A stretch of DNA of 64,000 nt from Heteronotia binoei (Eukaryota): contig NC_083227.1 of NCBI RefSeq assembly GCF_032191835.1, positions 37,324,001 to 37,388,000 on the forward strand. Reading direction: 5' to 3'. A model generated the notes under the pieces. That model made no database searches. It was not told the DNA's origin and saw only the letters and a list, made by a program, of their open reading frames with translations. Positions 1-64,000 of this stretch are shown one piece after another. Numbering within the stretch: the first letter of the stretch is position 1; every line of letters begins with the position of its first letter. The translations under genes and the position numbers were made by a program.

Positions 1-720
1 GACTATCTTAAAAATCATCTAAGAACCCATACAGGGGAGAAGCTTTTTGAATGCTCCGAGTGTGGGAAGAGATTTGGTCGCAGTGGTACTCTTCAGAATC
101 ATCTAAAAACCCACACAGGGGAGAAGCCTTTTGAATGCTCCGAGTGTGGGAAAAGATTCAGTCAGCGCAGCCATCTTCAAAATCATCTAAGAACCCATAC
201 AGGGGAGAAGCCTTTTGAATGCTCCGAGTGTGGGAAGAGATTTGGTCGCAGTGGTAGTCTTCAAAATCATCTAAAAACCCACACAGGTGAAAAGCCTTTT
301 GAATGCTCTGAGTGTGGGAAGGGATTCAGTCAGAGCAGCCATCTTCAAAATCATCTAAGAACCCATACAGGAGAGAAGCTTTTTGAATGCTCCGAGTGTG
401 GGAAGAGATTTGGTCGGAGTGGTACTCTTCAGAATCATCTAAAAACCCACACAAGTAAAAAGCCTTTTGAATGCTCCAAATGTGGGAAGGGATTCTGTCA
501 GAGCAGCCATCTTCAAAATCATCTAAGAACCTACTCAGGGGAGAAGCCTCTTGAATGCTCCAAGAGTTCAAATAGATTCACTCAGAGTGACACTCTTCAA
601 AATCCTCTGAGAACCCAAACAGGGGAGAATGCTTTTGAACACTCAGATGTAAAGAGCGATTCCATCAGTGTGGCAATCTTCAAAAGTGTTGAAGAATCTA
701 CACAAATGGAAAGCAGGTAA
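1..720 (+). CDS. 3' part of the terminal C2H2 zinc-finger exon of ZNF-B' (recent duplicate of ZNF-B), open at the window start
   Basis: Frame 1 is open from base 1 to TAA at 718-720. It encodes tandem [10 protein letters not shown]...HLxTHTGEKP fingers followed by a degenerate-finger tail (..EESTQMESR*). The ORF track misses it because there is no upstream ATG. Nearly identical to 53803..54522. Confidence 0.9.
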
Positions 721-1540
721 CTGCTTAGCCCAAAGTTGTGGAACTCTCTTTTTCTGCTGGGACATGTGTGCCATAAAATGTTATGCTAGGTACTGAAGAT
801 AATAAATTTCAGAAAAGACACAGGCAAACCCTGTTAACAATGTAATTTTTTACTCAAAATGGGGCAAACCCAGTTAACACTATAATTTTTTACTCAAAAT
901 GCAAACATGCTTAAAACATTATTTCTGTAATTTAACTGTCATTGATAACTGACCTCTCTTGCTCTGAATTATTGCTTCAAAATCTGGATTCAGTGTCTGA
1001 GCTGCAGCTGAGAAAGTACTTTTGATTTATGGGCATTTATTAAAGAAAAGAGCTGTTCTCACACTGTCCAAAACATAGACAGAATTTTAGAAGCGGAAGC
1101 CTTAAGCATGCTTATGTATTCTATCACCCCTCAGCATCATCGGTCATTGCAGAAGAAATGCAGGGGAAGCAGCGCCAAGGCTTTCATGCCTCCCTTGTGA
1201 ATAAGGAGGGGAGAAAGATTGGTGTGTTCATCCGAAAAGCCTACTCCTCTTCGGCCTTGAACTGGGGATTGCAAACTATCCACCATCAGGGAAGGCGTAT
1301 CAGATCTTGCAGTAGGAGAAACTGGTACTTACCTGGACTTTCTTCCAGAAGACAAGAAACCCCTGGTCAGACTGGTGCAGGCAGAAGCCATCTGCCTGTC
1401 CAAGCAACGGATCAGTATGGGTAAGCACTCCGCTGAGAGCGGCTAAGGTGATGGCATTGGCCCTGGTGTTGGGCATCATGTTTGGCTCTGTTCTACCGCC
1501 ATTCTGCCTGAAATGAGACAGAGGGTGGGAGACTTAGATT

Positions 1541-1821
1541 AAGAAGAAGAAGATATTGGATTTATATCCCGCCCTCCACTCCAAATTTCAGAGTTTCAGA
1601 GCGGCTCACAATCTCCTTTACCTTCCTCCCCACAACAGATACTCTGGGAGGTGGGTGGGGCTGAGAGGGCTCTCACAGCAGCTGGCCTTTCAAGGACAAC
1701 CTCTGCCAGAGCTATGGCTGCCATGGCCATTCCAGCAGGTGCAAGTGGAGGAGTGGAGAATCAAACCCAGTTCTCCCAGATAAGAGTCCGCACACTTAAC
1801 TACTACACCAAACTGGCTCTC
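1541..1821 (-). mobile_element. tRNA-derived SINE, Squam3-like, inserted in DIRS ORF1
   Basis: On the - strand it begins GAGAGCCAGTTTGGTGTAGT with A/B-box-like motifs and has an L2-like 3' end with a (TTC)n tail. It matches copies at 38021, 46467, 50544 and 55337. Confidence 0.85.
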
Positions 1822-2653
1822 ACTTACCTCTTGAGGGGGCTACTGTTTGCCATCAACACCAACAAGGTGCTGTCCCAGATCAAAAAAGACAAGCAAATGG
1901 TGAGATCCTTTGGTATCCCCCAGGGATCCCCTGCCCCTTACAAGGCTTGCCACACCTATGGGCCTCATGGCTATCAGATGCCCTACTTCCACCACCCGTA
2001 CCAGCAGAAGGCAGTTCAGTATAATCCTCAGTGCCCCTTCCAAGGGCACATGGGCCAAGACAGATATAGGGCTGCGCACGGCAGGGACCTTCCCCACAAC
2101 AGCCCCAGGTCAAGGACTAGTGATAGCAGAGCTTGAAAGGGTCTTTCAGACTACCACCCGTGGCAGACCCCACACCCAACTTTTGCCTGGACAGGCTGAA
2201 ACCTTTTGTACAGACCTGGGGCTGGGTCTTGGTCATAGTGCAAAAGGGGGTACAAGCTAGAGCTTTGGCAAAGGGCCCCTCAACATCTGGATGGATCACT
2301 TGATAATTCCCTCCAGAGCTTCAACAGGAGGTAACCTCTCTGTTAGGCATGGGTGCACTTCAAAGAGACTCAAAAGTGTGATCTTGTCACAGTTTCTTTT
2401 CTCATATCCCCCCTCATCCTTGAGAAAGATGGGTTTCTGACCAATTTTAGATTTAAGGGGTGTTAACTTTATCCTCAAGGTTACAACATTCAAAAAGTTA
2501 GCAATATCTTCTGTTTTTAAAATGTTGGAATTAAACTTTTGGTATTGCATGCTAAATCTCTAAGATGCTTATTTTCATATGGCAATGCACCCAAGTTTAA
2601 GCACAGTATAGTTCCCTAGCAATACACCGTGCTCCTGTTTTGGTGGTCTACAG

Positions 2654-3238
2654 CAGGGGTCCCCAACCTCTGGGCCACAGACCAGTACTGGCTGTGGCCT
2701 GTTAGCAATGAGGCTGCGAGACAGAGGCGCCACACTGCCCCTTTTGCCTGCCTGGGAGCCGGGCGTGGCCTTCAAGGCTAACTCCCCTTGCAGGGGAGGC
2801 AGCCTCAGAGCAAGGCAGAGCAGCCCCACTGCCCCGTCCGCCCCATTGGGATCCAGGCAGACAAAAGAGGCTGTGCGGCCTCACTCCAAAGCTGCTTCTC
2901 CTTGCAGGGGAGGCAGCCTTGGAGTAAATCCACACCTCCTTTTGTCCACCTGGGTCTGGGCCAGGGGAAGAGGCAGCACTGCTGTGACCTTCCTACCCCT
3001 CATTTATAGACACCTGCTGATCAGTGGGGGTCTTTAGATGGGAAGGGGAGGTAGATTGGCTTCTGCTGCCTGGCTCCCCCCCTCCTTTAAAGAGGGTGCA
3101 GGCAGGGGTGCAGGCAGGGGGATAGCCTGGGCAGCAAAACCCCCAGCACCACCTCCTTCCCCCGCCCCCCCCCAGTCCATGGAAAAACTGCCTTCCACAA
3201 AACCAGTCCTTGGTGACAAAAAAGGTTGTGTGCCACTG
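2654..3238 (+). mobile_element. MER1-like non-autonomous hAT (Charlie-type) element inserted in DIRS RT
   Basis: Ends CAGGGGTCCCCAACC...GGTTGTGTGCCACTG with MER1-like subterminal sequence (TGGAAAAA..CTTCCACAAAACCAGTCC). Imperfect 8-bp flanks GTCTACAG/ATCCAAAG. The RT frame resumes after it. Confidence 0.8.
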
Positions 3239-4614
3239 ATCCAAAGCACCGAGGGTTTTTTAAAAGTGCCTAGCTGTAGTGGTAGCACACCTTAGAATTG
3301 AAAGGTATGTTATGTCCCCATATCAAGATGACTGGTCACAGAACAGTCCAAGGAGGCACTGGAGAGGCAAGTGGAGCCTGTGTTTACGTGCCAGAATCTG
3401 GGTTTGGTAGTCAGAAATCACAGCTTCAGCTTGTACATTAGGTTCAGTTCATTGGAGCCATTCTTGATTCATCCAGGGCAAAAGTGTCCCTATAAAAAAT
3501 GCATCTTCTATTAGAGCATATGCTTCCAATTGGCCTTATTCCTTCAAAAATTCCTAGGGCTCATGGCATCCACCACAGCTGCAAACAACCTGCAGCAATG
3601 GTTCCTGTATAGGTTCCTCCTGGCCAGGCACTCGCAACATGTCAAATTGTCAAACTGCTGGGAAGCAGCCCATATCTGGCAGTTCACTGCTTGTCAAGAA
3701 TTCTTATAGGCATTCAATGTCATAAGCGCAAACACCAGGGTGGATATATTGATTGGGACTTGGCTACTTAGGTCTCCCTGGAGGAGACCTGTATTTGTCT
3801 GGTGTTTGAAGATTAGGAGTTTCCAGAGATGAGTTTATTTGCCACAAAGCACGGTACCAAGGCCTTGAATTTTTGTTCCAGGGTGCGGGCAGATCCCCTC
3901 TCATTGGGGGGATGCCTTTCAGATCAGGTGGACTGTCACTATCTTCCATGCCTTTTCCCCTCTCCCACTTTTGCCCAGATTGCTGACCAAGGTCAGGGAC
4001 AAAGGAACTGACTGCATTCTGATAGTCCCCTTCTGGTCAAGGCAGGCATGGTTCCAGTTGTTGGACCTGGAGAGCCACTATGTCTGCCTCCTTCAGGTAG
4101 AGGACCTACGACATGATGTCCCACTTCTTCATAAAGTGGGCAGTTTGCAACTGATGGTGTGGCTCCTCAATAGCCCCAGTTCAGATTCTTGGAAGATTGT
4201 ATATTTTGCTGGATATGCATATATTAAGGGTGTCTTTACTCACACAGAGGAATTGGTTTTATTGGAAAAGACAATTTTTTCAGCAGGAGATGTTACAGTC
4301 CAGCATGCTGAATTGCTGGTGGTTCTGGAAGTGGTGAAAGCTGCCCCTTCAGGCTCCCTTGTGCCAGTCTATGCAGATAGGCAGTATATCTGGTTTTCTT
4401 TCTGATCTTAACAATTTGGAAGCAATATTGCTTCCGTATTTCCAGGGGCAATCCAATGAAAGCCAAATGGATCTGGTTGGTAATGATGAGCTGGCCTCAA
4501 CAAGAGGAAGCAACTTTATTCTGTAAAAGCACATCAAACTCGAGTTCTTCATGTCCCTGGGAATTCTGCTGCCAATACAGCTACGAAGGAAGCAAGACAG
4601 CAATCTGTTGTAGG

Positions 4615-4807
4615 CAGGGCTTTTTGTGTGGGAAAAATCCCAGCAGGAACTCATTTGCATATTAGGCCACGCCCCTGATGTCACCATTGTTTCGGGGCTT
4701 TTTGTCGAAAAAGCCCAGCAGGAACTCATTTGCATATTAGGCCACACACCCTGACACCAAGCCAGCCAGAACTGCGTTCCTGTGCATTCCTGCTCAAAAA
4801 AGCCCTG
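4615..4807 (+). mobile_element. hAT MITE carrying duplicated ATTTGCAT (octamer) motifs
   Basis: TIRs CAGGGCTTTTT/AAAAAGCCCTG and a perfect 8-bp TSD GTTGTAGG (4607-4614, 4808-4815). Internal tandem repeat AAAGCCCAGCAGGAACTCATTTGCATATTAGGCCAC. Confidence 0.9.
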
Positions 4808-4913
4808 GTTGTAGGTGTGGCGAACAGGTAAACTGCCTTTTTGAATGATATTTTACAGGCATGCTTAGTCCTCAGCAAGCCAAACCCCAAAAATGACCCC
4901 CAAAGTTATAAAT

Positions 4914-4982
4914 ATTGTCAGTCTTTAAGGTGCTGTTTGACTTTTGTTTTATTTTGCTACAACAGACTAACGCAGTATCCCT
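4914..4982 (+). mobile_element. Penelope-like terminal remnant
   Basis: GTCTTTAAGGTGCT...TTTTGCTACAACAGACTAAC resembles reptile Penelope-derived ends, from recall only. Confidence 0.45.
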
Positions 4983-5369
4983 TTTCAACCAAATAGTTCA
5001 ACAAAGTGGCCAGCCAGTTGCCTTGAGACATGTTTATGTGGAACATTAGTAGGTGGCCATTCACACATCTGTCTCTGACTAATGGGACCTGACCCTTTAT
5101 GTACTCAGACTGCAAACTGGTGCAGTATTTTCCTGTAAATTAGGCCATGCTTTTAAAAGGGTTAACTTTTATTCACTAAGAAGTAGCTGACAGAAGGCAC
5201 AACAGAAAGGAAATCTGAATGGTAACGGGCAATCAAAACATCTGCCAAATCAAAACCCTTCAGTTATTGGTAGGTTTAGTTCAACAGTTACTAAAATGTT
5301 TGGGATTAAGATGCCCAATTATGTTTCCCACATGGTTAGTGCACTAGAGAATTTGGTGGATGTGTTAAT

Positions 5370-6114
5370 GGCCTTTTTCACACAGTCTATGTATTCCGGT
5401 ATGGAAGCTGGTCAGTTACTGAACAGTAACGGGTTTCTGCTGGCATTTCAGACAGACCCGATTCAGTAACTGGCTGCTACCGGAATACTCTCACCTTTTC
5501 ACACACTCCTGCGGCTGTCCCGGTAGTGAGGCGTGCCTGAGTCGTTACAAAGAGCAGCTTCTTCCACTTTTCAACCCCTCCTTCCGGGTTGAAATCGCTA
5601 TGGGGTGCTGTGTGAAATGTCCAGTATCTAACCCGGGAGCAGTTTTCGCGCCCTTTTCGCCCGCCGGCGCATGCGATCTCCGGCTTTTTTTTTTTTTTGG
5701 AACGTCGGGCTAAGATCGCTATAGTGACGTATCACAACAGCATCACCATAGGGATGCCTGGGCTCCATTAAGATGCCAGATATCGCCACCGCTGAAACCT
5801 GGTAACTTATCTCAATAGAGCCTAGCCATCTCTATGGTGTTGCTGTTGTGATACGTCACTATAGCGCTATAGCGATCTTAGCCCGATGTTCAAAAAAAAA
5901 TAATAAGCTGGAGATCGCGAGCCGGCAGGCAAAAACAGCTGGCGCTGGTGGAAGCGAGATAAGAGCGGAACAGTGTGAAATGGCTCGCTTCAATCACGGA
6001 ACCCTACCGGAAAAAAAAACATGTGTCTGAAAACTCCCATCCCTGTCTCGGATTACTGCAAGCGGCACAATACCGACTCCCTTCCGGTTTCCACTGGTAA
6101 GTGTGAAAAGGGCC
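5370..6114. mobile_element. CpG-rich palindromic MITE, PIF/Harbinger-like
   Basis: TIRs GGCCTTTTTCACAC / GTGTGAAAAGGGCC with a 3-bp AAT duplication on both sides, plus a long central inverted repeat (about 5690-5900). Confidence 0.7.
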
Positions 6115-7742
6115 AATGTCTCTGAAGAGAATGAGAGAAGGAAGTAGGGTGATGCCAGCCTCCTACTGGGATCTGCAAATTACCAGAAGTTACACCTCAT
6201 TTCCAGACTACAGAAATCAGTTCCTGTGGAGAAGATGGATGTTTGGAGGGCGGACTCTATGGCATTGTACTCCATTGATAGATGCTCCAGAGCAGTAACC
6301 ATGAGCTGTGGCAGAGCAATGGGGCGAAAGATTGTGGAGATGAAGCTAACTGTAACCTGAGATGGTGCTGATTAACTCAAAAACAAGGACTGGATATTTG
6401 CTTACAGATGTGCGGGGACTTAGATTAGCTTTTGCCTTTATAATTTCTCCAGAATGAGTCTGCATTGCTCTCTTGGATGGGTCAGACACTTAGCTTAAGC
6501 AAATCTCTTTATGTCTCCTGTCATATTTGTCCTAGCCATCCCTAACGCTGACCATTTCTTGTGGCTGGAATCAGGATTGGTTGCTTTTAGGATGAGCCTT
6601 GCAAAAGGACACCCAGAAACCTTGTTTCAAAAAATCTGGAAGTGGGGGGGGGGGGGAGGGAGGAGAATGCAGGCTCTCCAGGCAGGCTTCCCTTTGCTGT
6701 CGGAGCTTGGGGGTACTATCAGGTTCATTGCTTCACTGAGGCTGGGAGGCTTGGGAGCTTGTATTTTGAGCTATGTGCTCACTCGTGGGTGGCTAAGTAC
6801 AATCGGGAAGAGTTGGGACTTGCCTGCCTAGTGCGGCATTTGGAGCAATAAATTTCCCCTGCTCCTTTAAACAGGTTCCCTAGCTTCCTCTCCCCCCCCC
6901 CCACCACCACCTCGGCTCCTCCCTTCCCAACTCAGTTTCACTTCGGCACTTACTCCTCCCAGACTCAGCTTTTCCTCCTCCTTCCTCAGCTTCCTTCCAC
7001 TTGGTCTCCCAAACAAACTTTTCTTCTTCTCTCCCAACTGCACTGTAAGTTGTAATTTTTTTTCTGAGTGTAAAGGTGGGCGTGGGGGAGAGGTTTGGAC
7101 CTGGACAAAACAGGGCTCCAGCAACAGGATTTCAGGGCCAGTTTTTAATTTAAAAATAAAATAAAATAAAGGGCACAGAAGAGGATTTTCCAGGAGGAAA
7201 GATTTGCACAGTGGAGGGGTGGATAATAGAAAGAAGCAGAAAAGCAAGGAGCTAAAAAACCAAGAACAGAAGCCTTTCTGCAGCATATCCTGGAAAGATG
7301 CCAGCCTCCAAGTGGGAGCTGGGGTTCCCCTAAAATTACAGGTCATCTCCAACCTACAAAGATCAGAAGTGGACAAGAGCTATTCTGTGCTAATCTCCAG
7401 GGGAACTGAAAGGATAAGGTATTTCTCTGTTTTAGAACCAGTTTGCTATGTACAGTCATGCAACATATCAGAGCCATGCATTGTTACAAATGTTTAAAAA
7501 CAGCCTATTGTGAAGAATATTTTCCAGCTATGCAAATATGTCAGGGTTTGGTCCTTGATGGCCCACAAGCCTGTTTAAAAGGTGGATATGAGACATATGC
7601 AAAGAAATAGTTTTTCATCTTGGATTTGGCTGACAGAGGTGCTAAGAGATTTCTTTATGCCAGTTATGGAATTGCTTTGGGACTGTTGTTGCTGTGAATC
7701 TAGTTGTGCCTTCCTTCTTTGGCAGCCTGTAATAATTCCTAG

Positions 7743-7909
7743 CAGGGGTCATTTTGTAGAAAAATAGGTGATGGAGCTCATCCAGGGATTGTTATGTAGC
7801 TGCATCTACTATTCAATGGACAAGGAATGTAGGTGGGGAGGAGGAAGGGGAACCCTCAGAAAGGTTCAAAAGCTGTGCTCCTGTGAGCTCCTGCTGAATT
7901 CAAGGCCTG
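7743..7909 (+). mobile_element. hAT MITE
   Basis: Ends CAGGGGTC...AGGCCTG with a perfect 8-bp TSD ATTCCTAG (7735-7742, 7910-7917). Confidence 0.85.
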
Positions 7910-8802
7910 ATTCCTAGACATTTGTGAACTGATTACAAAGCAAAATAACATCCAGTGGATACTAGTTGTTCAAACCAGCAGCTGGCACTGTAAAGAAGAG
8001 GGGCTGAAACGCCCTATGACAGGAGTGGCGAATGGTAGCTCTCCAGATGTTTTTTTGCCTACAACCCATCAGCCCCAGCCAGCAAGGCCAATGACTGGGG
8101 CTGATCGGAGTTGTAGGCAAAAACACCTGGAGAGCTACTGTTGGCCACTCCTGCCTATGACTCAGGGAAGGAGATGTGTGAAACACAATTATACCCTCAA
8201 GTTTTCAGTTGACAGACTTAATTTGCAAAGTAAACAAATTCAGTAGTACTTTTAGTTACGTATATATCATAGTTAAGATGCAGGCAGTTTCTGCTAGGAG
8301 AATAAAAGTATCAAAAGGCTACCTTCCACAGAAAAGAAATATAGGAACTCCTGGCCACTGGCAGGGAATGGGGGAGTTGGGTTGCCATATCCAGATGAGA
8401 AACTTGTGGAGATTTGGGGACATAACCTGGAGAGGAAAGGCACCTCAGCAGGGTATAATGTCATACGGTTCTTCCTCTGAAGCAGCAGTTTTCTCCAGTG
8501 TGTAGTCTAAAAATGAGCTGTAATTCCAGGGGATTCCCCAGGTCCCACCTGGAGGCTGGCATCCCTAGGTTCATACAGTTTTCTGTTGTGCATTTTGCAT
8601 AGTGTGAAGTGTGCAGTTCAGTGCATAGAATCATTGAACCTTAGAGCTGGAAGGGCCTCCAGGGTCACCTAGTCCAACCCTCTGCACAATGCAGGAAATT
8701 CATGAAGAAGTTAACAGAATCAACATTGCATGCGTCTCTTTCCTACTAAAGTCAGTGTAAAGGGCTTCATTTTTTGCAGAACTTTTATGCCATGCTCTAG
8801 AC

Positions 8803-9108
8803 AAGGGGTGGCCAAACTTGTGTAATGTAAGAGCCACATAGAATAGATGTCAGATGTTTGAGAGCCACAAGACATGAATGTCAGATGTTTGAGAGCAGGA
8901 AGGCAGGCAGGCAAATAGCTGAGGGGAGGGAGAGGTGGAAAGAAATCAACTTTAAATGCATTCTTCAAGCCACTGGTTGACTAGGCTTGATTTAAAGAGA
9001 GAAATGCCTTCTCCAAGTCAGCTGACAGGGTGGTGTGGGCTTTGACAGCCACATAATATGTGTGAAAGAGCTACATGTGGCTCCTGAGCCACAGTTTAGC
9101 CACCCCTG
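8803..9108 (+). mobile_element. Charlie-type hAT MITE
   Basis: TIRs (C)AGGGGTGGCCAAAC / GTTTAGCCACCCCTG with flanks CTCTAGAC/CACTATAC. Same family as 9777..10270 and 31947..32272. Confidence 0.8.
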
Positions 9109-9776
9109 CACTATACTGTTTTTGAATATTTTACCAAGTAATTCATTTGCATTGTTCTCCACTTCAGTAATTGTAGTCCTAATACATTGTTTATTAAAGG
9201 CTCTTGCTGTCTGATTGAATTGCTTTTCATTTTTTGTATTCTGTCCTGAGTCTCAGTGAGGAAGGTGGGCTATAAATGAAGTTGATAACAATACTAATGT
9301 TATATGTTGGATAGCCTCTACCTGTGTGTTGTATATATCTTCTTAAATTAGTTGTGGAGTATATGCAGAAAGTATTCTGCTGGTATTATTTCTTATTGTT
9401 AAAGCACAATCTGATGACAGTATAATTTTCAAATCAACACTGCATTTTTGTGGTGGTGAGGTTTATTTTGGTCTGTTTTGAAGCTATGAATTATGCTTGG
9501 TATGTGTGCTGAGTGAAATGTATCTGCTGGAGTTCCCTATTGCTGCTTAAGTCAAACTCTCTTCTTTTGGCCTGCTTTGTTTTCTGCTGAAATTTGACCT
9601 TTAAAAACAAACCAATCCAGAGTGCTTTGGTTAGGTTATTTATTTTGGTAAAAGTAAATATATATTTTGCTATTTCGTCTATAATTCTCCCCATCAGTAA
9701 GGTTCTACAGCATCCTTGATGCTTTATGCAAAATTTTTGTTATTTTTGCACAGGCAGGAGGCCTAAAAGTCTAGAG

Positions 9777-10270
9777 CAAGGGTGGCCAAACTGAGGCTCA
9801 GGAGCCACATGTGGCTCTTTCACACATACTGTGTGGCTCCCGAAGCCCCCACTGCTGTCCCATTGGCCAGCTTGGAGAAGGCATTTCTCTCTCTAAATCA
9901 TGTTTCCAAGCCAGCTGGCAGCTTGGAGAATGCATTTAAAGTTAAAGTTGCTTTCTTTCCACCTCTCCCTCCCTCCTCCCCCATCCAGGGGTTATTTTGT
10001 AGAAAAAAAGTGTGGGAGCTCAGTAGTATATCTCATTTGTGTGTGCCCTGGAATCTGTGTACAGTGGGGAGAGAACTGCCCACTGCATACAGATCCTGGC
10101 TGGAGGTTCAGGTGCTGTGCTCCTGTGAGCTCCTACCAAATTCAAGCCCTGCCCCCAGCTATTTGCCTACATGCCTGTTTCAAACAGCTGATGTTCATGT
10201 CTTGTGGCTCTCAAACATCTGATGTTTATTCTATGTGATTCTTAGCATTAAGCAATTTTGACCACCCCTG
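9777..10270 (-). mobile_element. Charlie-type hAT MITE containing a nested second hAT MITE (9986..10151)
   Basis: Outer TSD GTCTAGAG/GCCTAGAG. The inner element, from the 7743..7909 family, has TSD CCCCCATC/CCCCCAGC. Confidence 0.85.
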
Positions 10271-10429
10271 GCCTAGAGGTAATGTAAAATGGGGAAAAGG
10301 TGGGGGTGGGAAGTTATATATGACAGTATGTTTGAAGTTTGGGGGTGGGAAGAAGTTTCTTCAGAGGAAAAGGCGGGTTTGGGAGAGTGCCCAGAAAATG
10401 ATGTCAAAGGAAGAAGTGGGGTTTTAGTG

Positions 10430-10604
10430 GCGTGTGCTGGAAGTGACATCATCGAATGAGCGGAAGTGACATCACTTTATCTTTGACCTGGAAGTGACAT
10501 CACAGAAAATGACATCACAGAAGTCTCCTGGCTCCACCCCCAAAGTCTCCTGGCTCCACTCCCAAAGTCCCCAGATATTTGTTGAGTTGGACTTGGCAAC
10601 CCTA
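10430..10604 (+). promoter_or_regulatory. Cluster of GGAAGTGACATC motifs (ETS-like plus CRE-like) within a hAT right end, just upstream of the CpG-rich region
   Basis: GGAAGTGACATC occurs three times in 10438-10502 with further TGACATCA copies. The segment ends in the TIR GACTTGGCAACCCTA at 10604. Confidence 0.4.
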
Positions 10605-10619
10605 CTCTGACAGCAGCCC

Positions 10620-10861
10620 GGCTGAAGCCCAATCCAATGGAAGTCTGTGGCGCCGTTCTCTATGGGAAGGGCAGGAAGCATCTTTCAAGTGTCTGCGGCT
10701 CTGCAAGGGTTAAAACAGCCGAGCTGTTTGCTAGAGAGCCCGAGCGGGATGGGGGGGAGGTTTTGCTTCCGAATTGGGAAGGAAGAGAACAGAGAGGGCT
10801 TCGGGGATGCAACAGTGGCGTCTTGCAGCCGGATTCTTGGAAGGCTTATTCTCAAGTAAGT
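10620..10861 (+). promoter_or_regulatory. Putative promoter and non-coding exon 1 of ZNF-A
   Basis: CpG-rich segment (continuing to about 11250), CCAAT motifs near 10627-10640, and a consensus donor CAA|GTAAGT at 10856-10861, about 1.9 kb upstream of the SCAN exon acceptor (12789). Confidence 0.5.
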
Positions 10862-11728
10862 CATTTCGGCCTTGGAAAACAGAAATTCTGCTGTCGTGTG
10901 GCTTGGGGTGGGGTTAAATAGTTTTTTGGGTTTTTTTTTTTAAAGTAATCTGTTCGATTGCGTATGTGCTTTTTTGCATTTGTTCGCCCACGTGGTGCCC
11001 CTGGCTGGGGCTGAATGGCGGGATCTGGATTTTGCAAATCGAAATAAATTCGCAGCCAGGGAGGTCGGAGGGAGGCCCAGGAAGAATTGCCGGGGAGGAT
11101 GACAGGAATGAACCCTTCTTGCCGAGTGGCTGCTCAAATACCGCGCCTTTTGGCCAGTGATTCCCTCCCCCCCACCCATTTGCAGTTTTCCGGGGGGGTG
11201 GGGACGTTATTTTATTTATTTACATTTTTTGCAGTCCGCCCTTTACTGGGACTCAATACTATCACTACGCAATGCAGTTTGGGTTGTAGACCCGACCAGA
11301 AATCTGAAAAAACCATGTTGAAGGAAAGCATAAATGTTGACATGACCCACAAAATGCTGCAAAATGGCACAGTAGGATCCAGCTTACAGCAAAATAAACG
11401 CAGTCGGTTAGACCACATGCCCTAATGATCTATCCAAGTAGCTCTGTGAAGCCTTTTTGTACAGTGCTACCCCTCTTGCTTACTTAGAAAAGCCCTCTTG
11501 AATTATTCAGTTTTGTTTAGTTTGAGGAAAGTCAGGAGAGTGGTTAAGCCCTTACTAGTCGCTTTGTCCTAGGTGTCACTTTACCTTGAGATACATCCAC
11601 TACACAGACTGGTCTCCAGAAATCAGAGGCCAACCTCATAACATCAACAGCAGATTTTCAAAGAGCCAAATACAGATGCTTTTCTTTTCTGAAGGACAAA
11701 CATATCTTTAAAAGCTTGAATCTTAATA

Positions 11729-12640
11729 TGAGTATGGGCGTTTTACTGGAGCCTTCATTATCAATGGAGGCCCAGATAGCAGCCACTGCCAAGTCAGCAT
11801 TCTTCCACCTGAAGCGGGCGAGGCAGTTGGCCCCCTTTCTGGAACGTCGCGACCTCGCAACAGTGATCCATGCAACGGTCACCTCAAGATTGGACTACTG
11901 TAATGCCCTCTACTTGGGGCTACCTCTGTGCCGGACCCGGAAGCTGCAGCTGGTGCAGAACGCGTCGGCCAGGCTACTATTGGGGCTCTCGAAATGGGAG
12001 CACATACGGCCGGGGCTGCGCGAACTGCACTGGCTGCCAATTACCTACCGAGTCCAGTACAAAGTGTTGGTTATTACCTTTAAAGCCCTATATGGCCGAG
12101 GACCAGCCTACCTAAGGGACCGTCTCTCCCCACATGAACCCCAGAGGGCACTGAGGTCAGTGGGTAAAAACAAAATGACCATCCCTGGGCCGAGACAGGT
12201 CAAACTTAAAAACACCAGAACACGGGCCTTTTCAGCCGCGGCTCCTGCACTGTGGAACCAGCTTCCGGAGGAAGTGCGGGCCCTGCGGAACCTTGACCAG
12301 TTCTGCAGGGCTTGCAAGACCGCCCTTTTCAGACAAGCCTATACTGATACCAACTGCTGAGTTGCTTCGAATAAAGAGCCACCATCCATAATACGATCAT
12401 GGAATCATTTAAACTGGCAGAACCAGCGCCAAACAATTTTATTGCTGCCAGATACATTTAATACAATTTGAACTATGTATTTTAATCTAATTGACTGGGT
12501 TTTATGTTTATAATTTTAATTGTTAAATTCAAAGTTTTATCTATCTATGTTAATTGTTTGAAATGTTGTTAGCCGCCCTGAGCCGCCTAGGCGGGGAGGG
12601 CGGGATAGAAATAAAATTTATTATTATTATATTATTATTA
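11729..12640 (+). mobile_element. 5'-truncated L2 LINE (RT C-terminus, 3' UTR, (TTA)n tail)
   Basis: ORF 11716..12360 carries TSRLDYCNALYLGLP...LQLVQNASARLL...LHWLPI. The tail is AGCCGCCCTGAG...GGGCGGGATAGAAAT(TTA)n. The site is empty in the ZNF-B paralogous intron (about 42750). Confidence 0.92.
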
Positions 12641-12849
12641 TGACACAATATGAATCCTGATCAACATACTACCATATGGACACTTCTTCTGAGCCACTTA
12701 GGTGTCTCTTGACTAGGTCAGTGATAAAACTCCATTCTCTTTTGGTTTCTTTCTGCCTTTTTGATATCTTTCCATTTCCATTTTCATAGGCAAGTGAATA
12801 AGAGTTGTCTTTCCACAGTCAAAAGCAACCCAAGAAGAAGGGGAAAGAG

Positions 12850-13272
12850 ATGGAAGAGGAGGACTCAGAAGGCCCTGGAACTGGCAAGAGATTGAAGAAG
12901 TGTTCCCAACCTATCCAGGTAGTGAGTGATGTTGAATTTGAGGAAAAAGCTGTGCCAGAGATCTTGACTCAGGACACGATGACTGCAGATGTACGCAGCC
13001 GATGCTTCCGGTGGTTCTGTTACCATGAGGTCGATGGACCCCGAGAGTTTTGCAGCAAGCTCTATGGACTGTGCAACCATTGGCTGAAGCCAGAGAGGAA
13101 CACCAAGAAACAGATGCTGGACCTGGTGATCCTGGAGCAGTTCCTGGCAGCCTTACCCCAGGAAATGCAACGCTGGGTCAGAGGATGCGAGCCAGAGACC
13201 AGTTCCCAGGCGGTGGCCCTGGCTGAAGGTTTCCTCCTGAGTCAGGCTGAGGAGAAGAGGCAGACAGAGCAG
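12850..13272 (+). CDS. ZNF-A coding exon 1: SCAN domain
   Basis: Acceptor TTTTCATAG at 12789, ATG at 12850, SCAN motif [30 protein letters not shown]...LVILEQFL...[18 protein letters not shown], donor CAG|GTGAGG (phase 0). Confidence 0.93.
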
Positions 13273-13449
13273 GTGAGGTTCAGGATCCATCTCCTCAGCT
13301 TGTTCCATTCCTTCTCTTACCTGTGTCCCTGTCTGTTATTTCAGATGTGGGGAGAATCCCTGAAGATGGAAGCTTTCAAGCATTGACCTTATCCTAAGGC
13401 TTCCTGTTTGATATTTCTGTTTGAATGTGTGTTAACCTTTCTAATGTTG

Positions 13450-14218
13450 CTTCCGATGTACGATGACCCTACAATTTAATGTCCTTCAAAATGTCCTATT
13501 GTTAACACCCTTGCTTAGGTTTTACAAACTGATGGTCGGGTCTTCTTTGATTGAGTCAATTAATCCCATGTTCGGTCGTCTACTTTTCCTAGCATCATTG
13601 TCTTTTCTAGTGACAATTGTCTTCTTGTACTGTCATGAAAGTATTATAGCCTCATTTTAGTCATTTTAGCTTCTAGGGAGAGTTCAGGTTTGATTTGCTC
13701 TAGAACCCACTGATTTGTATTTTTGACTGTCCATGGTATCTGTAAAAACTCTCCTCCAACATCAAAAGAATCAACTTTCTCCATGCCAACTTTCTTCATT
13801 GTCCAACTTTCTCACCCACACATAGTAATGGGGTACTATGGCATGAATTAACTTGATCTTGTTCACTAATGACACGTTCTAGCTCCTTCTTGACTCCCCT
13901 TCCCAGCCGCAATCTCCTTCTGATTTCTGCACTGTGGAACCAGTCTCCCTTTTGGTTGACAGTGGAGCCACGGAACAGAAAACCTTAAACAATTTCAAGT
14001 TCTTCATCATGAACCCTACATTTGTGTAGCTCCACACTAGTTGTTACTTTTTTCTTCTTGATGTTCAGCTATAATCCCACTTTGGCACATTCTGCTTTCA
14101 ATCTTCATTAGTAGTTTTTTCAAGTCTTTACTATCTTCTGCCAGTAGTGTGGTGTCATTTTGCATATCTCAAATTGTTACTGTTCCTTCTGTGAATTTTC
14201 ACTCCACCTTCATCTAAA
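13450..14218 (-). mobile_element. RTE/BovB LINE fragment (shared with the ZNF-B intron, 43560..44620)
   Basis: BovB-like RT/3' sequence (GGACAGTCAAAAATACAAATCAGTGGGTTCTAGAGCAAATCAAACCTGAACTCTC on the - strand). It sits at the same position in both paralogs. Confidence 0.7.
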
Positions 14219-15113
14219 CCAGGGATGTCAAAACATGCGGCCCGGGGGCCAGATCAGGCCCCCAAGCAACTGCTTCCTTCACCCGCTGTCTTGCTTCCTT
14301 CTGCATCACAGCTTGTTTTGCCAGGCTTGCTCAATTGGACAGGAGCTACAGAGCAAAGCCTCTATTTTCTCCATTGACTGAGGTTCCTCCCTTGGGGAGG
14401 AAGGAGGGGAGGAATAGTTTGCTTTGCCAGGATCTCTCAATCGCACAGCAGAGCTACTGAGCCAAGTCTCTCTTCCTTCTATTGGCTGAGGTTCCTCCCG
14501 CTCCTGGTCCCCTGGGGAAGGAAGGAAAGAGCCAGAGCTTCTTTTGCTCAGTTCCCTGGATCACATAGGAGAGATACAAAGAAAGCACCTTTAAGACCAA
14601 TGAGTGCTAATGTTTTAAGCATGTTGTATTTTAAACTTTTAAAAATATCTTTGTGTCCTTTTAAAGTTTATATCTCTGCGATCTGGCAGATAAGAGTCAG
14701 CACACTTAAACACTACATTAAACTGGCTCCAGGTATTTCTGCCTCTAGATGTTTCACTAGCCTGAGAAGAAAACCCCACTATGATTCTTGCCCCTGTAGC
14801 TAAAGCAGCTCTGATGGTGGATGCAGGGATGAGGAGAGTGGGATTGGGTCAGGATCCATCTCCTCAGCCGGTTCCATTCCTTCTCTTACTTGTATCTATA
14901 AAAACACTCCTCCAACACCACATTTCAAAAGAAACAAATTTCTCCATGCTTTCTCACCCACACATAGTAGTGGGGAATACTGTGGCATAAATTAACTTGG
15001 TTGAAGCAGCTCTGATGGTGACTGCAGGGATGAGGAGACTAGAGTGGGTCAGGATCCATGTCCTCGGCTGATTCCATTCCTTCTCTTACCTGTGTTCCTT
15101 GCTGTTCTTTCAG

Positions 15114-15228
15114 ACGTGGGGACGATCTCTGAAGATGGAAGAAAAGTCCCCTGAGGGCAAAAGAGCTCCCTCAGAGGAAAGTCAGAGGGCACCATTGCAG
15201 GAACATGCCCAAGATTCCCTGCCAAGTG
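15114..15228 (+). CDS. ZNF-A coding exon 2 (linker, 115 nt)
   Basis: CTTTCAG|ACGTGG...CCAAGTG|GTAAGA; TWGRSLKMEEKSPEGKRAPSEESQRAPLQEHAQDSLPS; same size as ZNF-B exon 44788..44902. Confidence 0.85.
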
Positions 15229-15434
15229 GTAAGAGTGCTTCCTGCCCAGAACGGATGAGGGTCTGAAGTCAGGTTGTGCAGACGATTCAGGACAGGATAA
15301 AAGGGGAATACTTCTGCAGACTACACAGAATTGAGTTCTGGGACATGATGCCATAGGAGGTAGTGATGGTCCCTTTAGTTTAAGGGGGAGTAGAGAGAAT
15401 CATGAAATGCAATTTTATTCTTGTTTAATTAATT

Positions 15435-17040
15435 TTTTTTAATATGTATATTTTTATTATTAATACATTATCCGTTTCTCTACACGGTTTCTGATATCCA
15501 TTTTACATTTACCCCCAACCCACCCCCCTTAGTCTATGCATCCTTTTCTTCTTCCAGCCAGGGACAAAGGACTCGAAGCTTCCACTGAATGTCCACTCTC
15601 CTTTCTTCCTTCGCCCATTTCAGATACGTCAGCCACTTTTCTTTAATTCTTGATCTTCTTTCTTCCCATGATTCTTCTTGCACCATTATAGCGGCTATAT
15701 CCGACTGGACAAAATCAAAGAGGTAGTTATGCCAAGTACTTTCCTTCCATTTACTTTTGTCCTTCCATCCTGCCGCTATTACCGCTTTACCCGCTGATAT
15801 CATTGCTTTTAGTAAATGTTGGTTGTTTTTCCCTGTTTTTTCATTCCCTAATAAACTCATCTGCATTAGTTCGAAGTTAATTCTCGGCTCTACCTGAAAG
15901 AATTTCTTTATCATTCCCACTACCATATCCCATAGTTTCTTGGCCTCAGGACACTCCCACCACATGTGGGAATACCATCCCTTTTCTTTCTTACAATGCC
16001 AACACTTAGGACTCAACCCAGGAAACATATTGGCTAAAGTAGCCGGAGTTCTATACCATTTGGTGAAAAATTTCAATTCCATTTCTCTAACCTTATGTAT
16101 CTTAACTTTTTTTAAACCTTCCATTATCTTCTCCCCTGTTCGTTTCGTTATTTGGCCTTCTAAACTCCATGACCGTTGAAGGTAGCTTATTGCTCCTTCG
16201 TTACCTAAATTCATGCTCCTGTATAGGATGCCTGCTAATCCTTTTTTTGTTTTACCCATTAATTTATAAAACTTTTCCATAGGTTCTTCTTCATTTAAGT
16301 TACTCTTCTCCACTTCCTTTTTAACTTTAGTATACAATCCTGTGGCCTTAAGCCAGTATTGTATTCCTACGACTTCTTGAAATTCATGTAATGGTTTTAA
16401 CTTATCTAGTATTAACAAATCTTCTACCCTTCTAAATCCTTTAGCCTTAAGTAGTTCGCTCCACCTATGCTCCTTGTCTCCTTCCATCAACACTTCTAAT
16501 GGCGTCCATCTAGATACCCGATTCAGCCATTTTGGTTGCCATTTCTTCCAAACATTTAGCCCATTTTTCCTTGGTCCCACGTTTAAATTAAGTTCCTTCG
16601 CCCCCATGTTCGTAAAGATGCCATGTTTTCCTACCCCATTATTAGCTTCATTCTCAAACCTTATCCATTTCTGGTCCCCTTCCTTCTCTATTTCTAATAA
16701 TGCTTTAAGCTGAAATGCTTCATAATAATTGACTATATCTGGGACTCCCCATCCAAGTTCTGATTTATGATTGTATGCTAATTTTTTTGGAAATCTAAGT
16801 TTCCTACTACCAAATATCCATTCCCTTATTTTAGTGTTCCAGTTAGTCATTTTTTGCTTATCTAACTCCAGTGGTATCGTTTGAAAAAGGTACGACAACC
16901 TTGGCATCCAAAACATCGATACACTCTTTATTCTAGTGGTCAGGCTCATCGTCCTTTTCCCCCACTGCTGCATATCCCTCTCTATTTTCTCCCAGATTTT
17001 ATTATAATTTCCCTCCACTATCCTGTTGATATTTTTATAA
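15435..17040 (-). mobile_element. Young 5'-truncated L1-clade LINE in ZNF-A intron 2
   Basis: Uninterrupted 494-aa ORF2 C-terminus (15534..17018) with the CCHC knuckle CWHCKKEKGWYSHMWWEC. Perfect 18-bp TSD ATTCTTGTTTAATTAATT (15417-15434, 17041-17058). Absent at the ZNF-B site (about 45095). Confidence 0.93.
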
Positions 17041-17254
17041 ATTCTTGTTTAATTAATTAATTAAAATATGCATGTCTCACCTGGTATTTCTCTTCCACCT
17101 TACTAAAAGGCAGTACACATTTTCTTGAGTGTAAAGAAGACAAGGTTTCAGAAGTCTGGGAGCCGGGATGCATGAGGCAGAATTCAAACAAAATTCAAAG
17201 AAGTAAACAAAATAGGGATTAACATTCATCCTTCCAATATTGTCTTCCTTTCAG

Positions 17255-17325
17255 GCAGTGAAGAGATGCTGTCAATCCTTCATCTGTGCAGCGAAGTGGA
17301 AACAGCTGCTCCACATCTGGCCCAG
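17255..17325 (+). CDS. ZNF-A coding exon 3 (71 nt)
   Basis: CTTTCAG|GCAGTG...GCCCAG|GTAGGG; phase 1 to 0; paralog of 46199..46269. Confidence 0.85.
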
Positions 17326-17463
17326 GTAGGGGGGATTAATGGGGTATAGTCGGGCCCCCCACCTTTCTCATGAAAGCTTTTGGTCCTGCTGACGGTGGAG
17401 AGAGAGGTTCTGAACCAAACTCTACATCCTGCACCCTCCCAGAATCCCCCGTTGGGAGTGTAG

Positions 17464-17706
<243 letters not shown>

Positions 17707-19225
17707 TGAAAAGCAACATATTGTTGTGAGGACTGCCCAGCTATCTCCCCTCTGCTGGGGGCCTCAAGGAGGTGGGATGGCAGAGGAAGCGATGGTTCAG
17801 CATGGCCAGTGTTGTGGCCATCACCCAAGCCAGAGAATGTGTCCTGGTCTGAGTCCAAGTTGGAGCTGAGAGGCTCTCTGAAGTACGCTGGAAGGGATGA
17901 GATCCCAGTTTCTCAGTTGCCAACCTTTACAGCATGCTATAAGGACCTTGGGAGTTCCCCAAGGCTCTAACAGGGTAGGGTCACAAGTGTTGGCAGGATT
18001 TGGGCTTATTGTTAGCTCCTGCCCTATTAACTAATAACACCTGCCTGGCAGCTTGCCCTGCATGGAAGGTGACCTTGGGAGACTGCTTTCTTAGGGTTTT
18101 TCTTCTTCTTTTCCTGATCTTCCACGCACCAGATGTTAATTAGCTTTTTAGCCTTTGCTTGGGTTGGGAGTATAGAAGAGGAAGGTTTGTCTGGGTGCTT
18201 GGATACGGCTGCAGGCCACACCATCCAAGTAGAAGGATTTTGATGTTTTTGTTGAATAGGTATAAGACACCCAAGGAAAGCTGTCTGAGGATATTAAGAG
18301 GCAGTAAGATTTATAGTTTTTAAGATATACATTTAGCCAGAAGATAGTGATACTTTTTGTTTATTTGTTTAATCTTTTGGGATTAAGCGTCTTTGTTTCC
18401 TGTCTGTGACTACTGCTAGACCAATAAATCTGCTGTGCATATAAATTGTGTAAGGGTTTATACCAGCTGAGTGTGAGTATGTCCCAGAAGGGAACCTGAA
18501 AGAGCTCAGGGTACTCATTCATACACATGCCCTCCCCTGAGATGGGATTATGGACATGAACTCTGATTGTGATCTCTATAGGATCCATCCCCTTTATAGT
18601 GGTCGGGATTCTGGGCTTTGATCTTGACCATGTTTCTGTCCTTCCAGAAGAATTTTTCTCTTGGATTTTTTTCCTTTCCATATTGGAATTATATATCTCT
18701 CTCAAGGCAGCTTACAAATCATACTGAAAAGCATAGTAGGAGTGTGCAAAAAACCTGATTTTGCCAGCTCCATTGTAGCTTACAGGGACCATTATAGTCA
18801 GTGGCACCATAGGCTATAATGAAAATTGATCTAGGGGTATCTGGGCTTCTGGGGGGGGCTGTTTTTCAGGGTTTTAAAAAGATTGGACCATGGGCCCCAG
18901 GAGGAGGTGCTCCCATCCATTGTTTCCAATAGAGGTTCTGAGCTAAAACAGACATCCCTGAGCTCCCTGTTAAAATTTTATGCGCCAACACCCCCTAGCA
19001 CAGCTTAGAGGGAACTATGATGGAAAGTCTGGGAAGAGGAGAGATAGGCATAATATAAAAACAGTTCTACAGGAAGGCTTGACAGGGATTAGATTGGCCA
19101 GTGTCTCCATTTGGGAGGAAAGAAGATCTGATCAAAGAAATGTATGCCCATTCATGAGCAGTGCCTGACTGGTGCCTTGGCTTCTTGTGTGGGTGCTGAT
19201 TGAAAATCCTGCTTTATTCCAGCAG

Positions 19226-19342
19226 CAGACATAGAGGAGACAGCTGGGGAATTCCAGGGGTTCTCTTTGGAGAAAAACAAGAATGAAGGTGCCAAAGGAC
19301 ACTATGGGGATGCACCACAGAGGCAGGAGGGAAACCACACAG
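19226..19342 (+). CDS. ZNF-A probable 117-nt cassette exon (phase 1-1)
   Basis: CTTTATTCCAGCAG|CAGAC...CACACAG|GTAAGA; open [39 protein letters not shown]; same length, frame and splice sites in ZNF-B (52063..52179). Confidence 0.6.
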
Positions 19343-19660
19343 GTAAGAGGAAGAATAACCACATTCCTTGCCAAGGAGGGATTTCTGTGAAGTCCTAGAC
19401 CAGGAAGAATGGTCAATAATAAAAGAAAAAGGAACAAAGGCTTCCATCCTAACCAAAGAATTCACTCCAGGGAAAATGAGTGTGGCCTTTGGAAGTCATT
19501 AAGTCAGAGAATTAACATCATTTTCCAGGCACAAATTCCTTTAGTAGAGAAACTGTATAACTGCTTGCAGTGGAGAAAGTGCTTCAGCTGGAAAAGAGCA
19601 CTGACTTCACATCAAAAAAGTCACTCACACAGGTGGGGAGCAATATAAATGATCAGCGTC
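19343..19660 (+). pseudogene. Relic of an older terminal zinc-finger exon (now intronic)
   Basis: Continues KRKNNHIPCQGG, then frameshifts and stops. It contains the degenerate finger LYNCLQWRKCFSWKRALTSHQKSH. Confidence 0.7.
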
Positions 19661-19832
19661 CAAACCAAGCGTCTCTTGTGGAGGAGACTTAATGTACTTA
19701 AAAAGTGTATTACTGTACACTTCAGTGTGCAGGAGAAAGAAGCAGAAGAAATATTTAGAGTGCAGATAAAAATTTAGTTGTAGATCAGGTATCTTTGGGT
19801 GGGTTTTAACAGTATTTCTTTTTTTATTTCTG

Positions 19833-22800
19833 TTTTTGTGTCAAACCAATTTTTATTTTTGCAATATATTGAAATAATAACTATAAACAAATTAATACCA
19901 ACATAATATCAATATCAATGTATTGCATTTCCCCCCCTTCCAACCCCCCTTTTCCTGACTCTCACCAGTATTTACTTAAATTACTAAGAAGCAATACAAG
20001 GTAGTTCCCTCAATCCTAGAATCTTCATACTGAATTAATGAAATCAAAACATAGCCCTTTAAAATGCTTATTCATAAAAAATAACAATACAACCATAATA
20101 AAAAAATTATATATATATATATATAGTCTCTTTTCATTTTCATTATGTCATAATGTCACCTTATTGTAAAAATAGAAAAAAGAATATACTATAAAAAGAA
20201 CATAAAGAACATTCTTCCCTTAAGTTTTTAGTCCATTATTCCACAAAATTTTTAACTATTGCCAATTACATCATCTGCAAACGCTCGGTATTTATAAGAA
20301 AAGCCTTTTAATTTAGGTCCCTCTATTTCCTTATCTTCTTGTATTTGGATAAGCAAGATCTCTAAAGTCATTATAAATATCAATGGAGATGTGCCATTAT
20401 AAATATCAGTGGGCAACCTTGTCTTGTACCTTTGCTGGAAAACAGAAAGGAAGAAGGCATTTCCATCTACCAATGTTGGTATCCAGCTCTGCAAAACACC
20501 CTACAGACTATAAATTGCAGAAGGTCACAGAACAATCAGCACAGTCAACAACCATCTTCCTTATCTTCACACCCCTTCCAACCCTCCAAGCAATTAACAC
20601 AGAACAATGGTCGCATTCCACAGCCAGTTTCCTTATCACTACCCTTCCAGGAAGCCCCACCAAACAATGGGCACATCCACAAACCAATTGCCCTCTCACC
20701 ACACCCCCTCCAGCCTAGAAACAGCAGCTCTCCAGCAGCCCTGGCCTCACTCAATGCACAGCAGCCAAGAAGGTCAGAGCGCCTGCTCCGGCTGCAATGC
20801 CACTGAGGATGTTCTCTGCAGCTGAGAACGAAACGTCTGGAAGAAGAGCTTTCTCCAGTAGAACATGGCACTTGAGCCCGAAAGATTCTACAAACCCTAA
20901 TAATATCTATAACAGTTCTAATATTATCTCCTGGGAAGAAATTTGTCTCCTGGGAAGAAATCGTGCTTGTTCCTCTTTAATAACATAATTCAAGTGCTGT
21001 TTGCGTCTTTCTGCTAGTATCCTAGCATATATTTTATAATCATTATTAAGTAGTGAAATTGGTCTAAAATTTTTTACATTCGTGGGGTCTGTCTTCTTTT
21101 GGTATCAACGAAATTACTGCTTCCTTCCATGTACTTGGTATTTTCCCATCATTCCTTATTATGTTCATCAATTTCTGAAGTTTTGGTACTAATGTATCAC
21201 CAAGGACTGTATAAAATTTTGCTGTAAATCCATCTGGACCAGGTGGCTTTCCCAATTTCATTGAATTTATTGCTGCTTCAACTTCTATTTTTTCAATTGG
21301 ATCATTTAGAATTTTTTTCATGTTTTCTGTTAAAGGGTTTACTTGAATTCTCTGCAAATATACACATTTATTTTACTTTTTTCCACCTTTTGGCTTTGAA
21401 ATAGCTTAGCATAATATTTATAAAATTCCCTTTTAATTCCTGCTTGGTCAACAATTTCTTTATCTCCAGACACGATCTTATTTATAACTCTATTCTCCCT
21501 TTTCTTTTTCATCTGCCAAGCCAGATATTTTCCAGGTTTGTTTGCTCCTTCAAAGGATTTCTGTTGCAGTATTTAAGGTTCCATTCAACCTCTTTATTTA
21601 ATGAATGTTCCAATTGTTTCAGTAATATTGTGGTCTCTCTTATAAGTTTTTTTTCCCCCTGGTCGCTTTCTAAGATCCTTTTCTTTATTGGCAATCTCTT
21701 TTTGAATATCTAGCATTTGTTTCTCCTTATTTCTTTTATCTTTATTATTCATAGTAATTAAAATGCCTCTCATCACTGCTTTATATGCATCCCACACCAT
21801 TTGAAATTGAATGTCTTCATTTATTTGAAAGAAAGCTTTAGTTTCCTTTTCTAGAGACACCACAATTTCTGTTTTCTGAAGCAGATCATTTATTCTCCAC
21901 CTCCTTGTCTTTATGACATACTTTGCTGACCACATTAATGGATTATGATCCACCCTAACTTAAGGAAGAATCTCTATTTTTTTGTCCACAAACCAATATC
22001 TTTTGTAACCCATATCAATTCTTGAGAAAGATTGTGCCTTGCTGAAAAGAAGGTATAGTCCCGCACTTTAGGATTAAATTTCCTCCACACATCTTCCAAA
22101 CTCTCTTGTTTTACTAACTCAAAAAATGACTTTGGAAATTTCCTTTCGTTATTTCTTATTCCGGATCTGTGCAGCATGTTTTTTACTGTCCCATTAAAAT
22201 CATCCATTATCATCATTTGTTCGTATGTCACCTGGTCTGGTTGTTGCACAGTGTTTTTAAAGAAGGCATCTTTCGCCCCATTAGGGGCATACAACCCCAC
22301 TAACAGTGTCTTTTTATCATTTAACATCACTTCTACTGCTAAGTATCTTCCATCATTATCTTTAAAGACCAATTTTGGATCCAATTCTTGTTTAATATAA
22401 AAGATCACACCCCTCTTATTCTCTTTAGCTAACGAAAAAAATTCTACACCCAATGACTTGTTCCATAAAAATTTATAATCCATTTGTTTGATATGTACTT
22501 CTTGTAAGCAAATTATATTACATTTTTGTTTTTTAATCCAATGAAATGTAGTTTTACTTTTTTCCAGTGAGTTTAGTCCATTTACATTCCAAGATAATAA
22601 TTTGTAATCCATAATGGTTCTTCTTTTATTCTGTATCCTCAAAATCCCTATGCTCCTCAAAAAACCTTCTCATTGCTTGAACATTATTAATTGTAATCCT
22701 TTTGCCTCCATGTTCAAAACTCAGACCTTCTGGTAAAATCCACCTATATCGCACATCTCTGTCTCGCAATTTATCAGTCAGTTTCGTATAGTCTTCTCTC

Positions 22801-24386
22801 ATTTATGACCTTTTTTGGCAGCTCTTTCATAATTCTCACTCTGCTTTCATCCACTTCCAATGTTTTTTCAAATTGTTTTCTAAAGATTCTTCCCACCATA
22901 TCCCTTGACACAAATCTTACTACCACATCCTTGGTAGTTTATTTTTTTTGGCATACATTGAATTGACTCTGTATATATAATCATAAAGATGACTAGATTG
23001 ATCAGGGTCTATTTCCAAAAACTCAGCAATAATTCCTGTTACATAAATCTTCAAATCCAATTCTTCTTTTTCAGGTACTCCTCTTAGACGTATCTGGTTT
23101 TCCATCAACTTGCAGTCTTGTAGAACTACTTTCTCCTGCAGCTTGTTGATCATGGAATCTTGATCTTTCACTTTATTTTCCACAATGTATACTTTATTTA
23201 CATCACTTTAACTAACCTCGCCTCCATGGCATCATGTTGTTTTTGCACTGCTTTTGCCATCTTTACTTCTTCTAACGTACTGGTCCTCTGACGGAGCTTC
23301 GGTCCCACCTTATGCTCTGACATTACTGTCCTCCCATAGCAAATACAGGCTCTAAACTTGATCTCGCCAAATTATAATTTGATCACTGGATTTTGAAGCT
23401 TGAAGCTCGCCTTTCCAAAGAGCCTAAAATCGCCGCTCTCACAGCTGCCAAACTCCCGATATTAATTTTTAAGTTTTCCTTTTTCACCTTAAGTCCACCA
23501 AAGTTCATTTCATTTGTATATTCCAGTGGGTTTCACTTTTTCCAAATGATATCTGTCAGCTCCCCTAAATTTTATAGTCCCATTTATTTTTGAAAAGTTT
23601 TTTTAAATTATGACCTTCCTTTAATGGCCACCAAACTTTTTCTATGGTTTTATGGCCCTAGAGAGGACCAGGAGGTCTAATCTTTGCCCTTCTTCCAATG
23701 GCTCCTTCCTGCTTTTCTTGCCACAAAGTCTTGTTCTTTATGGTAGAGGGAACTCGCGATGTTTCGATGATGTCACTTCCTGTGACATTTCCACCTTCTG
23801 CAGCTCAATGACGATGGGGGTTTGTGCAGAAACCGCAGATATTCAAAATATGAGGGTTTTTTTTTGCTCTTAACTTTGTTTCCTTAACTCCAAAAGTCCC
23901 AAAATTACCCCCTTCCTTTCTTCTTTGCCATAGAATATTATACTTGAGTCCAGATTTTTATCCTTATTTTATATGAAGCTTATATTAGTCCCGGAATGGT
24001 AGATAACAATCTTCCTACCTTGCCACCGAGTAGACCCTTCTCAACACCGTCCTTTCCAGAAATGAATAGGTATAAATTAGAATAGTCCCAAGAAAGCTTG
24101 AATCATGTTGAATTTAAGCCAAGTTAATGACCACGGAGCCCTCTTTAGATTCTGGAATGCGATCCTTCAACGGGGGTCCTTCAAAGCTTCAAAGGCACCC
24201 CTCTGGGATTCCTCTTCAGCCAAAGTAAACTCCTTCGGAATTTCCAGAGCATGCCTTGGCCTTTCCCCTATCTGAGATGGGTAGGCAGCAGGCGTTGAAA
24301 TCTCCTCCCCTGCCCAGAACAAAAGGCTCCGGTCCGCTCCTCTTTGAGAAGCGTCTCAATTCTTCATGATCCAACCCTGGAAGTCC
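19833..24386 (-). mobile_element. 5'-complete but internally deleted and decayed L1-clade LINE (ORF1, endonuclease, RT remnants)
   Basis: The 5' end reads GGACTTCC on the - strand. ORF1 remnants lie at about 22920-23600, endonuclease LLSWNVNGLN...CLQE at 21974..22660, KPPGPDGFTAKFY at 21064..21357, and RT KGTRQGCPL/AFADDV at about 20250-20450, with AATAAA near the 3' end. 25-bp TSD with one mismatch (19808-19832, 24387-24411). Confidence 0.9.
20515..20905 (+). mobile_element. Penelope-like terminal fragment nested in the L1
   Basis: CTGAGGATGTTCTCTGCAGCTGAGAACGAAACGTCTGGAAGAAGAGC...GAACATGGCACTTGAGCCCGAAAGATTCTACAAACCC resembles squamate Penelope ends; it interrupts L1 ORF2. Confidence 0.6.
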
Positions 24387-24414
24387 AACAGTATTTCTTT
24401 CTTTATTTCTGCAG

Positions 24415-25709
24415 GTGACAATCAGAGGAATGAGGAGGATGGGGAACTGCATCCTCAATTGCCAAAGGAAGTGAAGAATGAAGACTTGAGAGGAAACTTC
24501 TACAATCAAGATGGGCCTAAGAGGGAGAAAGAAAGCCAGATGGTCAAGGAGAGGGGTAAACTCATTCTTTGCCAAGGGGGGGATTTCCAAGAAGTAATTC
24601 CCATGCCGAAGCAAACATACAAGTGCTTGGTGTGTGGAATGAACTTTTCAAATCAATCCCTGTATAAGATCCATTTTGGAATACACAGTGAAAAGAAGAC
24701 CCAAAAATGGCTGGAGTCTGGAAAGATCATAATTCGCACGGTAAAGCTTCTTACATATGAAAGAACACATCCAGGAGAGAAACCTTATAGTTGCTCAAAG
24801 TGTGGCAAGAGATTCTCAGAGAAATCAGGCCTTATTCGACACCAAAGAATTTGCTCTGCAGAGAAGCTGTTTATTTGCTCAGAGACTGGAACTGTAGGAA
24901 ATGGAAATACACCTTTTCTAAAGCCCAGTATAGTGAATGCACATAAATGCCTTTGGTGCAGAAAGTACTTCAAATACCGATCACAACTCCTTGCGCACCA
25001 AAGAATCCACACAAGGGAGAAGCCTTTTGAATGCTCAGAGTGTGGAAAAAGATTCATTCAGCGTGGCCATCTTAAAAAGCATCTAAGAACCCACACTGGA
25101 GAGAAGCCTTTTGAATGTTCAGAGTGTGGGAAGAAATTCAGTCAGAGTGGTGATCTTCAAAGACATCTAAGAACCCACACAGGAGAGAAGCCTTTTGAAT
25201 GTTCACAGTGTGGGAAGAAATTCAGTCAGAGTGGTGCTCTTCAAAAACATCTAAAAACCCACACAGGGGAAAAGCCTTTTGAATGTTCAGAGTGTGGAAA
25301 GAAATTCAGTCGCAGTGGCTACCTTCGAAAACATCTGAGAATCCACACAAGGAAGAAGCCTTCTGGATGCTCTGAGAATGGGAAGAGATTTGGTTGCACT
25401 GGCACTCTTCAAAAACATCTAAGAACTCATGAAGGGAAGAAGTTTTTTGAATGTTCAGAGTGTGGGAAGAGATTCAGTCACGGTGGCGATCTTAAAAAAC
25501 ATCTGAGAACCCACACAGGGGAGAAGCCTTTTGAATGCTCTGAGTGTGGGAAGAGATTTGGTCGCAATGGCTCTCTTCGAAGACATCTAGGAATTCACAC
25601 AAGGGAGAAGCCTTTTGAATGCTCTGAGTGTGGGAAGAGATACAGTTGTAGTGGCACTCTTCGAAGCCATCTAAGAATTCACACAGGGGAGAAGACTTTA
25701 AGAACATAA
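24415..25709 (+). CDS. ZNF-A terminal exon: about 9 canonical C2H2 fingers plus degenerate fingers; protein 676 aa (715 with the cassette exon)
   Basis: TCTGCAG|GTGAC acceptor in phase with KRAB-A. ORF 24366..25709 has TGEKP-linked fingers. The stop TAA 25707-25709 lies in CR1 tail sequence. Confidence 0.92.
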
Positions 25710-27284
25710 GAGAAGCCATGTTGGATCAGGCCAATGGCCCATCCAGTCCAACGCTCTGTCACACAGTGGCCAAAATTTTTATATATATATATATATATAC
25801 ACACATACACACACACACACATATATATACACACACTGTGGCTAATAGCCACTGATGGACCTCTGCTCCATATTTTTATCAACCCCCCTCTTGAAGCTGG
25901 CTATGCTTGTAGCTGCCACCACCTCCTGTAACAGTAAATTCCACATGTCAATCACCCTTTGGGTGAAGCAGTACCTCCTTTTATTCGTTCTAACCCGACT
26001 TCTCAGCAATTTCATTGAATGCCCACAAGTTCTTGTATTGTGAGAAAGGGAGAAAAGTACTTCTTTCTCTACCTTCTCCATCCCATGCATAATCTTGTAA
26101 ACCTCTATCATGTCACCCCGCAGTCGACGTTTCTCCAAGCTAAAGAGCCCCAAGCATTTTAACCTTTCTTCATAGGGAAAGTGTTCCAAACCTTTAATCA
26201 TTCTAGTTGCCCTTTCTGCATTTTTTCCAATGCTATAATATCCTTTTTGAGGTGCGGTGACCAGAATTGCACACATTATTCCAAATGAGACCGCACCATC
26301 GATTTATACAGGGGCATTATGATACTGGCTGATTTGTTTTCAATTCCCTTCCTAATAATTCCCAGCATGGCGTTGGCCTTTTTTATTGCAATCGCACACT
26401 ATCTTAACATTTTCAGTGAGTTATCTACCATTACTCCAAGATCTCTCTCTTGGTCAGTCTCTGCCAGTTCACACCCCATCAACTTGTATTTGTAGCTGGG
26501 ATTCTTGGTCCCAATGTGCATTACTTTGCACTTGGCCACATTGAGCCTCATCTGCCACGTTGACGCCCACTTACCCAGCCTCAACAGATCCCTTTGGAGT
26601 TCCTCACAATCCTCTCTGTTTCTCACCACCCTGAACAATTTAGTGTCATCTGCAAACTTGGCCACTTCACTGCTCACTCTCAACTCCAAATCATTTATGA
26701 ACGTTAAAGAGCATGGGACCCAGTACTGAGCCCTGCGGCACTCCACTGCTTACCGTCCTCCACTGCAAGACTGCCCATTTATACTCACTCTCTGCTTCCT
26801 ATTAATTAGCCAGTTTTTGATCCACAAGAGGACCTGTCCTTTTACGCCATGACTCTCAAGTTTACTAAGGAGCCTTTGATGAGGAACTTTATGAGAAGCT
26901 TTCTGGAAGTCAAGGTAAACAATATCTATCGGTCTCCTTTGTCCACATGTTTGTTCACCCCCTCAAAGAAATGTAACAGGTTAGTGAGGCAAGATCTGCC
27001 CTTACAGAACCCATGCTGAGTCTTCCTCAATAACTCGGTGGGGTAGGGCGGGATATAAATCGAATAAATATAATAAATAAACTCGTGTTCATCAATGTGC
27101 CTACTCATTCTGTCCTTGATAATAATGGTTTCTACCAACTTTCCAGGTATTGAAGTCAGACTGACTGGCCTGTAGTTTCCTGGATCTCCTCTGGAACCCT
27201 TTTTAAAGATGGGGGTGACATTTGCTACCTTACAGTCCTCAGGAACAGAAGCAGATTTCAATGAAAGGTTACGTATTTTTGTCA
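25700..27284 (-). mobile_element. 5'-truncated CR1 LINE inserted into the ZNF-A finger array
   Basis: RT pieces ANVTPIFKKGSRGDPGNYRPVSLTS, KFADDTKL and EERLKCLGLFSLEKRRLRGD. The 3' UTR matches 62575-62638 in reverse, and a (TA)n(CA)n microsatellite lies at about 25781-25836. Confidence 0.93.
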
Positions 27285-27375
27285 GAATGCTCCAAGTGAG
27301 GAAAGAGATTCAGTTGCAGTGGCCATCTTCAAAATCATTTAAGAACCCGCACAGGAGAGAAGCCTTTTGAATCCC
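27285..27375 (+). pseudogene. Orphaned, decayed last zinc finger of ZNF-A
   Basis: [29 protein letters not shown] directly after the CR1. The downstream 3' UTR (27410-27790) is homologous to the ZNF-B/B' 3' UTR (720-1105). Confidence 0.85.
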
Positions 27376-28519
27376 AGAGTCACACAAAGAGAAGCCATGG
27401 AACTGCTTAGCTCAGAGATGTTGAACTCGTTTGTTAAGAGGACCATAAGTTACACGAATGTCACTTTGTTGAAGGGCTATGTGTTCCATAGAATGTAATG
27501 CTGGGTACAGGAGATAAACTTCAGGAAGGACGCAGACATACCCAATTAACAATGTTATTTTTTTTCAAAATACAAACATTTGTAAAACATTAAGAATATT
27601 TCCTTTATTGAAGTCTTTGAAAACTGACCCCTCTTGCTTTGAATCATTGCATGAAAACCTGGAGTCAGTGTCTGAGCTGCAGTGATCTTGAGTATGTACT
27701 TTTGATTTATGGGCATTTATTACAGAATAGAGCTGTTCACAGACATACATTGTCCCAAAAATAGACAGGATTTTAGAAGCAAAAGCCTTATGTTGGGGGT
27801 AATCTGGTAAAATTTCCTAATGCCAACTTCAGAAAGATTTTCCTTCAATGCAGCATCACAGTGCTCCTCCACCTACCTGCAGTTTGTGGCATCCTTTCAT
27901 TGATAGGTGGGGAGATGAAAGAAAAGGGCTGTTCAGAAAAGAAGGTAAGGGGAATCCTGAGGGTGGGTGAAATTGTCACCTATTTTGAGAAGAAACATAA
28001 GATGCTCTTTAAAAGGCTGGGTATTGAGTTTATCTGTACTCCATCTGTCTCCCCAACAGAACTCTGGGTGAGTTATGATATTTTTTAAGATTGAGAGAAT
28101 GAAATAGGCCCAAGGTCACAAGCAAGTTTTACAGCAGAATGGCATTTGAACTTTGGTCTAATGCTGTGACTGCTGTCAGTTCAAATGATATAACAACATA
28201 CACCACAACAATGACTAGCTAAATTATTAAAACAAGTATTACATATTTTTAAAGTATAGATTTTTCATATGTTCACAGTGTGCACACACCATGCAATAAT
28301 GAAAGTGATTCAAATACCAAAAGACATTTAAAGTGCTCAGTGCTCATTAAATCGTCTACTAAATAGTCCAAAAACCATCAAAATGAAGCACTTTATGCCA
28401 CTATTAGAAGTCCTCCAGCACTATCGGGTGTTTTTATTTTTGAAGAATTCAGTGATTCTCTAATCTTCACAATGCTGGCATTATAGCTGGTAGTTCCAAA
28501 ATGCTGACAAAACAGATCT

Positions 28520-29785
28520 GATTGTTGGAAATATGTATCTGTTTTGTATGTCCTTTGCAATATTCCAAAGTTCCAGTCATTATAGGGTTAACACTGCCTG
28601 ATTCCAATTTGCTAAATACATGGATGAAATATAAGAAATATGGAGATGAGAGAAGACAGTTATGGATAGTGCCAGCTGAAGTAATAAAAACAACGGCTGA
28701 GATAGGTGAAAAAAAGTGGTTGTCATATAATCAATTATTAAAAATACAAAGTGGCAAAATAGAATTGAAAACTGCTGACGAGTTGAATAATAAATATGAT
28801 TGTTTCCAAATGCAACAAATAAAGAGCTTGGTGGATAACGATATCAAGGAATAAGAAAACAAATAAATGGAAAAAGTTCTGCTTGGAGATAATGAAAAAT
28901 TAATTTCAAAAATATATAAATTACTTTTGAAATGGTCTACGGAGGATGAAGTAGTGAAATCTCAAATGATTAAATGGGCAATTAATGTAAATAAAGAAAT
29001 ACAGATGGAAACTTCGGAATACTTGTGGAAGAATTCTATGAAGCTCTTGACGTGTCATAGTATTAAAGAGAACTGTTTTAAAATGATGTATAGGTGGTAT
29101 ATGACTCCTAAAAAATTGGCAAAGATGAACAATAAGATGCCAGACAGATGTTGGAAATGTAAAAAACATGAAGGTTCTTTCTACCATATGTGGTGGACTT
29201 GTGAAAGAGCAAAAAAGTATTGGCAGATGATTCAGCAAGAAATTTCTAAGATCTTGGGATATGAATTTAAGAAAGTTGCAGAGACTTTTCTATTGAGATT
29301 GCAAATGGAAAAATTTCCAAAAGAAGATAGAACTGTAATTTGGTACTTGCTTTCAGCTGCTAGGACATTATATGCGCAGTTGTGGAAGCAAGAAAAAATA
29401 CCAGAGAAATGGGATTGGATTATAAAAGTTATGACATGGAGTGAAATGGACAAATTAACAAGAATAGTAAGAGACTATGATTTAGAAGTTTTTAAGACAG
29501 AGTGGAAAAAGTTTAGAAGATATGTAGAAAAAGAGTGGAAAATAAAAGGACATTGGACTATTTTTGATAACGATTAAGTTTTAAAAAGAAGAATATAATT
29601 TTTTGTTTTAATAGTTAAGGATACCTCTACATATTTGCATTTTAAGTAAATAACACTGGCGGGAGTCAAGTAACGGGGGGAGGGGTGGGTAGAAAGTAAT
29701 ATATGGCGTAGATAAAAAGTTTTTAAAGATGTAAGAAATAGATTTATTACCATAAGTTACCAATAAAATTGTTTTACCTCAAAAA
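28520..29785 (+). mobile_element. 5'-truncated L1-clade LINE 3' fragment
   Basis: ORFs 28522..28854 and 28867..29577 with YRWYMTP...CWKCKKHEGSFYHMWWTC; AATAAA at about 29762. Ends approximate. Confidence 0.85.
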
Positions 29786-30894
29786 CCCCCCACTGTGCCC
29801 GATTCCCTATTGCCTGCATAACCTGGGAAGAAGACACTGCTGGCAATTAAGGTCTAGAAGAGGGAAAACCTGTTTTGTCTGTTTGGTCAGTCAGTCATGT
29901 GACTTCCTTTGTTCAGGCAGAGAGGTCAAGGAGGAGGAGGAAGTAGCCTCCATTAAGCACATGATCTTCTAGCGTAAGAATGTAGTTCTATAGTGTTTGT
30001 TATTTTCACCTCCCAGTACCCTTTCCCTGTAGAAATAAATATGGTTTTGCTTTTTCATGTTAAATGATTATTTGATCCAGTGATCCATCGCACTGTTTGA
30101 GATAAATAGAATTTCAAACAGAATTCCCTAACACTGATGACATGGAATCTTCATTATAATGTTGACACAGCAGCTAATATATGATACCTTCAGAGATAAC
30201 TACCAGCGATAGCTTCCAAAGCGCTGGAGGAACAGCAATGCTGATAAGGCAACTGATGTATACCTTCAAGGCACTAATCAGGATTAACTTCAAGGTGCTG
30301 TCAAAATAGCTATGTGATCCTTGGGCATTTTTCAATACATGTTTTGTCTGCCCACCTTCCTCTTGGCTCAGCTTAGGCCAATGAGCAGTCTATGTTTTCA
30401 TAACAAGAAGCATCCACCATTAACCCAATATAGATGGAACTCAGTCCTGCCAATTTCATCATCCACTGGCTTTATCTTGCCAGCTATAATGTCAGCATTG
30501 TGAAGAATAGAGAATTATCAAATTCTTAAAAAAAATAAAAAACACCAGGCACAGAATTATTGCTGTAAAGCTTCCAGGCCATTCATTGGGTGAACTCAAA
30601 AAGGAGCTCTTTTTTAATGCAAAGGAACTTGAAAAACAGAATAGAAAGGGAAAATGCTGAATTTGAAGTTATTGCAAAACTTGGAACAAACCAGGACTCA
30701 AAATGGATATTGTTTTCTTATTACATATGCTAAATTCATTCAATCCTTACATTGTAGTCTCACCAACAAGGGCTATACATTCTCTTTATTTTAGTGTATT
30801 TCTTAGTTGGAATAGTAACTTAGAATAGTGATTGCAATGTATTGCAATGAATGAGAATGGTATATCAGAATGCATTCCTTTGGTCTGGTAACAG

Positions 30895-31430
30895 AGGAGA
30901 CATAACATGGAGCTGGGCATGTTTAGCCTGGAGAGGAGGTGGCTAAGAGGTAATATCACCATCTTCAAGCACTTGAAGGGCTGTCATATAGAGGATGGTG
31001 TGGAATTGTTTTCTGTGACCCCAGAAGGTAGGACCAGAACCAATGGGTTGAAATTAAAAGAGTTTCTGGCTCAACATTAGGAAGAACTTCCTGACAGTTC
31101 CTCAGTGGAACAGGCTTCCTCAGGAGGTGGTGGTCTCTCCTTCCTTGGAGGTTTTTAAACAGAGGCTAGATGGCCATCTGACAGCAATGAGGATCCTGTG
31201 AATTTAGACGGAGGTATTTGTGAGTACCCAGTTTGCTGGAGGCGGGGGAGGCGTAGATGACTGGGGAAGGCACTGGCAAACCACCTCGTAAAATCTGCTG
31301 TGAAAACGTGATGCGACATCACCCCAGAGTCAGAAATGACTGGTGTTTGCACAGAGGAGTACCTTTTTTATTTGTGCAGGGGGTTGGACTAGATGACCCT
31401 GGACGTCCCTTCCGACTCTATGATTCACTA
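30895..31430 (+). mobile_element. CR1 3' fragment with a nested Sauria/Squam1-like SINE 3' half (about 31223..31368)
   Basis: ELGMFSLERRWLRG..., tail GGACTAGATGACC...TCTATGATTC. The nested sequence matches the 3' half of the SINE at 49234..49530. Confidence 0.75.
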
Positions 31431-31946
31431 CAAATCACCCCTCAAACGAAAAGATACGATCAGTTACCTGCACACTTGAGAGGAAATGGATGGAGATGGT
31501 TCAGAGAAGAAGCATCATATCTGGGTCTGCAGAGAACACCCATTTAGAAGTCCTATTAGAATGCTTTGCTTGGAACCACCCAATGCTTTGTGACTGGCCC
31601 CAGCCATCATGGCAGCCTCTATGGAAAGGCACCCACGGCCTATTTGCAAAATCCCTGAAGTGCCCACAGTTTTCACAAGGCAGCGGAGATGTGGAATAGC
31701 ATATTGACTTCATCCAAACAGGGCCCTGAATGGATATTTTTATTAGAACCAACAAGGCTTGCCAAGTCTAACAACTGTCCTTGTTGTCTGCTTGCACCTC
31801 AAAATCTGGCAAGAGGAAAATTGAAGGGGGCTGTGTGCACTGGCACACATCACTTCTGGTGAAAAAGTGAAAATGATGTCAGAAGGAGTGCTCTAGGATT
31901 TACCAGAAACTATGTCTTAACCATTGAATTTTGGTGAATCCGTAGC

Positions 31947-32272
31947 TTGGGGTGGCCAAACTTGCTTAACATAAGGGCGACATAGAATAAATGTCAGATA
32001 TTTGAGAGCCACAAGACATGAATGTCAGATGTTTGAAAGCCGGCAGGCAGGCAGGAAAGGTGGAAAAAAAGCAAATACATGGAGGGTGGGAGAGGTGGAA
32101 AGAAAGAAACTTTAAATGCATTCTCCAAGCTGCTGGCTGGCTTGGAGAAGTAATTTAAAAAGCCAAATGCCTCCTCCAAACTGTCCAACGGAGTGGGGGA
32201 GGGCCTCAAGAGCCACACAATTTGTGTGAAAGAGCCACATGTGGCTCCTGAGCTGCAGTTTGGCCACCCCTG
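31947..32272 (+). mobile_element. Charlie-type hAT MITE
   Basis: TIRs GGGGTGGCCAAAC/GTTTGGCCACCCCTG; the body matches 8803..9108. Confidence 0.8.
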
Positions 32273-32629
32273 CCTTAGTCTGTCTTGAGAACCTGACTGG
32301 AGAGGCCAGCTTGCCTGGTTTGGTGGGCAACCTGCCTCCTTCAGCCTTGGTCCCTTGATAGGGGCAGTGGGGGAGGACAGTATCCCACAAAGCCATGCCA
32401 TCACTTCAGGCTGTGTAACTGGATGTGAAGCTATTATGTTGGGTATGCTCTGGTATCCCCCAGAAATTCTATGGTTTTTGCCCCGCAGCATGGTGAGGTC
32501 ACTCCCGTTAGGCAGCAAGAAATCACATTGCAACATTCCTGGATGCCCTCCCCCCCCCCCCCCCCGAGACTGTCTCTGCTGCATCTCTTGATGGAGGCTG
32601 TGGGGTACATCAGGCACAGCAGGCTGGTT

Positions 32630-32845
32630 TTTCTGTGCTTTAATAAAGACGTAACTTAGTTAATGAGTCCTTTATTTTTATGCGCTCCATTCTAGACCAG
32701 ACACAGTAGAAATAGGAATCCATTTCCATTTCATTTTTCTGTGCTTTAATGAAGAAGTAACTTAGTGAGTTAATGAGTCCTTTATTTTTGATGCGCTCTA
32801 TTCTAGACGAGACAGTAGAAATAGGAATCCATTTCCATCTCATTT
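32630..32845. repeat. Two-copy tandem duplication, unit about 107 bp
   Basis: TTTTCTGTGCTTTAAT...GAGTCCTTTATTTT..TGCGCTC.ATTCTAGAC..AGTAGAAATAGGAATCCATTTCCAT occurs twice. Confidence 0.85.
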
Positions 32846-34179
32846 ATTAGCTTCTATGACCAAAGGTCTTAAGCTCAATCAGGATGTAACGATCTAATGT
32901 ACTAGGATGGATGGAGATGCAGGAAGCATGGTAGCAAGATAGCAAAGCTGTTAGCCCACAAGAAGGAAGATTTCCTGGGAGTTGCCATTTATGTCCTGAC
33001 CTGGGTGGCCTAGACTAGCCTGATCTCATCAGATTTTGGAAGCTAAGTAGGGTCAGCCAGCCCTGGTTAGAATTTTGTATTTTTACCTGTGTGTGTGTGT
33101 GTGCATGTGTGCGTGCACACACACACCTGGAACTCATGGTGACCTCTGGTGACTGACCCCTACTGGGGCCCTGTAGGATGTTCAGAGAGGTGGCTGAACA
33201 GAGCCTGCCTCTGCCCTCCTGACTGCTGGTATTCTAAGGAGGTCTCCCATTCAAGTACTTGCCTGAATTGGCTTGCCTGGGCTATTCAGGTCAGTATTTG
33301 GATGGGAGACCACTACAGAATTCCAGATTTGCTATGGAGAGGAAGGCAATGGCAAACCACTTCTGTAGTCTCTTGCCTTGAAAATTTTACGAGGTCACTA
33401 TCAGTTTGCAGTCCTTTACAGGCATTCAGAGTAATTTACGCATCAAAGTAATAGCAGCAGAGCAACAGAAGGGAAGGATGTACAGGCCCTGGCCTATCTA
33501 TCTCTCTGGCTCTCTAGTTTCTCCCTCTGAAGTTTTCTCCCTTCTAACTTAGACCTAAGCCCCAATGAGGAAAGAATGTTTGCAATATCTTTGCCTCCAT
33601 CACTCCATTTGTAGCCTTTCCCACTCCCACAACATTCATTCATGAACATGGCATTTTTCACAGGCAGAAAGAAATATGAGTTGTGATCTTTCCTTTACCT
33701 TAGCCCTCCATAGCTCTAACCAGAGTGCATAACCATGGCAGGGTTAGGGTTCCAGGTCTTACCTGGCAGCTGGCAGGGGATCTTCCTTGAGCGCATGAAA
33801 TGATGATGTCATCCAGAGGAGTCATTATCACGCCAGGCATGTCACAGGGGGATGCTCTAGCACTTTGGAAAAAACTATGGTTGAGTTTTCCCCCCAAGTG
33901 CTAGAGTATCCCGTTCCCCCCCCCACACATACACAATGTGCCCAGCACGCTAACATCACTTCTGGGTGACATCATCATGCCAGGCACATCGCAGCATGCT
34001 GGTGCTTTTCTTGGGCACCCTTGCCAGCCAGTTGTGTGGTGGTGGGTTGGAGGCACCGAAATTGGGGGAAACCCCACCCCCATCAGGAGGCTGGGAACCC
34101 TAGGCAGGATAGTGCTTTCCCCCACTTCTCGAGACCAGTCTTGATTTTTTTCCCTCCTCACAGCTTATTTCTGTACTAT

Positions 34180-34303
34180 TTACACCAGAAGTGCTTCCGT
34201 CTCACAGATCCATTTGGTGACAGCGCTACAAGCTTCAGAAACCACTCTGTTTCCTTTCAGCATCCCACAGCTTTTTGCTTGAATGGTACCCGTCACTTGC
34301 AAC
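34180..34303 (-). CDS. C-type lectin-like NK receptor (KLRB1/KLRF-like), last CTLD exon
   Basis: CATTCTGCAG| acceptor; (L)LQVTGTIQAKSCGMLKGNRVVSEACSAVTKWICETEALLV*; phase 2 matches the preceding exon. Confidence 0.9.
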
Positions 34304-34944
34304 CTGCAGAATGAAGGCAAAAGTCAACCACATATTTGACATAAAGTAGCCACACCACTTTAACAGGACTTAAGTGTATAGACACAGATGGATCAGGCTA
34401 GCCAGCCTTGCCAGATCTTGGAAGTTAAGCCCTGGCCCTTGTCAGTATTTGGAGGGGAAACCAACAAGGAAGTCCAGAATCCCTATGCAGAGGCAGGCAA
34501 TGACAAATCTAGGCTGATCCTACATTAAGCAGGAGGGGTTGGACTAGACGGCCTGTATGGCCCCTTCCAATTCTGTGACTATGATTCTATAAACCACCTC
34601 TGAACATCTCACCTTGGAAACCCTACAGGGTAACCATAAGTTGGAGCAACTTGACAGCACTTTCCACCACCAAAGTATAGAAACGCCCACACTGCTGGTG
34701 AAATCTAAGCAGTCTTTTTGCTTTCTCTTCATGTTTCCTGTCTCAGGCATAGATATTGGGCATGGCCAGAGACTCTGTGAACAGGGAGGGGCATTCACAG
34801 CAGCAAAAGACTGCCCACATGGCCCACATTTCTATGAAGGTTCCTCTGCCCTCTCACAGGCTCCCTTCTCTCATGAAGTGCCAACAGAGTGGTTTGGGCT
34901 GGCTTTAAAAAGTTTGTAGTTATTTTGTTACAGGCTATATTTCT

Positions 34945-35150
34945 GTAGCCCTGACCTGGAATGCCCAGGCTAGCCCAGTCTTATCAGATCTTGGAAACTA
35001 AGCAAGGCCAGTTCTGGCTAGTATTTGGAAGGGAGACCCCCCCAAGGAATACCAGGGTCATTACACAGAGGTAGGCAATGGCAAACCCCCTCTGAATGTC
35101 TCTTGTCTTGAAAACCATATGGGGTCAGCATAAGTCAGCTCTGACATGAC
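34945..35150 (+). mobile_element. 5S rRNA-derived SINE (other degraded copies at about 33000-33080, 33150-33400, 34390-34510, 45230-45420, 45520-45650)
   Basis: 5S-like core CAGATCTTGGAAACTAAGCAAGG...TAGTATTTGGAAGGGAGACC followed by a non-5S tail GAGGTAGGCAATGGCAAACC; too diverged to be a 5S gene. Confidence 0.65.
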
Positions 35151-35308
35151 TGGGGTTTGGAATCGCTATAGCAAACTAGTGTCTTAAAAAAAGAAGCTGG
35201 CAAAAAGCCTGTCGACATTACAGCAGGGTAAAATAGTGGCTTCAAGGGGATGATGGCAGTAAAATGGCTCTGATGTGGGCAGAAGGTTAAAAACAATGCA
35301 CACTTTTC

Positions 35309-35490
35309 CAGGGCTCTTTTTGTAGCAGGAACTCCTTTGCATATCAGGCTACACCCCCCTGATGTAGCCAATCCTCCAAGAGCTTACAGGGCTCTTCTTA
35401 CAGGGCGTAATATAAGCTTTTGGAGGGCTGACTACATCAGGGCTGTGGGGCCTAATATGCAAAGGAGTTCCTGCTACAAAAAAAGCTCTG
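35309..35490. mobile_element. Palindromic hAT-like MITE related to 4615..4807
   Basis: CAGGGCTCTTTTTGTAGCAGGAACTCCTTTGCATAT...ATATGCAAAGGAGTTCCTGCTACAAAAAAAGCTCTG; arms of about 60 bp; no clear TSD. Confidence 0.7.
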
Positions 35491-35997
35491 ATTTCCAATC
35501 AGACTTTGTGATAACCTGATTGGATTGCAGTCTTTCTGGAAAGATCATAAAGAAGCAAGGGGAAATCTGGGAAGTGGTCAATTGGAGGAGGACGTGGTAT
35601 GGATGCCCTGCACCGTTCCAGTTGGGAAGCCCATGGACAAAAGAACCATATGGAAATTACCTGCCTTGGATAATTTTAGGCTAAGTTCCTCAAGGTAGAG
35701 TACAATGGTCTTGTACTCTGCAAAGTTCTGTGTACATTGACAGCTGAATAATTACAGCAATGTGGTTTATAAATCTCACGGCTAAGCTGCCATATAAGAA
35801 CAGTGTTTCTGAAATGAGGGCCATTTCAAACATTACTTTCTTAAAGTGTTCCCATATGCAGAATGCACGTATGCCTGCCATACTCTGTAATATGCAAGAA
35901 GTTTCCTTGCTTCCGTTTCACAGCATACAGATGCAGTGGTGGGGAGACCCTAAGGTATTTCTAACCCAAATGCTTGTGAACAGTAAGAAATACTCAC

Positions 35998-36110
35998 AGT
36001 GTGCTATTTAATGAGGAACCATCTATCCAGGTCCATTTTCCTGCTGGGGAAGTGGTGGTTAGTCCAATCCACAGTAACTGTGCTCCATTGGTAATGCTCT
36101 GTATGAAGTC
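35998..36110 (-). CDS. C-type lectin-like NK receptor, middle CTLD exon (WIGL)
   Basis: TGACAG|GACTTC...ACACT|GTGAGT; DFIQSITNGAQLLWIGLTTTSPAGKWTWIDGSSLNST; phase 0 to 2. Confidence 0.92.
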
Positions 36111-37271
36111 CTGTCAGTAACACAAGAGGTGTGCAGATTTTAGAATATTTCATTTTAAAATATAGACCTTGCCTTTCTACCCACAGCACATCCCCCAAGG
36201 CAGCTGGTTTTGAAGTCCTGTGGATGCCAGCTAAGTTACTGCTCCTTAATAGGAGATGCTCCTGATAGCAGATGCAATCCTGCACTGAATACAAAAATAG
36301 ATCAGGAAGACAATATATGTGGCTCTGTATTTGGCGTGCTTCTGCTGTGCTTTGTATGAGCCTCAGCATGTCCATCCTTCTAAGCAGTAGCCCTTCCACC
36401 CCACTATGGTGGAAGGGTGCCATTGCATCAACGCATGATGTCATTTCTAGAGTGAGCCTGAAAGTGATGTTATGCTGCTCTAAAACTCAGTGGAAATTCT
36501 GTGGCATTAGCACAGAGCTTCTGCTGAATCTTAGAGCAGAGTGATATGACTTCCTGATTTATCCAGGAAATAACATCATGCTACCAACATGTTTGTGATT
36601 TTTAATTTTTTTTTTCTCCTGCTGACCTACCAAGTGGCAGCTGGCAGCAGGGGGCGGGGAAAGCAGTAGGAGACCTGGCAACCCAATTCCTTTGGCTTAC
36701 TATGGAGTTTTCTGAGATGGTCAGAGCATCACCAATGGCACTGGCATCACATCTAGGCTTTGGGGCAGGTATGACAACACCTGTTTTTTGACCTCATTCT
36801 AGCCTGGGCCTTTTCTCTCGCCACTTTGAGGAGCAAGGGCAAGAGGCCTCCTATTATAAGTGGGCAATGATACCCCTAGCCCCCTAGCAGAATTACAAAG
36901 GTATCTGCACACTTGAAAAGGTTGGGGACCCATTCCCTAAAGTGAGCTGTGGAGTAGTTTCTCTTTAGAGGGATGCCTACCAAGATACAGTGGATGCAGC
37001 TGAGCAGCAGCGCAACAGTGTGGAGGCACCAAACGTGGGAGTGGTTGTGGTTGAGAATGTACTGTCTTCCCAGGAAATACCACCAAAGACACCCTGCTGC
37101 TCTCAGACACAATTTAGCTTAAAGAAAAAAGGACATAGACAGTATGTGGAAGTTCGCCTATACAGACTTATATCTGGGAGTCTGTAGTGACCATATAATA
37201 AGCTATATAAGCTATATAATAATACCAGGTTGATCTGAACCCATAGAACAAAGTTTGAATTCACGGACACC

Positions 37272-37365
37272 TTTAAGACCAGCAAAGTTTTACTCAAGGT
37301 ATAAGTGCTTGCACAGAAAAGCTTATAACCTTGAATAGAACTTTGTTGGTCTTAAAGATACCGCT
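37272..37365. repeat. Hairpin repeat (Penelope-derived-like)
   Basis: CACCTTTAAGACCAGCAAAGTTTTACTCAAGGTATAAG is inverted against CTTATAACCTTGAATAGAACTTTGTTGGTCTTAAAGATAC. Confidence 0.6.
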
Positions 37366-37719
37366 GAATTAAAACTTCATTCTACACAATAATACAAAAG
37401 GGTAAAAGTTGCAAAACTGCTCCACTATAATCTGAATAATTTGTTAAGGTCTCTAAATTCAGATTTTCACGATACACAGTACCCCCCCCCCCCTTGAGGA
37501 TGGCTGGAGATCTCCTGGAATTACAGCTGATCCCCAGGTGACAGAGATTGGTTCACATGGGGGAAAATGGCAGCTCTGAAGAGTGGACTCTTATTGAATT
37601 ATACCCTGCAGAGGTCCTACCCCGCCCACCTAAGGTTCCACCCCCACCCCCCAATCTCCAGGTATTTCTCAATCCCAGAGCTGGCAGCCCTGAGGATGAA
37701 GAAGTCGGTTTGTATTTAC

Positions 37720-37874
37720 CAGTTCCTTTTGTCCCTCTATCACCACAATTTGAGAGTGTCTTTCTGTGCAGTCCTGCCGACTCTGGTTCCAGTTTTGTTT
37801 TTCTTTGGAGGTCCAGTAGCATTTGTCCTCATGAAGGAGCCAGTTTTCTTGGCAAAGTCTGCACTGGGAATTCT
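37720..37874 (-). CDS. C-type lectin-like NK receptor, first CTLD exon
   Basis: TTTTTCTTTTAG|AGAAT...GAACTG|GTAAAT; NSQCRLCQENWLLHEDKCYWTSKEKQNWNQSRQDCTERHSQIVVIEGQKEL; phase 1 to 0, as in group V CTLD genes. Confidence 0.92.
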
Positions 37875-38020
37875 CTAAAAGAAAAACAAACAGCTTGTAT
37901 AAGAATGTAGTTGGTCTCCAGGATCAGTTCTCTGTGCTGCAGCTTTTTCTGCACTTGTAGCTGGCCATTTGTTAACTATAACTACTCATAAACCAGCTCA
38001 AGAAATTGAAGGCTTTCTTT

Positions 38021-38318
38021 GAAGAAGAAGAAGAAGATGATGAAGATATTGGATTTATATCCTGCCCTCCACTCTGAATCTCAGAGTCTCAGAGTGGCTC
38101 ACAATCTCCTTTATCTTTCTCCTCCCAAAACAGACACCCTGTGAGGTGGGTGGGGCTGAGAGGACTCTCACAGCAGCTGCCCTTTCAAGGACAACCTCTG
38201 CCAGAGCTATGGCTGACCCAAGGCCATTCCAGCAGGTGCAAGTAGAGGAGTGGGGAATCAAATCCGGTTCTCCCAGATAAGAGTCCACGCACTTAACCAC
38301 TACAGCAAACTGGCTCTC
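38021..38318 (-). mobile_element. Squam3-like tRNA SINE
   Basis: Same family as 1541..1821; (TTC)n tail. Confidence 0.85.
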
Positions 38319-39588
38319 TTTGATTTAGCTGTCTTTGTAAGAATAACAATAATATGCCTCAAATTCTAAGTGCTTGACAAATGCAAAAATAAAATATAAC
38401 CAGGATGCAGGCTTACAACTAAATGCTGTTTAAGTGGAACTTTTTCTTAATTTCTAAACAAACTTATATAGTGAGTGGGTGGCTTTCTGGGCTCTCACAA
38501 ACTTAAAATTAGCCAGCATTGATCAGTACTTTATTGGTAAATGCCCAGACAAAAACCTGAGGATCAGGAATAGCATGAAAGCAAGAGGACTAGATTTTGT
38601 AAGAACTGACAGCCAGTGAGGTGTAGTGGGTTAGAGCAGGGGGCTCCAATGTGGTACCCAGGGGTCTCTTGGTGCCCCTGACACCTTTTCTGACATCCAC
38701 CAAGCGTTTTGAGAAAGTGGGCAGGGCCAAGTGGGGCTTTTATCAGCAGGGCTTCTGATTGGCTGTGCAGATTCAAAACAGAACATGACTTCAATATCAG
38801 CTGTCAACACAACATGAGGATTTTCACAGTGTGACTGCTAGTAAGCTGCATGTAAGCAAGAAAATAGTTATAAACAATATGTTCATTTTAAAAGGCATTC
38901 TGTTAAGCAGAGCTTCTGCCTGAAATGTTGAAGAGTTGCTATTAGAGTTATGTGTAACTGGGGCTTTTTTTGAGCAGGAATGCACAGGAACCAAGTTCTG
39001 GTTGGCTTGGCATCGGGGGCGTGGCCAAAAATGCAAATGAGTTCCTGTTGGGAGTCCCCAAACCGGGGAATGGGCAGAATATAAATAAACAAATAATAAT
39101 AATAATAGCAGCCTTGCATGAAACAATAGTGACACCAGGGGGTGTGGGCTAACATGCAAATGAATTCCTGTGTGTAACTATATTTCCTGACACTGGGTGA
39201 TTGGCCGTGCCGCCTGCAGGAGCTATTTCATGGTCAGAGCTCTCAGCTCCAGCTGCCTCACAGAGGGAAAGGAGATTGTAAGGTGCTCTGAGACTTCTTC
39301 GGGTAGTGAAGGGCAGGGTATAAATCCAATCTCTTCTCTTCTCCAGAAATCAGAAGGCAAACAAGACTTGGCCTATGATCCAACCAAAATCTAACACTTC
39401 TAGTTCCCATGTTAGAGTAAAATGAAGCATATTTAAACCATTCTGGTTGAGAATCAATGGAACTTTAAAAATGCTTAGCATTGTGGGACTATACCCATAC
39501 AGGGCCGGCTCACCCACTAGGTAAACTAGGTGGTTGCGCTGAATTGGGCTCTCCCCCTTCCAGGTGCCCATGACAAATGCCTTCTTTG

Positions 39589-40096
39589 TAGGGTTGCCAA
39601 CCCCCAGGTGGGAGCAGGGGATCCCCCGGTTTGGAGACCCTCCCCCCGCTTCAGGGTCATCAGAAAGCGGGGGGAGGGGAGGGAAATGTCTGCTGGGAAC
39701 TCTGTTATTCCCTATGGAGATTTATTCCCATAGAAAATCATGGAGAATTGATCTGCAGGTATCTGGGGCTCTGGGGGGGCTGTTTTTTGGGGAAGAGACA
39801 CCAAATTTTCAGTATAGCATCTAGTGCCTCTCCCCAAAATACCCCCCAAGTTTCAAAAAGTTTGGACCAGGGGGTCCAATTCTGTGAGCACCAAAAGAAG
39901 GTGCCCCTATCTTTCATTATTTCCTATGGAAGGAAGGAATTGAAAAGGTGTGCCGTCCCTTTAGATGTGATGGCCCGAACTCCCTTTGGAGTTCAATTAT
40001 GCTTGTCACAGCCTTGATCTTGGCTCCACCCCTAATGTCTCCTGGCTCCACCCCCAAAGTCCCCAGATATTTCTTGAATTGGACTTGGCAACCCTA
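39589..40096 (+). mobile_element. Non-autonomous DNA element with TAGGGTTGCCAA TIRs (hAT-like)
   Basis: TIRs TAGGGTTGCCAA/TTGGCAACCCTA; closely matches 41413..41942; no TSD detected. Confidence 0.75.
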
Positions 40097-41412
40097 CAGT
40101 GAACTGAAGGAAGAGGCAGAGTTCCAGAGCCTTCATTCTGCCCAGAGAGGATTTTTTTGGCGGGTACACTGAGCTGATAACAGCTGCAGTTCTGGGGGAA
40201 GCAAGCTCTTACTTCTTCCAAGTGACTACTAATGTGCCCAGGAAATGAGTCCTTAAAAAAAAAAAACCCTTCATTGCTTGCACCTCAGCAACTGGTGTAC
40301 AAGGGGTTGCTCCTGTATCAGAACATAGAAGATTTTTTTGACATTGCAGCAAATGCTGGTGCCATTTATCTTGTAGGATTTGCCTACTACCTTTTTCAAG
40401 AGGGCTTAGCTTCAGTGCAGTGCCTTCCAGAAATAGGGTTGCCAGCTCCAGGTTGCAAAATACTTGGAGATTTTGGGGGTGGAACTTCCCAAAGTGGCCA
40501 TTTGCTCCAGGTGAACTGATCTGTGTTGCCTGGAGATCAATTGTAAACTCAGAAGATCCCCAGTTGGAGGTGAGAGAGAGAAAAAAACCCTAGGTTTCCG
40601 TGACCAACCAGTCTCAAAAATCTCACAAAGTACATTGTGGGGGTGATTTTCTGATTGTCCTTCCCTACCCAGATTTTTTTGTTGATACTTAATTTGATTG
40701 TGTGACTATTTTTATAGGTTTTAGAGTTAAAATTTACCTCATATCCCAGAATTTTTTTTAAAAAATGCTTTTGTATAGAGTGATATGTATATGAATTTGC
40801 TCTGGCCCCTTCCTCTCCCTCCCTTAGTTTGTAAACCTGGAGCTATTTCCCCTTTGTTGGTAGATTCCATGGATCTGGGAACAAGGGGGTAGTAGATGTT
40901 CTTCCTTCTGTGGTCTGGGATAGATTCCAAAACATTCTGTAGGGGGAATTTTTTGGATCAAACTTGAGATGTATTTTTTTTTTTTTTACAAATGTTGACC
41001 TTACCTACCTTGATTCTTTGCTGATATTGCCCTCGACTGTACAAGCTTCTGTTTTTATGATTTTTAAAATTAATTTTACTATTAAAAATTTACTCCACAT
41101 CCCAGAATAATTTGACCTTTCCCTCTCCCCACCCTTTGTTGTGGAGTGATATGTATGTGGTATGTTCTAAATAAATGTTATACATTAAAAAACTTACAAA
41201 TAATGTAAATACATGAAGATATATTCAGTCTTCAAAATATAATCACTTGTGAATGGAATTCCATAGAAAAGGTATCCTAACTCATATACAAAGGTACCCC
41301 TCAATATAAAAAAAATGGAGTCCAAAATGGTATTCAAACAATCCAGAAGGGAGTCCATGGTTCATATCAACTTGAATAAACAGTTTTCAATCTTCAGTGG
41401 GTGCCTCTGTAT

Positions 41413-41942
41413 TAGGGTTGCCAATCCCCAGGTGGGGGCAGGGGATCCCCCGGTTTGGAGACCCTCCCCCCCGCTTCAGGGTTGTCAGAAAGCGGGGGGA
41501 GGGGAGGGAAATATCTGCTGGGAACTCTATTATTCCCTATGGAGATTTATTCCCATAGAAAATCATGGAGAATTGATCTGCGGGTATCTGGGGCTCTGGG
41601 GGGCTGTTTTTTGGGGTAAAGGCACCAAATTTTCAGTATAGCATCTAATGCCTCTCTCCAAAATACCCTCCAAGTTTCAAAAAGATTGGACCAGGGGGTC
41701 CAATTCTATGAGCTCGAAAGGAAGGTGCCCCTATCCTTCATGATTTCCTATGGAAGGAAGGAATTGAAAAGGTGTGCTGTCCCTTTAAATGTGATGGCCA
41801 GAACTCCCTTTGGAGTTCAATGATGCTTGTCACAGCCTTGATCTTGGCTCCACCCCTAATGTCTCCTGGCTCCACCCCCAAAGTCTCCTGGCTCCACCCC
41901 CAAAGTCCCCAGATATTTCTTGAATTGGACTTGGCAACCCTA
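41413..41942 (+). mobile_element. Second copy of the TAGGGTTGCCAA-TIR element
   Basis: Colinear with 39589..40096, with one extra GTCTCCTGGCTCCACCCCCAAA unit; flanks differ. Confidence 0.75.
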
Positions 41943-42965
41943 GCTGAACCCCATTGAAAGAGAGGAACATAATGTCCTTCATGACCTCTGCTTTTTCAAG
42001 TAGTCCTACTTCTGTCTTTCCACAGATCAGTTTCAATTTGTTCACTGTTAGCCATTTAACCACTGCAGCTGGGAAGCAGTTGAGGACCTCTGCTGCATCA
42101 CTACCTCTACCTGCTCCTGATCCCCTCAGCAGCCCTTGTGCCCTGGCCTGAAGAGGCTTCTCTGCTCTTCCTTCTGCTGGCTGCTTGGGCAGAACTATTC
42201 CCCAGCCCTTCCAGCCTGTTGAGGAATTCCCTGCAATGATTAAGCCCTTCCCAGTTGCTTTGTTCTCGGTGTCACTTTATCTTGAGATGCACCTATTACA
42301 CAGATTGATCCCCAGAAATCAGAGGCAAAGCTTATATGTTAAAATTAAGTTTCTAGTTCAGAAAGAGGGTAAACGAGGTATCACATGCCTAAGCAACAGT
42401 AGACATCAGTCAGACTACCAGGTTATTAACCAATTATATGTTTTCCTGCCAAAAGGTCTATGTTGGAAGTTGTAGCAAAGTTCCGTATTTCTATAAAGGT
42501 ATTGTGTAAACTCAAATCAGAGTCCTTGAGCCTACTTCTCCTGGACCCATGCAGCCAAATAAATTCTGTTTTTTTCTGTAAAGGAGTCTCTGATTTGGGG
42601 TGCAGTTGTTTTCAGATATAACCTTTTGGGTGACCCAGTGTGCCCAAGAAAATCCAAGACACATAACAGCCAAAACAGATTTTTCAAAAGCCAAATAAAG
42701 ATGTTTGTTTTTCCTGAACGACCAAGCAAGCACATCTGAAAAAACTTGACACTTAATATAACACATTAATTCTGATCCACATACTTCAACACAGACACTT
42801 CTTCTGATCCATTTTGGTGTCTCTTGACCAGGATCAGCGATATAACTCAATTCTCTTTTGGTTTCTTTCTGCCCTTTTTCATAGATATCTTTCCATCTCC
42901 CTCTTCATAGGCAAGTGAATAAGAGTGTCTTTCCACAAGCAAGGGCAACCCAAGAGAAAGGGAAG

Positions 42966-43388
42966 ATGGAAGAGGAAAACCCAAAAGGTCCTGGAACTGG
43001 CAAGAAATTGAGGAAAGGTCCCCTTCCCATCCAAGCAGGGAATGATGTTGAATTTGAGGAAAGATCTGTGCCAGAAATCTTGGTTCAGGACACGATGACT
43101 AAAGATATACACAGCCAATGCTTCCGGCAGTTCTGTTACCATGAGGTTGATGGACCCCGAGAGTTTTGCAGCCAGCTGCATGGACTGTGCAATCACTGGC
43201 TGAAGCCGGAGAGGAACACCAAGAAGCAGATGCTGGACCTGGTGATCCTAGAGCAGTTCCTGGCTGCCTTGCCGAAGGAAATGCAGCGCTGGGTCAGAGG
43301 CTGTGAGCCAGAGACCAGTTCCCAGGCGGTGGCCCTGGCTGAAGGTTTCCTCCTGAGTCAGGCAGAGGAGAAGAGGGAGGCAGAGCAG
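42966..43388 (+). CDS. ZNF-B coding exon 1: SCAN domain
   Basis: Acceptor CTTCATAG at 42910, ATG at 42966, SCAN motif [30 protein letters not shown]...; donor CAG|GTGAGG; 423 nt like ZNF-A. Confidence 0.93.
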
Positions 43389-43559
43389 GTGAGGGTCGGG
43401 ATCCATCCCCTCAGCTTGTTCCATTCCTTCTCTTACCTCTGCCCCTTGCTGTTGTTTCAGATGTGGGAATAATGTGGGGATAACTGGTGAAGATGGAAGC
43501 ATTCAAGCATTGACCTTATCCTAAAGCTTCCTATTGGATATTTCTCTGAGTACGTGTTA

Positions 43560-44620
43560 ACTGTCATCAAGTGGCTTCCGACCTATGGTGACCTATGTAT
43601 TAACGTCCTCCCAAATGTCTTATTGTTAAGAGCCTTGCTCAGGTTTTACAAACTGATGACCATGGCTTCCTTGATTTGATTTCCTTCTTTTTCTGTCGCC
43701 TTCAACTTTTCTAGTATTACTGTCTTTTCTAGTGAAACTTGTTTTCTCATAATATCACCAATGTACAATAGTCTCATTTTAGTCATTTTAGCTTCTGGGG
43801 AGAGTTCAGGTTTGATTTGATCTAGAATCCACTGATTTGTTGTTTTGGCTGTCCATGATATCTATAAAAACTCTCCTCCAACCCCACATTTCAAAAAAAT
43901 CAACTTTCTCCGTGCCAGCTTTCTTCATTGTCCAGCTCTCACACCCACACATAGTAATAGGCATGGCATGAATTATCTTGATCTTGGTCACCAGTCACAC
44001 ATTGTAGCTCCTTAGCTATACTTCCCAGCCTCGATCTCCTTCTGGTTTCTTGTCTGCAGTCTCCCTTTTGTTTGACAATGGTGTAAGGAAGAGATCTGCT
44101 TAGAGTCAGCTGATAAGTTAATGCAAGTTACTGACCTAAGTTTTTTAGTTTGCCAGAGCTGCTGAGTCATCCTAATTAACAGCTGGGGTGGAGGAAGCAA
44201 AGGGAGCCAGTGGGTCAACTTTTTTCTCTGTTTCCATGATAAAGCCAAGCAGAAGGAAGAGTTGACCCACTGGTTCCCTTTGCCTCCTCCAATTGTTACT
44301 GATTCTTTTGCCAATTTTCATTCCACCTTCATCTAAATCTAATCCAGTTTCCTTATAATATGTTCTGCATATAGATCAGAAAGACCTAGAGATAAAATGT
44401 CATTGTCTGACACCTTTGTCATTTGGAAACCATTCTGTTTCTCCATATTCTGTCCTAACAGTGGCTCTTGTCCAGAGTACAGGTTGTGCTTCAAAGCAAT
44501 CCGTTGTTGTGGCACACCTATTTCTTTTTAAACCAGGCATAGATTTCCATGACCCACACAGTCAAGCTTTGCTTTAATCTGTGAAACACAAGCTGGTTTT
44601 CCTGTGAAATTCTCTTGCAT
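43560..44620 (-). mobile_element. RTE/BovB LINE fragment
   Basis: Homologous to 13450..14218 at the paralogous position; includes YGCESW-like AITMCGCESWTMKKA. Confidence 0.7.
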
Positions 44621-44787
44621 GCTCCATGACCCACCTAAATTTGCAATATGATCTTAAGTACCTTGTCCTTTTTGGAATCCAGCTGAGATGGTGGATGGAG
44701 AGATGAAGAGACTGGGAGGGGGTCAGGATCCATGTCCTCGACTGATTCCGTCCCTTCTCTTACCTGTGTCCCTTGGTGTTCTTTCAG

Positions 44788-44902
44788 ATGTGGGGACGAT
44801 CTCTGAAGATGGAAGCAAAATCCTTTGAGGGAGAAGGAGCTCCAACAGAGGAAAGAAAGAGGGCACCATTGCAGGAGCATGCCCAAGATTCCCTGTCAAG
44901 TG
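44788..44902 (+). CDS. ZNF-B coding exon 2 (115 nt)
   Basis: CTTTCAG|ATGTGG...TCAAGTG|GTAAGG; MWGRSLKMEAKSFEGEGAPTEERKRAPLQEHAQDSLSS. Confidence 0.85.
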
Positions 44903-46198
44903 GTAAGGGTGCCTCCTGCTCAGAGTGGATGAGGGTAGTTAGTCAAGTTGTTGGGCAGAAGATTCAGGACAGGATAAAAGGGGAATACTTTTGGAGTCTA
45001 CACAGAATTGAGTTCTGGGACATAATGCCATAGCAGGTAGTGATGCCCTTTCAGTTTAAGGGGGAGTAGATGGAATCATGGAAGGAAATCCCGTTCTTAT
45101 TCACATTAATTAAAATATGCATATCTCACTATCCTTCCATTAGAGGGTCTCAGGATGGCTCAAAAAAAGAAATGAAGAAAAATCTGGGTACAGCTGTTAG
45201 CCATGGTGAATAAAGGGACTGTCCACATTCCCCAGACCTGGATGGGTGAGGCTAGCCCATTCTCTTCAGATCTCAACCTGGATTAGTTCCTGCATGGGAG
45301 ACCACCAAAGCAGTCCAGGGTTTGTATGTAGAGGCAGAGAATGGCATTACCATATCTGAATCTCTCTTGTCTCAAATAACTTGATTCACTATAAGTTAGC
45401 TGTGACTGATGCACCCTTGAAAACTCCTTGGCTAGGGGCCAATAATTTCAGTTCTGTGCCCTGGTTTAGAGGCTTTCCATAGGCATCTGGCAAGCCACAG
45501 TGTGAAAGAGGATACTGAACTAGGGATGCTGAGTTCAGCCTGGTTAGTTCCTGCATGGGAGACCACCAAAGAAGTCCAAGGGTTGCTATGCAGAGGCAGA
45601 CAATGGCTTACCACCTCTGAATGTCTCTTGCCTGGCATTCCCATGGGCTTCAAGGGTGGAGCATGGGGCGGACGTGATGTCATGTCAGTGTCTCGTCTGG
45701 CCTAATACCTGGATGTGAAGTCAGAGCATCAGGAGATGCAGTGGAAAGGCAGCAAGCACTCTAATATTTCCACAGCTTGGCTGACGCTTCAAAATCACAT
45801 CTGGGTTTTGGGCTGGATGTGACAGCAGTATGCCATGCAACATGATTTCCAGTCCCCACTATTTCTCCTGCCAGTCCAGACTCCAGGACAGGTGGGAGGG
45901 CCCAGCAGGCAGGAGAATGGCATGCCTGGGCCTTTGGTCTCATCCAGCAAGGATGCTGCAGCCTTTGGGGCTCCAGGGTTCCCAGGGGACATTTGAAATA
46001 TTACAGAAGCATTGGCAGCATCTATAACACCCTGAGTCTCATGCGTACCTCTCTCACACCTCCTAAAAGTCATTACACATTTCCTTTAGTGTTAAAAAAA
46101 GCACTGGGAACACTGATGTGTGAAGGAGAATTCAAAGAAGCAACCACAGTAGGAACTTGAAGTTAACACTTAACCTTCCCAGTTTTTCTCCCTTGCAG

Positions 46199-46269
46199 GC
46201 AGTAAAGAGATGTTGCCAGTCCTTCATCTTTGCAGAGGAGTGGAAACGGCTGCTTCATGTCTGGCCCAG
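46199..46269 (+). CDS. ZNF-B coding exon 3 (71 nt)
   Basis: CTTGCAG|GCAGT...GCCCAG|GTAGGA. Confidence 0.85.
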
Positions 46270-46466
46270 GTAGGAGAGAAGAATGGGGGGTAGTCAGCTT
46301 TCCCCTCCTTTCTCAAGGAGGTTATTGGTCTTGCTGACTGAGGGGAGAGAGGTTCTGAACCCCACCCTCTTTACACAGATTAACTCTACATTATGCTCCC
46401 TTCCAGAATGCCCCCGTCCAGTGTGCAGAATCAGAGAGTTGGAAGGGACCTCCAGGGTCATCTCCA

Positions 46467-46740
46467 GAGAGCCAGTTTGGTGTAGTGGTTAAATGTGCGG
46501 ACTCTTATCTGGGAGAACCGGGTTTGATTCCTCACTCCTCCACTTGCAGCTGCTGGGATGGCCTTGGGTCAGCCATAGCTCTGGCAGAGGTTGTCCTTGA
46601 AAGGGCAGCTGCTGTTAGAGCCCTCTTAGCCCCACCCACCTCACAGGGTGTCTGTTGTGGGGGAGGAAGATAAAGGAGATTGTGAGCTGCTCTGAGACTC
46701 TGAGTGGAGGGCGGAATATAAATCCAATGTCGTTGTCTTC
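46467..46740 (+). mobile_element. Squam3-like tRNA SINE inside a CR1 tail fragment
   Basis: GAGAGCCAGTTTGGTGTAGTGG head; it splits GGAAGGGACCTCCAGGGTCATCT|AGTCCAGCCCC (unsplit form at about 8645-8690). Confidence 0.85.
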
Positions 46741-47063
46741 TAGTCCAGCCCCCTACACAATGTAGGAAATTCACAAATCTCCCCCAACACACATACATCT
46801 TCAGTGTCCCCTGTTCCATGCCCAGAAGATGGCAAAAACTTGCCAAAGTGCCCTGGAGAAAAATTGCTTACTGACCCCAAAGTGGCAATCATCATTTCCT
46901 TGGGCATTTAAGAAAAGTCCACAGGAACTAAGCACTGGTGCAACCCTTTCTGCCCTCCTTTTCATGATCTGCCTAATTCACAGAATCAGCATTGCTGTCA
47001 GATGGCCATTGAGCCTTCAAAGAAGGAGAGCCCACCACCTCCTGAGGAAGCATGTTTCACTGA

Positions 47064-47324
<261 letters not shown>

Positions 47325-47997
47325 TGAAAAGCAACATGTGGTTGAGGGCTACTCAGCTACCTCCCCCCTTCTGGGGATCTCAAAGTGGTGACGTGGCAGA
47401 GGAAACAGTGAGCCTGCATGGCCAGTGGTGTGGCCATCATCCAAGCCAGAGAGGGTGTCCTGGCTTGAGGCCTAGGTGGGACTGAGAGGCCGTCAGGAAA
47501 ACTCTGGAAGACACCCACTCCCAATTTCTCAGTTGCCAACCTTTACAACTTGCTGCAAGGAACTTGGCAATTCCCAAGGTTCTGGCAGGGTAGGGTCCCA
47601 AGGGTCACCAGGATTTGGACTCATTTGGAGCTCTTGCCCTGTTAACTAATAACACCTGCCATGCAGCTTGCATTGCCTGGAGGGGACCATTGGAGATTGC
47701 TTTCCAAGTTTTTTTTTTCTTCTTTTCCTGATCTCCAGTACAGCAATGTTAACTAGGTTTTTAGACCTTGATTAGGTTGGGAGTATTAGAAAAGGAAGGT
47801 TTCTTGTAAAGGAAAACACCCAACAGCTTTCCTTGACTGGAAGCACACTTAAGATGAATGATGGCTGTTTCTCCAGGTGCTTGCATGCCGCTTCAGGCCA
47901 GACCAGCCATCTGAGGATATTCAAGACAGTAAGATTCATAAGTTTAAAGAAAAGTTTTAGCCAGAAAATAGTGAATTTTTTGTTTGTTTGTTTGTGT

Positions 47998-48562
47998 TGT
48001 GATCTTAGGCCTCGTGAGGCCTGCAGGCTTCTGGGAAGCCTGTATCAGCATAGTTACAGGGCCTACATTTCCCAGGATCTCTTCTGTCCCTCTGATTGGT
48101 TGGGCAGCAGTTCTGGAGGGAAAACTTGCCCAGAAGAGTGGGACCTGGAGGAAAGAGAATAAAAGGCCCAGCTTCAGACAGGAAAATGTTCTCTCTGGAA
48201 AGGCTGAGCTGGCGACAGGCTACAGCAGGAGGGTGTCCTCACCTAAGGGTGGTGAGTCTTTGGCATTAGAGGAAGGGAACGTTTAGTTACTCACTTCAGA
48301 GCTGCTATTTTCTTTGCATTGCCATTACTGTTTCTACCTTTCACAGTTGTTTTAACAATTAAAACCACTTGGTTGTTTTGAGCACTTAGAATAAACTTAT
48401 AGTTATACTGCCTGGGTCCTCACGTCTCTTCAGCCATGGATAGAAGGTGTTTGTTGAGCAGGGAGACATGCGTTGGGTGGGTGCTCTGGGTCCTCCCAGA
48501 CAGACCCATACCAAAGTGGCAGCAGTCAGTAGAGGCACTCCCTGGTCCCCTACTGGGTGACA
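47998..48562 (+). mobile_element. Solo LTR (TG...CA, 4-bp TSD)
   Basis: Begins TGTGATC and ends GGTGACA, with GTGT on both flanks and AATAAA at about 48391. The paralogous ZNF-A intron (about 18365) lacks it. Confidence 0.7.
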
Positions 48563-49233
48563 GTGTGTTTAATTTTTTGTGATTTAGAGGCTATGTTTCC
48601 TTTCTGTGATGACTGCTAAATCAATAGATCTGCTGTGCATATAAGCCATGTCAGGAATTATTTGAACCGAGCGCGAGTATGTCCCAAAAGGGAATGCTAA
48701 AGACCTCAGGGTGCTCATTCATATACATGCCCTTCCCTGAGATGGGATTATGAAGATCACCCCTGACTGTGATCTGTAAAGGATCCATTCCCTTTACAGT
48801 GGTTAAGATTCTGGGCTTTGATATTGACTATGTTTCTGTCCTTCCAGAAGAATTTTTTCTCTTCCATGGATTTCTTTTCTTCACCATACAGGAATGTTTG
48901 TTGTCTCCCACTTCACCACCCCACCCCCAAGAAAGCAGCCAGGAATATAAGAGACTATGGTGGAGAACAGCCTTCTGTTTAAAGAACGGCTGGAGAATTT
49001 CTCAGAAAGACCTCACCTAATTGAAGGCACGCCTGGAGTCCTGCAGAAAAAAGGAGAATGAAAATAATTAATTACTAAATTATTTGAGAGACTGTACAGA
49101 GGGAAAAGACCCTCAATGAAATCCTACAAGTCTCTGAGGAATACAGAAAATGCAGGTCATTCCATACTAAAAATGGCATCACTCATAATTATACGAAGCA
49201 GATGGATTAGTTATGCAGATTAGCTCTCCAGAT

Positions 49234-49530
49234 AAAGGTAAAGTTAATCCCCTCTGCAAGCAGCAGTCGCTTCCGACTCTGGGGTGACATTGCTTTCGCA
49301 ACGTTTTCACGGCAGATTTTTTACGGGGTGGTTTGCCATTGCCTTCCCCAGTCATCTACACTTCCTCCCAGCAAGCTGGGTACTCATTTTACTGACTTCG
49401 GAAGAATGGAAGGCTGAGTCGACCTTGAGCTGGCTACCTGAACCCAGCTTCTGCCGAGATCGAACTCAGGTTGTGAGCAGAGTTTAGGACTGCAGTACTA
49501 CAGCTTTACCACTCTGCGCCACTGGGCTCT
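49234..49530 (-). mobile_element. Sauria/Squam1-like SINE (tRNA head, BovB-type tail)
   Basis: Head GAGCCCAGTGGCGCAGAGTGGTAAAG, core GTCGACTCAGCCTTCCATTCTTCCGAAG, tail ACCTTT. 14-bp TSD TTAGCTCTCCA(G/A)AT. Confidence 0.85.
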
Positions 49531-50543
49531 TTTAGCTCTCCAAATACAATTGGTTAATTCAATATGAGTCCATATTCTTGTAGATGTTCCCTTCTGCTGA
49601 CCAGTCTCTTCTGGCTTTGGCTCCAGAGGGCACATTCCTTTGTCCAGTCCAGGGTGCTTTCTTTGCTTTTTCTTCTTTTCTCTCAAAATAGTTTGCTTCC
49701 AGGAAGTCTCAAACTTACCGCAGATGCATCAGCTTGCAGTTAGAACAATCACTCCTTTGAGATGTTAGCTACCTTCTCTAAGAACACTGATGGCTTACCT
49801 TAACATCTGATGTTAGGAAGCTACTAGAGTTAAATAAACTCTCATATGGATTCCATATGCCTGATCAAAGTGTCTCCAATATTCTAGTGTATCTGTGAAT
49901 ACAAAATATGATTTCTTGGAATGCGTCTGGGTTAATAGTGTAAACTAAATATGCAAATAAGTAGCCATTACCATCAGTAATGCCAAGGGAATGGGAACTT
50001 TCCTCCTCATTTCTGAGCGACTCTTGGTTTGGTAGAATTATCCAGCCCACTGAGTAAAGAGGAAGGGAGGCCTTCTGGGGCCTGGAATCTGGAGGTTCAG
50101 AAGCTCCTTCCCGGGGCTGAGCTCAGCTGTTACTCTTGAGTGGCTGCACTCTCCTTAAATACTGGATATTCCAGGAAAGAGGGGGGTGTTACCTGAGAAC
50201 AGCCATGCTGGATGAGGCCAAAGCACATCAAACCATTCCTACAGCAGTCTCCTGGATTCCTTAAGGCCTTAATATTAAGTGGAGATGGGTATGAGTGCTT
50301 TCTTTGGAGCTACCTTGCAGGGGTGGCCTGTAGTGGGTAGTCCCACCAGTTAACCCTGCAATCCAAAGATCAGTGGCTTAAGAGAAATCACACAGCACCT
50401 GCTCTGTGGTGAGGATTGATTCTGCTCACCCTGAGGGGGCTGAATCATGTGTGATTGAAGAGATTCCCACAGAAACTGTCAGCCCAGTAAACACAGCAAC
50501 AGGTTCTCAGTTGAAACACAGTATGTTTGAGCCACAGTATGTG

Positions 50544-50817
50544 GAGAGCCAGTTTGGTGTAGTGGTTAAGTGTGCGGACTCTTATCTGGGAGAACTGGGT
50601 TTGTTTCTCCACTCCTCCACTTGCACCTGCTGGCATGGCCTTGGGTCAGCCATAGCTCTGGCAGAGGTTGTCCTTGAAAGGGCAGCTGCTGTGAGAGCTT
50701 TCTCCAGCCCCACCCACCTCACAGGGTGTCTGTTGTGGGGGAGGAAGGTAAAGGAGATTGTGAGCCCCTCTGAGACTCTTTGGAGTGGAGGGCGGGATAT
50801 AAATCCAATATCTTCTT
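50544..50817 (+). mobile_element. Squam3-like tRNA SINE
   Basis: Same family as 46467..46740. Confidence 0.85.
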
Positions 50818-52062
50818 CACAGCAGCAGGCCCGGTGCTAGGGTTTCTGGCGCCCCATGCCGCACGCTGCACTGGTGCCCCCTTCTATGTTCTATGAAGTG
50901 ACGTAATTGGGCCACGCACGATTTGTGCTAACACTCAGCCTGGCCCTCTCCCTCTTCAAAGGGAGCCGGGAAGACAGCAGCCTCTTCCTGACTCCCTCTG
51001 AAGAGGGAGACGAATGAGCAGTAGACGGGCCAAGCCGCATTCGGGAGGTGCAGAGGCCAGGGCCCTGGAGGCCACCCCCCCTTCCGCCCCCCAAGAGCGG
51101 CTCAAAGTCGCTCCTGCTGCTGCTCAGCAAGGGATGGAGTCCAGCCACGTTCGGGAGGGGCAAAGGCCGGGGCCCTGGAGGCTGCCTCCATCCCCGCCAA
51201 GAGCGGCCGAAAGTCATTCCTGCCACCGTCCAGCAAGGGATGGCTGAGCCAGGTTTGGGTTGACTCTGTGGGGGGGGGGGGGTGAAGTGGCACTCCAGCC
51301 GGCCACCTACTTTGCCAACTCCCACATGCCAGCCCTGCACAGCAGGAGAGACAGGACTGTAGCCACCTTCCATCTCCCCAAGAGGCAAGCGAGCAACTCC
51401 TTCCCAAAGCAAAGTCCTTTCTAGCCTCTTGAGGGAGGAAAGTGTCTGCCTGGATGATTCAGAAATGATTGTGAATTATACAGTAGATAGGTTTGGCTAA
51501 GGTCCAGAGAACGTCTCAAAAATAACAGGAAAATGGCTCTGACCTTGAGATGGGTGGCCCTGCACTGCAGGGTTGGTTTTCTCATTGATCATTAACTGCC
51601 CTGCTAAGAACTGGCACCTTTCCCAAAAACCATGGGAGTCCCCATTGAATGGGGGGATCACTTGGTGAGTTCCTGACTTCTCCCCCTCCCCAGAAAACAT
51701 GTAATTTTGGGAGGCTGAAAACCAGCTCCTTCTGGCTCTGCTCACAACTGGAAGGAAACTCTCAGTGCAGTTGAAGGAGTGGATATCTAACTTCTCATTT
51801 AATTGTCAATGCAGAGAATCAAAAGAGCTGCATGACAAGTCAAATGGGAACAGTGGGGGAACAATTATTTTCCACTAAGGACATATGAGGACAGATAGGA
51901 AGAATATAAATAACAGCTCTGTGGGAAGGCATGACAGGGATAACATGTGACCAGCGTCTCAGTTTGGGAGAAAAACTGATCAAAGAAATGTGTGCTGATT
52001 CATGAGTGGTGACGTGGCTTCTTGCAAGGGTGCTGATTGAAACTCTTGCTTTATTCCAGCAG

Positions 52063-52179
52063 CAGATGTACAAGAGACAGCTGAGGAATTCCAGGGGTTC
52101 TCTTTGGAAAAACCCAATAATGAAGATGCCGAAGGACACTATGGAGATGAATCACAGAGGCAGGAGGGAAGCTATACAG
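52063..52179 (+). CDS. ZNF-B probable 117-nt cassette exon (phase 1-1)
   Basis: CTTTATTCCAGCAG|CAGAT...TATACAG|GTAAGA; open [39 protein letters not shown]. Confidence 0.6.
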
Positions 52180-52384
52180 GTAAGAGGAGTCATACAGTTG
52201 GGGAAGGCATATAAACATCTCTCATGGAGGAGGCTTAAATGTACTTTTAAAGTGTACATTATTGTAGCCTTCAGTGTACAGCAGGAAGAAACCACTGAAA
52301 TATTTAGAGTTCAGATACAAATTCAGGTGCAGATCAGATCCCTTTGTGTGGGCTGTAATGGGATCTCTTTCTTTATTCCAGCAG

Positions 52385-54336
52385 GTGACAATCAGAGGAA
52401 TGAGGAGGATGAGGAACAGCATCCTCAATTGCCAGAGGAAGTGAAGAATGAAAACTTGGGAGGAAACTTCAGCAATCAAGTTCGGCCTAAGAGGGAGGAA
52501 AGAAGCCAGGTTGTCAAGAAGATGAGTAAAGCCATTCCTTGCCAAGGGGGGCATTTCCAAGAAGTCTTTCCCATGGTGAAGAAAACATACAAGTCCTTGG
52601 TGTGTGGAATGAACTTCCCAGATCAATCACAGTTAAAGGTCGATTTACAAATGCAGAGTGGAAAGAAAACCCAACAATGGCCGGAGTCTGGAAAGAGCAT
52701 GATTCACAGAGCAGAACTCCTTAGATGGGAAAAAACACATTCAGGAGAGAAACCTTATAGCTGCTCAGAGTGTGGCAAGAGATTCTCAGAGAAATCAGGC
52801 CTTGTTCAACACCAAAGGATTTGCTCAGGACAGAAGCTAGTTATTAGGTCTGAGATAGGAATGGCATTCTCCGAAGGAGGAAAAGGTAATGTACATTTTC
52901 CAAAACACAGTATAGTGAATGCAAATAAATTCTTTTGGTGCAGAAAGTACTTCAGATACAGATCACAACTCCTTGTGCACAAAAAAATCCACAGAGGGGA
53001 GAAGCCTTTTGAATGCTCAGAGTGTGGGAAGAGATTCAGTCGGAGTGGCACTCTTCTACAGCATCTAAGAACCCACAAAAGGGAGAAGCCTTTTGAATGC
53101 TCAATGTGTGAGAAAAGATTCAGTTGCAATGGCAGTCTTCAAAAGCATCTAAAAATCCACACTAGAGAGAAACCTTTTGACTGCTCTGCGTGTGGGAAGA
53201 GATTTAATGAGAGTGGCACTCTTCAGCAGCATCTAAGAACACACACAGTGAAGAAGCCTTTTGAATGCTTACAGTGTGGGAAGAGATTCACTCAGAGTGG
53301 CATTCTTCAGCAGCATCTAAGAATCCACACAGGAGAGAAGCCTTTTGAATGCTCATTGTGTGGGAAGAAATTCCGTTGGAGTGATGGTCTTCAAAAACAT
53401 CTAAGAACTCTCACAGGGCAGAAGCCTTTTGAATGCTCAGTGTGTGGGAAAAGATTCACTCGGAGTGGCACTCTTCAAGAGCATCTAAGAAACCATGCTG
53501 GGGAGAAGCCTCTTGAATGCTCAGTGTGTGGGAAGAGATTCAGTCGCAATAGCGATCTTCAAAAACATCTAAGAACCCACACAGGGGAGAAACCCTTTGA
53601 ATGTTTAGAGTGTGGGAAGAAATTCAGTCGCAGTGGCAATCTTCAAGAGCATCTAAGAACACACACAGGGGAGACGCCTTTTCAATGCTCAGAGTGTGGG
53701 AAGAGATTCAGTCGCAGTTGCACTCTTCATAAACATTTAAGAACTCACACAGGGGACAAGCCTTTTAAATGCTCTGAGTGTGGAAAGGGATTCAGTCAGA
53801 GTGACTATCTTAAAAATCATCTAAGAACCCATACAAGGGAGAAGCTTTTTGAATGCTCCGAGTGTGGGAAGAGATTTGGTCGCAGTGGTACTCTTCAGAA
53901 TCATCTAAAAACCCACACAGGGGAGAAGCCTTTTGAATGCTCCGAGTGTGGGAAAAGATTCAGTCAGCGCAGCCATCTTCAAAATCATCTAAGAACCCAT
54001 ACAGGGGAGAAGCCTTTTGAATGCTCTGAGTGTGGGAAGAGATTTGGTCGCAGTGGTAGTCTTCAAAATCATCTAAAAACCCACACAGGTGAAAAGCCTT
54101 TTGAATGCTCTGAGTGTGGGAAGGGATTCAGTCAGAGCAGCCATCTTCAAAATCATCTAAGAACCCATACAGGAGAGAAGCTTTTTGAATGCTCCGAGTG
54201 TGGGAAGAGATTTGGTCAGAGTGGTACTCTTCAGAATCATGTAAAAACCCACACAAGTAAAAAGCCTTTTGAATGCTCCAAATGTGGGAAGGGATTCTGT
54301 CAGAGCAGCCATCCTCAAAATCATCTAAGAACCTAA
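52385..54336 (+). CDS. ZNF-B terminal exon: 14 canonical C2H2 fingers plus degenerate or truncated fingers; protein 895 aa (934 with the cassette exon)
   Basis: TTCCAGCAG|GTGAC acceptor in phase with KRAB-A; long TGEKP-linked array; TAA at 54334-54336. Confidence 0.93.
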
Positions 54337-54919
54337 TCAGGGGAGAAGCCTTTTGAATGCTCCAAGAGTTCAAATAGATTCACTCAGAGTGACACTCTTC
54401 AAAATCCTCTGAGAACCCAAACAGGGGAGAATGCTTTTGAACACTCAGATGTAAAGAGCGATTCCATCAGTGTGGCAATCGTCAAAAGTGTTGAAGAAGC
54501 TACACAAATGGAAAGCAGGTAACTGCTTAGCCCAAAGTTGTGGAACTCTCTTTTTCTGCTGGGACATGTGTGCCATAAAATGTTATGCTAGGTACTGGAG
54601 ATAATAAATTTCAGAAAAGACACAGGCAAACCCTGTTAACAATGTAATTTTTTACTCAAAATGCAGCAAACCCAGTTAACACTATAATTTTTTACTCAAA
54701 ATGCAAACATGCTTAAAACATTATTTCCGTAATTTAACTGTCATTGATAACTGACCTCTCTTGCTCTGAATTATTGCTTCAAAATCTGGAGTCAGTGTCT
54801 GAGCTGCAGCTGAGAAAGTACTTTTGATTTATGGGCATTTATTAAAGAAAATAGCTGTTCTCACACTGTCCAAAACATAGACAGAATTTTAGAAGCGAAA
54901 GCCTTAAGCATGCTTACGT

Positions 54920-57900
54920 ATTCTATCACCCCTCGGCATCATCGGCCCTTGCAGAAGAAATGCAGGGGAAGCAGCGCCTTCATGCCTCCCTTGTGAATAA
55001 GGAGGGGAGAAAGATTGGTATGTTCATCCGAAAAGCCTACTCCTCTTCGACCTTGAACTGGAGATTGCAAACTATCCACCATCAGGGAAGGCGTATCAGC
55101 TCTTGCAGTGGGAGAAACTGGTACTTACCTGGACTTTCTTCCAGAAGACAAGAAACCCCTGGTCAGACTGGTGCAGGCAGAAGCCACCTGCCTGTCCAAG
55201 CAACAGATCAGTATGGGTAAGCACTCCGCTGAGAGCTGCCAAGATGATGGCATTGGCCCTGGTGTTGGGCATCATGTTTGGCTCTGTTCTACCGCCATTC
55301 TGCCTGAAATGAGACAGAGGGTGGGAGACTTAGATTAAGAAGAAGAAGATATTGGATTTATATCCCGCCCTCCACTCCAAATTTCAGAGTTTCAGAGCGG
55401 CTCACAATCTCCTTTACCTTCCTCCCCACAACAGATACCCTGGGAGGTGGGTGGGGCTGAGAGGGCTCTCACAGCAGCTGGCCTTTTAAGGACAACCTCT
55501 GCCAGAGCTATGGCTGCCATGGCCATTCCAGCAGGTGCAAGTGGAGGAGTGGAGAATCAAACCCAGTTCTCCCAGATAAGAGTCCGCACATTTAACCACT
55601 ACACCAAACTGGCTCTCACTTACCTCTTGAGGGGGCTACTCTGTTTGCCATCAACACCAACAAGGTGCTGTCCCAGATCAAAAAAGACAAGCAAATGTTG
55701 AGATCCTTTGGTATCCCCCAGGGATCCCCTGCCCCTTACAAGGCTTGCCACACCTATGGGCCTCATGGCTATCAGATGCCCTACTTCCACCACCCATACC
55801 AGCAGAAGGCAGCTCAGTATAATCCTGTGCCCCTTCCAAGGGCACATGGGCCAAGACAGATATAGGGCTGCGCACAGCAGGGACCTTCCCCACAACAGCC
55901 CCAGGTCAAGGACTAGTAATAGCAGGGCTTGAAAGGGTCTTTCGGACTACCACCCGTGGCAGACCCCACACCCAACTTTTGCCTGGGCAGGCTGAAACCT
56001 TTTGTACAGACCTGGGGCTGGGTCTTGGTCATAGTGCAAGAGGGGGTACAAGCTAGAGCTTTGGCAAAGGGCCCCCTAACATCTGGATGGATCACTTGAT
56101 AATTCCCTCCCAGAGCTTCAACAGGAGGTAACCTCTCTGTTAGGCATGGGTGCACTTCAGAGAGACTCAAAAGTGTGATCTTGTCACAGTTTCTTTTCTC
56201 ATATCCCCCCTCATCCTTAAGAAAGATGGGTTTCTGACCAATTTTAGATTTAAGGGGTGTTAATTTTATTCTCAAGGTTACAACATTCAAAAAGTTAGCA
56301 ATATCTTCTGTTTTTAAAATGTTGGAATTAAACTTTTGGTATTGCATGCTAAATCTCTTAAGATGCTTATTTTCATATGGCAATGCACCCAAGTTTAAGC
56401 ACAGTACAGTTCCCTAGCAATACACCGCGCTCCTGTTTTGGTGATCTACAGCAGGGGTCCCCAACCTCTGGTCCAGTACTGGCTGTGGCCTGTTAGCAAT
56501 GAGGCTGCGAGACAGAGGCGCCACACTGCCCCTTTTGCCTGCCTGGGAGCCGGGCTTGGCCTTCAAGGCTAACTCCCCTTGCAGGGGAGGCAGCCTCAGA
56601 GCGAGGCAGAGCAGCCCCACTGCCCCGTCCGCACCGTTGGGATCCAGGCAGACAAAAGGGGCTGTACGGCCTCACTCCGAAGCTGCTTCCCCTTGCAGGG
56701 GAGGCAGCCTTGGAGTAAATCCACACCTCCTTTTGTCCACCTGGGTCTTGGCCAGTGGAAGAGGCAGCACTGCTGTGACCTTCCTACCCCTCATTTATAG
56801 ACACCTGCTGATCAGTGGAGGTCTTTATATGGGAAGGGGAGGTAGATTGGCTTCTTCTGCTGCCTGGCTGCCCCCCTCCTTTAAAGACCCCCATAGGGGG
56901 TAGAGAGAGGGTGCAGGCAGGGGGACAGCCTGGGCAGCAAAAACCCCAGCACCACCTCCTCCCCCCCCCCCCCCCCCGTCCATGGAAAAATTGCCTTCCA
57001 CAAAACCAGTCCCTGGTGACAAAAAAGGTTGTGTGCCACTGATCCAAAGCACCGAGGGTTTTTTAAAAGTGCCTAGCTGTAGTGGTAGCACACCTTAGAA
57101 TTGAAAGGTATGCTATGTCCCCATATCAAGATGACTGGTCACAGAACAGTCCAAGGAGGCACTGGAGAGGCAAGTGGAGCCTGTGTTGTTCACGTGCCAG
57201 AATCTGGGTTTGGTAGTCAGAAATCACAGCTTTAGCTTGTACATTAGGTTCAGTTCATTGGAGCCATTCTTGATTCATCCAGGGCAAAAGTGTACCTCCC
57301 TATAAAAAATGCATCTTCTATCAGAACATATGCTTCCAATTGGCCGTATTCCTTCAAAAACTCCTAGGGCTCATGGCATCCACCACAGCTGCAAACACCC
57401 TGCAGCAAGGGTTCCTGTATAGGTTCCTCCTGGCCAGGCACTAGCAACATGTCAAATTGTCAAACTGTGCCGGGAAGCAGCCCACATCTGGCAGTTCACT
57501 GCTTGTCAAGAATTCTTATAGGCATTCAATGTCATAAGCTCAAACACCAGGATGGATATATTGAGTGGGACTTGGCTACTTAGGTCTCCATGGAGGAGAC
57601 CTGTATTTGTCTGGTGTTTGAAGATTAGGAGTTTCCAGAGATGGGTTTATTTGCCACAAAGCACAGTACCAATTTTTTGTTCCAGGGTGCGGGCAGATCC
57701 CCTCTCATTGGGGGTATGCCTTTCAGATCAGGTGGACCATCACTATCTTCCATGCCTTTTCCCCTCTCCCACTTTTGCCCAGATTGCTGACCAAGGTCAG
57801 GGACAAAGGAACTGACTGCATTCTGATAGTCCCCTTCTGGTCAAGGCAGGCATGGTTCCAGTTGTTGGACCTGCAGAGCCACTATGTCTGCCTCCTGCAG

Positions 57901-58680
57901 GTAGAGGACCTACGACATGATGTGCCACTTCTTCATGAAGTGGGCAGTTGGAAACTGATGGTGTGGCTCCTCAATAGCCCCAGTTCAGATTCTTGGAAGG
58001 TTGTATATTTTGCTGGATATGCATATATTAAGGGTGTCTTTACTCACACAGAGGAATTGGTTTTATTGGAAAAGATAATTTTTTCAGCAGGAGATGTTAC
58101 AGTCCAGCATGCTGAATTGCTGGTGGTTCTGGAAGTGGTGAAAGCTGCCCCTTCAGGCTCCCTTGTGCCAGTCTATGCAGATAGGCAGTATATCTGGTTT
58201 TCTTTCTGATCTTAACATTTTGGAAGCAATATTGCTTCCGTATTTCCAGGGGCAATCCAATGAAAGCCAAATGGATCTGGTTGGTAATGATGAGCTGGCC
58301 TCAACAAGAGGAAGCAACTTTATTCTGTAAAAGCACATCAAACTCGAGTTCTTCATGTCCCTGGGAATTCTGCTGCCAATACAACTATGAAGGAAGCAAG
58401 ACAGCAATCTGTCGTAGGCAGGGCTTTTTGTGTGGGAAAAATCCCAGCAGGAACTCATTTGCATATTAGGCCACACCCCTGATGTCACCATTGTTTCGGG
58501 GCTTTTTGTCGAAGAAGCCCAGCAGGAACTCATTTGCATATTAGGCCACACACCCTGGCACCAAGCCAGCCAGAACTGCGTTTCTGTGCATTCCTGCTCA
58601 AAAAAGCCCTGGTTGTAGGTGTGGTGAACAGGTAAACTGCCTTTTTGAATGATGTTTTACAGGCATGCTTAGTCCTCAGC
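54920..58680 (+). mobile_element. Duplicate of the decayed DIRS1-like element, with nested SINE (55337..55617), MER1-like hAT (56452..57041) and hAT MITE (58419..58611)
   Basis: Colinear with 1120..4870. Confidence 0.8.
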
Positions 58681-59177
58681 AAGCCAAACCCCAAAAATGA
58701 CCCCCAAAGTTATAAATATTGTCAGTCTTTAAGGTGCTGTTTGACTTTTGTTTTATTTTGCTACAACAGACTAACGCAGTATCCCTTTTCAACCAAATAG
58801 TTCAACAAAGTGGCCAGCCAGTTGCCTTGAGACATGTTTATGTGGAACATTAGTAGGTGGCCATTCACACATCTGTCTCTGACTAATGGGACCTGACCCT
58901 TTATGTACTCAGACTGCAAACTGGTGCAGTATTTTCCTGTAAATTAGGCCATGCTTTTAAAAGGGTTAACTTTTATTCACTAAGAAGTAGCTGACAGAAG
59001 GCACAACAGAAAGGAAATCTGAATGGTAACGGGCAATCAAAACATCTGCCAAATCAAAACCCTTCAGTTATTGGTAGGTTTAGTTCAACAGTTACTAAAA
59101 TGTTTGGGATTAAGATGCCCAATTATGTTTGTTTCCCACATGGTTAGTGCACTAGAGAATTTGGTGGATGTGTTAAT

Positions 59178-59927
59178 GGCCTTTTTCACACAGTCTATGT
59201 ATTCCGGTATGGAAGCTGGTCAGTTACTGAACAGTAACGGGTTTCTGCTGGCATTTCAGACAGACCCGATTCAGTAACTGGCTGCTACCAGAATACTCTC
59301 ACCTTTTCACACACTCCCGCGGCTGTCCCGGTAGTGAGGCGTGCCTGAGTCGTTACAAAGAGCAGCTTCTTCCACTTTTCAACCCCTCCTTCCGGGTTGA
59401 AATCGCTATGGGGTGCTGTGTGAAATGTCCAGTATCTAACCCGGGAGCAGTTTTCGCGCCCTTTTTCGCCCGCCGGCGCACGCGATCTCCGGCTTTTTTT
59501 TTTTTGGAACGTCGGGCTAAGATCGCTATAGCGCTATAGTGACGTATCACAACAGCATCACCATAGGGATGCCTGGGCTCCATTAAGATGCCAGATATCG
59601 CCACCGCTGAAACCTGGTAACATCTCAATAGAGCCTAGCCATCTCTATGGTGTTGCTGTTGTGATACGTCACTATAGCGCTATAGCGATCTTAGCCCGAC
59701 GTTCCAAAAAAAATAATAAGCTGGAGATCGCGAGCCGGCAGGCAAAAACAGCTGGCACTGGTGGAAGCGAGATAAGAGCGGAACAGTGTGAAATGGCTCG
59801 CTTCAATCACGGAACCCTACCGGAAAAAAAAACATGTGTCTGAAAACTCCCATCCCTGTCTCGGATTACTGCAAGCGGCACAATACCGACTCCCTTCCGG
59901 TTTCCACTGGTAAGTGTGAAAAGGGCC
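59178..59927. mobile_element. Duplicate of the Harbinger-like palindromic MITE
   Basis: Same TIRs and AAT flanks; central arms 59506..59570 and 59641..59705. Confidence 0.7.
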
Positions 59928-60844
59928 AATGTCTCTGAAGAGAATGAGAGAAGGAAGTAGGGTGATGCCAGCCTCCTACTGGGATCTGCAAATTACCAGA
60001 AGTTACACCTCATTTCCAGACTACAGAAATCAGTTCCTGTGGAGAAGATGGATGTTTGGAGGGCGGACTCTATGGCATTGTACTCCATTGATAGATGCTC
60101 CAGAGCAGTAACCATGAGCTGTGGCAGAGCAATGGGGCGAAAGATTGTGGAGATGAAGCTAACTGTAACCTGAGATGGTGCTGATTAACTCAAAAACAAG
60201 GACTGGATATTTGCTTACAGATGTGCGGGGACTTAGATTAGCTTTTGCCTTTATAATTTCTCCAGAATGAGTCTGCATTGCTCTCTTGGATGGGTCAGAC
60301 ACTTAGCTTAAGCAAATCTCTTTATGTCTCCTGTCATATTTGTCCTAGCCATCCCTAACGCTGACCATTTCTTGTGGCTGGAATCAGGATTGGTTGCTTT
60401 TAGGATGAGCCTTACAAAAGGACACCCAGAAACCTTGTTTCACATTTTGACGAATGTTGTTAATAATTTCCTCTGAGTTTGCTCAAGCTACGCCCCCTTG
60501 GCCTTTTGGAATCTCTTCTCTAGATATGAAAGGGAGGTGGGGGCTTTTGATCGGCTCCCCTTTTCTGTTTACTGGGGTAAACAGAAGCCCCCTAGACCAC
60601 TATAGGGGAACTGGTGTAACAAGATGCCTGGAGGCCTAAAGAACAGGGCATAGAGGCCAAGGTTTTCTCCTCTGTTTCTTCCTAGGACTGGTACTCAGAG
60701 GGGGTGTTATATAGGAAAATACCACAAAAGCATAAGAGTACACACAGGCCATTCCCAGCCATCTTCTATGCATATAAAGGTTCCTCTCCCTTAAATTGAT
60801 TTGAAATGATGGGACTCCCTGCTGGTACCCTTGAGTCCTGCCCT

Positions 60845-62638
60845 ACAACTGATGGATAAATTAAAAACTAATAAGTCACCAGGTCCAAATGGTATACATC
60901 CAAGGGTTCTGAATCTCCTGCCAAAAATATGTAATCTTTAATTGAAATCTCCCTCCGTTCCTGAGGACTGGAAGGTATCAAATGTCACCCCCATCTTTAA
61001 AAAGGGTTTCATAGGAGATCCAGGAAACTACAGGCCAGTCAGTCTGACTTCAATACCGGGAAAGTTGGTAGAAACCATTATCAAGGACAGAATGAGTAGG
61101 CACATTAATGAACACAATTTATTGAGGAAGAGTCAGCATGGGTTCTGTAAGGGAAGATCTTGCCTCACTAACCTGTTACATTTCTTTGAGGGGGTGAACA
61201 AACATGTGGACAAAAGAGACCCAATAGATGTTGTTTACCTTGACTTCCAGAAAGCTTTTGATAAAGTTCCTCATCAAAGGCTCCTTAGTAAGCTCGAGAG
61301 TCATGGAGTAAAAGGACAGGACCTCTTGTGGATCCAAAACTGGCTAATAGGAAGCAGAGAGTGAGTATGAATGGGCAGTCTTTGCAGTGGAGGACGTTAA
61401 GCAGTGGGGTGCCGCAGGGCTCAGTACTGGGTCCCATGCTCTTTAACTTGTTCATTAATGATTTGGAGTTGGGAGTAAGCAGTGAAGTGGCTAAGTTTGT
61501 GGATGACACTAAATTGTTCAGGGTGGTGAGAACCAGAGAGGATTGTGAGGAACTCCAAAGGGATCTGTTGAGGATGGGTGAGTGGCAGATGAGGGCGTCA
61601 ACGTGGCAGATGAGGTTCAATGAGGCCAAGTGCAAAGTAATGCACATTGTGGGCAAAAATCCCAGCTACAAATACAAGTTGATGGGGTATTAACTGGCAG
61701 AGACTGACCAAGAGAGAGATCTTGGGGTCATTAATATTAATTTATTATTATTTTTAATTAATTTTATTTCTATCCCGCCCTCCCCGCCGGAGCAGGCTCA
61801 GGGCGGCTCACAACATAAAATACAAATTACATCCATTATATTTATAAAAACATGGTTAAAAAATAATATATATATATATTTTTTGGTCATGGTAGACAAC
61901 TCACAAAAATGTCAAGACAGTGTGCGGTTGCAATAAAAAAGGCCAACGGGAATTACTAGGAAGGGAACTGAAAACAAATCAGCCAGTATCATAATGCCCC
62001 TGTATAAATCAATGGTGTGGTCTCATTTGGAATATTGTGTACAACTCTGGTCACCGCACCTCAAAAAAGATATTATAGCATTGGAAAAAGTCCAGAAAAG
62101 GGCAACTAGAATGATTAAAGGTTTGGAACACTTTCCCTATGAAGAAAGGTTAAAACGCTTGGGTCTCTTTAGCTTTGAGAAACGTCGACTGCGGGGTGAC
62201 ATGATAGAATTTTACAAGATTATGCATGGGATGGAGAAAGTAGAGAAAGAAGTACTTTTCTTCCTTTCTCACAGTACAAGAACTCGTGGGCATTCAATGA
62301 AATTGCTGAGCAGCCGGGTTAGAATGGATAAAAGGAAGTACTTCTTCACCCAAAGGGTGATTGACATGTGGAATTCACTGCCACAGGAGGTGGTGATGGA
62401 TAAAAATATGGAGCAGAGGTCTATCTGTGGCTATTAGCCACAGTGTATTATTGGAACTGTCTGGGGCAGTGATGCTCTGTATTCTTGGTGCTTGGGGTGG
62501 GGGGCAAAATGGAAGGGCTTCTAGACCCACTTGTGAACCTTCTGATGACACTTGGGGTTTTTTTTGGCCACTATGTGACACAGAGTGTTGGACTGGATGG
62601 GTCATTGGCCTGATCCAACATGGTTTCTCTTATGTTCT
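60845..62638 (+). mobile_element. 5'-truncated CR1 LINE with a nested L2-type tail (about 61727..61880, - strand)
   Basis: KSPGPNGIHPRVL, GDPGNYRPVSLTS, VYLDFQKAFDKVPH, GVPQGSVLGP, KFVDDTKL and EERLKRLGLFSFEKRRLRGD; same 3' UTR as 25700..27284. Confidence 0.92.
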
Positions 62639-62644
62639 CTTTTA

Positions 62645-62695
62645 GAAAGCCAGTTTGGTGTAGTGGTTAAGCGTGCGGACTCTTATCTGGGAGAA
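62645..62695 (+). mobile_element. Isolated tRNA-like head of a Squam3-like SINE
   Basis: GAAAGCCAGTTTGGTGTAGTGGTTAAGCGTGCGGACTCTTATCTGGGAGAA, then unrelated sequence. Confidence 0.7.
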
Positions 62696-64000
62696 GGTAC
62701 AAAAAGGATTCTGATCAGACCCACTTTGGATTGCTCTGCGTGAGCTGGCTTCAGTTTGCTTTCCCTTTTCCTACTCTAATCAGCCTCTCACCCTACCACG
62801 ATTTTCTGAGATGGCTGAACAGTGTGGGATTCTCCAGGAGCGCAATCCTGCTTGGATTTACTCCAGAGCAATCCCACTGAGGAGCACCAGGGACCTCTGA
62901 CATAGGCTTTCCAACCCCCCCGCCCTGGCGGGGGACCCCCTGATTAGCAGCCTCATCCCCTGCTCTCAAAAAATCTGGAAGTGGGGGGGGGGGGAGGGAG
63001 GAGAATGCAGGCTCTCCAGGCAGGCTTCCCTTTGCTGTCGGAGCTTGGGGGTACTATCAGGTTCGTTGCTTCACTGAGGCTGGGAGGCTTGGGAGCTTTT
63101 ATTTTGAGCTATGTGCTCACTCGTGGGTGGCTAAGTACAATCGGGAAGAGTTGGGACTTGCCTGCCTAGTGCGGCATTTGGAGCAATAAATTTCCCCTGC
63201 TCCTTTAAACAGGTTCCCTAGCTTCCTCTCCCCCCCCCACCACCTCGGCTCCTCCCTTCCCAACTCAGTTTCACTTCGGCACTTGCTCCTCCCAGACTCA
63301 GCTTTTCCTCCTCCTTCCTCAGCTTCCTTCCACTTGGTCTCCCAAACAAACTTTTCTTCTTCTCTCCCAACTGCACTGTAAGTTGTAATTTTTTTTCTGA
63401 GTGTAAAGGTGGGCGTGGGGGAGAGGTTTGGACCTGGACAAAACAGGGCTCCAGCAACAGGATTTCAGGGCCAGTTTTTAATTTAAAAATAAAATAAAAT
63501 AAAGGGCACAGAAGAGGATTTTCCAGGAGGAAAGACTTGCACAGTGGAGGGGTGGATAATAGAAAGAAGCAGAAAAGCAAGGAGCTAAAAAACCAAGAAC
63601 AGAAGCCTTTCTGCAGCATATCCTGGAAAGATGCCAGCCTCCAAGTGGGAGCTGGGGTTCCCCTAAAATTACAGGTCATCTCCAACCTACAAAGATCAGA
63701 AGTGGACAAGAGCTATTCTGTGCTAATCTCCAGGGGAACTGAAAGGATAAGGTATTTCTCTGTTTTAGAACCAGTTTGCTATGTACAGTCATGCAACATA
63801 TCAGAGCCGTGCATTGTTACAAATGTTTAAAAACAGCCTATTGTGAAGAATATTTTCCAGCTATGCAAATATGTCAGGGTTTGGTCCTTGATGGCCCACA
63901 AGCCTGTTTAAAAGGTGGATATGAGACATATGCAAAGAAATAATTTTTCATCTTGGATTTGGCTGACAGAGGTGCTAAGAGATTTCTTTATGCCAGTTAT

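What the first reader, a model, noticed from the sequence alone, without database searches (positions are those of the whole stretch)
1..64000. A roughly 54-kb repeating cassette that would co-amplify two SCAN-KRAB-ZNF genes and an NK-type lectin
Seen: 1..7667 recurs at 53803..64000 (offset 53,802) with scattered substitutions and indels, so a near-identical ZNF-B copy precedes the window. Inference: if the whole interval is the repeat unit, then [ZNF-A, antisense lectin, ZNF-B] is being amplified as one module, coupling KRAB-ZNF repressors and an innate-immune receptor in a single copy-number-variable block. Only about 7.7 kb of overlap is visible, so the unit size and lectin copy number are unproven.
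Basis: partly seen in the sequence, partly recalled or inferred. Interest (0 to 1): 0.72.

Follow-up and report, generated by a model that had tools for sequence, protein, structure and literature searches.

The report
Gecko 54-kb ZNF-lectin tandem duplication
About 54 kb of a Bynoe's gecko chromosome, carrying two SCAN-KRAB zinc-finger genes and one NK-receptor-like lectin gene, is very probably present twice in a row; this is the ordinary way such gene clusters grow, not a special coupling of the genes.

Summary
Window 1-7667 recurs at 53803-64000 with 1.7% substitutions and 21 indels, one of them a 2,526-bp LINE fragment found only in copy 2. Both copies are cut by the window ends.

I tested the unit size through annotated proteins instead.

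The window is the Heteronotia binoei RefSeq chromosome of 173 Mb:
- ZNF-A is XP_060094725, encoded exactly by the window.
- The lectin is XP_060094726, also encoded exactly.

Both have near-identical twins encoded elsewhere on the same chromosome:
- XP_060094727 is a ZNF-A twin, about 336 of 350 residues identical.
- XP_060094728 is a lectin twin, with 130 of 130 CTLD residues identical and 2 of 19 first-exon residues different.

The accession order A, lectin, A', lectin' is what a tandem repeat running past the right edge predicts. So the whole cassette (ZNF-B, ZNF-A, lectin) is duplicated, with two copies detected.

Not shown: more than two copies, copy-number variation, or any functional coupling. 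The lectin models have no membrane anchor. An assembly artefact (two haplotypes kept in tandem) is not excluded.

This is a real but ordinary lineage-specific segmental duplication.

The parts
1..7667 (+). Copy 1 of the young duplication, cut by the window start: the tail of ZNF-B' plus about 7 kb of 3' flank.
   Evidence: 98.3% identical in aligned columns to 53803-64000.
1..720 (+). ZNF-B' terminal-exon tail. It is 239 open codons with six good C2H2 fingers and degenerate ones after them; the stop codon is 718-720. It keeps TAC (Tyr) where ZNF-B has TAA.
   Evidence: codon-by-codon comparison; Pfam zf-C2H2, zf-H2C2_2.
12850..25709 (+). ZNF-A, a SCAN-KRAB-C2H2 gene, = XP_060094725.1 (P0077). 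Exons: SCAN from 12850, 15114-15230, 17251-17325, KRAB-A 17509-17646, 19222-19338, finger exon 24411-25709. The RefSeq model also removes a GT-AG intron at 24869-25003.
   Evidence: 386/386 residues identical in the finger exon. (Pfam SCAN, KRAB, zf-C2H2). (accession). plus reading of the splice sites.
25833..27285 (-). Older LINE fragment that cuts off the end of the ZNF-A finger array. A relic finger (27285-27372) and the old 3' flank (27479-27790) lie beyond it.
   Evidence: 86% inverted match to 60918-62446; RVT_1; finger and flank homology to ZNF-B resumes after the insert.
34183..44733 (-). KLRF1-like lectin gene = XP_060094726.1 (P0272, 189 aa). Coding exons: 44733-44662; 43199-43092 (antisense to the ZNF-B SCAN exon); CTLD exons about 37874-37720, 36110-35999 and about 34303-34183; stop TAA at 34182-34180.
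   Evidence: 100% identity, with canonical GT/AG at every junction; best solved relative is KLRF1 8qmd, E 2.3e-30. Lectin_C, E 9e-18.
39515..39571 (-). Alternative proximal first exon of the lectin (ATG plus GT donor). The twin lectin' (XP_060094728.1) uses its own copy of this exon, which differs at 2 of 19 residues. This shows that lectin' is encoded at another locus.
42966..54336 (+). ZNF-B, a SCAN-KRAB-C2H2 gene whose exons are all open; it was not found among annotated proteins. Exons: SCAN 42966-43391, 44785-44904, 46195-46269, KRAB-A 47127-47264, 52059-52175, finger exon about 52381-54336.
   Evidence: alignment to P0001 and P0004; Pfam SCAN, KRAB, 17 finger pairs; no protein close to 100% identity in the collection.
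54334..54336 (+). TAA stop specific to ZNF-B (TAC in ZNF-B'). It removes the last 61 codons, which are degenerate fingers and the tail.
53803..64000 (+). Copy 2 of the young duplication, cut by the window end.
60441..62966 (+). 5'-truncated LINE fragment inserted only in copy 2, after the duplication (empty site in copy 1 at 6626/6627).
   Evidence: junctions; RVT_1 in 60942-61364 and 61328-61693.
4851..7667 (.). Low-divergence tract of the duplication: 0.46% here against 2.4% in 1-4850. It is a probable later gene-conversion or exchange tract between the copies.
   Evidence: change point near 4850; 117/4827 against 13/2807; Fisher p 5e-12.
40962..40998.

Best explanation
A single, fairly recent tandem segmental duplication copied a block of about 54 kb in the SCAN-KRAB zinc-finger cluster of a 173-Mb Heteronotia binoei chromosome.

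The layout that fits the data best is ZNF-B' - ZNF-A - lectin | ZNF-B - ZNF-A' - lectin'. The window covers the stretch from the tail of ZNF-B' to 7 kb past ZNF-B. ZNF-A' and lectin' lie just beyond the right edge; ZNF-A' is expected to start about 5 kb past position 64000. The junction of the two units would lie between about 39.6 and 42.9 kb.

Since the duplication the copies have drifted:
- 1.7% substitutions overall (2.4% in the older stratum).
- Small indels and one LINE insertion.
- A nonsense codon in ZNF-B.
- About 4% amino-acid change between ZNF-A and ZNF-A'.

Part of the block has been homogenised again (0.46% tract). The lectin was carried along because it sits between the zinc-finger genes, not because of any shown functional link.

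Shown: the overlap, the gene models, and the existence of twins on the same chromosome. Inferred: that the twins are adjacent, that there are exactly two units, where the junction lies, and that this is a real duplication rather than an assembly artefact.
For: - The two ends of the window match over 7.6 kb right up to both window edges.
- The window encodes XP_060094725 (ZNF-A) and XP_060094726 (lectin) exactly, with canonical splice sites. This identifies the genome and its annotation.
- XP_060094728 has a CTLD identical to the window's (130/130) but differs at 2 of 19 residues in its first exon. The window holds only one such exon, so this protein is encoded by a second, near-identical locus on the same 173,159,557-bp record.
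- XP_060094727 matches the ZNF-A exons at about 336/350 residues, with mismatches inside exons, on the same record.
- This divergence fits the 1.25% nucleotide and 3.3% amino-acid divergence seen directly between ZNF-B' and ZNF-B.
- Accessions 725, 726, 727, 728 alternate ZNF-A, lectin, ZNF-A', lectin'. Accessions 725 and 726 are neighbours in that order in the window, as a tandem repeat to the right predicts.
- There is no N anywhere in the 64 kb, so the unit junction lies inside continuous sequence.
- No other squamate in the lectin search was seen to hold a near-identical pair, and most gave a single hit, so the pair looks lineage-specific.
Against: - No DNA outside the window was seen, so co-linearity of the two units is inferred from proteins and accession order. 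That RefSeq model accessions follow chromosomal order is my own knowledge plus the 725/726 case here; it is not a tested rule.
- ZNF-A' has an extra 42-residue exon that I could not find in ZNF-A, so the copies differ structurally.
- ZNF-B and ZNF-B' are absent from the protein collection, so annotation is an imperfect counter of copies. A third unit could exist unannotated.
- No read depth was obtained, so a haplotype artefact is not excluded.
Confidence: 0.76

Rival explanations
1. Assembly artefact. The animal has one cassette, and the assembler kept its two haplotypes one after the other, so every gene in the block was annotated twice.
For: Twin annotated genes would look the same under this model. 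The uneven divergence (0 to 3.6% per 500 bp) and a polymorphic LINE insertion are also what divergent haplotypes can show. H. binoei is a genetically diverse species complex (my own knowledge). No depth data could be obtained.
Against: - There is no gap (N) in the 64 kb, although the junction must lie within it. Retained haplotigs are usually separate contigs joined across gaps.
- 2.4% divergence over 5 kb plus 21 indels is high for alleles.
- The RefSeq lectin model XP_060094726 splices from exons inside ZNF-B across the inferred junction to the CTLD exons. The near-identical twin uses a different first exon. This suggests transcript support for the new adjacency, though I could not check that.
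Confidence: 0.12
2. Several separate duplications rather than one cassette. The ZNF-B tail and flank, ZNF-A and the lectin were each copied independently, or a copy of the block lies elsewhere on the chromosome (dispersed, not tandem).
For: Only proteins, not DNA, link the twins to the window. ZNF-A' differs from ZNF-A by an extra exon. Divergence is uneven.
Against: - Three independent events of similar age hitting three adjacent genes is unparsimonious.
- The visible copy 2 continues to the window edge exactly where ZNF-A' should follow.
- The accession order is A, L, A', L'.
Confidence: 0.05
3. One reading: a multi-copy, copy-number-variable array in which zinc-finger repressors and an immune lectin are amplified together because the combination is selected.
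For: The CTLD is identical in both copies (0/130 changes) although neutral drift at about 2% would give about 6 replacements. A ZNF-B' tail upstream leaves room for a further unit. ZNF-B-type genes escape annotation, so copies could be undercounted.
Against: - Only two lectins sit in the 90% cluster, and ZNF-A has one twin.
- lectin' uses a different first exon, as expected if no ZNF-B follows it.
- ZNF-B carries a new stop and a Leu-to-Pro change in a finger core. The ZNF-A pair changes at about the neutral rate.
- The lectin models have no membrane anchor.
- CTLD identity can also come from gene conversion, for which there is direct evidence in the flank.
Confidence: 0.07

Closest known systems
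Tandem and segmental in-situ duplications that expand KRAB and SCAN zinc-finger gene clusters (mammalian KZFP clusters; the independent SCAN-ZNF expansion in lizards)
   Same: The genes are clustered, same-strand SCAN-KRAB-C2H2 paralogues. An older ZNF-A/ZNF-B duplication (about 80% identity) is overlaid by a young one (98%). There are finger-array changes, premature stops and TE insertions after duplication. PMC5363842 states that KZFP genes were amplified through rounds of segmental duplication. PMC3971581 counts 240 SCAN-KRAB and 89 SCAN models in Anolis and concludes that reptiles expanded them independently.
   Different: The unit here carries two already-diverged ZNF paralogues plus an unrelated lectin gene on the opposite strand. 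The species is a gecko, for which I found no description of this block.
KLRF1 (NKp80), KLRF2 and KLRB1, the NK-receptor group of C-type lectin-like genes, which in mammals expand by tandem duplication in the NK gene complex
   Same: The CTLD is encoded by three exons, with conserved cysteines, a WIGL motif and no Ca-binding EPN/QPD motif. The best solved relatives are KLRF1 (8qmd, 2.3e-30), KLRF2 and KLRB1. A young tandem copy exists.
   Different: The annotated H. binoei, Gekko and Eublepharis models have no transmembrane or cytoplasmic part, whereas skink, lacertid, anole, varanid and sphaerodactylid relatives do. The gene is embedded in a zinc-finger cluster, and one model starts antisense inside a ZNF gene.
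False haplotypic duplications in long-read genome assemblies
   Same: Two about 98% identical copies sit next to each other, each annotated separately.
   Different: There is no gap at or near the junction; divergence and indel load are high for alleles; an annotated splice crosses the inferred junction. Depth was not tested.

Membership tests
Tandem segmental duplication (two adjacent co-linear copies of one block) | Two copies of high identity in direct orientation at a constant offset | tested here: met
   7.6 kb at 98.3%, direct orientation, offset 53,802 (56,339 after the LINE insert).
Tandem segmental duplication (two adjacent co-linear copies of one block) | Everything between the two visible copies is also duplicated | tested here: met
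   This was tested indirectly, through proteins. A ZNF-A twin (XP_060094727, about 96% aa) and a lectin twin (XP_060094728, CTLD 100%, exon 1 2/19 different) are encoded outside the window on the same chromosome. Intergenic DNA was not seen.
Tandem segmental duplication (two adjacent co-linear copies of one block) | The second unit directly abuts the first, with co-linear DNA | not testable with these tools
Only the accession order 725-728 and the match running to the window edge speak for it.
Tandem segmental duplication (two adjacent co-linear copies of one block) | Doubled read depth in the sequenced individual (that is, not two haplotypes) | not tested
SCAN-KRAB-C2H2 zinc-finger genes | SCAN domain, KRAB-A box and a tandem C2H2 array, in that order, in one gene | tested here: met
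   ZNF-A: SCAN 8.5e-35, KRAB 2.5e-22, about 10 fingers. ZNF-B: SCAN 6.9e-36, KRAB 2.9e-21, about 17 finger pairs. The ZNF-A model equals XP_060094725.
NK-receptor-type (group V) C-type lectin-like receptors, KLRF1-like | A CTLD closest to KLRF, KLRB or NKG2D, with conserved cysteines and no Ca-binding motif | tested here: met
   KLRF1 2.3e-30; KLRF2 5.5e-28; KLRB1 1e-26; exon 1 alone: KLRF2 4.7e-10; Lectin_C; reading of the exons.
NK-receptor-type (group V) C-type lectin-like receptors, KLRF1-like | Type II membrane protein: cytoplasmic tail with a signalling motif, a transmembrane helix and a stalk | tested here: not met
   The best 19-residue Kyte-Doolittle mean is 1.15 (P0272) and 0.81 (P0122), against 2.2-3.0 in relatives that carry a helix. 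tblastn with the N-terminal parts of those relatives finds nothing in the window. Short divergent exons could be missed.
Copy-number-variable amplified array | More than two units, or different unit numbers between individuals | tested here: inconclusive
   Only two annotated copies each of the lectin and ZNF-A were found. ZNF-B-type genes are unannotated, so copies may be undercounted. There are no population data.

The most novel reading that the evidence does not exclude
The tandem duplication created a new gene structure at its junction. The window's lectin copy, now lying just downstream (in its own orientation) of the duplicated ZNF-B, took its first two coding exons (60 residues) from the antisense strand of ZNF-B: one from its first intron and one from the SCAN exon itself. 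The twin lectin' keeps a different, proximal first exon. The two young lectin copies would then already differ in promoter and N-terminus. The window's copy would also be tied to ZNF-B by sense-antisense overlap, which could explain why ZNF-B is not annotated as coding.
Probability: 0.2. Interest if true: 0.5.

Novelty: new member of a known kind. Interest (0 to 1): 0.3.

Why it matters
It is a clean, datable case of a multi-gene block duplicating in a reptile zinc-finger cluster, so three gene pairs of the same age can be compared:
- The ZNF-B pair shows a new stop codon and a finger-core change.
- The ZNF-A pair has changed at about the neutral rate.
- The lectin CTLD is unchanged.

That makes it a small natural experiment on what happens to hitch-hiking genes in ZNF expansions.

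It does not show a functional ZNF-lectin module, an amplifying array, or an immune receptor in the strict sense.

For annotation users: ZNF-B and ZNF-B' look intact but were not found among the annotated proteins. One lectin model also overlaps ZNF-B antisense.

Tried and rejected
- **Read depth and variants.** A corrected stretch beside them was stopped by the cap. The Rfam scan stopped at 40900. In local scripts the unmasked window file still served as a BLAST subject, and was masked from then on.
- **Earlier findings.** Look-ups by words and by sequence gave nothing on neighbouring windows.
- **A second lectin or lectin relic inside the window.** None was found, so the older ZNF-A/ZNF-B duplication (homology 11541-27790 against 42237-54906) did not carry a lectin that is still recognisable.
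- **'The window is a gecko other than H. binoei'.** This was my first reading, because the best ZNF-B hits were only 70-73% identical. I rejected it when P0077 and P0272 proved to be encoded exactly by the window.
- **'The gap in P0077 means a different assembly'.** Rejected: the 135-nt gap is a canonical GT-AG intron at 24869-25003.
- **A transmembrane or stalk exon for the lectin.** Not found.
- **Rfam on 1-40900.** Nothing.
- **Spliced models.** They were searched exon by exon by reference. I never joined exons myself; the full-length proteins I used are database entries returned by the tools.
Full report
**Observation**

The window has no N. A self-comparison shows 1-6629 = 53803-60442 (97.2% with gaps counted) and 6627-7667 = 62966-64000 (98.8%). 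A global alignment gives 130 substitutions in 7,634 aligned columns (1.70%; K2P 0.0173) and 21 indel events.

The largest indel is 2,526 bp, present only in copy 2 (60441-62966). Its ORFs match reverse transcriptase (RVT_1, E 1e-17 and 1e-12), and it has an 86% relative at 25833-27285. It is therefore a 5'-truncated LINE that inserted after the duplication (junctions). The match reaches position 1 and position 64000, so both ends of the duplication are hidden. The only refinement is that the offset grows from 53,802 to about 56,339 after the LINE.

**What lies in the window**

- **ZNF-A (+).** Pfam finds SCAN in 12805-13386, KRAB at 17509-17646 and a C2H2 array in 24366-25709.
- **ZNF-B (+).** Pfam finds SCAN in 42915-43472, KRAB at 47127-47264 and a longer array in 52384-54333. 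Alignment to gecko proteins gives the small exons.
- **Older paralogy.** ZNF-A and ZNF-B are older paralogues, about 80-85% identical in DNA from 11541/42237 to 27790/54906. No homology is detectable in the flanks beyond that.
- **ZNF-A array.** It is cut short by the older LINE at 25833-27285. A relic finger and the old 3' flank follow at 27285-27790.
- **Lectin (-).** Three exons (about 37874-37720, 36110-35999, about 34303-34183) encode an intact C-type lectin-like domain. It is the only one in the window.
- **Introns.** The introns of ZNF-A hold L1 pieces: ORF 15534-17018 is an ORF2 C-terminal part by its Cys-rich motif, and 21974-22660 is an endonuclease part.

**Whose genome this is**

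A word search with the ZNF-B exon gave Heteronotia binoei proteins at only 70-73% identity. However, P0077 from that list is identical to the ZNF-A finger exon at 386 of 386 residues. Its single gap is a canonical GT-AG intron at 24869-25003. P0077 is XP_060094725.1 on a record of 173,159,557 bp. ZNF-B itself, although all its exons are open, has no counterpart in the collection.

**Testing the unit size without the flanks**

No read evidence exists in this report, and I worked beside those places afterwards. I therefore asked whether the genes in the unseen middle of the proposed unit have near-identical twins in the same annotated genome.

*Lectin.* An exhaustive search with the 51-residue first CTLD exon returned P0122, identical over the exon. 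Its 90% cluster has two members on the same chromosome, both named KLRF1 and neither called an isoform: P0272 = XP_060094726.1 (189 aa) and P0122 = XP_060094728.1 (149 aa).
- P0272 is encoded exactly by the window, with canonical splice sites. Its first two exons lie at 44733-44662 and 43199-43092, which is antisense inside ZNF-B.
- P0122 has the same 130 CTLD residues. Its 19-residue first exon differs at two residues (both one-base, CpG-type changes) from the only matching place in the window, 39571-39515.
- P0122 is therefore encoded by a second, near-identical locus.

*ZNF-A.* A word search with the N-terminal 330 residues of P0077 found P0274 (389 aa, SCAN plus KRAB).
- It matches the ZNF-A exons at about 336 of 350 residues: SCAN 137/140, KRAB 43/43, linker 44/47.
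- The mismatches lie inside exons.
- It carries an extra 42-residue exon that ZNF-A lacks.
- P0274 is XP_060094727.1 on the same record.

The accessions thus run 725 ZNF-A, 726 lectin, 727 ZNF-A', 728 lectin'. The first two are neighbours in that order in the window. Model accessions of one RefSeq annotation run usually follow gene order. That is my own knowledge, supported here by this pair and by the isoform and paralogue runs. A tandem repeat continuing past 64000 predicts exactly this series, with ZNF-A' starting about 5 kb beyond the window.

The amino-acid divergence of the ZNF-A pair (about 4%) equals that seen directly between ZNF-B' and ZNF-B (8 of 239 codons, 1.25% of bases).

**Most likely history**

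One tandem duplication of a block ordered ZNF-B, ZNF-A, lectin gave ZNF-B' - ZNF-A - lectin | ZNF-B - ZNF-A' - lectin'. The other two ways of cutting the cycle would put a twin at a lower accession than 725. The junction would lie between the proximal lectin exon, which the twin also has (39.6 kb), and the start of ZNF-B (about 42.2-42.9 kb).

Only two copies are detected: the lectin 90% cluster has two members, ZNF-A has one twin, and most other squamates gave a single hit in the lectin search.

With a neutral rate of roughly 1e-9 per site per year (my own assumption), 2.4% divergence means an age of the order of 10 million years.

**After the duplication**

- **Uneven divergence.** It is 2.4% in 1-4850 and 0.46% in 4851-7667 (Fisher p 5e-12). 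This is best read as later gene conversion or exchange between the units.
- **ZNF-B.** It acquired TAC to TAA at 54334-54336, a Leu-to-Pro change at a finger core position and an Arg-to-Gln change at a -1 contact position. In total 8 of 9 coding differences are non-synonymous.
- **ZNF-A pair.** It changes at about the neutral rate.
- **Lectin CTLD.** It is unchanged. Neutral drift at 2% would give about six replacements. The cause is purifying selection or conversion, and I cannot tell which.

**The lectin**

Its closest solved relatives are KLRF1, KLRF2 and KLRB1, so 'NK-type' is right for the domain. Neither annotated model has a hydrophobic helix. Relatives in skinks, lacertids, anoles, varanids and sphaerodactylids have a tail, a helix and a stalk. 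The nearest ones (Gekko 88%, Eublepharis 79%) do not. No such exon is found in the window. Calling it an innate-immune receptor is therefore not justified yet.

In every squamate species where both were returned, the lectin lies on the same chromosome-scale record as SCAN-KRAB ZNF hits. In Gekko japonicus it lies on a scaffold of the same length (230,129 bp) as one holding a SCAN-ZNF. This is a coarse lead that the neighbourhood is old.

**Rivals**

- **Haplotype artefact.** It would also give twin annotations. Against it: no gap in 64 kb, high divergence and indel load, and an annotated splice that crosses the inferred junction. Without depth I leave it at about 0.12.
- **Independent or dispersed duplications.** These are unparsimonious (0.05).
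- **A multi-copy, selected ZNF-lectin module.** Nothing supports it beyond the unchanged CTLD (0.07).

**Comparison and verdict**

Growth of KRAB and SCAN zinc-finger clusters by local segmental duplication is well known (PMC5363842). The lizard SCAN-KRAB expansion is documented (PMC3971581: 240 SCAN-KRAB models in Anolis, expanded independently in reptiles). This block is a new, unremarkable member of that kind, with a hitch-hiking lectin.

The only twist worth a follow-up is that one lectin copy seems to have gained antisense-ZNF-B first exons at the duplication junction.

Interest is 0.3.

Noticed in passing
window 43092-43199 and 44662-44733 (minus strand): The RefSeq lectin model XP_060094726 takes its first 60 residues from two exons antisense to ZNF-B. 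One lies in ZNF-B's first intron and the other inside the SCAN-coding exon. All junctions are canonical. ZNF-B itself, though open in every exon, is not among the annotated proteins.
   Followed up: partly
window 34183-39571 (minus strand); proteins P0272, P0122, P0372, P0128: The KLRF1-like lectin of Heteronotia, Gekko and Eublepharis is annotated without a transmembrane helix. The first two also lack the stalk. More distant squamate relatives have a tail with a conserved CYFNFRPR motif, a helix and a stalk. The CTLD is nevertheless 88% conserved between Heteronotia and Gekko.
   Followed up: partly
window 25709-27790: The ZNF-A finger array is cut by a LINE fragment (25833-27285). The present stop codon lies just before the insert. 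One relic finger (27285-27372) and the old 3' flank lie behind it. The ZNF-A' model (XP_060094727) skips the array altogether, splicing from about 24555 to an exon equal to 27854-27900. The window's ZNF-A has the same splice signals.
   Followed up: partly
window 24869-25003: The RefSeq model of ZNF-A removes a 135-nt GT-AG intron from inside the finger exon. This takes out 45 residues, including a degenerate finger.
   Followed up: partly
ZNF-A' protein P0274 residues 246-287; window 48951-49010: ZNF-A' has an exon that is absent from ZNF-A. Its only weak likeness in the window lies in the ZNF-B intron (E 0.15). ZNF-A lacks about 2.6 kb here relative to ZNF-B (18689/48895 to 19036/51887). The cause may be a deletion in ZNF-A after the duplication or conversion of ZNF-A' by another paralogue.
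   Followed up: partly
window 19222-19338 and 52059-52175: The 117-nt exon noted by another first-stage finding is used in the RefSeq ZNF-A model. In ZNF-B it has a homologue about 200 bp upstream of the finger exon, in another frame.
   Followed up: partly
window 15534-17018 (minus strand) and 21974-22660 (minus strand): Long open L1 pieces lie in ZNF-A introns. One is a 494-codon ORF2 C-terminal part with the Cys-rich motif (no Pfam hit). The other is a 228-codon endonuclease part.
   Followed up: partly
window 1541-1821, 38034-38318, 46467-46741, 50544-50818, 55337-55617: Five copies of an about 280-bp element, 88-92% alike, in both orientations. It is probably a SINE.
   Followed up: no
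window 39589-40096 and 41413-41942: A direct repeat of about 0.5 kb at 91% identity lies inside the interval where the duplication junction is inferred. A 96% fragment of it is at 10523-10604. The proximal lectin exon begins 18 bp from one copy. I cannot say whether it played a part in the duplication.
   Followed up: no

Follow-up and report, generated by a model that had tools for sequence, protein, structure and literature searches.

Three intact lectin-domain exons between two zinc-finger genes of Heteronotia binoei belong to a KLRB1/KLRF-like gene copy without its 5' exons

Three exons located on the minus strand of Heteronotia binoei chromosome CM063329.1 encode a real and intact group V, KLRB1/KLRF-like C-type lectin-like domain, and the gene copy to which they belong is already known as a RefSeq member of this well-known family. 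The copy was analysed in a window of 64 kb (CM063329.1:37,324,001-37,388,000; all feature coordinates are window positions, see Table 1) and it lies, as the first-pass annotation had correctly placed it, between two SCAN zinc-finger genes that are both encoded on the opposite strand. The best explanation appears to be that this copy is a recently disabled relic of a truncated duplicate, a reading that we consider probable. The exons, their family, the paralogue, the missing 5' exons, the breakpoint and the conservation limited to the exons are shown directly, whereas the succession of events and the loss of function today are what we infer.

Table 1. Features of the lectin locus and of the neighbouring zinc-finger genes
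Feature	Position	Strand	Remarks
Zinc-finger gene A	12805..25709	+	SCAN exon 12805-13386, finger array 24366-25709
Lectin-domain exon c	34180..34303	-	124 nt including TAA stop at 34182-34180; PDB matches to KLRB1, KLRF1
Lectin-domain exon b	35998..36110	-	113 nt, WIGL motif; Lectin_C 24.9 bits alone; PDB matches
Lectin-domain exon a	37720..37874	-	155 nt, entry phase 1; PDB matches to KLRF2, NKG2D, KLRF1
Cryptic 'exon 0'	39514..39571	-	ATG at 39571, donor G/GTGAGC; found by tblastn
MITE-like repeat	39589..40096	.	termini TAGGGTTGCCAA...TTGGCAACCCTA
Zinc-finger gene B	42915..54336	+	SCAN exon 42915-43472, finger array 52006-54336
RefSeq model coding exon 2	43094..43199	-	antisense of gene B SCAN exon; tblastn of P0151, splice sites read
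RefSeq model coding exon 1	44662..44733	-	24 codons, donor AAG/gtactt; inside zinc-finger gene B intron, opposite strand

When the minus strand is read directly, exon a is preceded by ttttag and followed by gtaaat, exon b is preceded by gacag and followed by gtgagt, and exon c has the acceptor ctgcag and ends in TAA. The phases are 1-0, 0-2 and 2-stop, all the AG/GT splice sites are intact and the reading frame is uninterrupted. This reading bears out the three exons, splice sites and phases proposed in the first-pass annotation, and the translations are identical to its peptide, including the WIGL motif, which is found in exon b. Its count of six cysteines has to be corrected to seven, namely the six canonical ones and one located four residues into exon a. 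The closest canonical poly(A) hexamer on the minus strand is found at 32848-32843, approximately 1.3 kb downstream of exon c.

Submitted singly to Pfam, exon b alone has the length and the typical sequence needed to pass the Lectin_C (PF00059) threshold of 22.6 bits, exons a and c giving nothing useful, so that the sequences of the PDB were searched with each exon separately. In the PDB search, each exon alone matches NK-type lectin domains (KLRF1/KLRF2/KLRB1), in order along the domain, and on KLRF1 (8qmd_C) exons a, b and c span residues 50-97, 100-134 and 140-170, respectively. Exon a reaches an E-value of 4.7e-10 at best and exon c one of 2.2e-5, and the best value of exon b with an NK-type chain is 2.6e-4. 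The top single-domain matches of exons a and c are KLRF2, KLRF1 and KLRB1 chains; for exon b, the KLR chains lead among the NK-type chains only, the multi-domain Lymphocyte antigen 75 and yolk-sac IgY receptor ranking above them. Whole-domain tests were run on the public proteins P0151 and P0001, which carry the three exon translations (residues 21-71 of P0001 match exon a at 100%), and the proteins with these identical translations score 65-66 bits over Lectin_C positions 2-107 of 107, in agreement with the lectin identification made at first. Neither EPN/QPD nor WND calcium/sugar-binding motifs are found in the three exon translations, and this absence, together with the matches to KLR chains, upholds the assignment to the group V NK-receptor type.

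The three-exon layout is the family's own, as had been proposed: the exon borders are identical in the H. binoei paralogue P0025, a full-length KLRB1-like gene located approximately 370 kb away (L003), and in the Eublepharis orthologue (L004), the domain being split at conserved positions and phases. The squamate KLRB1/KLRF-like orthogroup, exemplified by a 250-aa protein of Podarcis lilfordi (P0155), a KLRB1B-like protein of Tiliqua scincoides (P0153), XP_054832447.1 of Eublepharis macularius (P0007) and a KLRF1-like protein of Gekko japonicus (P0152), shares this split and the same C-terminal end, with a lectin domain 62-81% identical to P0001 (BLASTP). The full-length members possess a cytoplasmic tail, a transmembrane segment and a cysteine-bearing stalk, whereas the window copy has none of them. 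Mammalian NKR-P1 (KLRB1), NKp80 (KLRF1) and NKp65 (KLRF2) and chicken B-NK, whose solved structures are matched by the exons, also belong to group V and are also devoid of the calcium/sugar motifs, but they are complete type II receptors whose ligands are known (CLEC2 family), whereas the window copy is without a membrane anchor. In the green anole, the KLRB1 and CLEC2 genes are located together with NKC and MHC genes on chromosome 2 (PMC5002281).

The complete counterpart of the window copy is a paralogue (L001) located on the same strand at CM063329.1:~37.445 Mb, at a distance of 87 kb, and approximately 97% identical to it. Its cytoplasmic exon is found at ~2925-2999, its transmembrane exon, intact and with ag/GTGAGT sites, at 7488-7583, and its stalk exon at 8501-8677, the latter matching the Eublepharis stalk with E = 3e-23; all three are homologous to those of the Eublepharis, Podarcis and Tiliqua orthologues. 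In the 64-kb window these exons are absent in blastn and tblastn searches for which the exons of the paralogue itself and four orthologues served as queries. Only chance-level matches to the window were obtained in tblastn with the N-terminal parts of P0025, P0007, P0155, P0153 and P0152, as well as with the Eublepharis transmembrane and stalk reading frames, and a hydrophobicity scan of the minus strand from 37875 to 50000 revealed no transmembrane-like exon. Two overlapping hydrophobic frames near 39100 were rejected as a low-complexity repeat. The immune receptor gene supposed in the first-pass annotation is thus complete at the paralogous and orthologous loci and not here, and without a membrane anchor or a signal sequence the window copy is unable to act as a surface NK receptor. 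The 'very recent' age put forward for it does not hold either, the non-coding DNA of the two copies being approximately 3% diverged.

The L001 sequence aligns to positions 39588..23511 of the window at ~97% and no alignment is found upstream of 39588. Because this homology stops at 39588 and the 5' exons are absent, the window copy is a partial duplicate that is truncated on its 5' side. The homology ends precisely at the edge of the MITE-like repeat, inside the stalk-to-lectin intron, and this edge marks the truncation point of the lectin gene; a second copy of the repeat is located at 41402-41942. The complete paralogue does not carry this repeat, and a break exactly at the end of a repeat missing from the paralogue suggests that the truncation is probably later than the duplication, which would account for exons that still look selected. 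The parent is a six-exon squamate KLRB1/KLRF-type gene encoding a type II NK receptor, of which the window keeps the last three exons, exon a being the counterpart of exon 4. In the history that we propose, a segment containing a SCAN-KRAB zinc-finger gene and the lectin gene would have been duplicated inside the zinc-finger cluster of the chromosome; the annotated product of gene A is a protein of 639 aa with SCAN, KRAB and C2H2 domains. In the window copy, all the sequence upstream of the MITE-like repeat would then have been replaced, with the loss of the cytoplasmic, transmembrane and stalk exons and of the promoter, leaving an intact and spliceable lectin-domain reading frame with neither membrane anchor nor signal sequence, to which RefSeq would have attached makeshift 5' exons.

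The gene was not hidden, as had been supposed, since it is already modelled in RefSeq. The locus L002 is 100% identical to positions 54733..24180 of the window, and XP_060094726.1 is therefore annotated at the window locus; it is an automatic "KLRF1" model (killer cell lectin-like receptor subfamily F member 1) of 189 aa. Both this model and that of the paralogue, XP_060094728.1, carry precisely the three exon translations and both are without a membrane segment, but their N-termini are unrelated. The N-terminus of XP_060094726.1 is derived in part from the antisense of the gene B SCAN exon (43094..43199, where the SCAN domain is encoded on the plus strand), whereas that of XP_060094728.1 comes from a neutral cryptic exon, the paralogous copy of 'exon 0', and omits the real transmembrane and stalk exons present at its own locus. 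'Exon 0' is located within the former intron 3 of the parent gene, and its two copies (window and L001) show 3 differences over 57 nt, 2 of them nonsynonymous, as in DNA that evolves neutrally. Its interpretation as a degenerate stalk exon was rejected, since in the paralogue the true stalk exon is found another 1.3 kb upstream, and 'exon 0' is intronic (shared intron) and neutral. The N-termini of both models are at best unproven, if not artefacts of the modelling. A literature search found neither a paper on this gene nor one on the KLR genes of geckos.

Between the window copy and L001, the lectin exons differ by 2 synonymous and 0 nonsynonymous substitutions in 384-392 nt, against ~11.6 differences expected at the flanking rate (P about 0.001, both branches together). 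All the 392-column non-exon windows have at least 6 differences. A CpG bias behind the low exon divergence was rejected, as after correction 11.6 differences are still expected against the 2 observed. On the window branch alone, 1 synonymous and 0 nonsynonymous changes are counted (P about 0.01-0.02). Two synonymous markers tell the copies apart, the window copy having a C at 37825 and at 36096 (minus strand) and the paralogue a T at both positions. The dN/dS ratio is 0 relative to the paralogue and 0.28 relative to the leopard gecko (Eublepharis), so that the comparison with squamate relatives suggested at the outset gives a value well below 1. It counts against a relic that the lectin exons show a much stronger conservation than is expected of a dead copy and that the splice sites are intact.

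These data could also be explained if the truncated copy were a working gene, with a newly acquired 5' end from which its lectin exons are transcribed, such as the RefSeq coding exons at 44733-44662 and 43199-43094, antisense to gene B. The product under selection would be a lectin-domain protein without a membrane segment or a transcript with a regulatory role. Several observations are in favour of this explanation, which we regard as possible although rather doubtful: no nonsynonymous change has occurred since the duplication against ~4.6 expected on the window branch (P about 0.01), the conservation is limited to the exons, neither the frame nor any of the splice sites is damaged, and a complete RefSeq coding model exists. 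However, the modelled N-terminus has neither signal nor membrane segment and would leave in the cytosol a domain with three disulfide bonds, whose folding is not expected in this compartment, and the SCAN exon to which the 5' exons run antisense is coding itself. Moreover, the paralogue's model starts with another first exon, one that evolves neutrally, and this speaks for model-building rather than for transcript evidence. That a promoter-less and anchor-less duplicate has been kept by purifying selection for millions of years and is now expressed from a new SCAN-antisense 5' end seems unlikely; if true, it would be a new chimeric non-membrane lectin gene born within a zinc-finger cluster.

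The exon-level constraint would also be compatible with a complete receptor gene whose 5' exons are located outside the window, are too diverged to be recognised or have disappeared through an assembly error, the region being a repeated cassette, where assemblies may collapse or misjoin. This is quite improbable, because the paralogue has its exons 1-3 within 9 kb of lectin exon a and they are absent over 26 kb upstream here, although copies only ~3% diverged should make them easily detectable by blastn or tblastn; furthermore, the window contains no N runs and the junction at the repeat terminus is clean. Gene conversion from the complete paralogue would have a good substrate in two copies that share one strand, are ~97% identical and are separated by 87 kb. 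It is very improbable and was rejected as the principal source of the exon identity, since its tracts would need to coincide with three separate exons while differences are found again 14-53 bp beyond every exon edge, the introns remain ~3% diverged and there is no reason to favour exons when converting a neutral copy.

The NK receptor clusters (KLR/Ly49) are subject to birth-and-death evolution, with partial-duplicate or unprocessed pseudogene copies. The relic that we propose resembles the partial-duplicate copies of these clusters, being a segmental duplicate without 5' exons located near a lectin cluster, but it differs from NK receptor pseudogene copies in its retained exons, which carry no disabling mutation and show statistical evidence of constraint. 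The loss of the membrane-anchoring front half argues for an ordinary birth-and-death product, not for a hidden new receptor. The result is mainly one of clean-up, the supposed hidden immune receptor being an annotated family member and not a surface receptor. If the copy were expressed, it would illustrate on a small scale how a partial duplicate remains in use, or how a breakpoint at the edge of a repeat can date a truncation. In the geckos, the automatic RefSeq models of this orthogroup (both of H. binoei, and those of Eublepharis and Gekko) are without the true transmembrane and stalk exons or have others in their place, so that squamate NK receptor counts taken from such annotations will be distorted.

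The three minus-strand lectin-domain exons of the window (a, b and c in the table) were borne out by direct reading: the AG/GT sites proposed in the first-pass annotation are present, the phases are compatible (entry phase 1 for exon a, phase 0 at the a/b junction and phase 2 at the b/c junction), and the peptide it gave is their in-frame translation. The exons were searched one by one, never joined. Exon b by itself matched the Pfam profile Lectin_C with 24.9 bits (gathering score 22.6). Among sequences of solved structures, exon a matched KLRF2 (4.7e-10), NKG2D and KLRF1, exon c matched NKR-P1B (2.2e-5) and KLRF1, and exon b matched KLRF1 and NKR-P1 chains at ~3e-4, these being outranked by Lymphocyte antigen 75, a multi-domain protein, and a yolk-sac IgY receptor. 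KLRF1 residues 50-97, 100-134 and 140-170 were matched in order by exons a, b and c, an arrangement that cannot be chance. These structure matches, together with the lack of EPN/QPD and WND motifs in the translations of the three exons, agree with the group V, KLRB1/KLRF-like assignment made earlier. The six canonical cysteines are present as described, but the total is seven, with an extra one near the start of exon a.

When 1.84 billion representative proteins were searched with exon a, P0001 (RefSeq XP_060094728.1, 149 aa) matched it at 100% identity; the cluster of P0001 also contains P0151 (XP_060094726.1, 189 aa). Both are titled "killer cell lectin-like receptor subfamily F member 1" from Heteronotia binoei, both hold exactly the translations of exons a, b and c, and both score 65-66 bits against the whole Lectin_C profile, in agreement with the lectin identity. 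Since window 54733..24180 is 100% identical to the locus of P0151, the window corresponds to CM063329.1:37,324,001-37,388,000 (assembly GCA_032191835.1) and its exons are those of the annotated gene for XP_060094726.1. Contrary to the earlier claim, the gene is therefore not hidden; the locus is RefSeq-annotated as part of an established NK lectin family.

P0001 is encoded at L001, a paralogous locus 87 kb away with ~97% aligned identity to window 39588..23511. Nothing in the window corresponds to the first 9,983 bases of L001. The cytoplasmic, transmembrane and stalk exons of L001 have homologues at the leopard gecko locus L004 (stalk E = 3e-23) and in full-length orthologues of Podarcis (250 aa) and Tiliqua (236 aa), which indicates that the parent gene has the standard six exons of a type II receptor. 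The transmembrane exon encodes a run of ~21 mostly hydrophobic residues; a glutamate lies within it (LAVEIGC...).

With the same paralogue and orthologue queries, only chance-level matches to these three exons were found in the window, and a hydrophobicity scan of 37875-50000 for a transmembrane segment yielded only a low-complexity repeat. Homology with L001 breaks at the exact terminus of a MITE-like repeat belonging to a family of ~510-540 bp elements with common termini. L001 is without the repeat at the corresponding site, and past it the window does not regain homology with L001. The missing 5' exons and the position of the break indicate that the window copy is a partial duplicate truncated at its 5' end, the cut lying in the intron that separates the stalk exon from exon a. 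Duplication probably came first and truncation afterwards, since the break coincides with one end of a repeat that the paralogue does not have. The evidence does not support the proposed functional receptor gene, the family-defining membrane-anchor part being absent from the window copy.

Features of the window and of related loci (window coordinates unless a locus is named)
Feature	Position	Strand	Details
Exon a	37874-37720	minus	155 nt; acceptor ttttag, donor gtaaat
Exon b	36110-35998	minus	113 nt; acceptor gacag, donor gtgagt
Exon c	34303-34180	minus	124 nt; acceptor ctgcag, TAA at end
XP_060094726.1 upstream coding exon	44733-44662	minus	RefSeq model
XP_060094726.1 upstream coding exon	43199-43094	minus	antisense of intact SCAN exon of gene B
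MITE-like repeat	39589-40096		termini TAGGGTTGCCAA...TTGGCAACCCTA; forms truncation junction
MITE-like repeat, second copy	41402-41942		direct orientation to first, ~94% identical
MITE-like repeat, further member	L003:5141-5675		
Zinc-finger gene A	SCAN 12805-13386, fingers 24366-25709	plus	
Zinc-finger gene B	SCAN 42915-43472, fingers 52006-54336	plus	SCAN E = 7e-36
Cytoplasmic exon	L001:~2925-2999		within the 9,983 bases absent from window; unannotated
Transmembrane exon	L001:7488-7583		intact, acceptor ag, donor GTGAGT; unannotated
Stalk exon	L001:8501-8677		unannotated

For selection, exons were compared separately and split codons excluded. The dN/dS ratio of the window domain against squamate relatives was 0.28 for Eublepharis (dN = 0.095, dS = 0.344) and likewise 0.28 for P0025, a KLRB1-like paralogue of H. 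binoei. Over 128 codons, the window and L001 differ by 2 synonymous and 0 nonsynonymous changes (dS = 0.025, near the non-coding rate), and 185 of 6,273 aligned non-exon sites differ (2.95%). Random draws of 155 + 113 + 124 non-exon columns gave P = 0.001 for two or fewer differences, no stretch of 392 non-exon columns had fewer than 6, and the CpG-corrected expectation for the exons is 11.6. Beyond every exon edge differences reappear within 14-53 bp, which argues against conversion tracts as the source of the exon identity. Polarisation with Eublepharis places one synonymous change on each branch; for the window branch only, one change or none has P = 0.02, and the absence of any nonsynonymous change P = 0.01. 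By these comparisons the lectin domain has clearly been under selection as coding sequence in this lineage. For continuing selection on the truncated copy itself the signal is modest, though suggestive, and a truncation much younger than the duplication would explain its exon conservation equally. The window copy is probably a recently disabled relic. A membrane-less product still in use is less likely, and a complete gene with distant, undetected exons is improbable.

The RefSeq first exons of both lectin copies are not trustworthy. Their modelled N-termini are unrelated, and the 60-residue N-terminus modelled for XP_060094726.1 has no hydrophobic segment. Paralogous antisense open frames in gene A (14806-14859 and 12976-13086) match the two 5' exons of this model (83% and 70% identity); such frames therefore arise incidentally from the sequence of the zinc-finger gene itself. 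The models of gene B and the lectin gene are probably entangled, the antisense of the SCAN exon being used by the latter; the RefSeq model of gene B (788 aa) begins at 44809, without the intact SCAN exon. The first exon of the L001 model corresponds to window 39571-39514, within a former intron common to both copies, where 3 of 57 positions differ, 2 of them nonsynonymous (the neutral rate). L001:2925-8677, with the three unannotated exons, corresponds to CM063329.1 ~37.452-37.458 Mb; XP_060094728.1 leaves them out and takes a cryptic ATG within intron 3 as its start. The Eublepharis and Gekko models likewise omit a transmembrane exon present in the DNA. In Eublepharis macularius, the model of the orthologue, XP_054832447.1 (190 aa), lacks the cytoplasmic and transmembrane exons, although the DNA upstream of it contains both in open form (L004:2206-2283 and 6023-6121). 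For the Gekko japonicus model P0152, the N-terminus matches L001 in two places: L001:2932-3003 (75% identity), where the cytoplasmic exon region is read in another frame, and L001:7987-8043 (74%), a short segment that separates the transmembrane exon from the stalk exon; these matches could reflect an alternative transmembrane-skipping isoform or merely conserved intron sequence. Several annotation errors at these loci can be corrected.

The lectin gene sits between the plus-strand SCAN zinc-finger genes A and B. Its history is ordinary for NK lectin genes, which evolve by birth and death; the conservation signal is of mild interest. A locus ~370 kb away (L003) holds several lectin genes, among them a complete KLRB1-like one (P0025, 249 aa), and the Eublepharis orthologue adjoins another lectin gene. 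On green anole chromosome 2, KLRB1 and CLEC2 genes lie together with NKC and MHC genes (PMC5002281). The window ends repeat at ~53.8 kb offset (1-6629 versus 53803-60442, 97.2%), and the two lectin copies have diverged to a similar degree, which suggests a single burst of cassette duplication. Window 6627-7667 and 62966-64000 are 98.8% identical; a 2.5-kb insertion (60442-62966) interrupts the right-hand copy.
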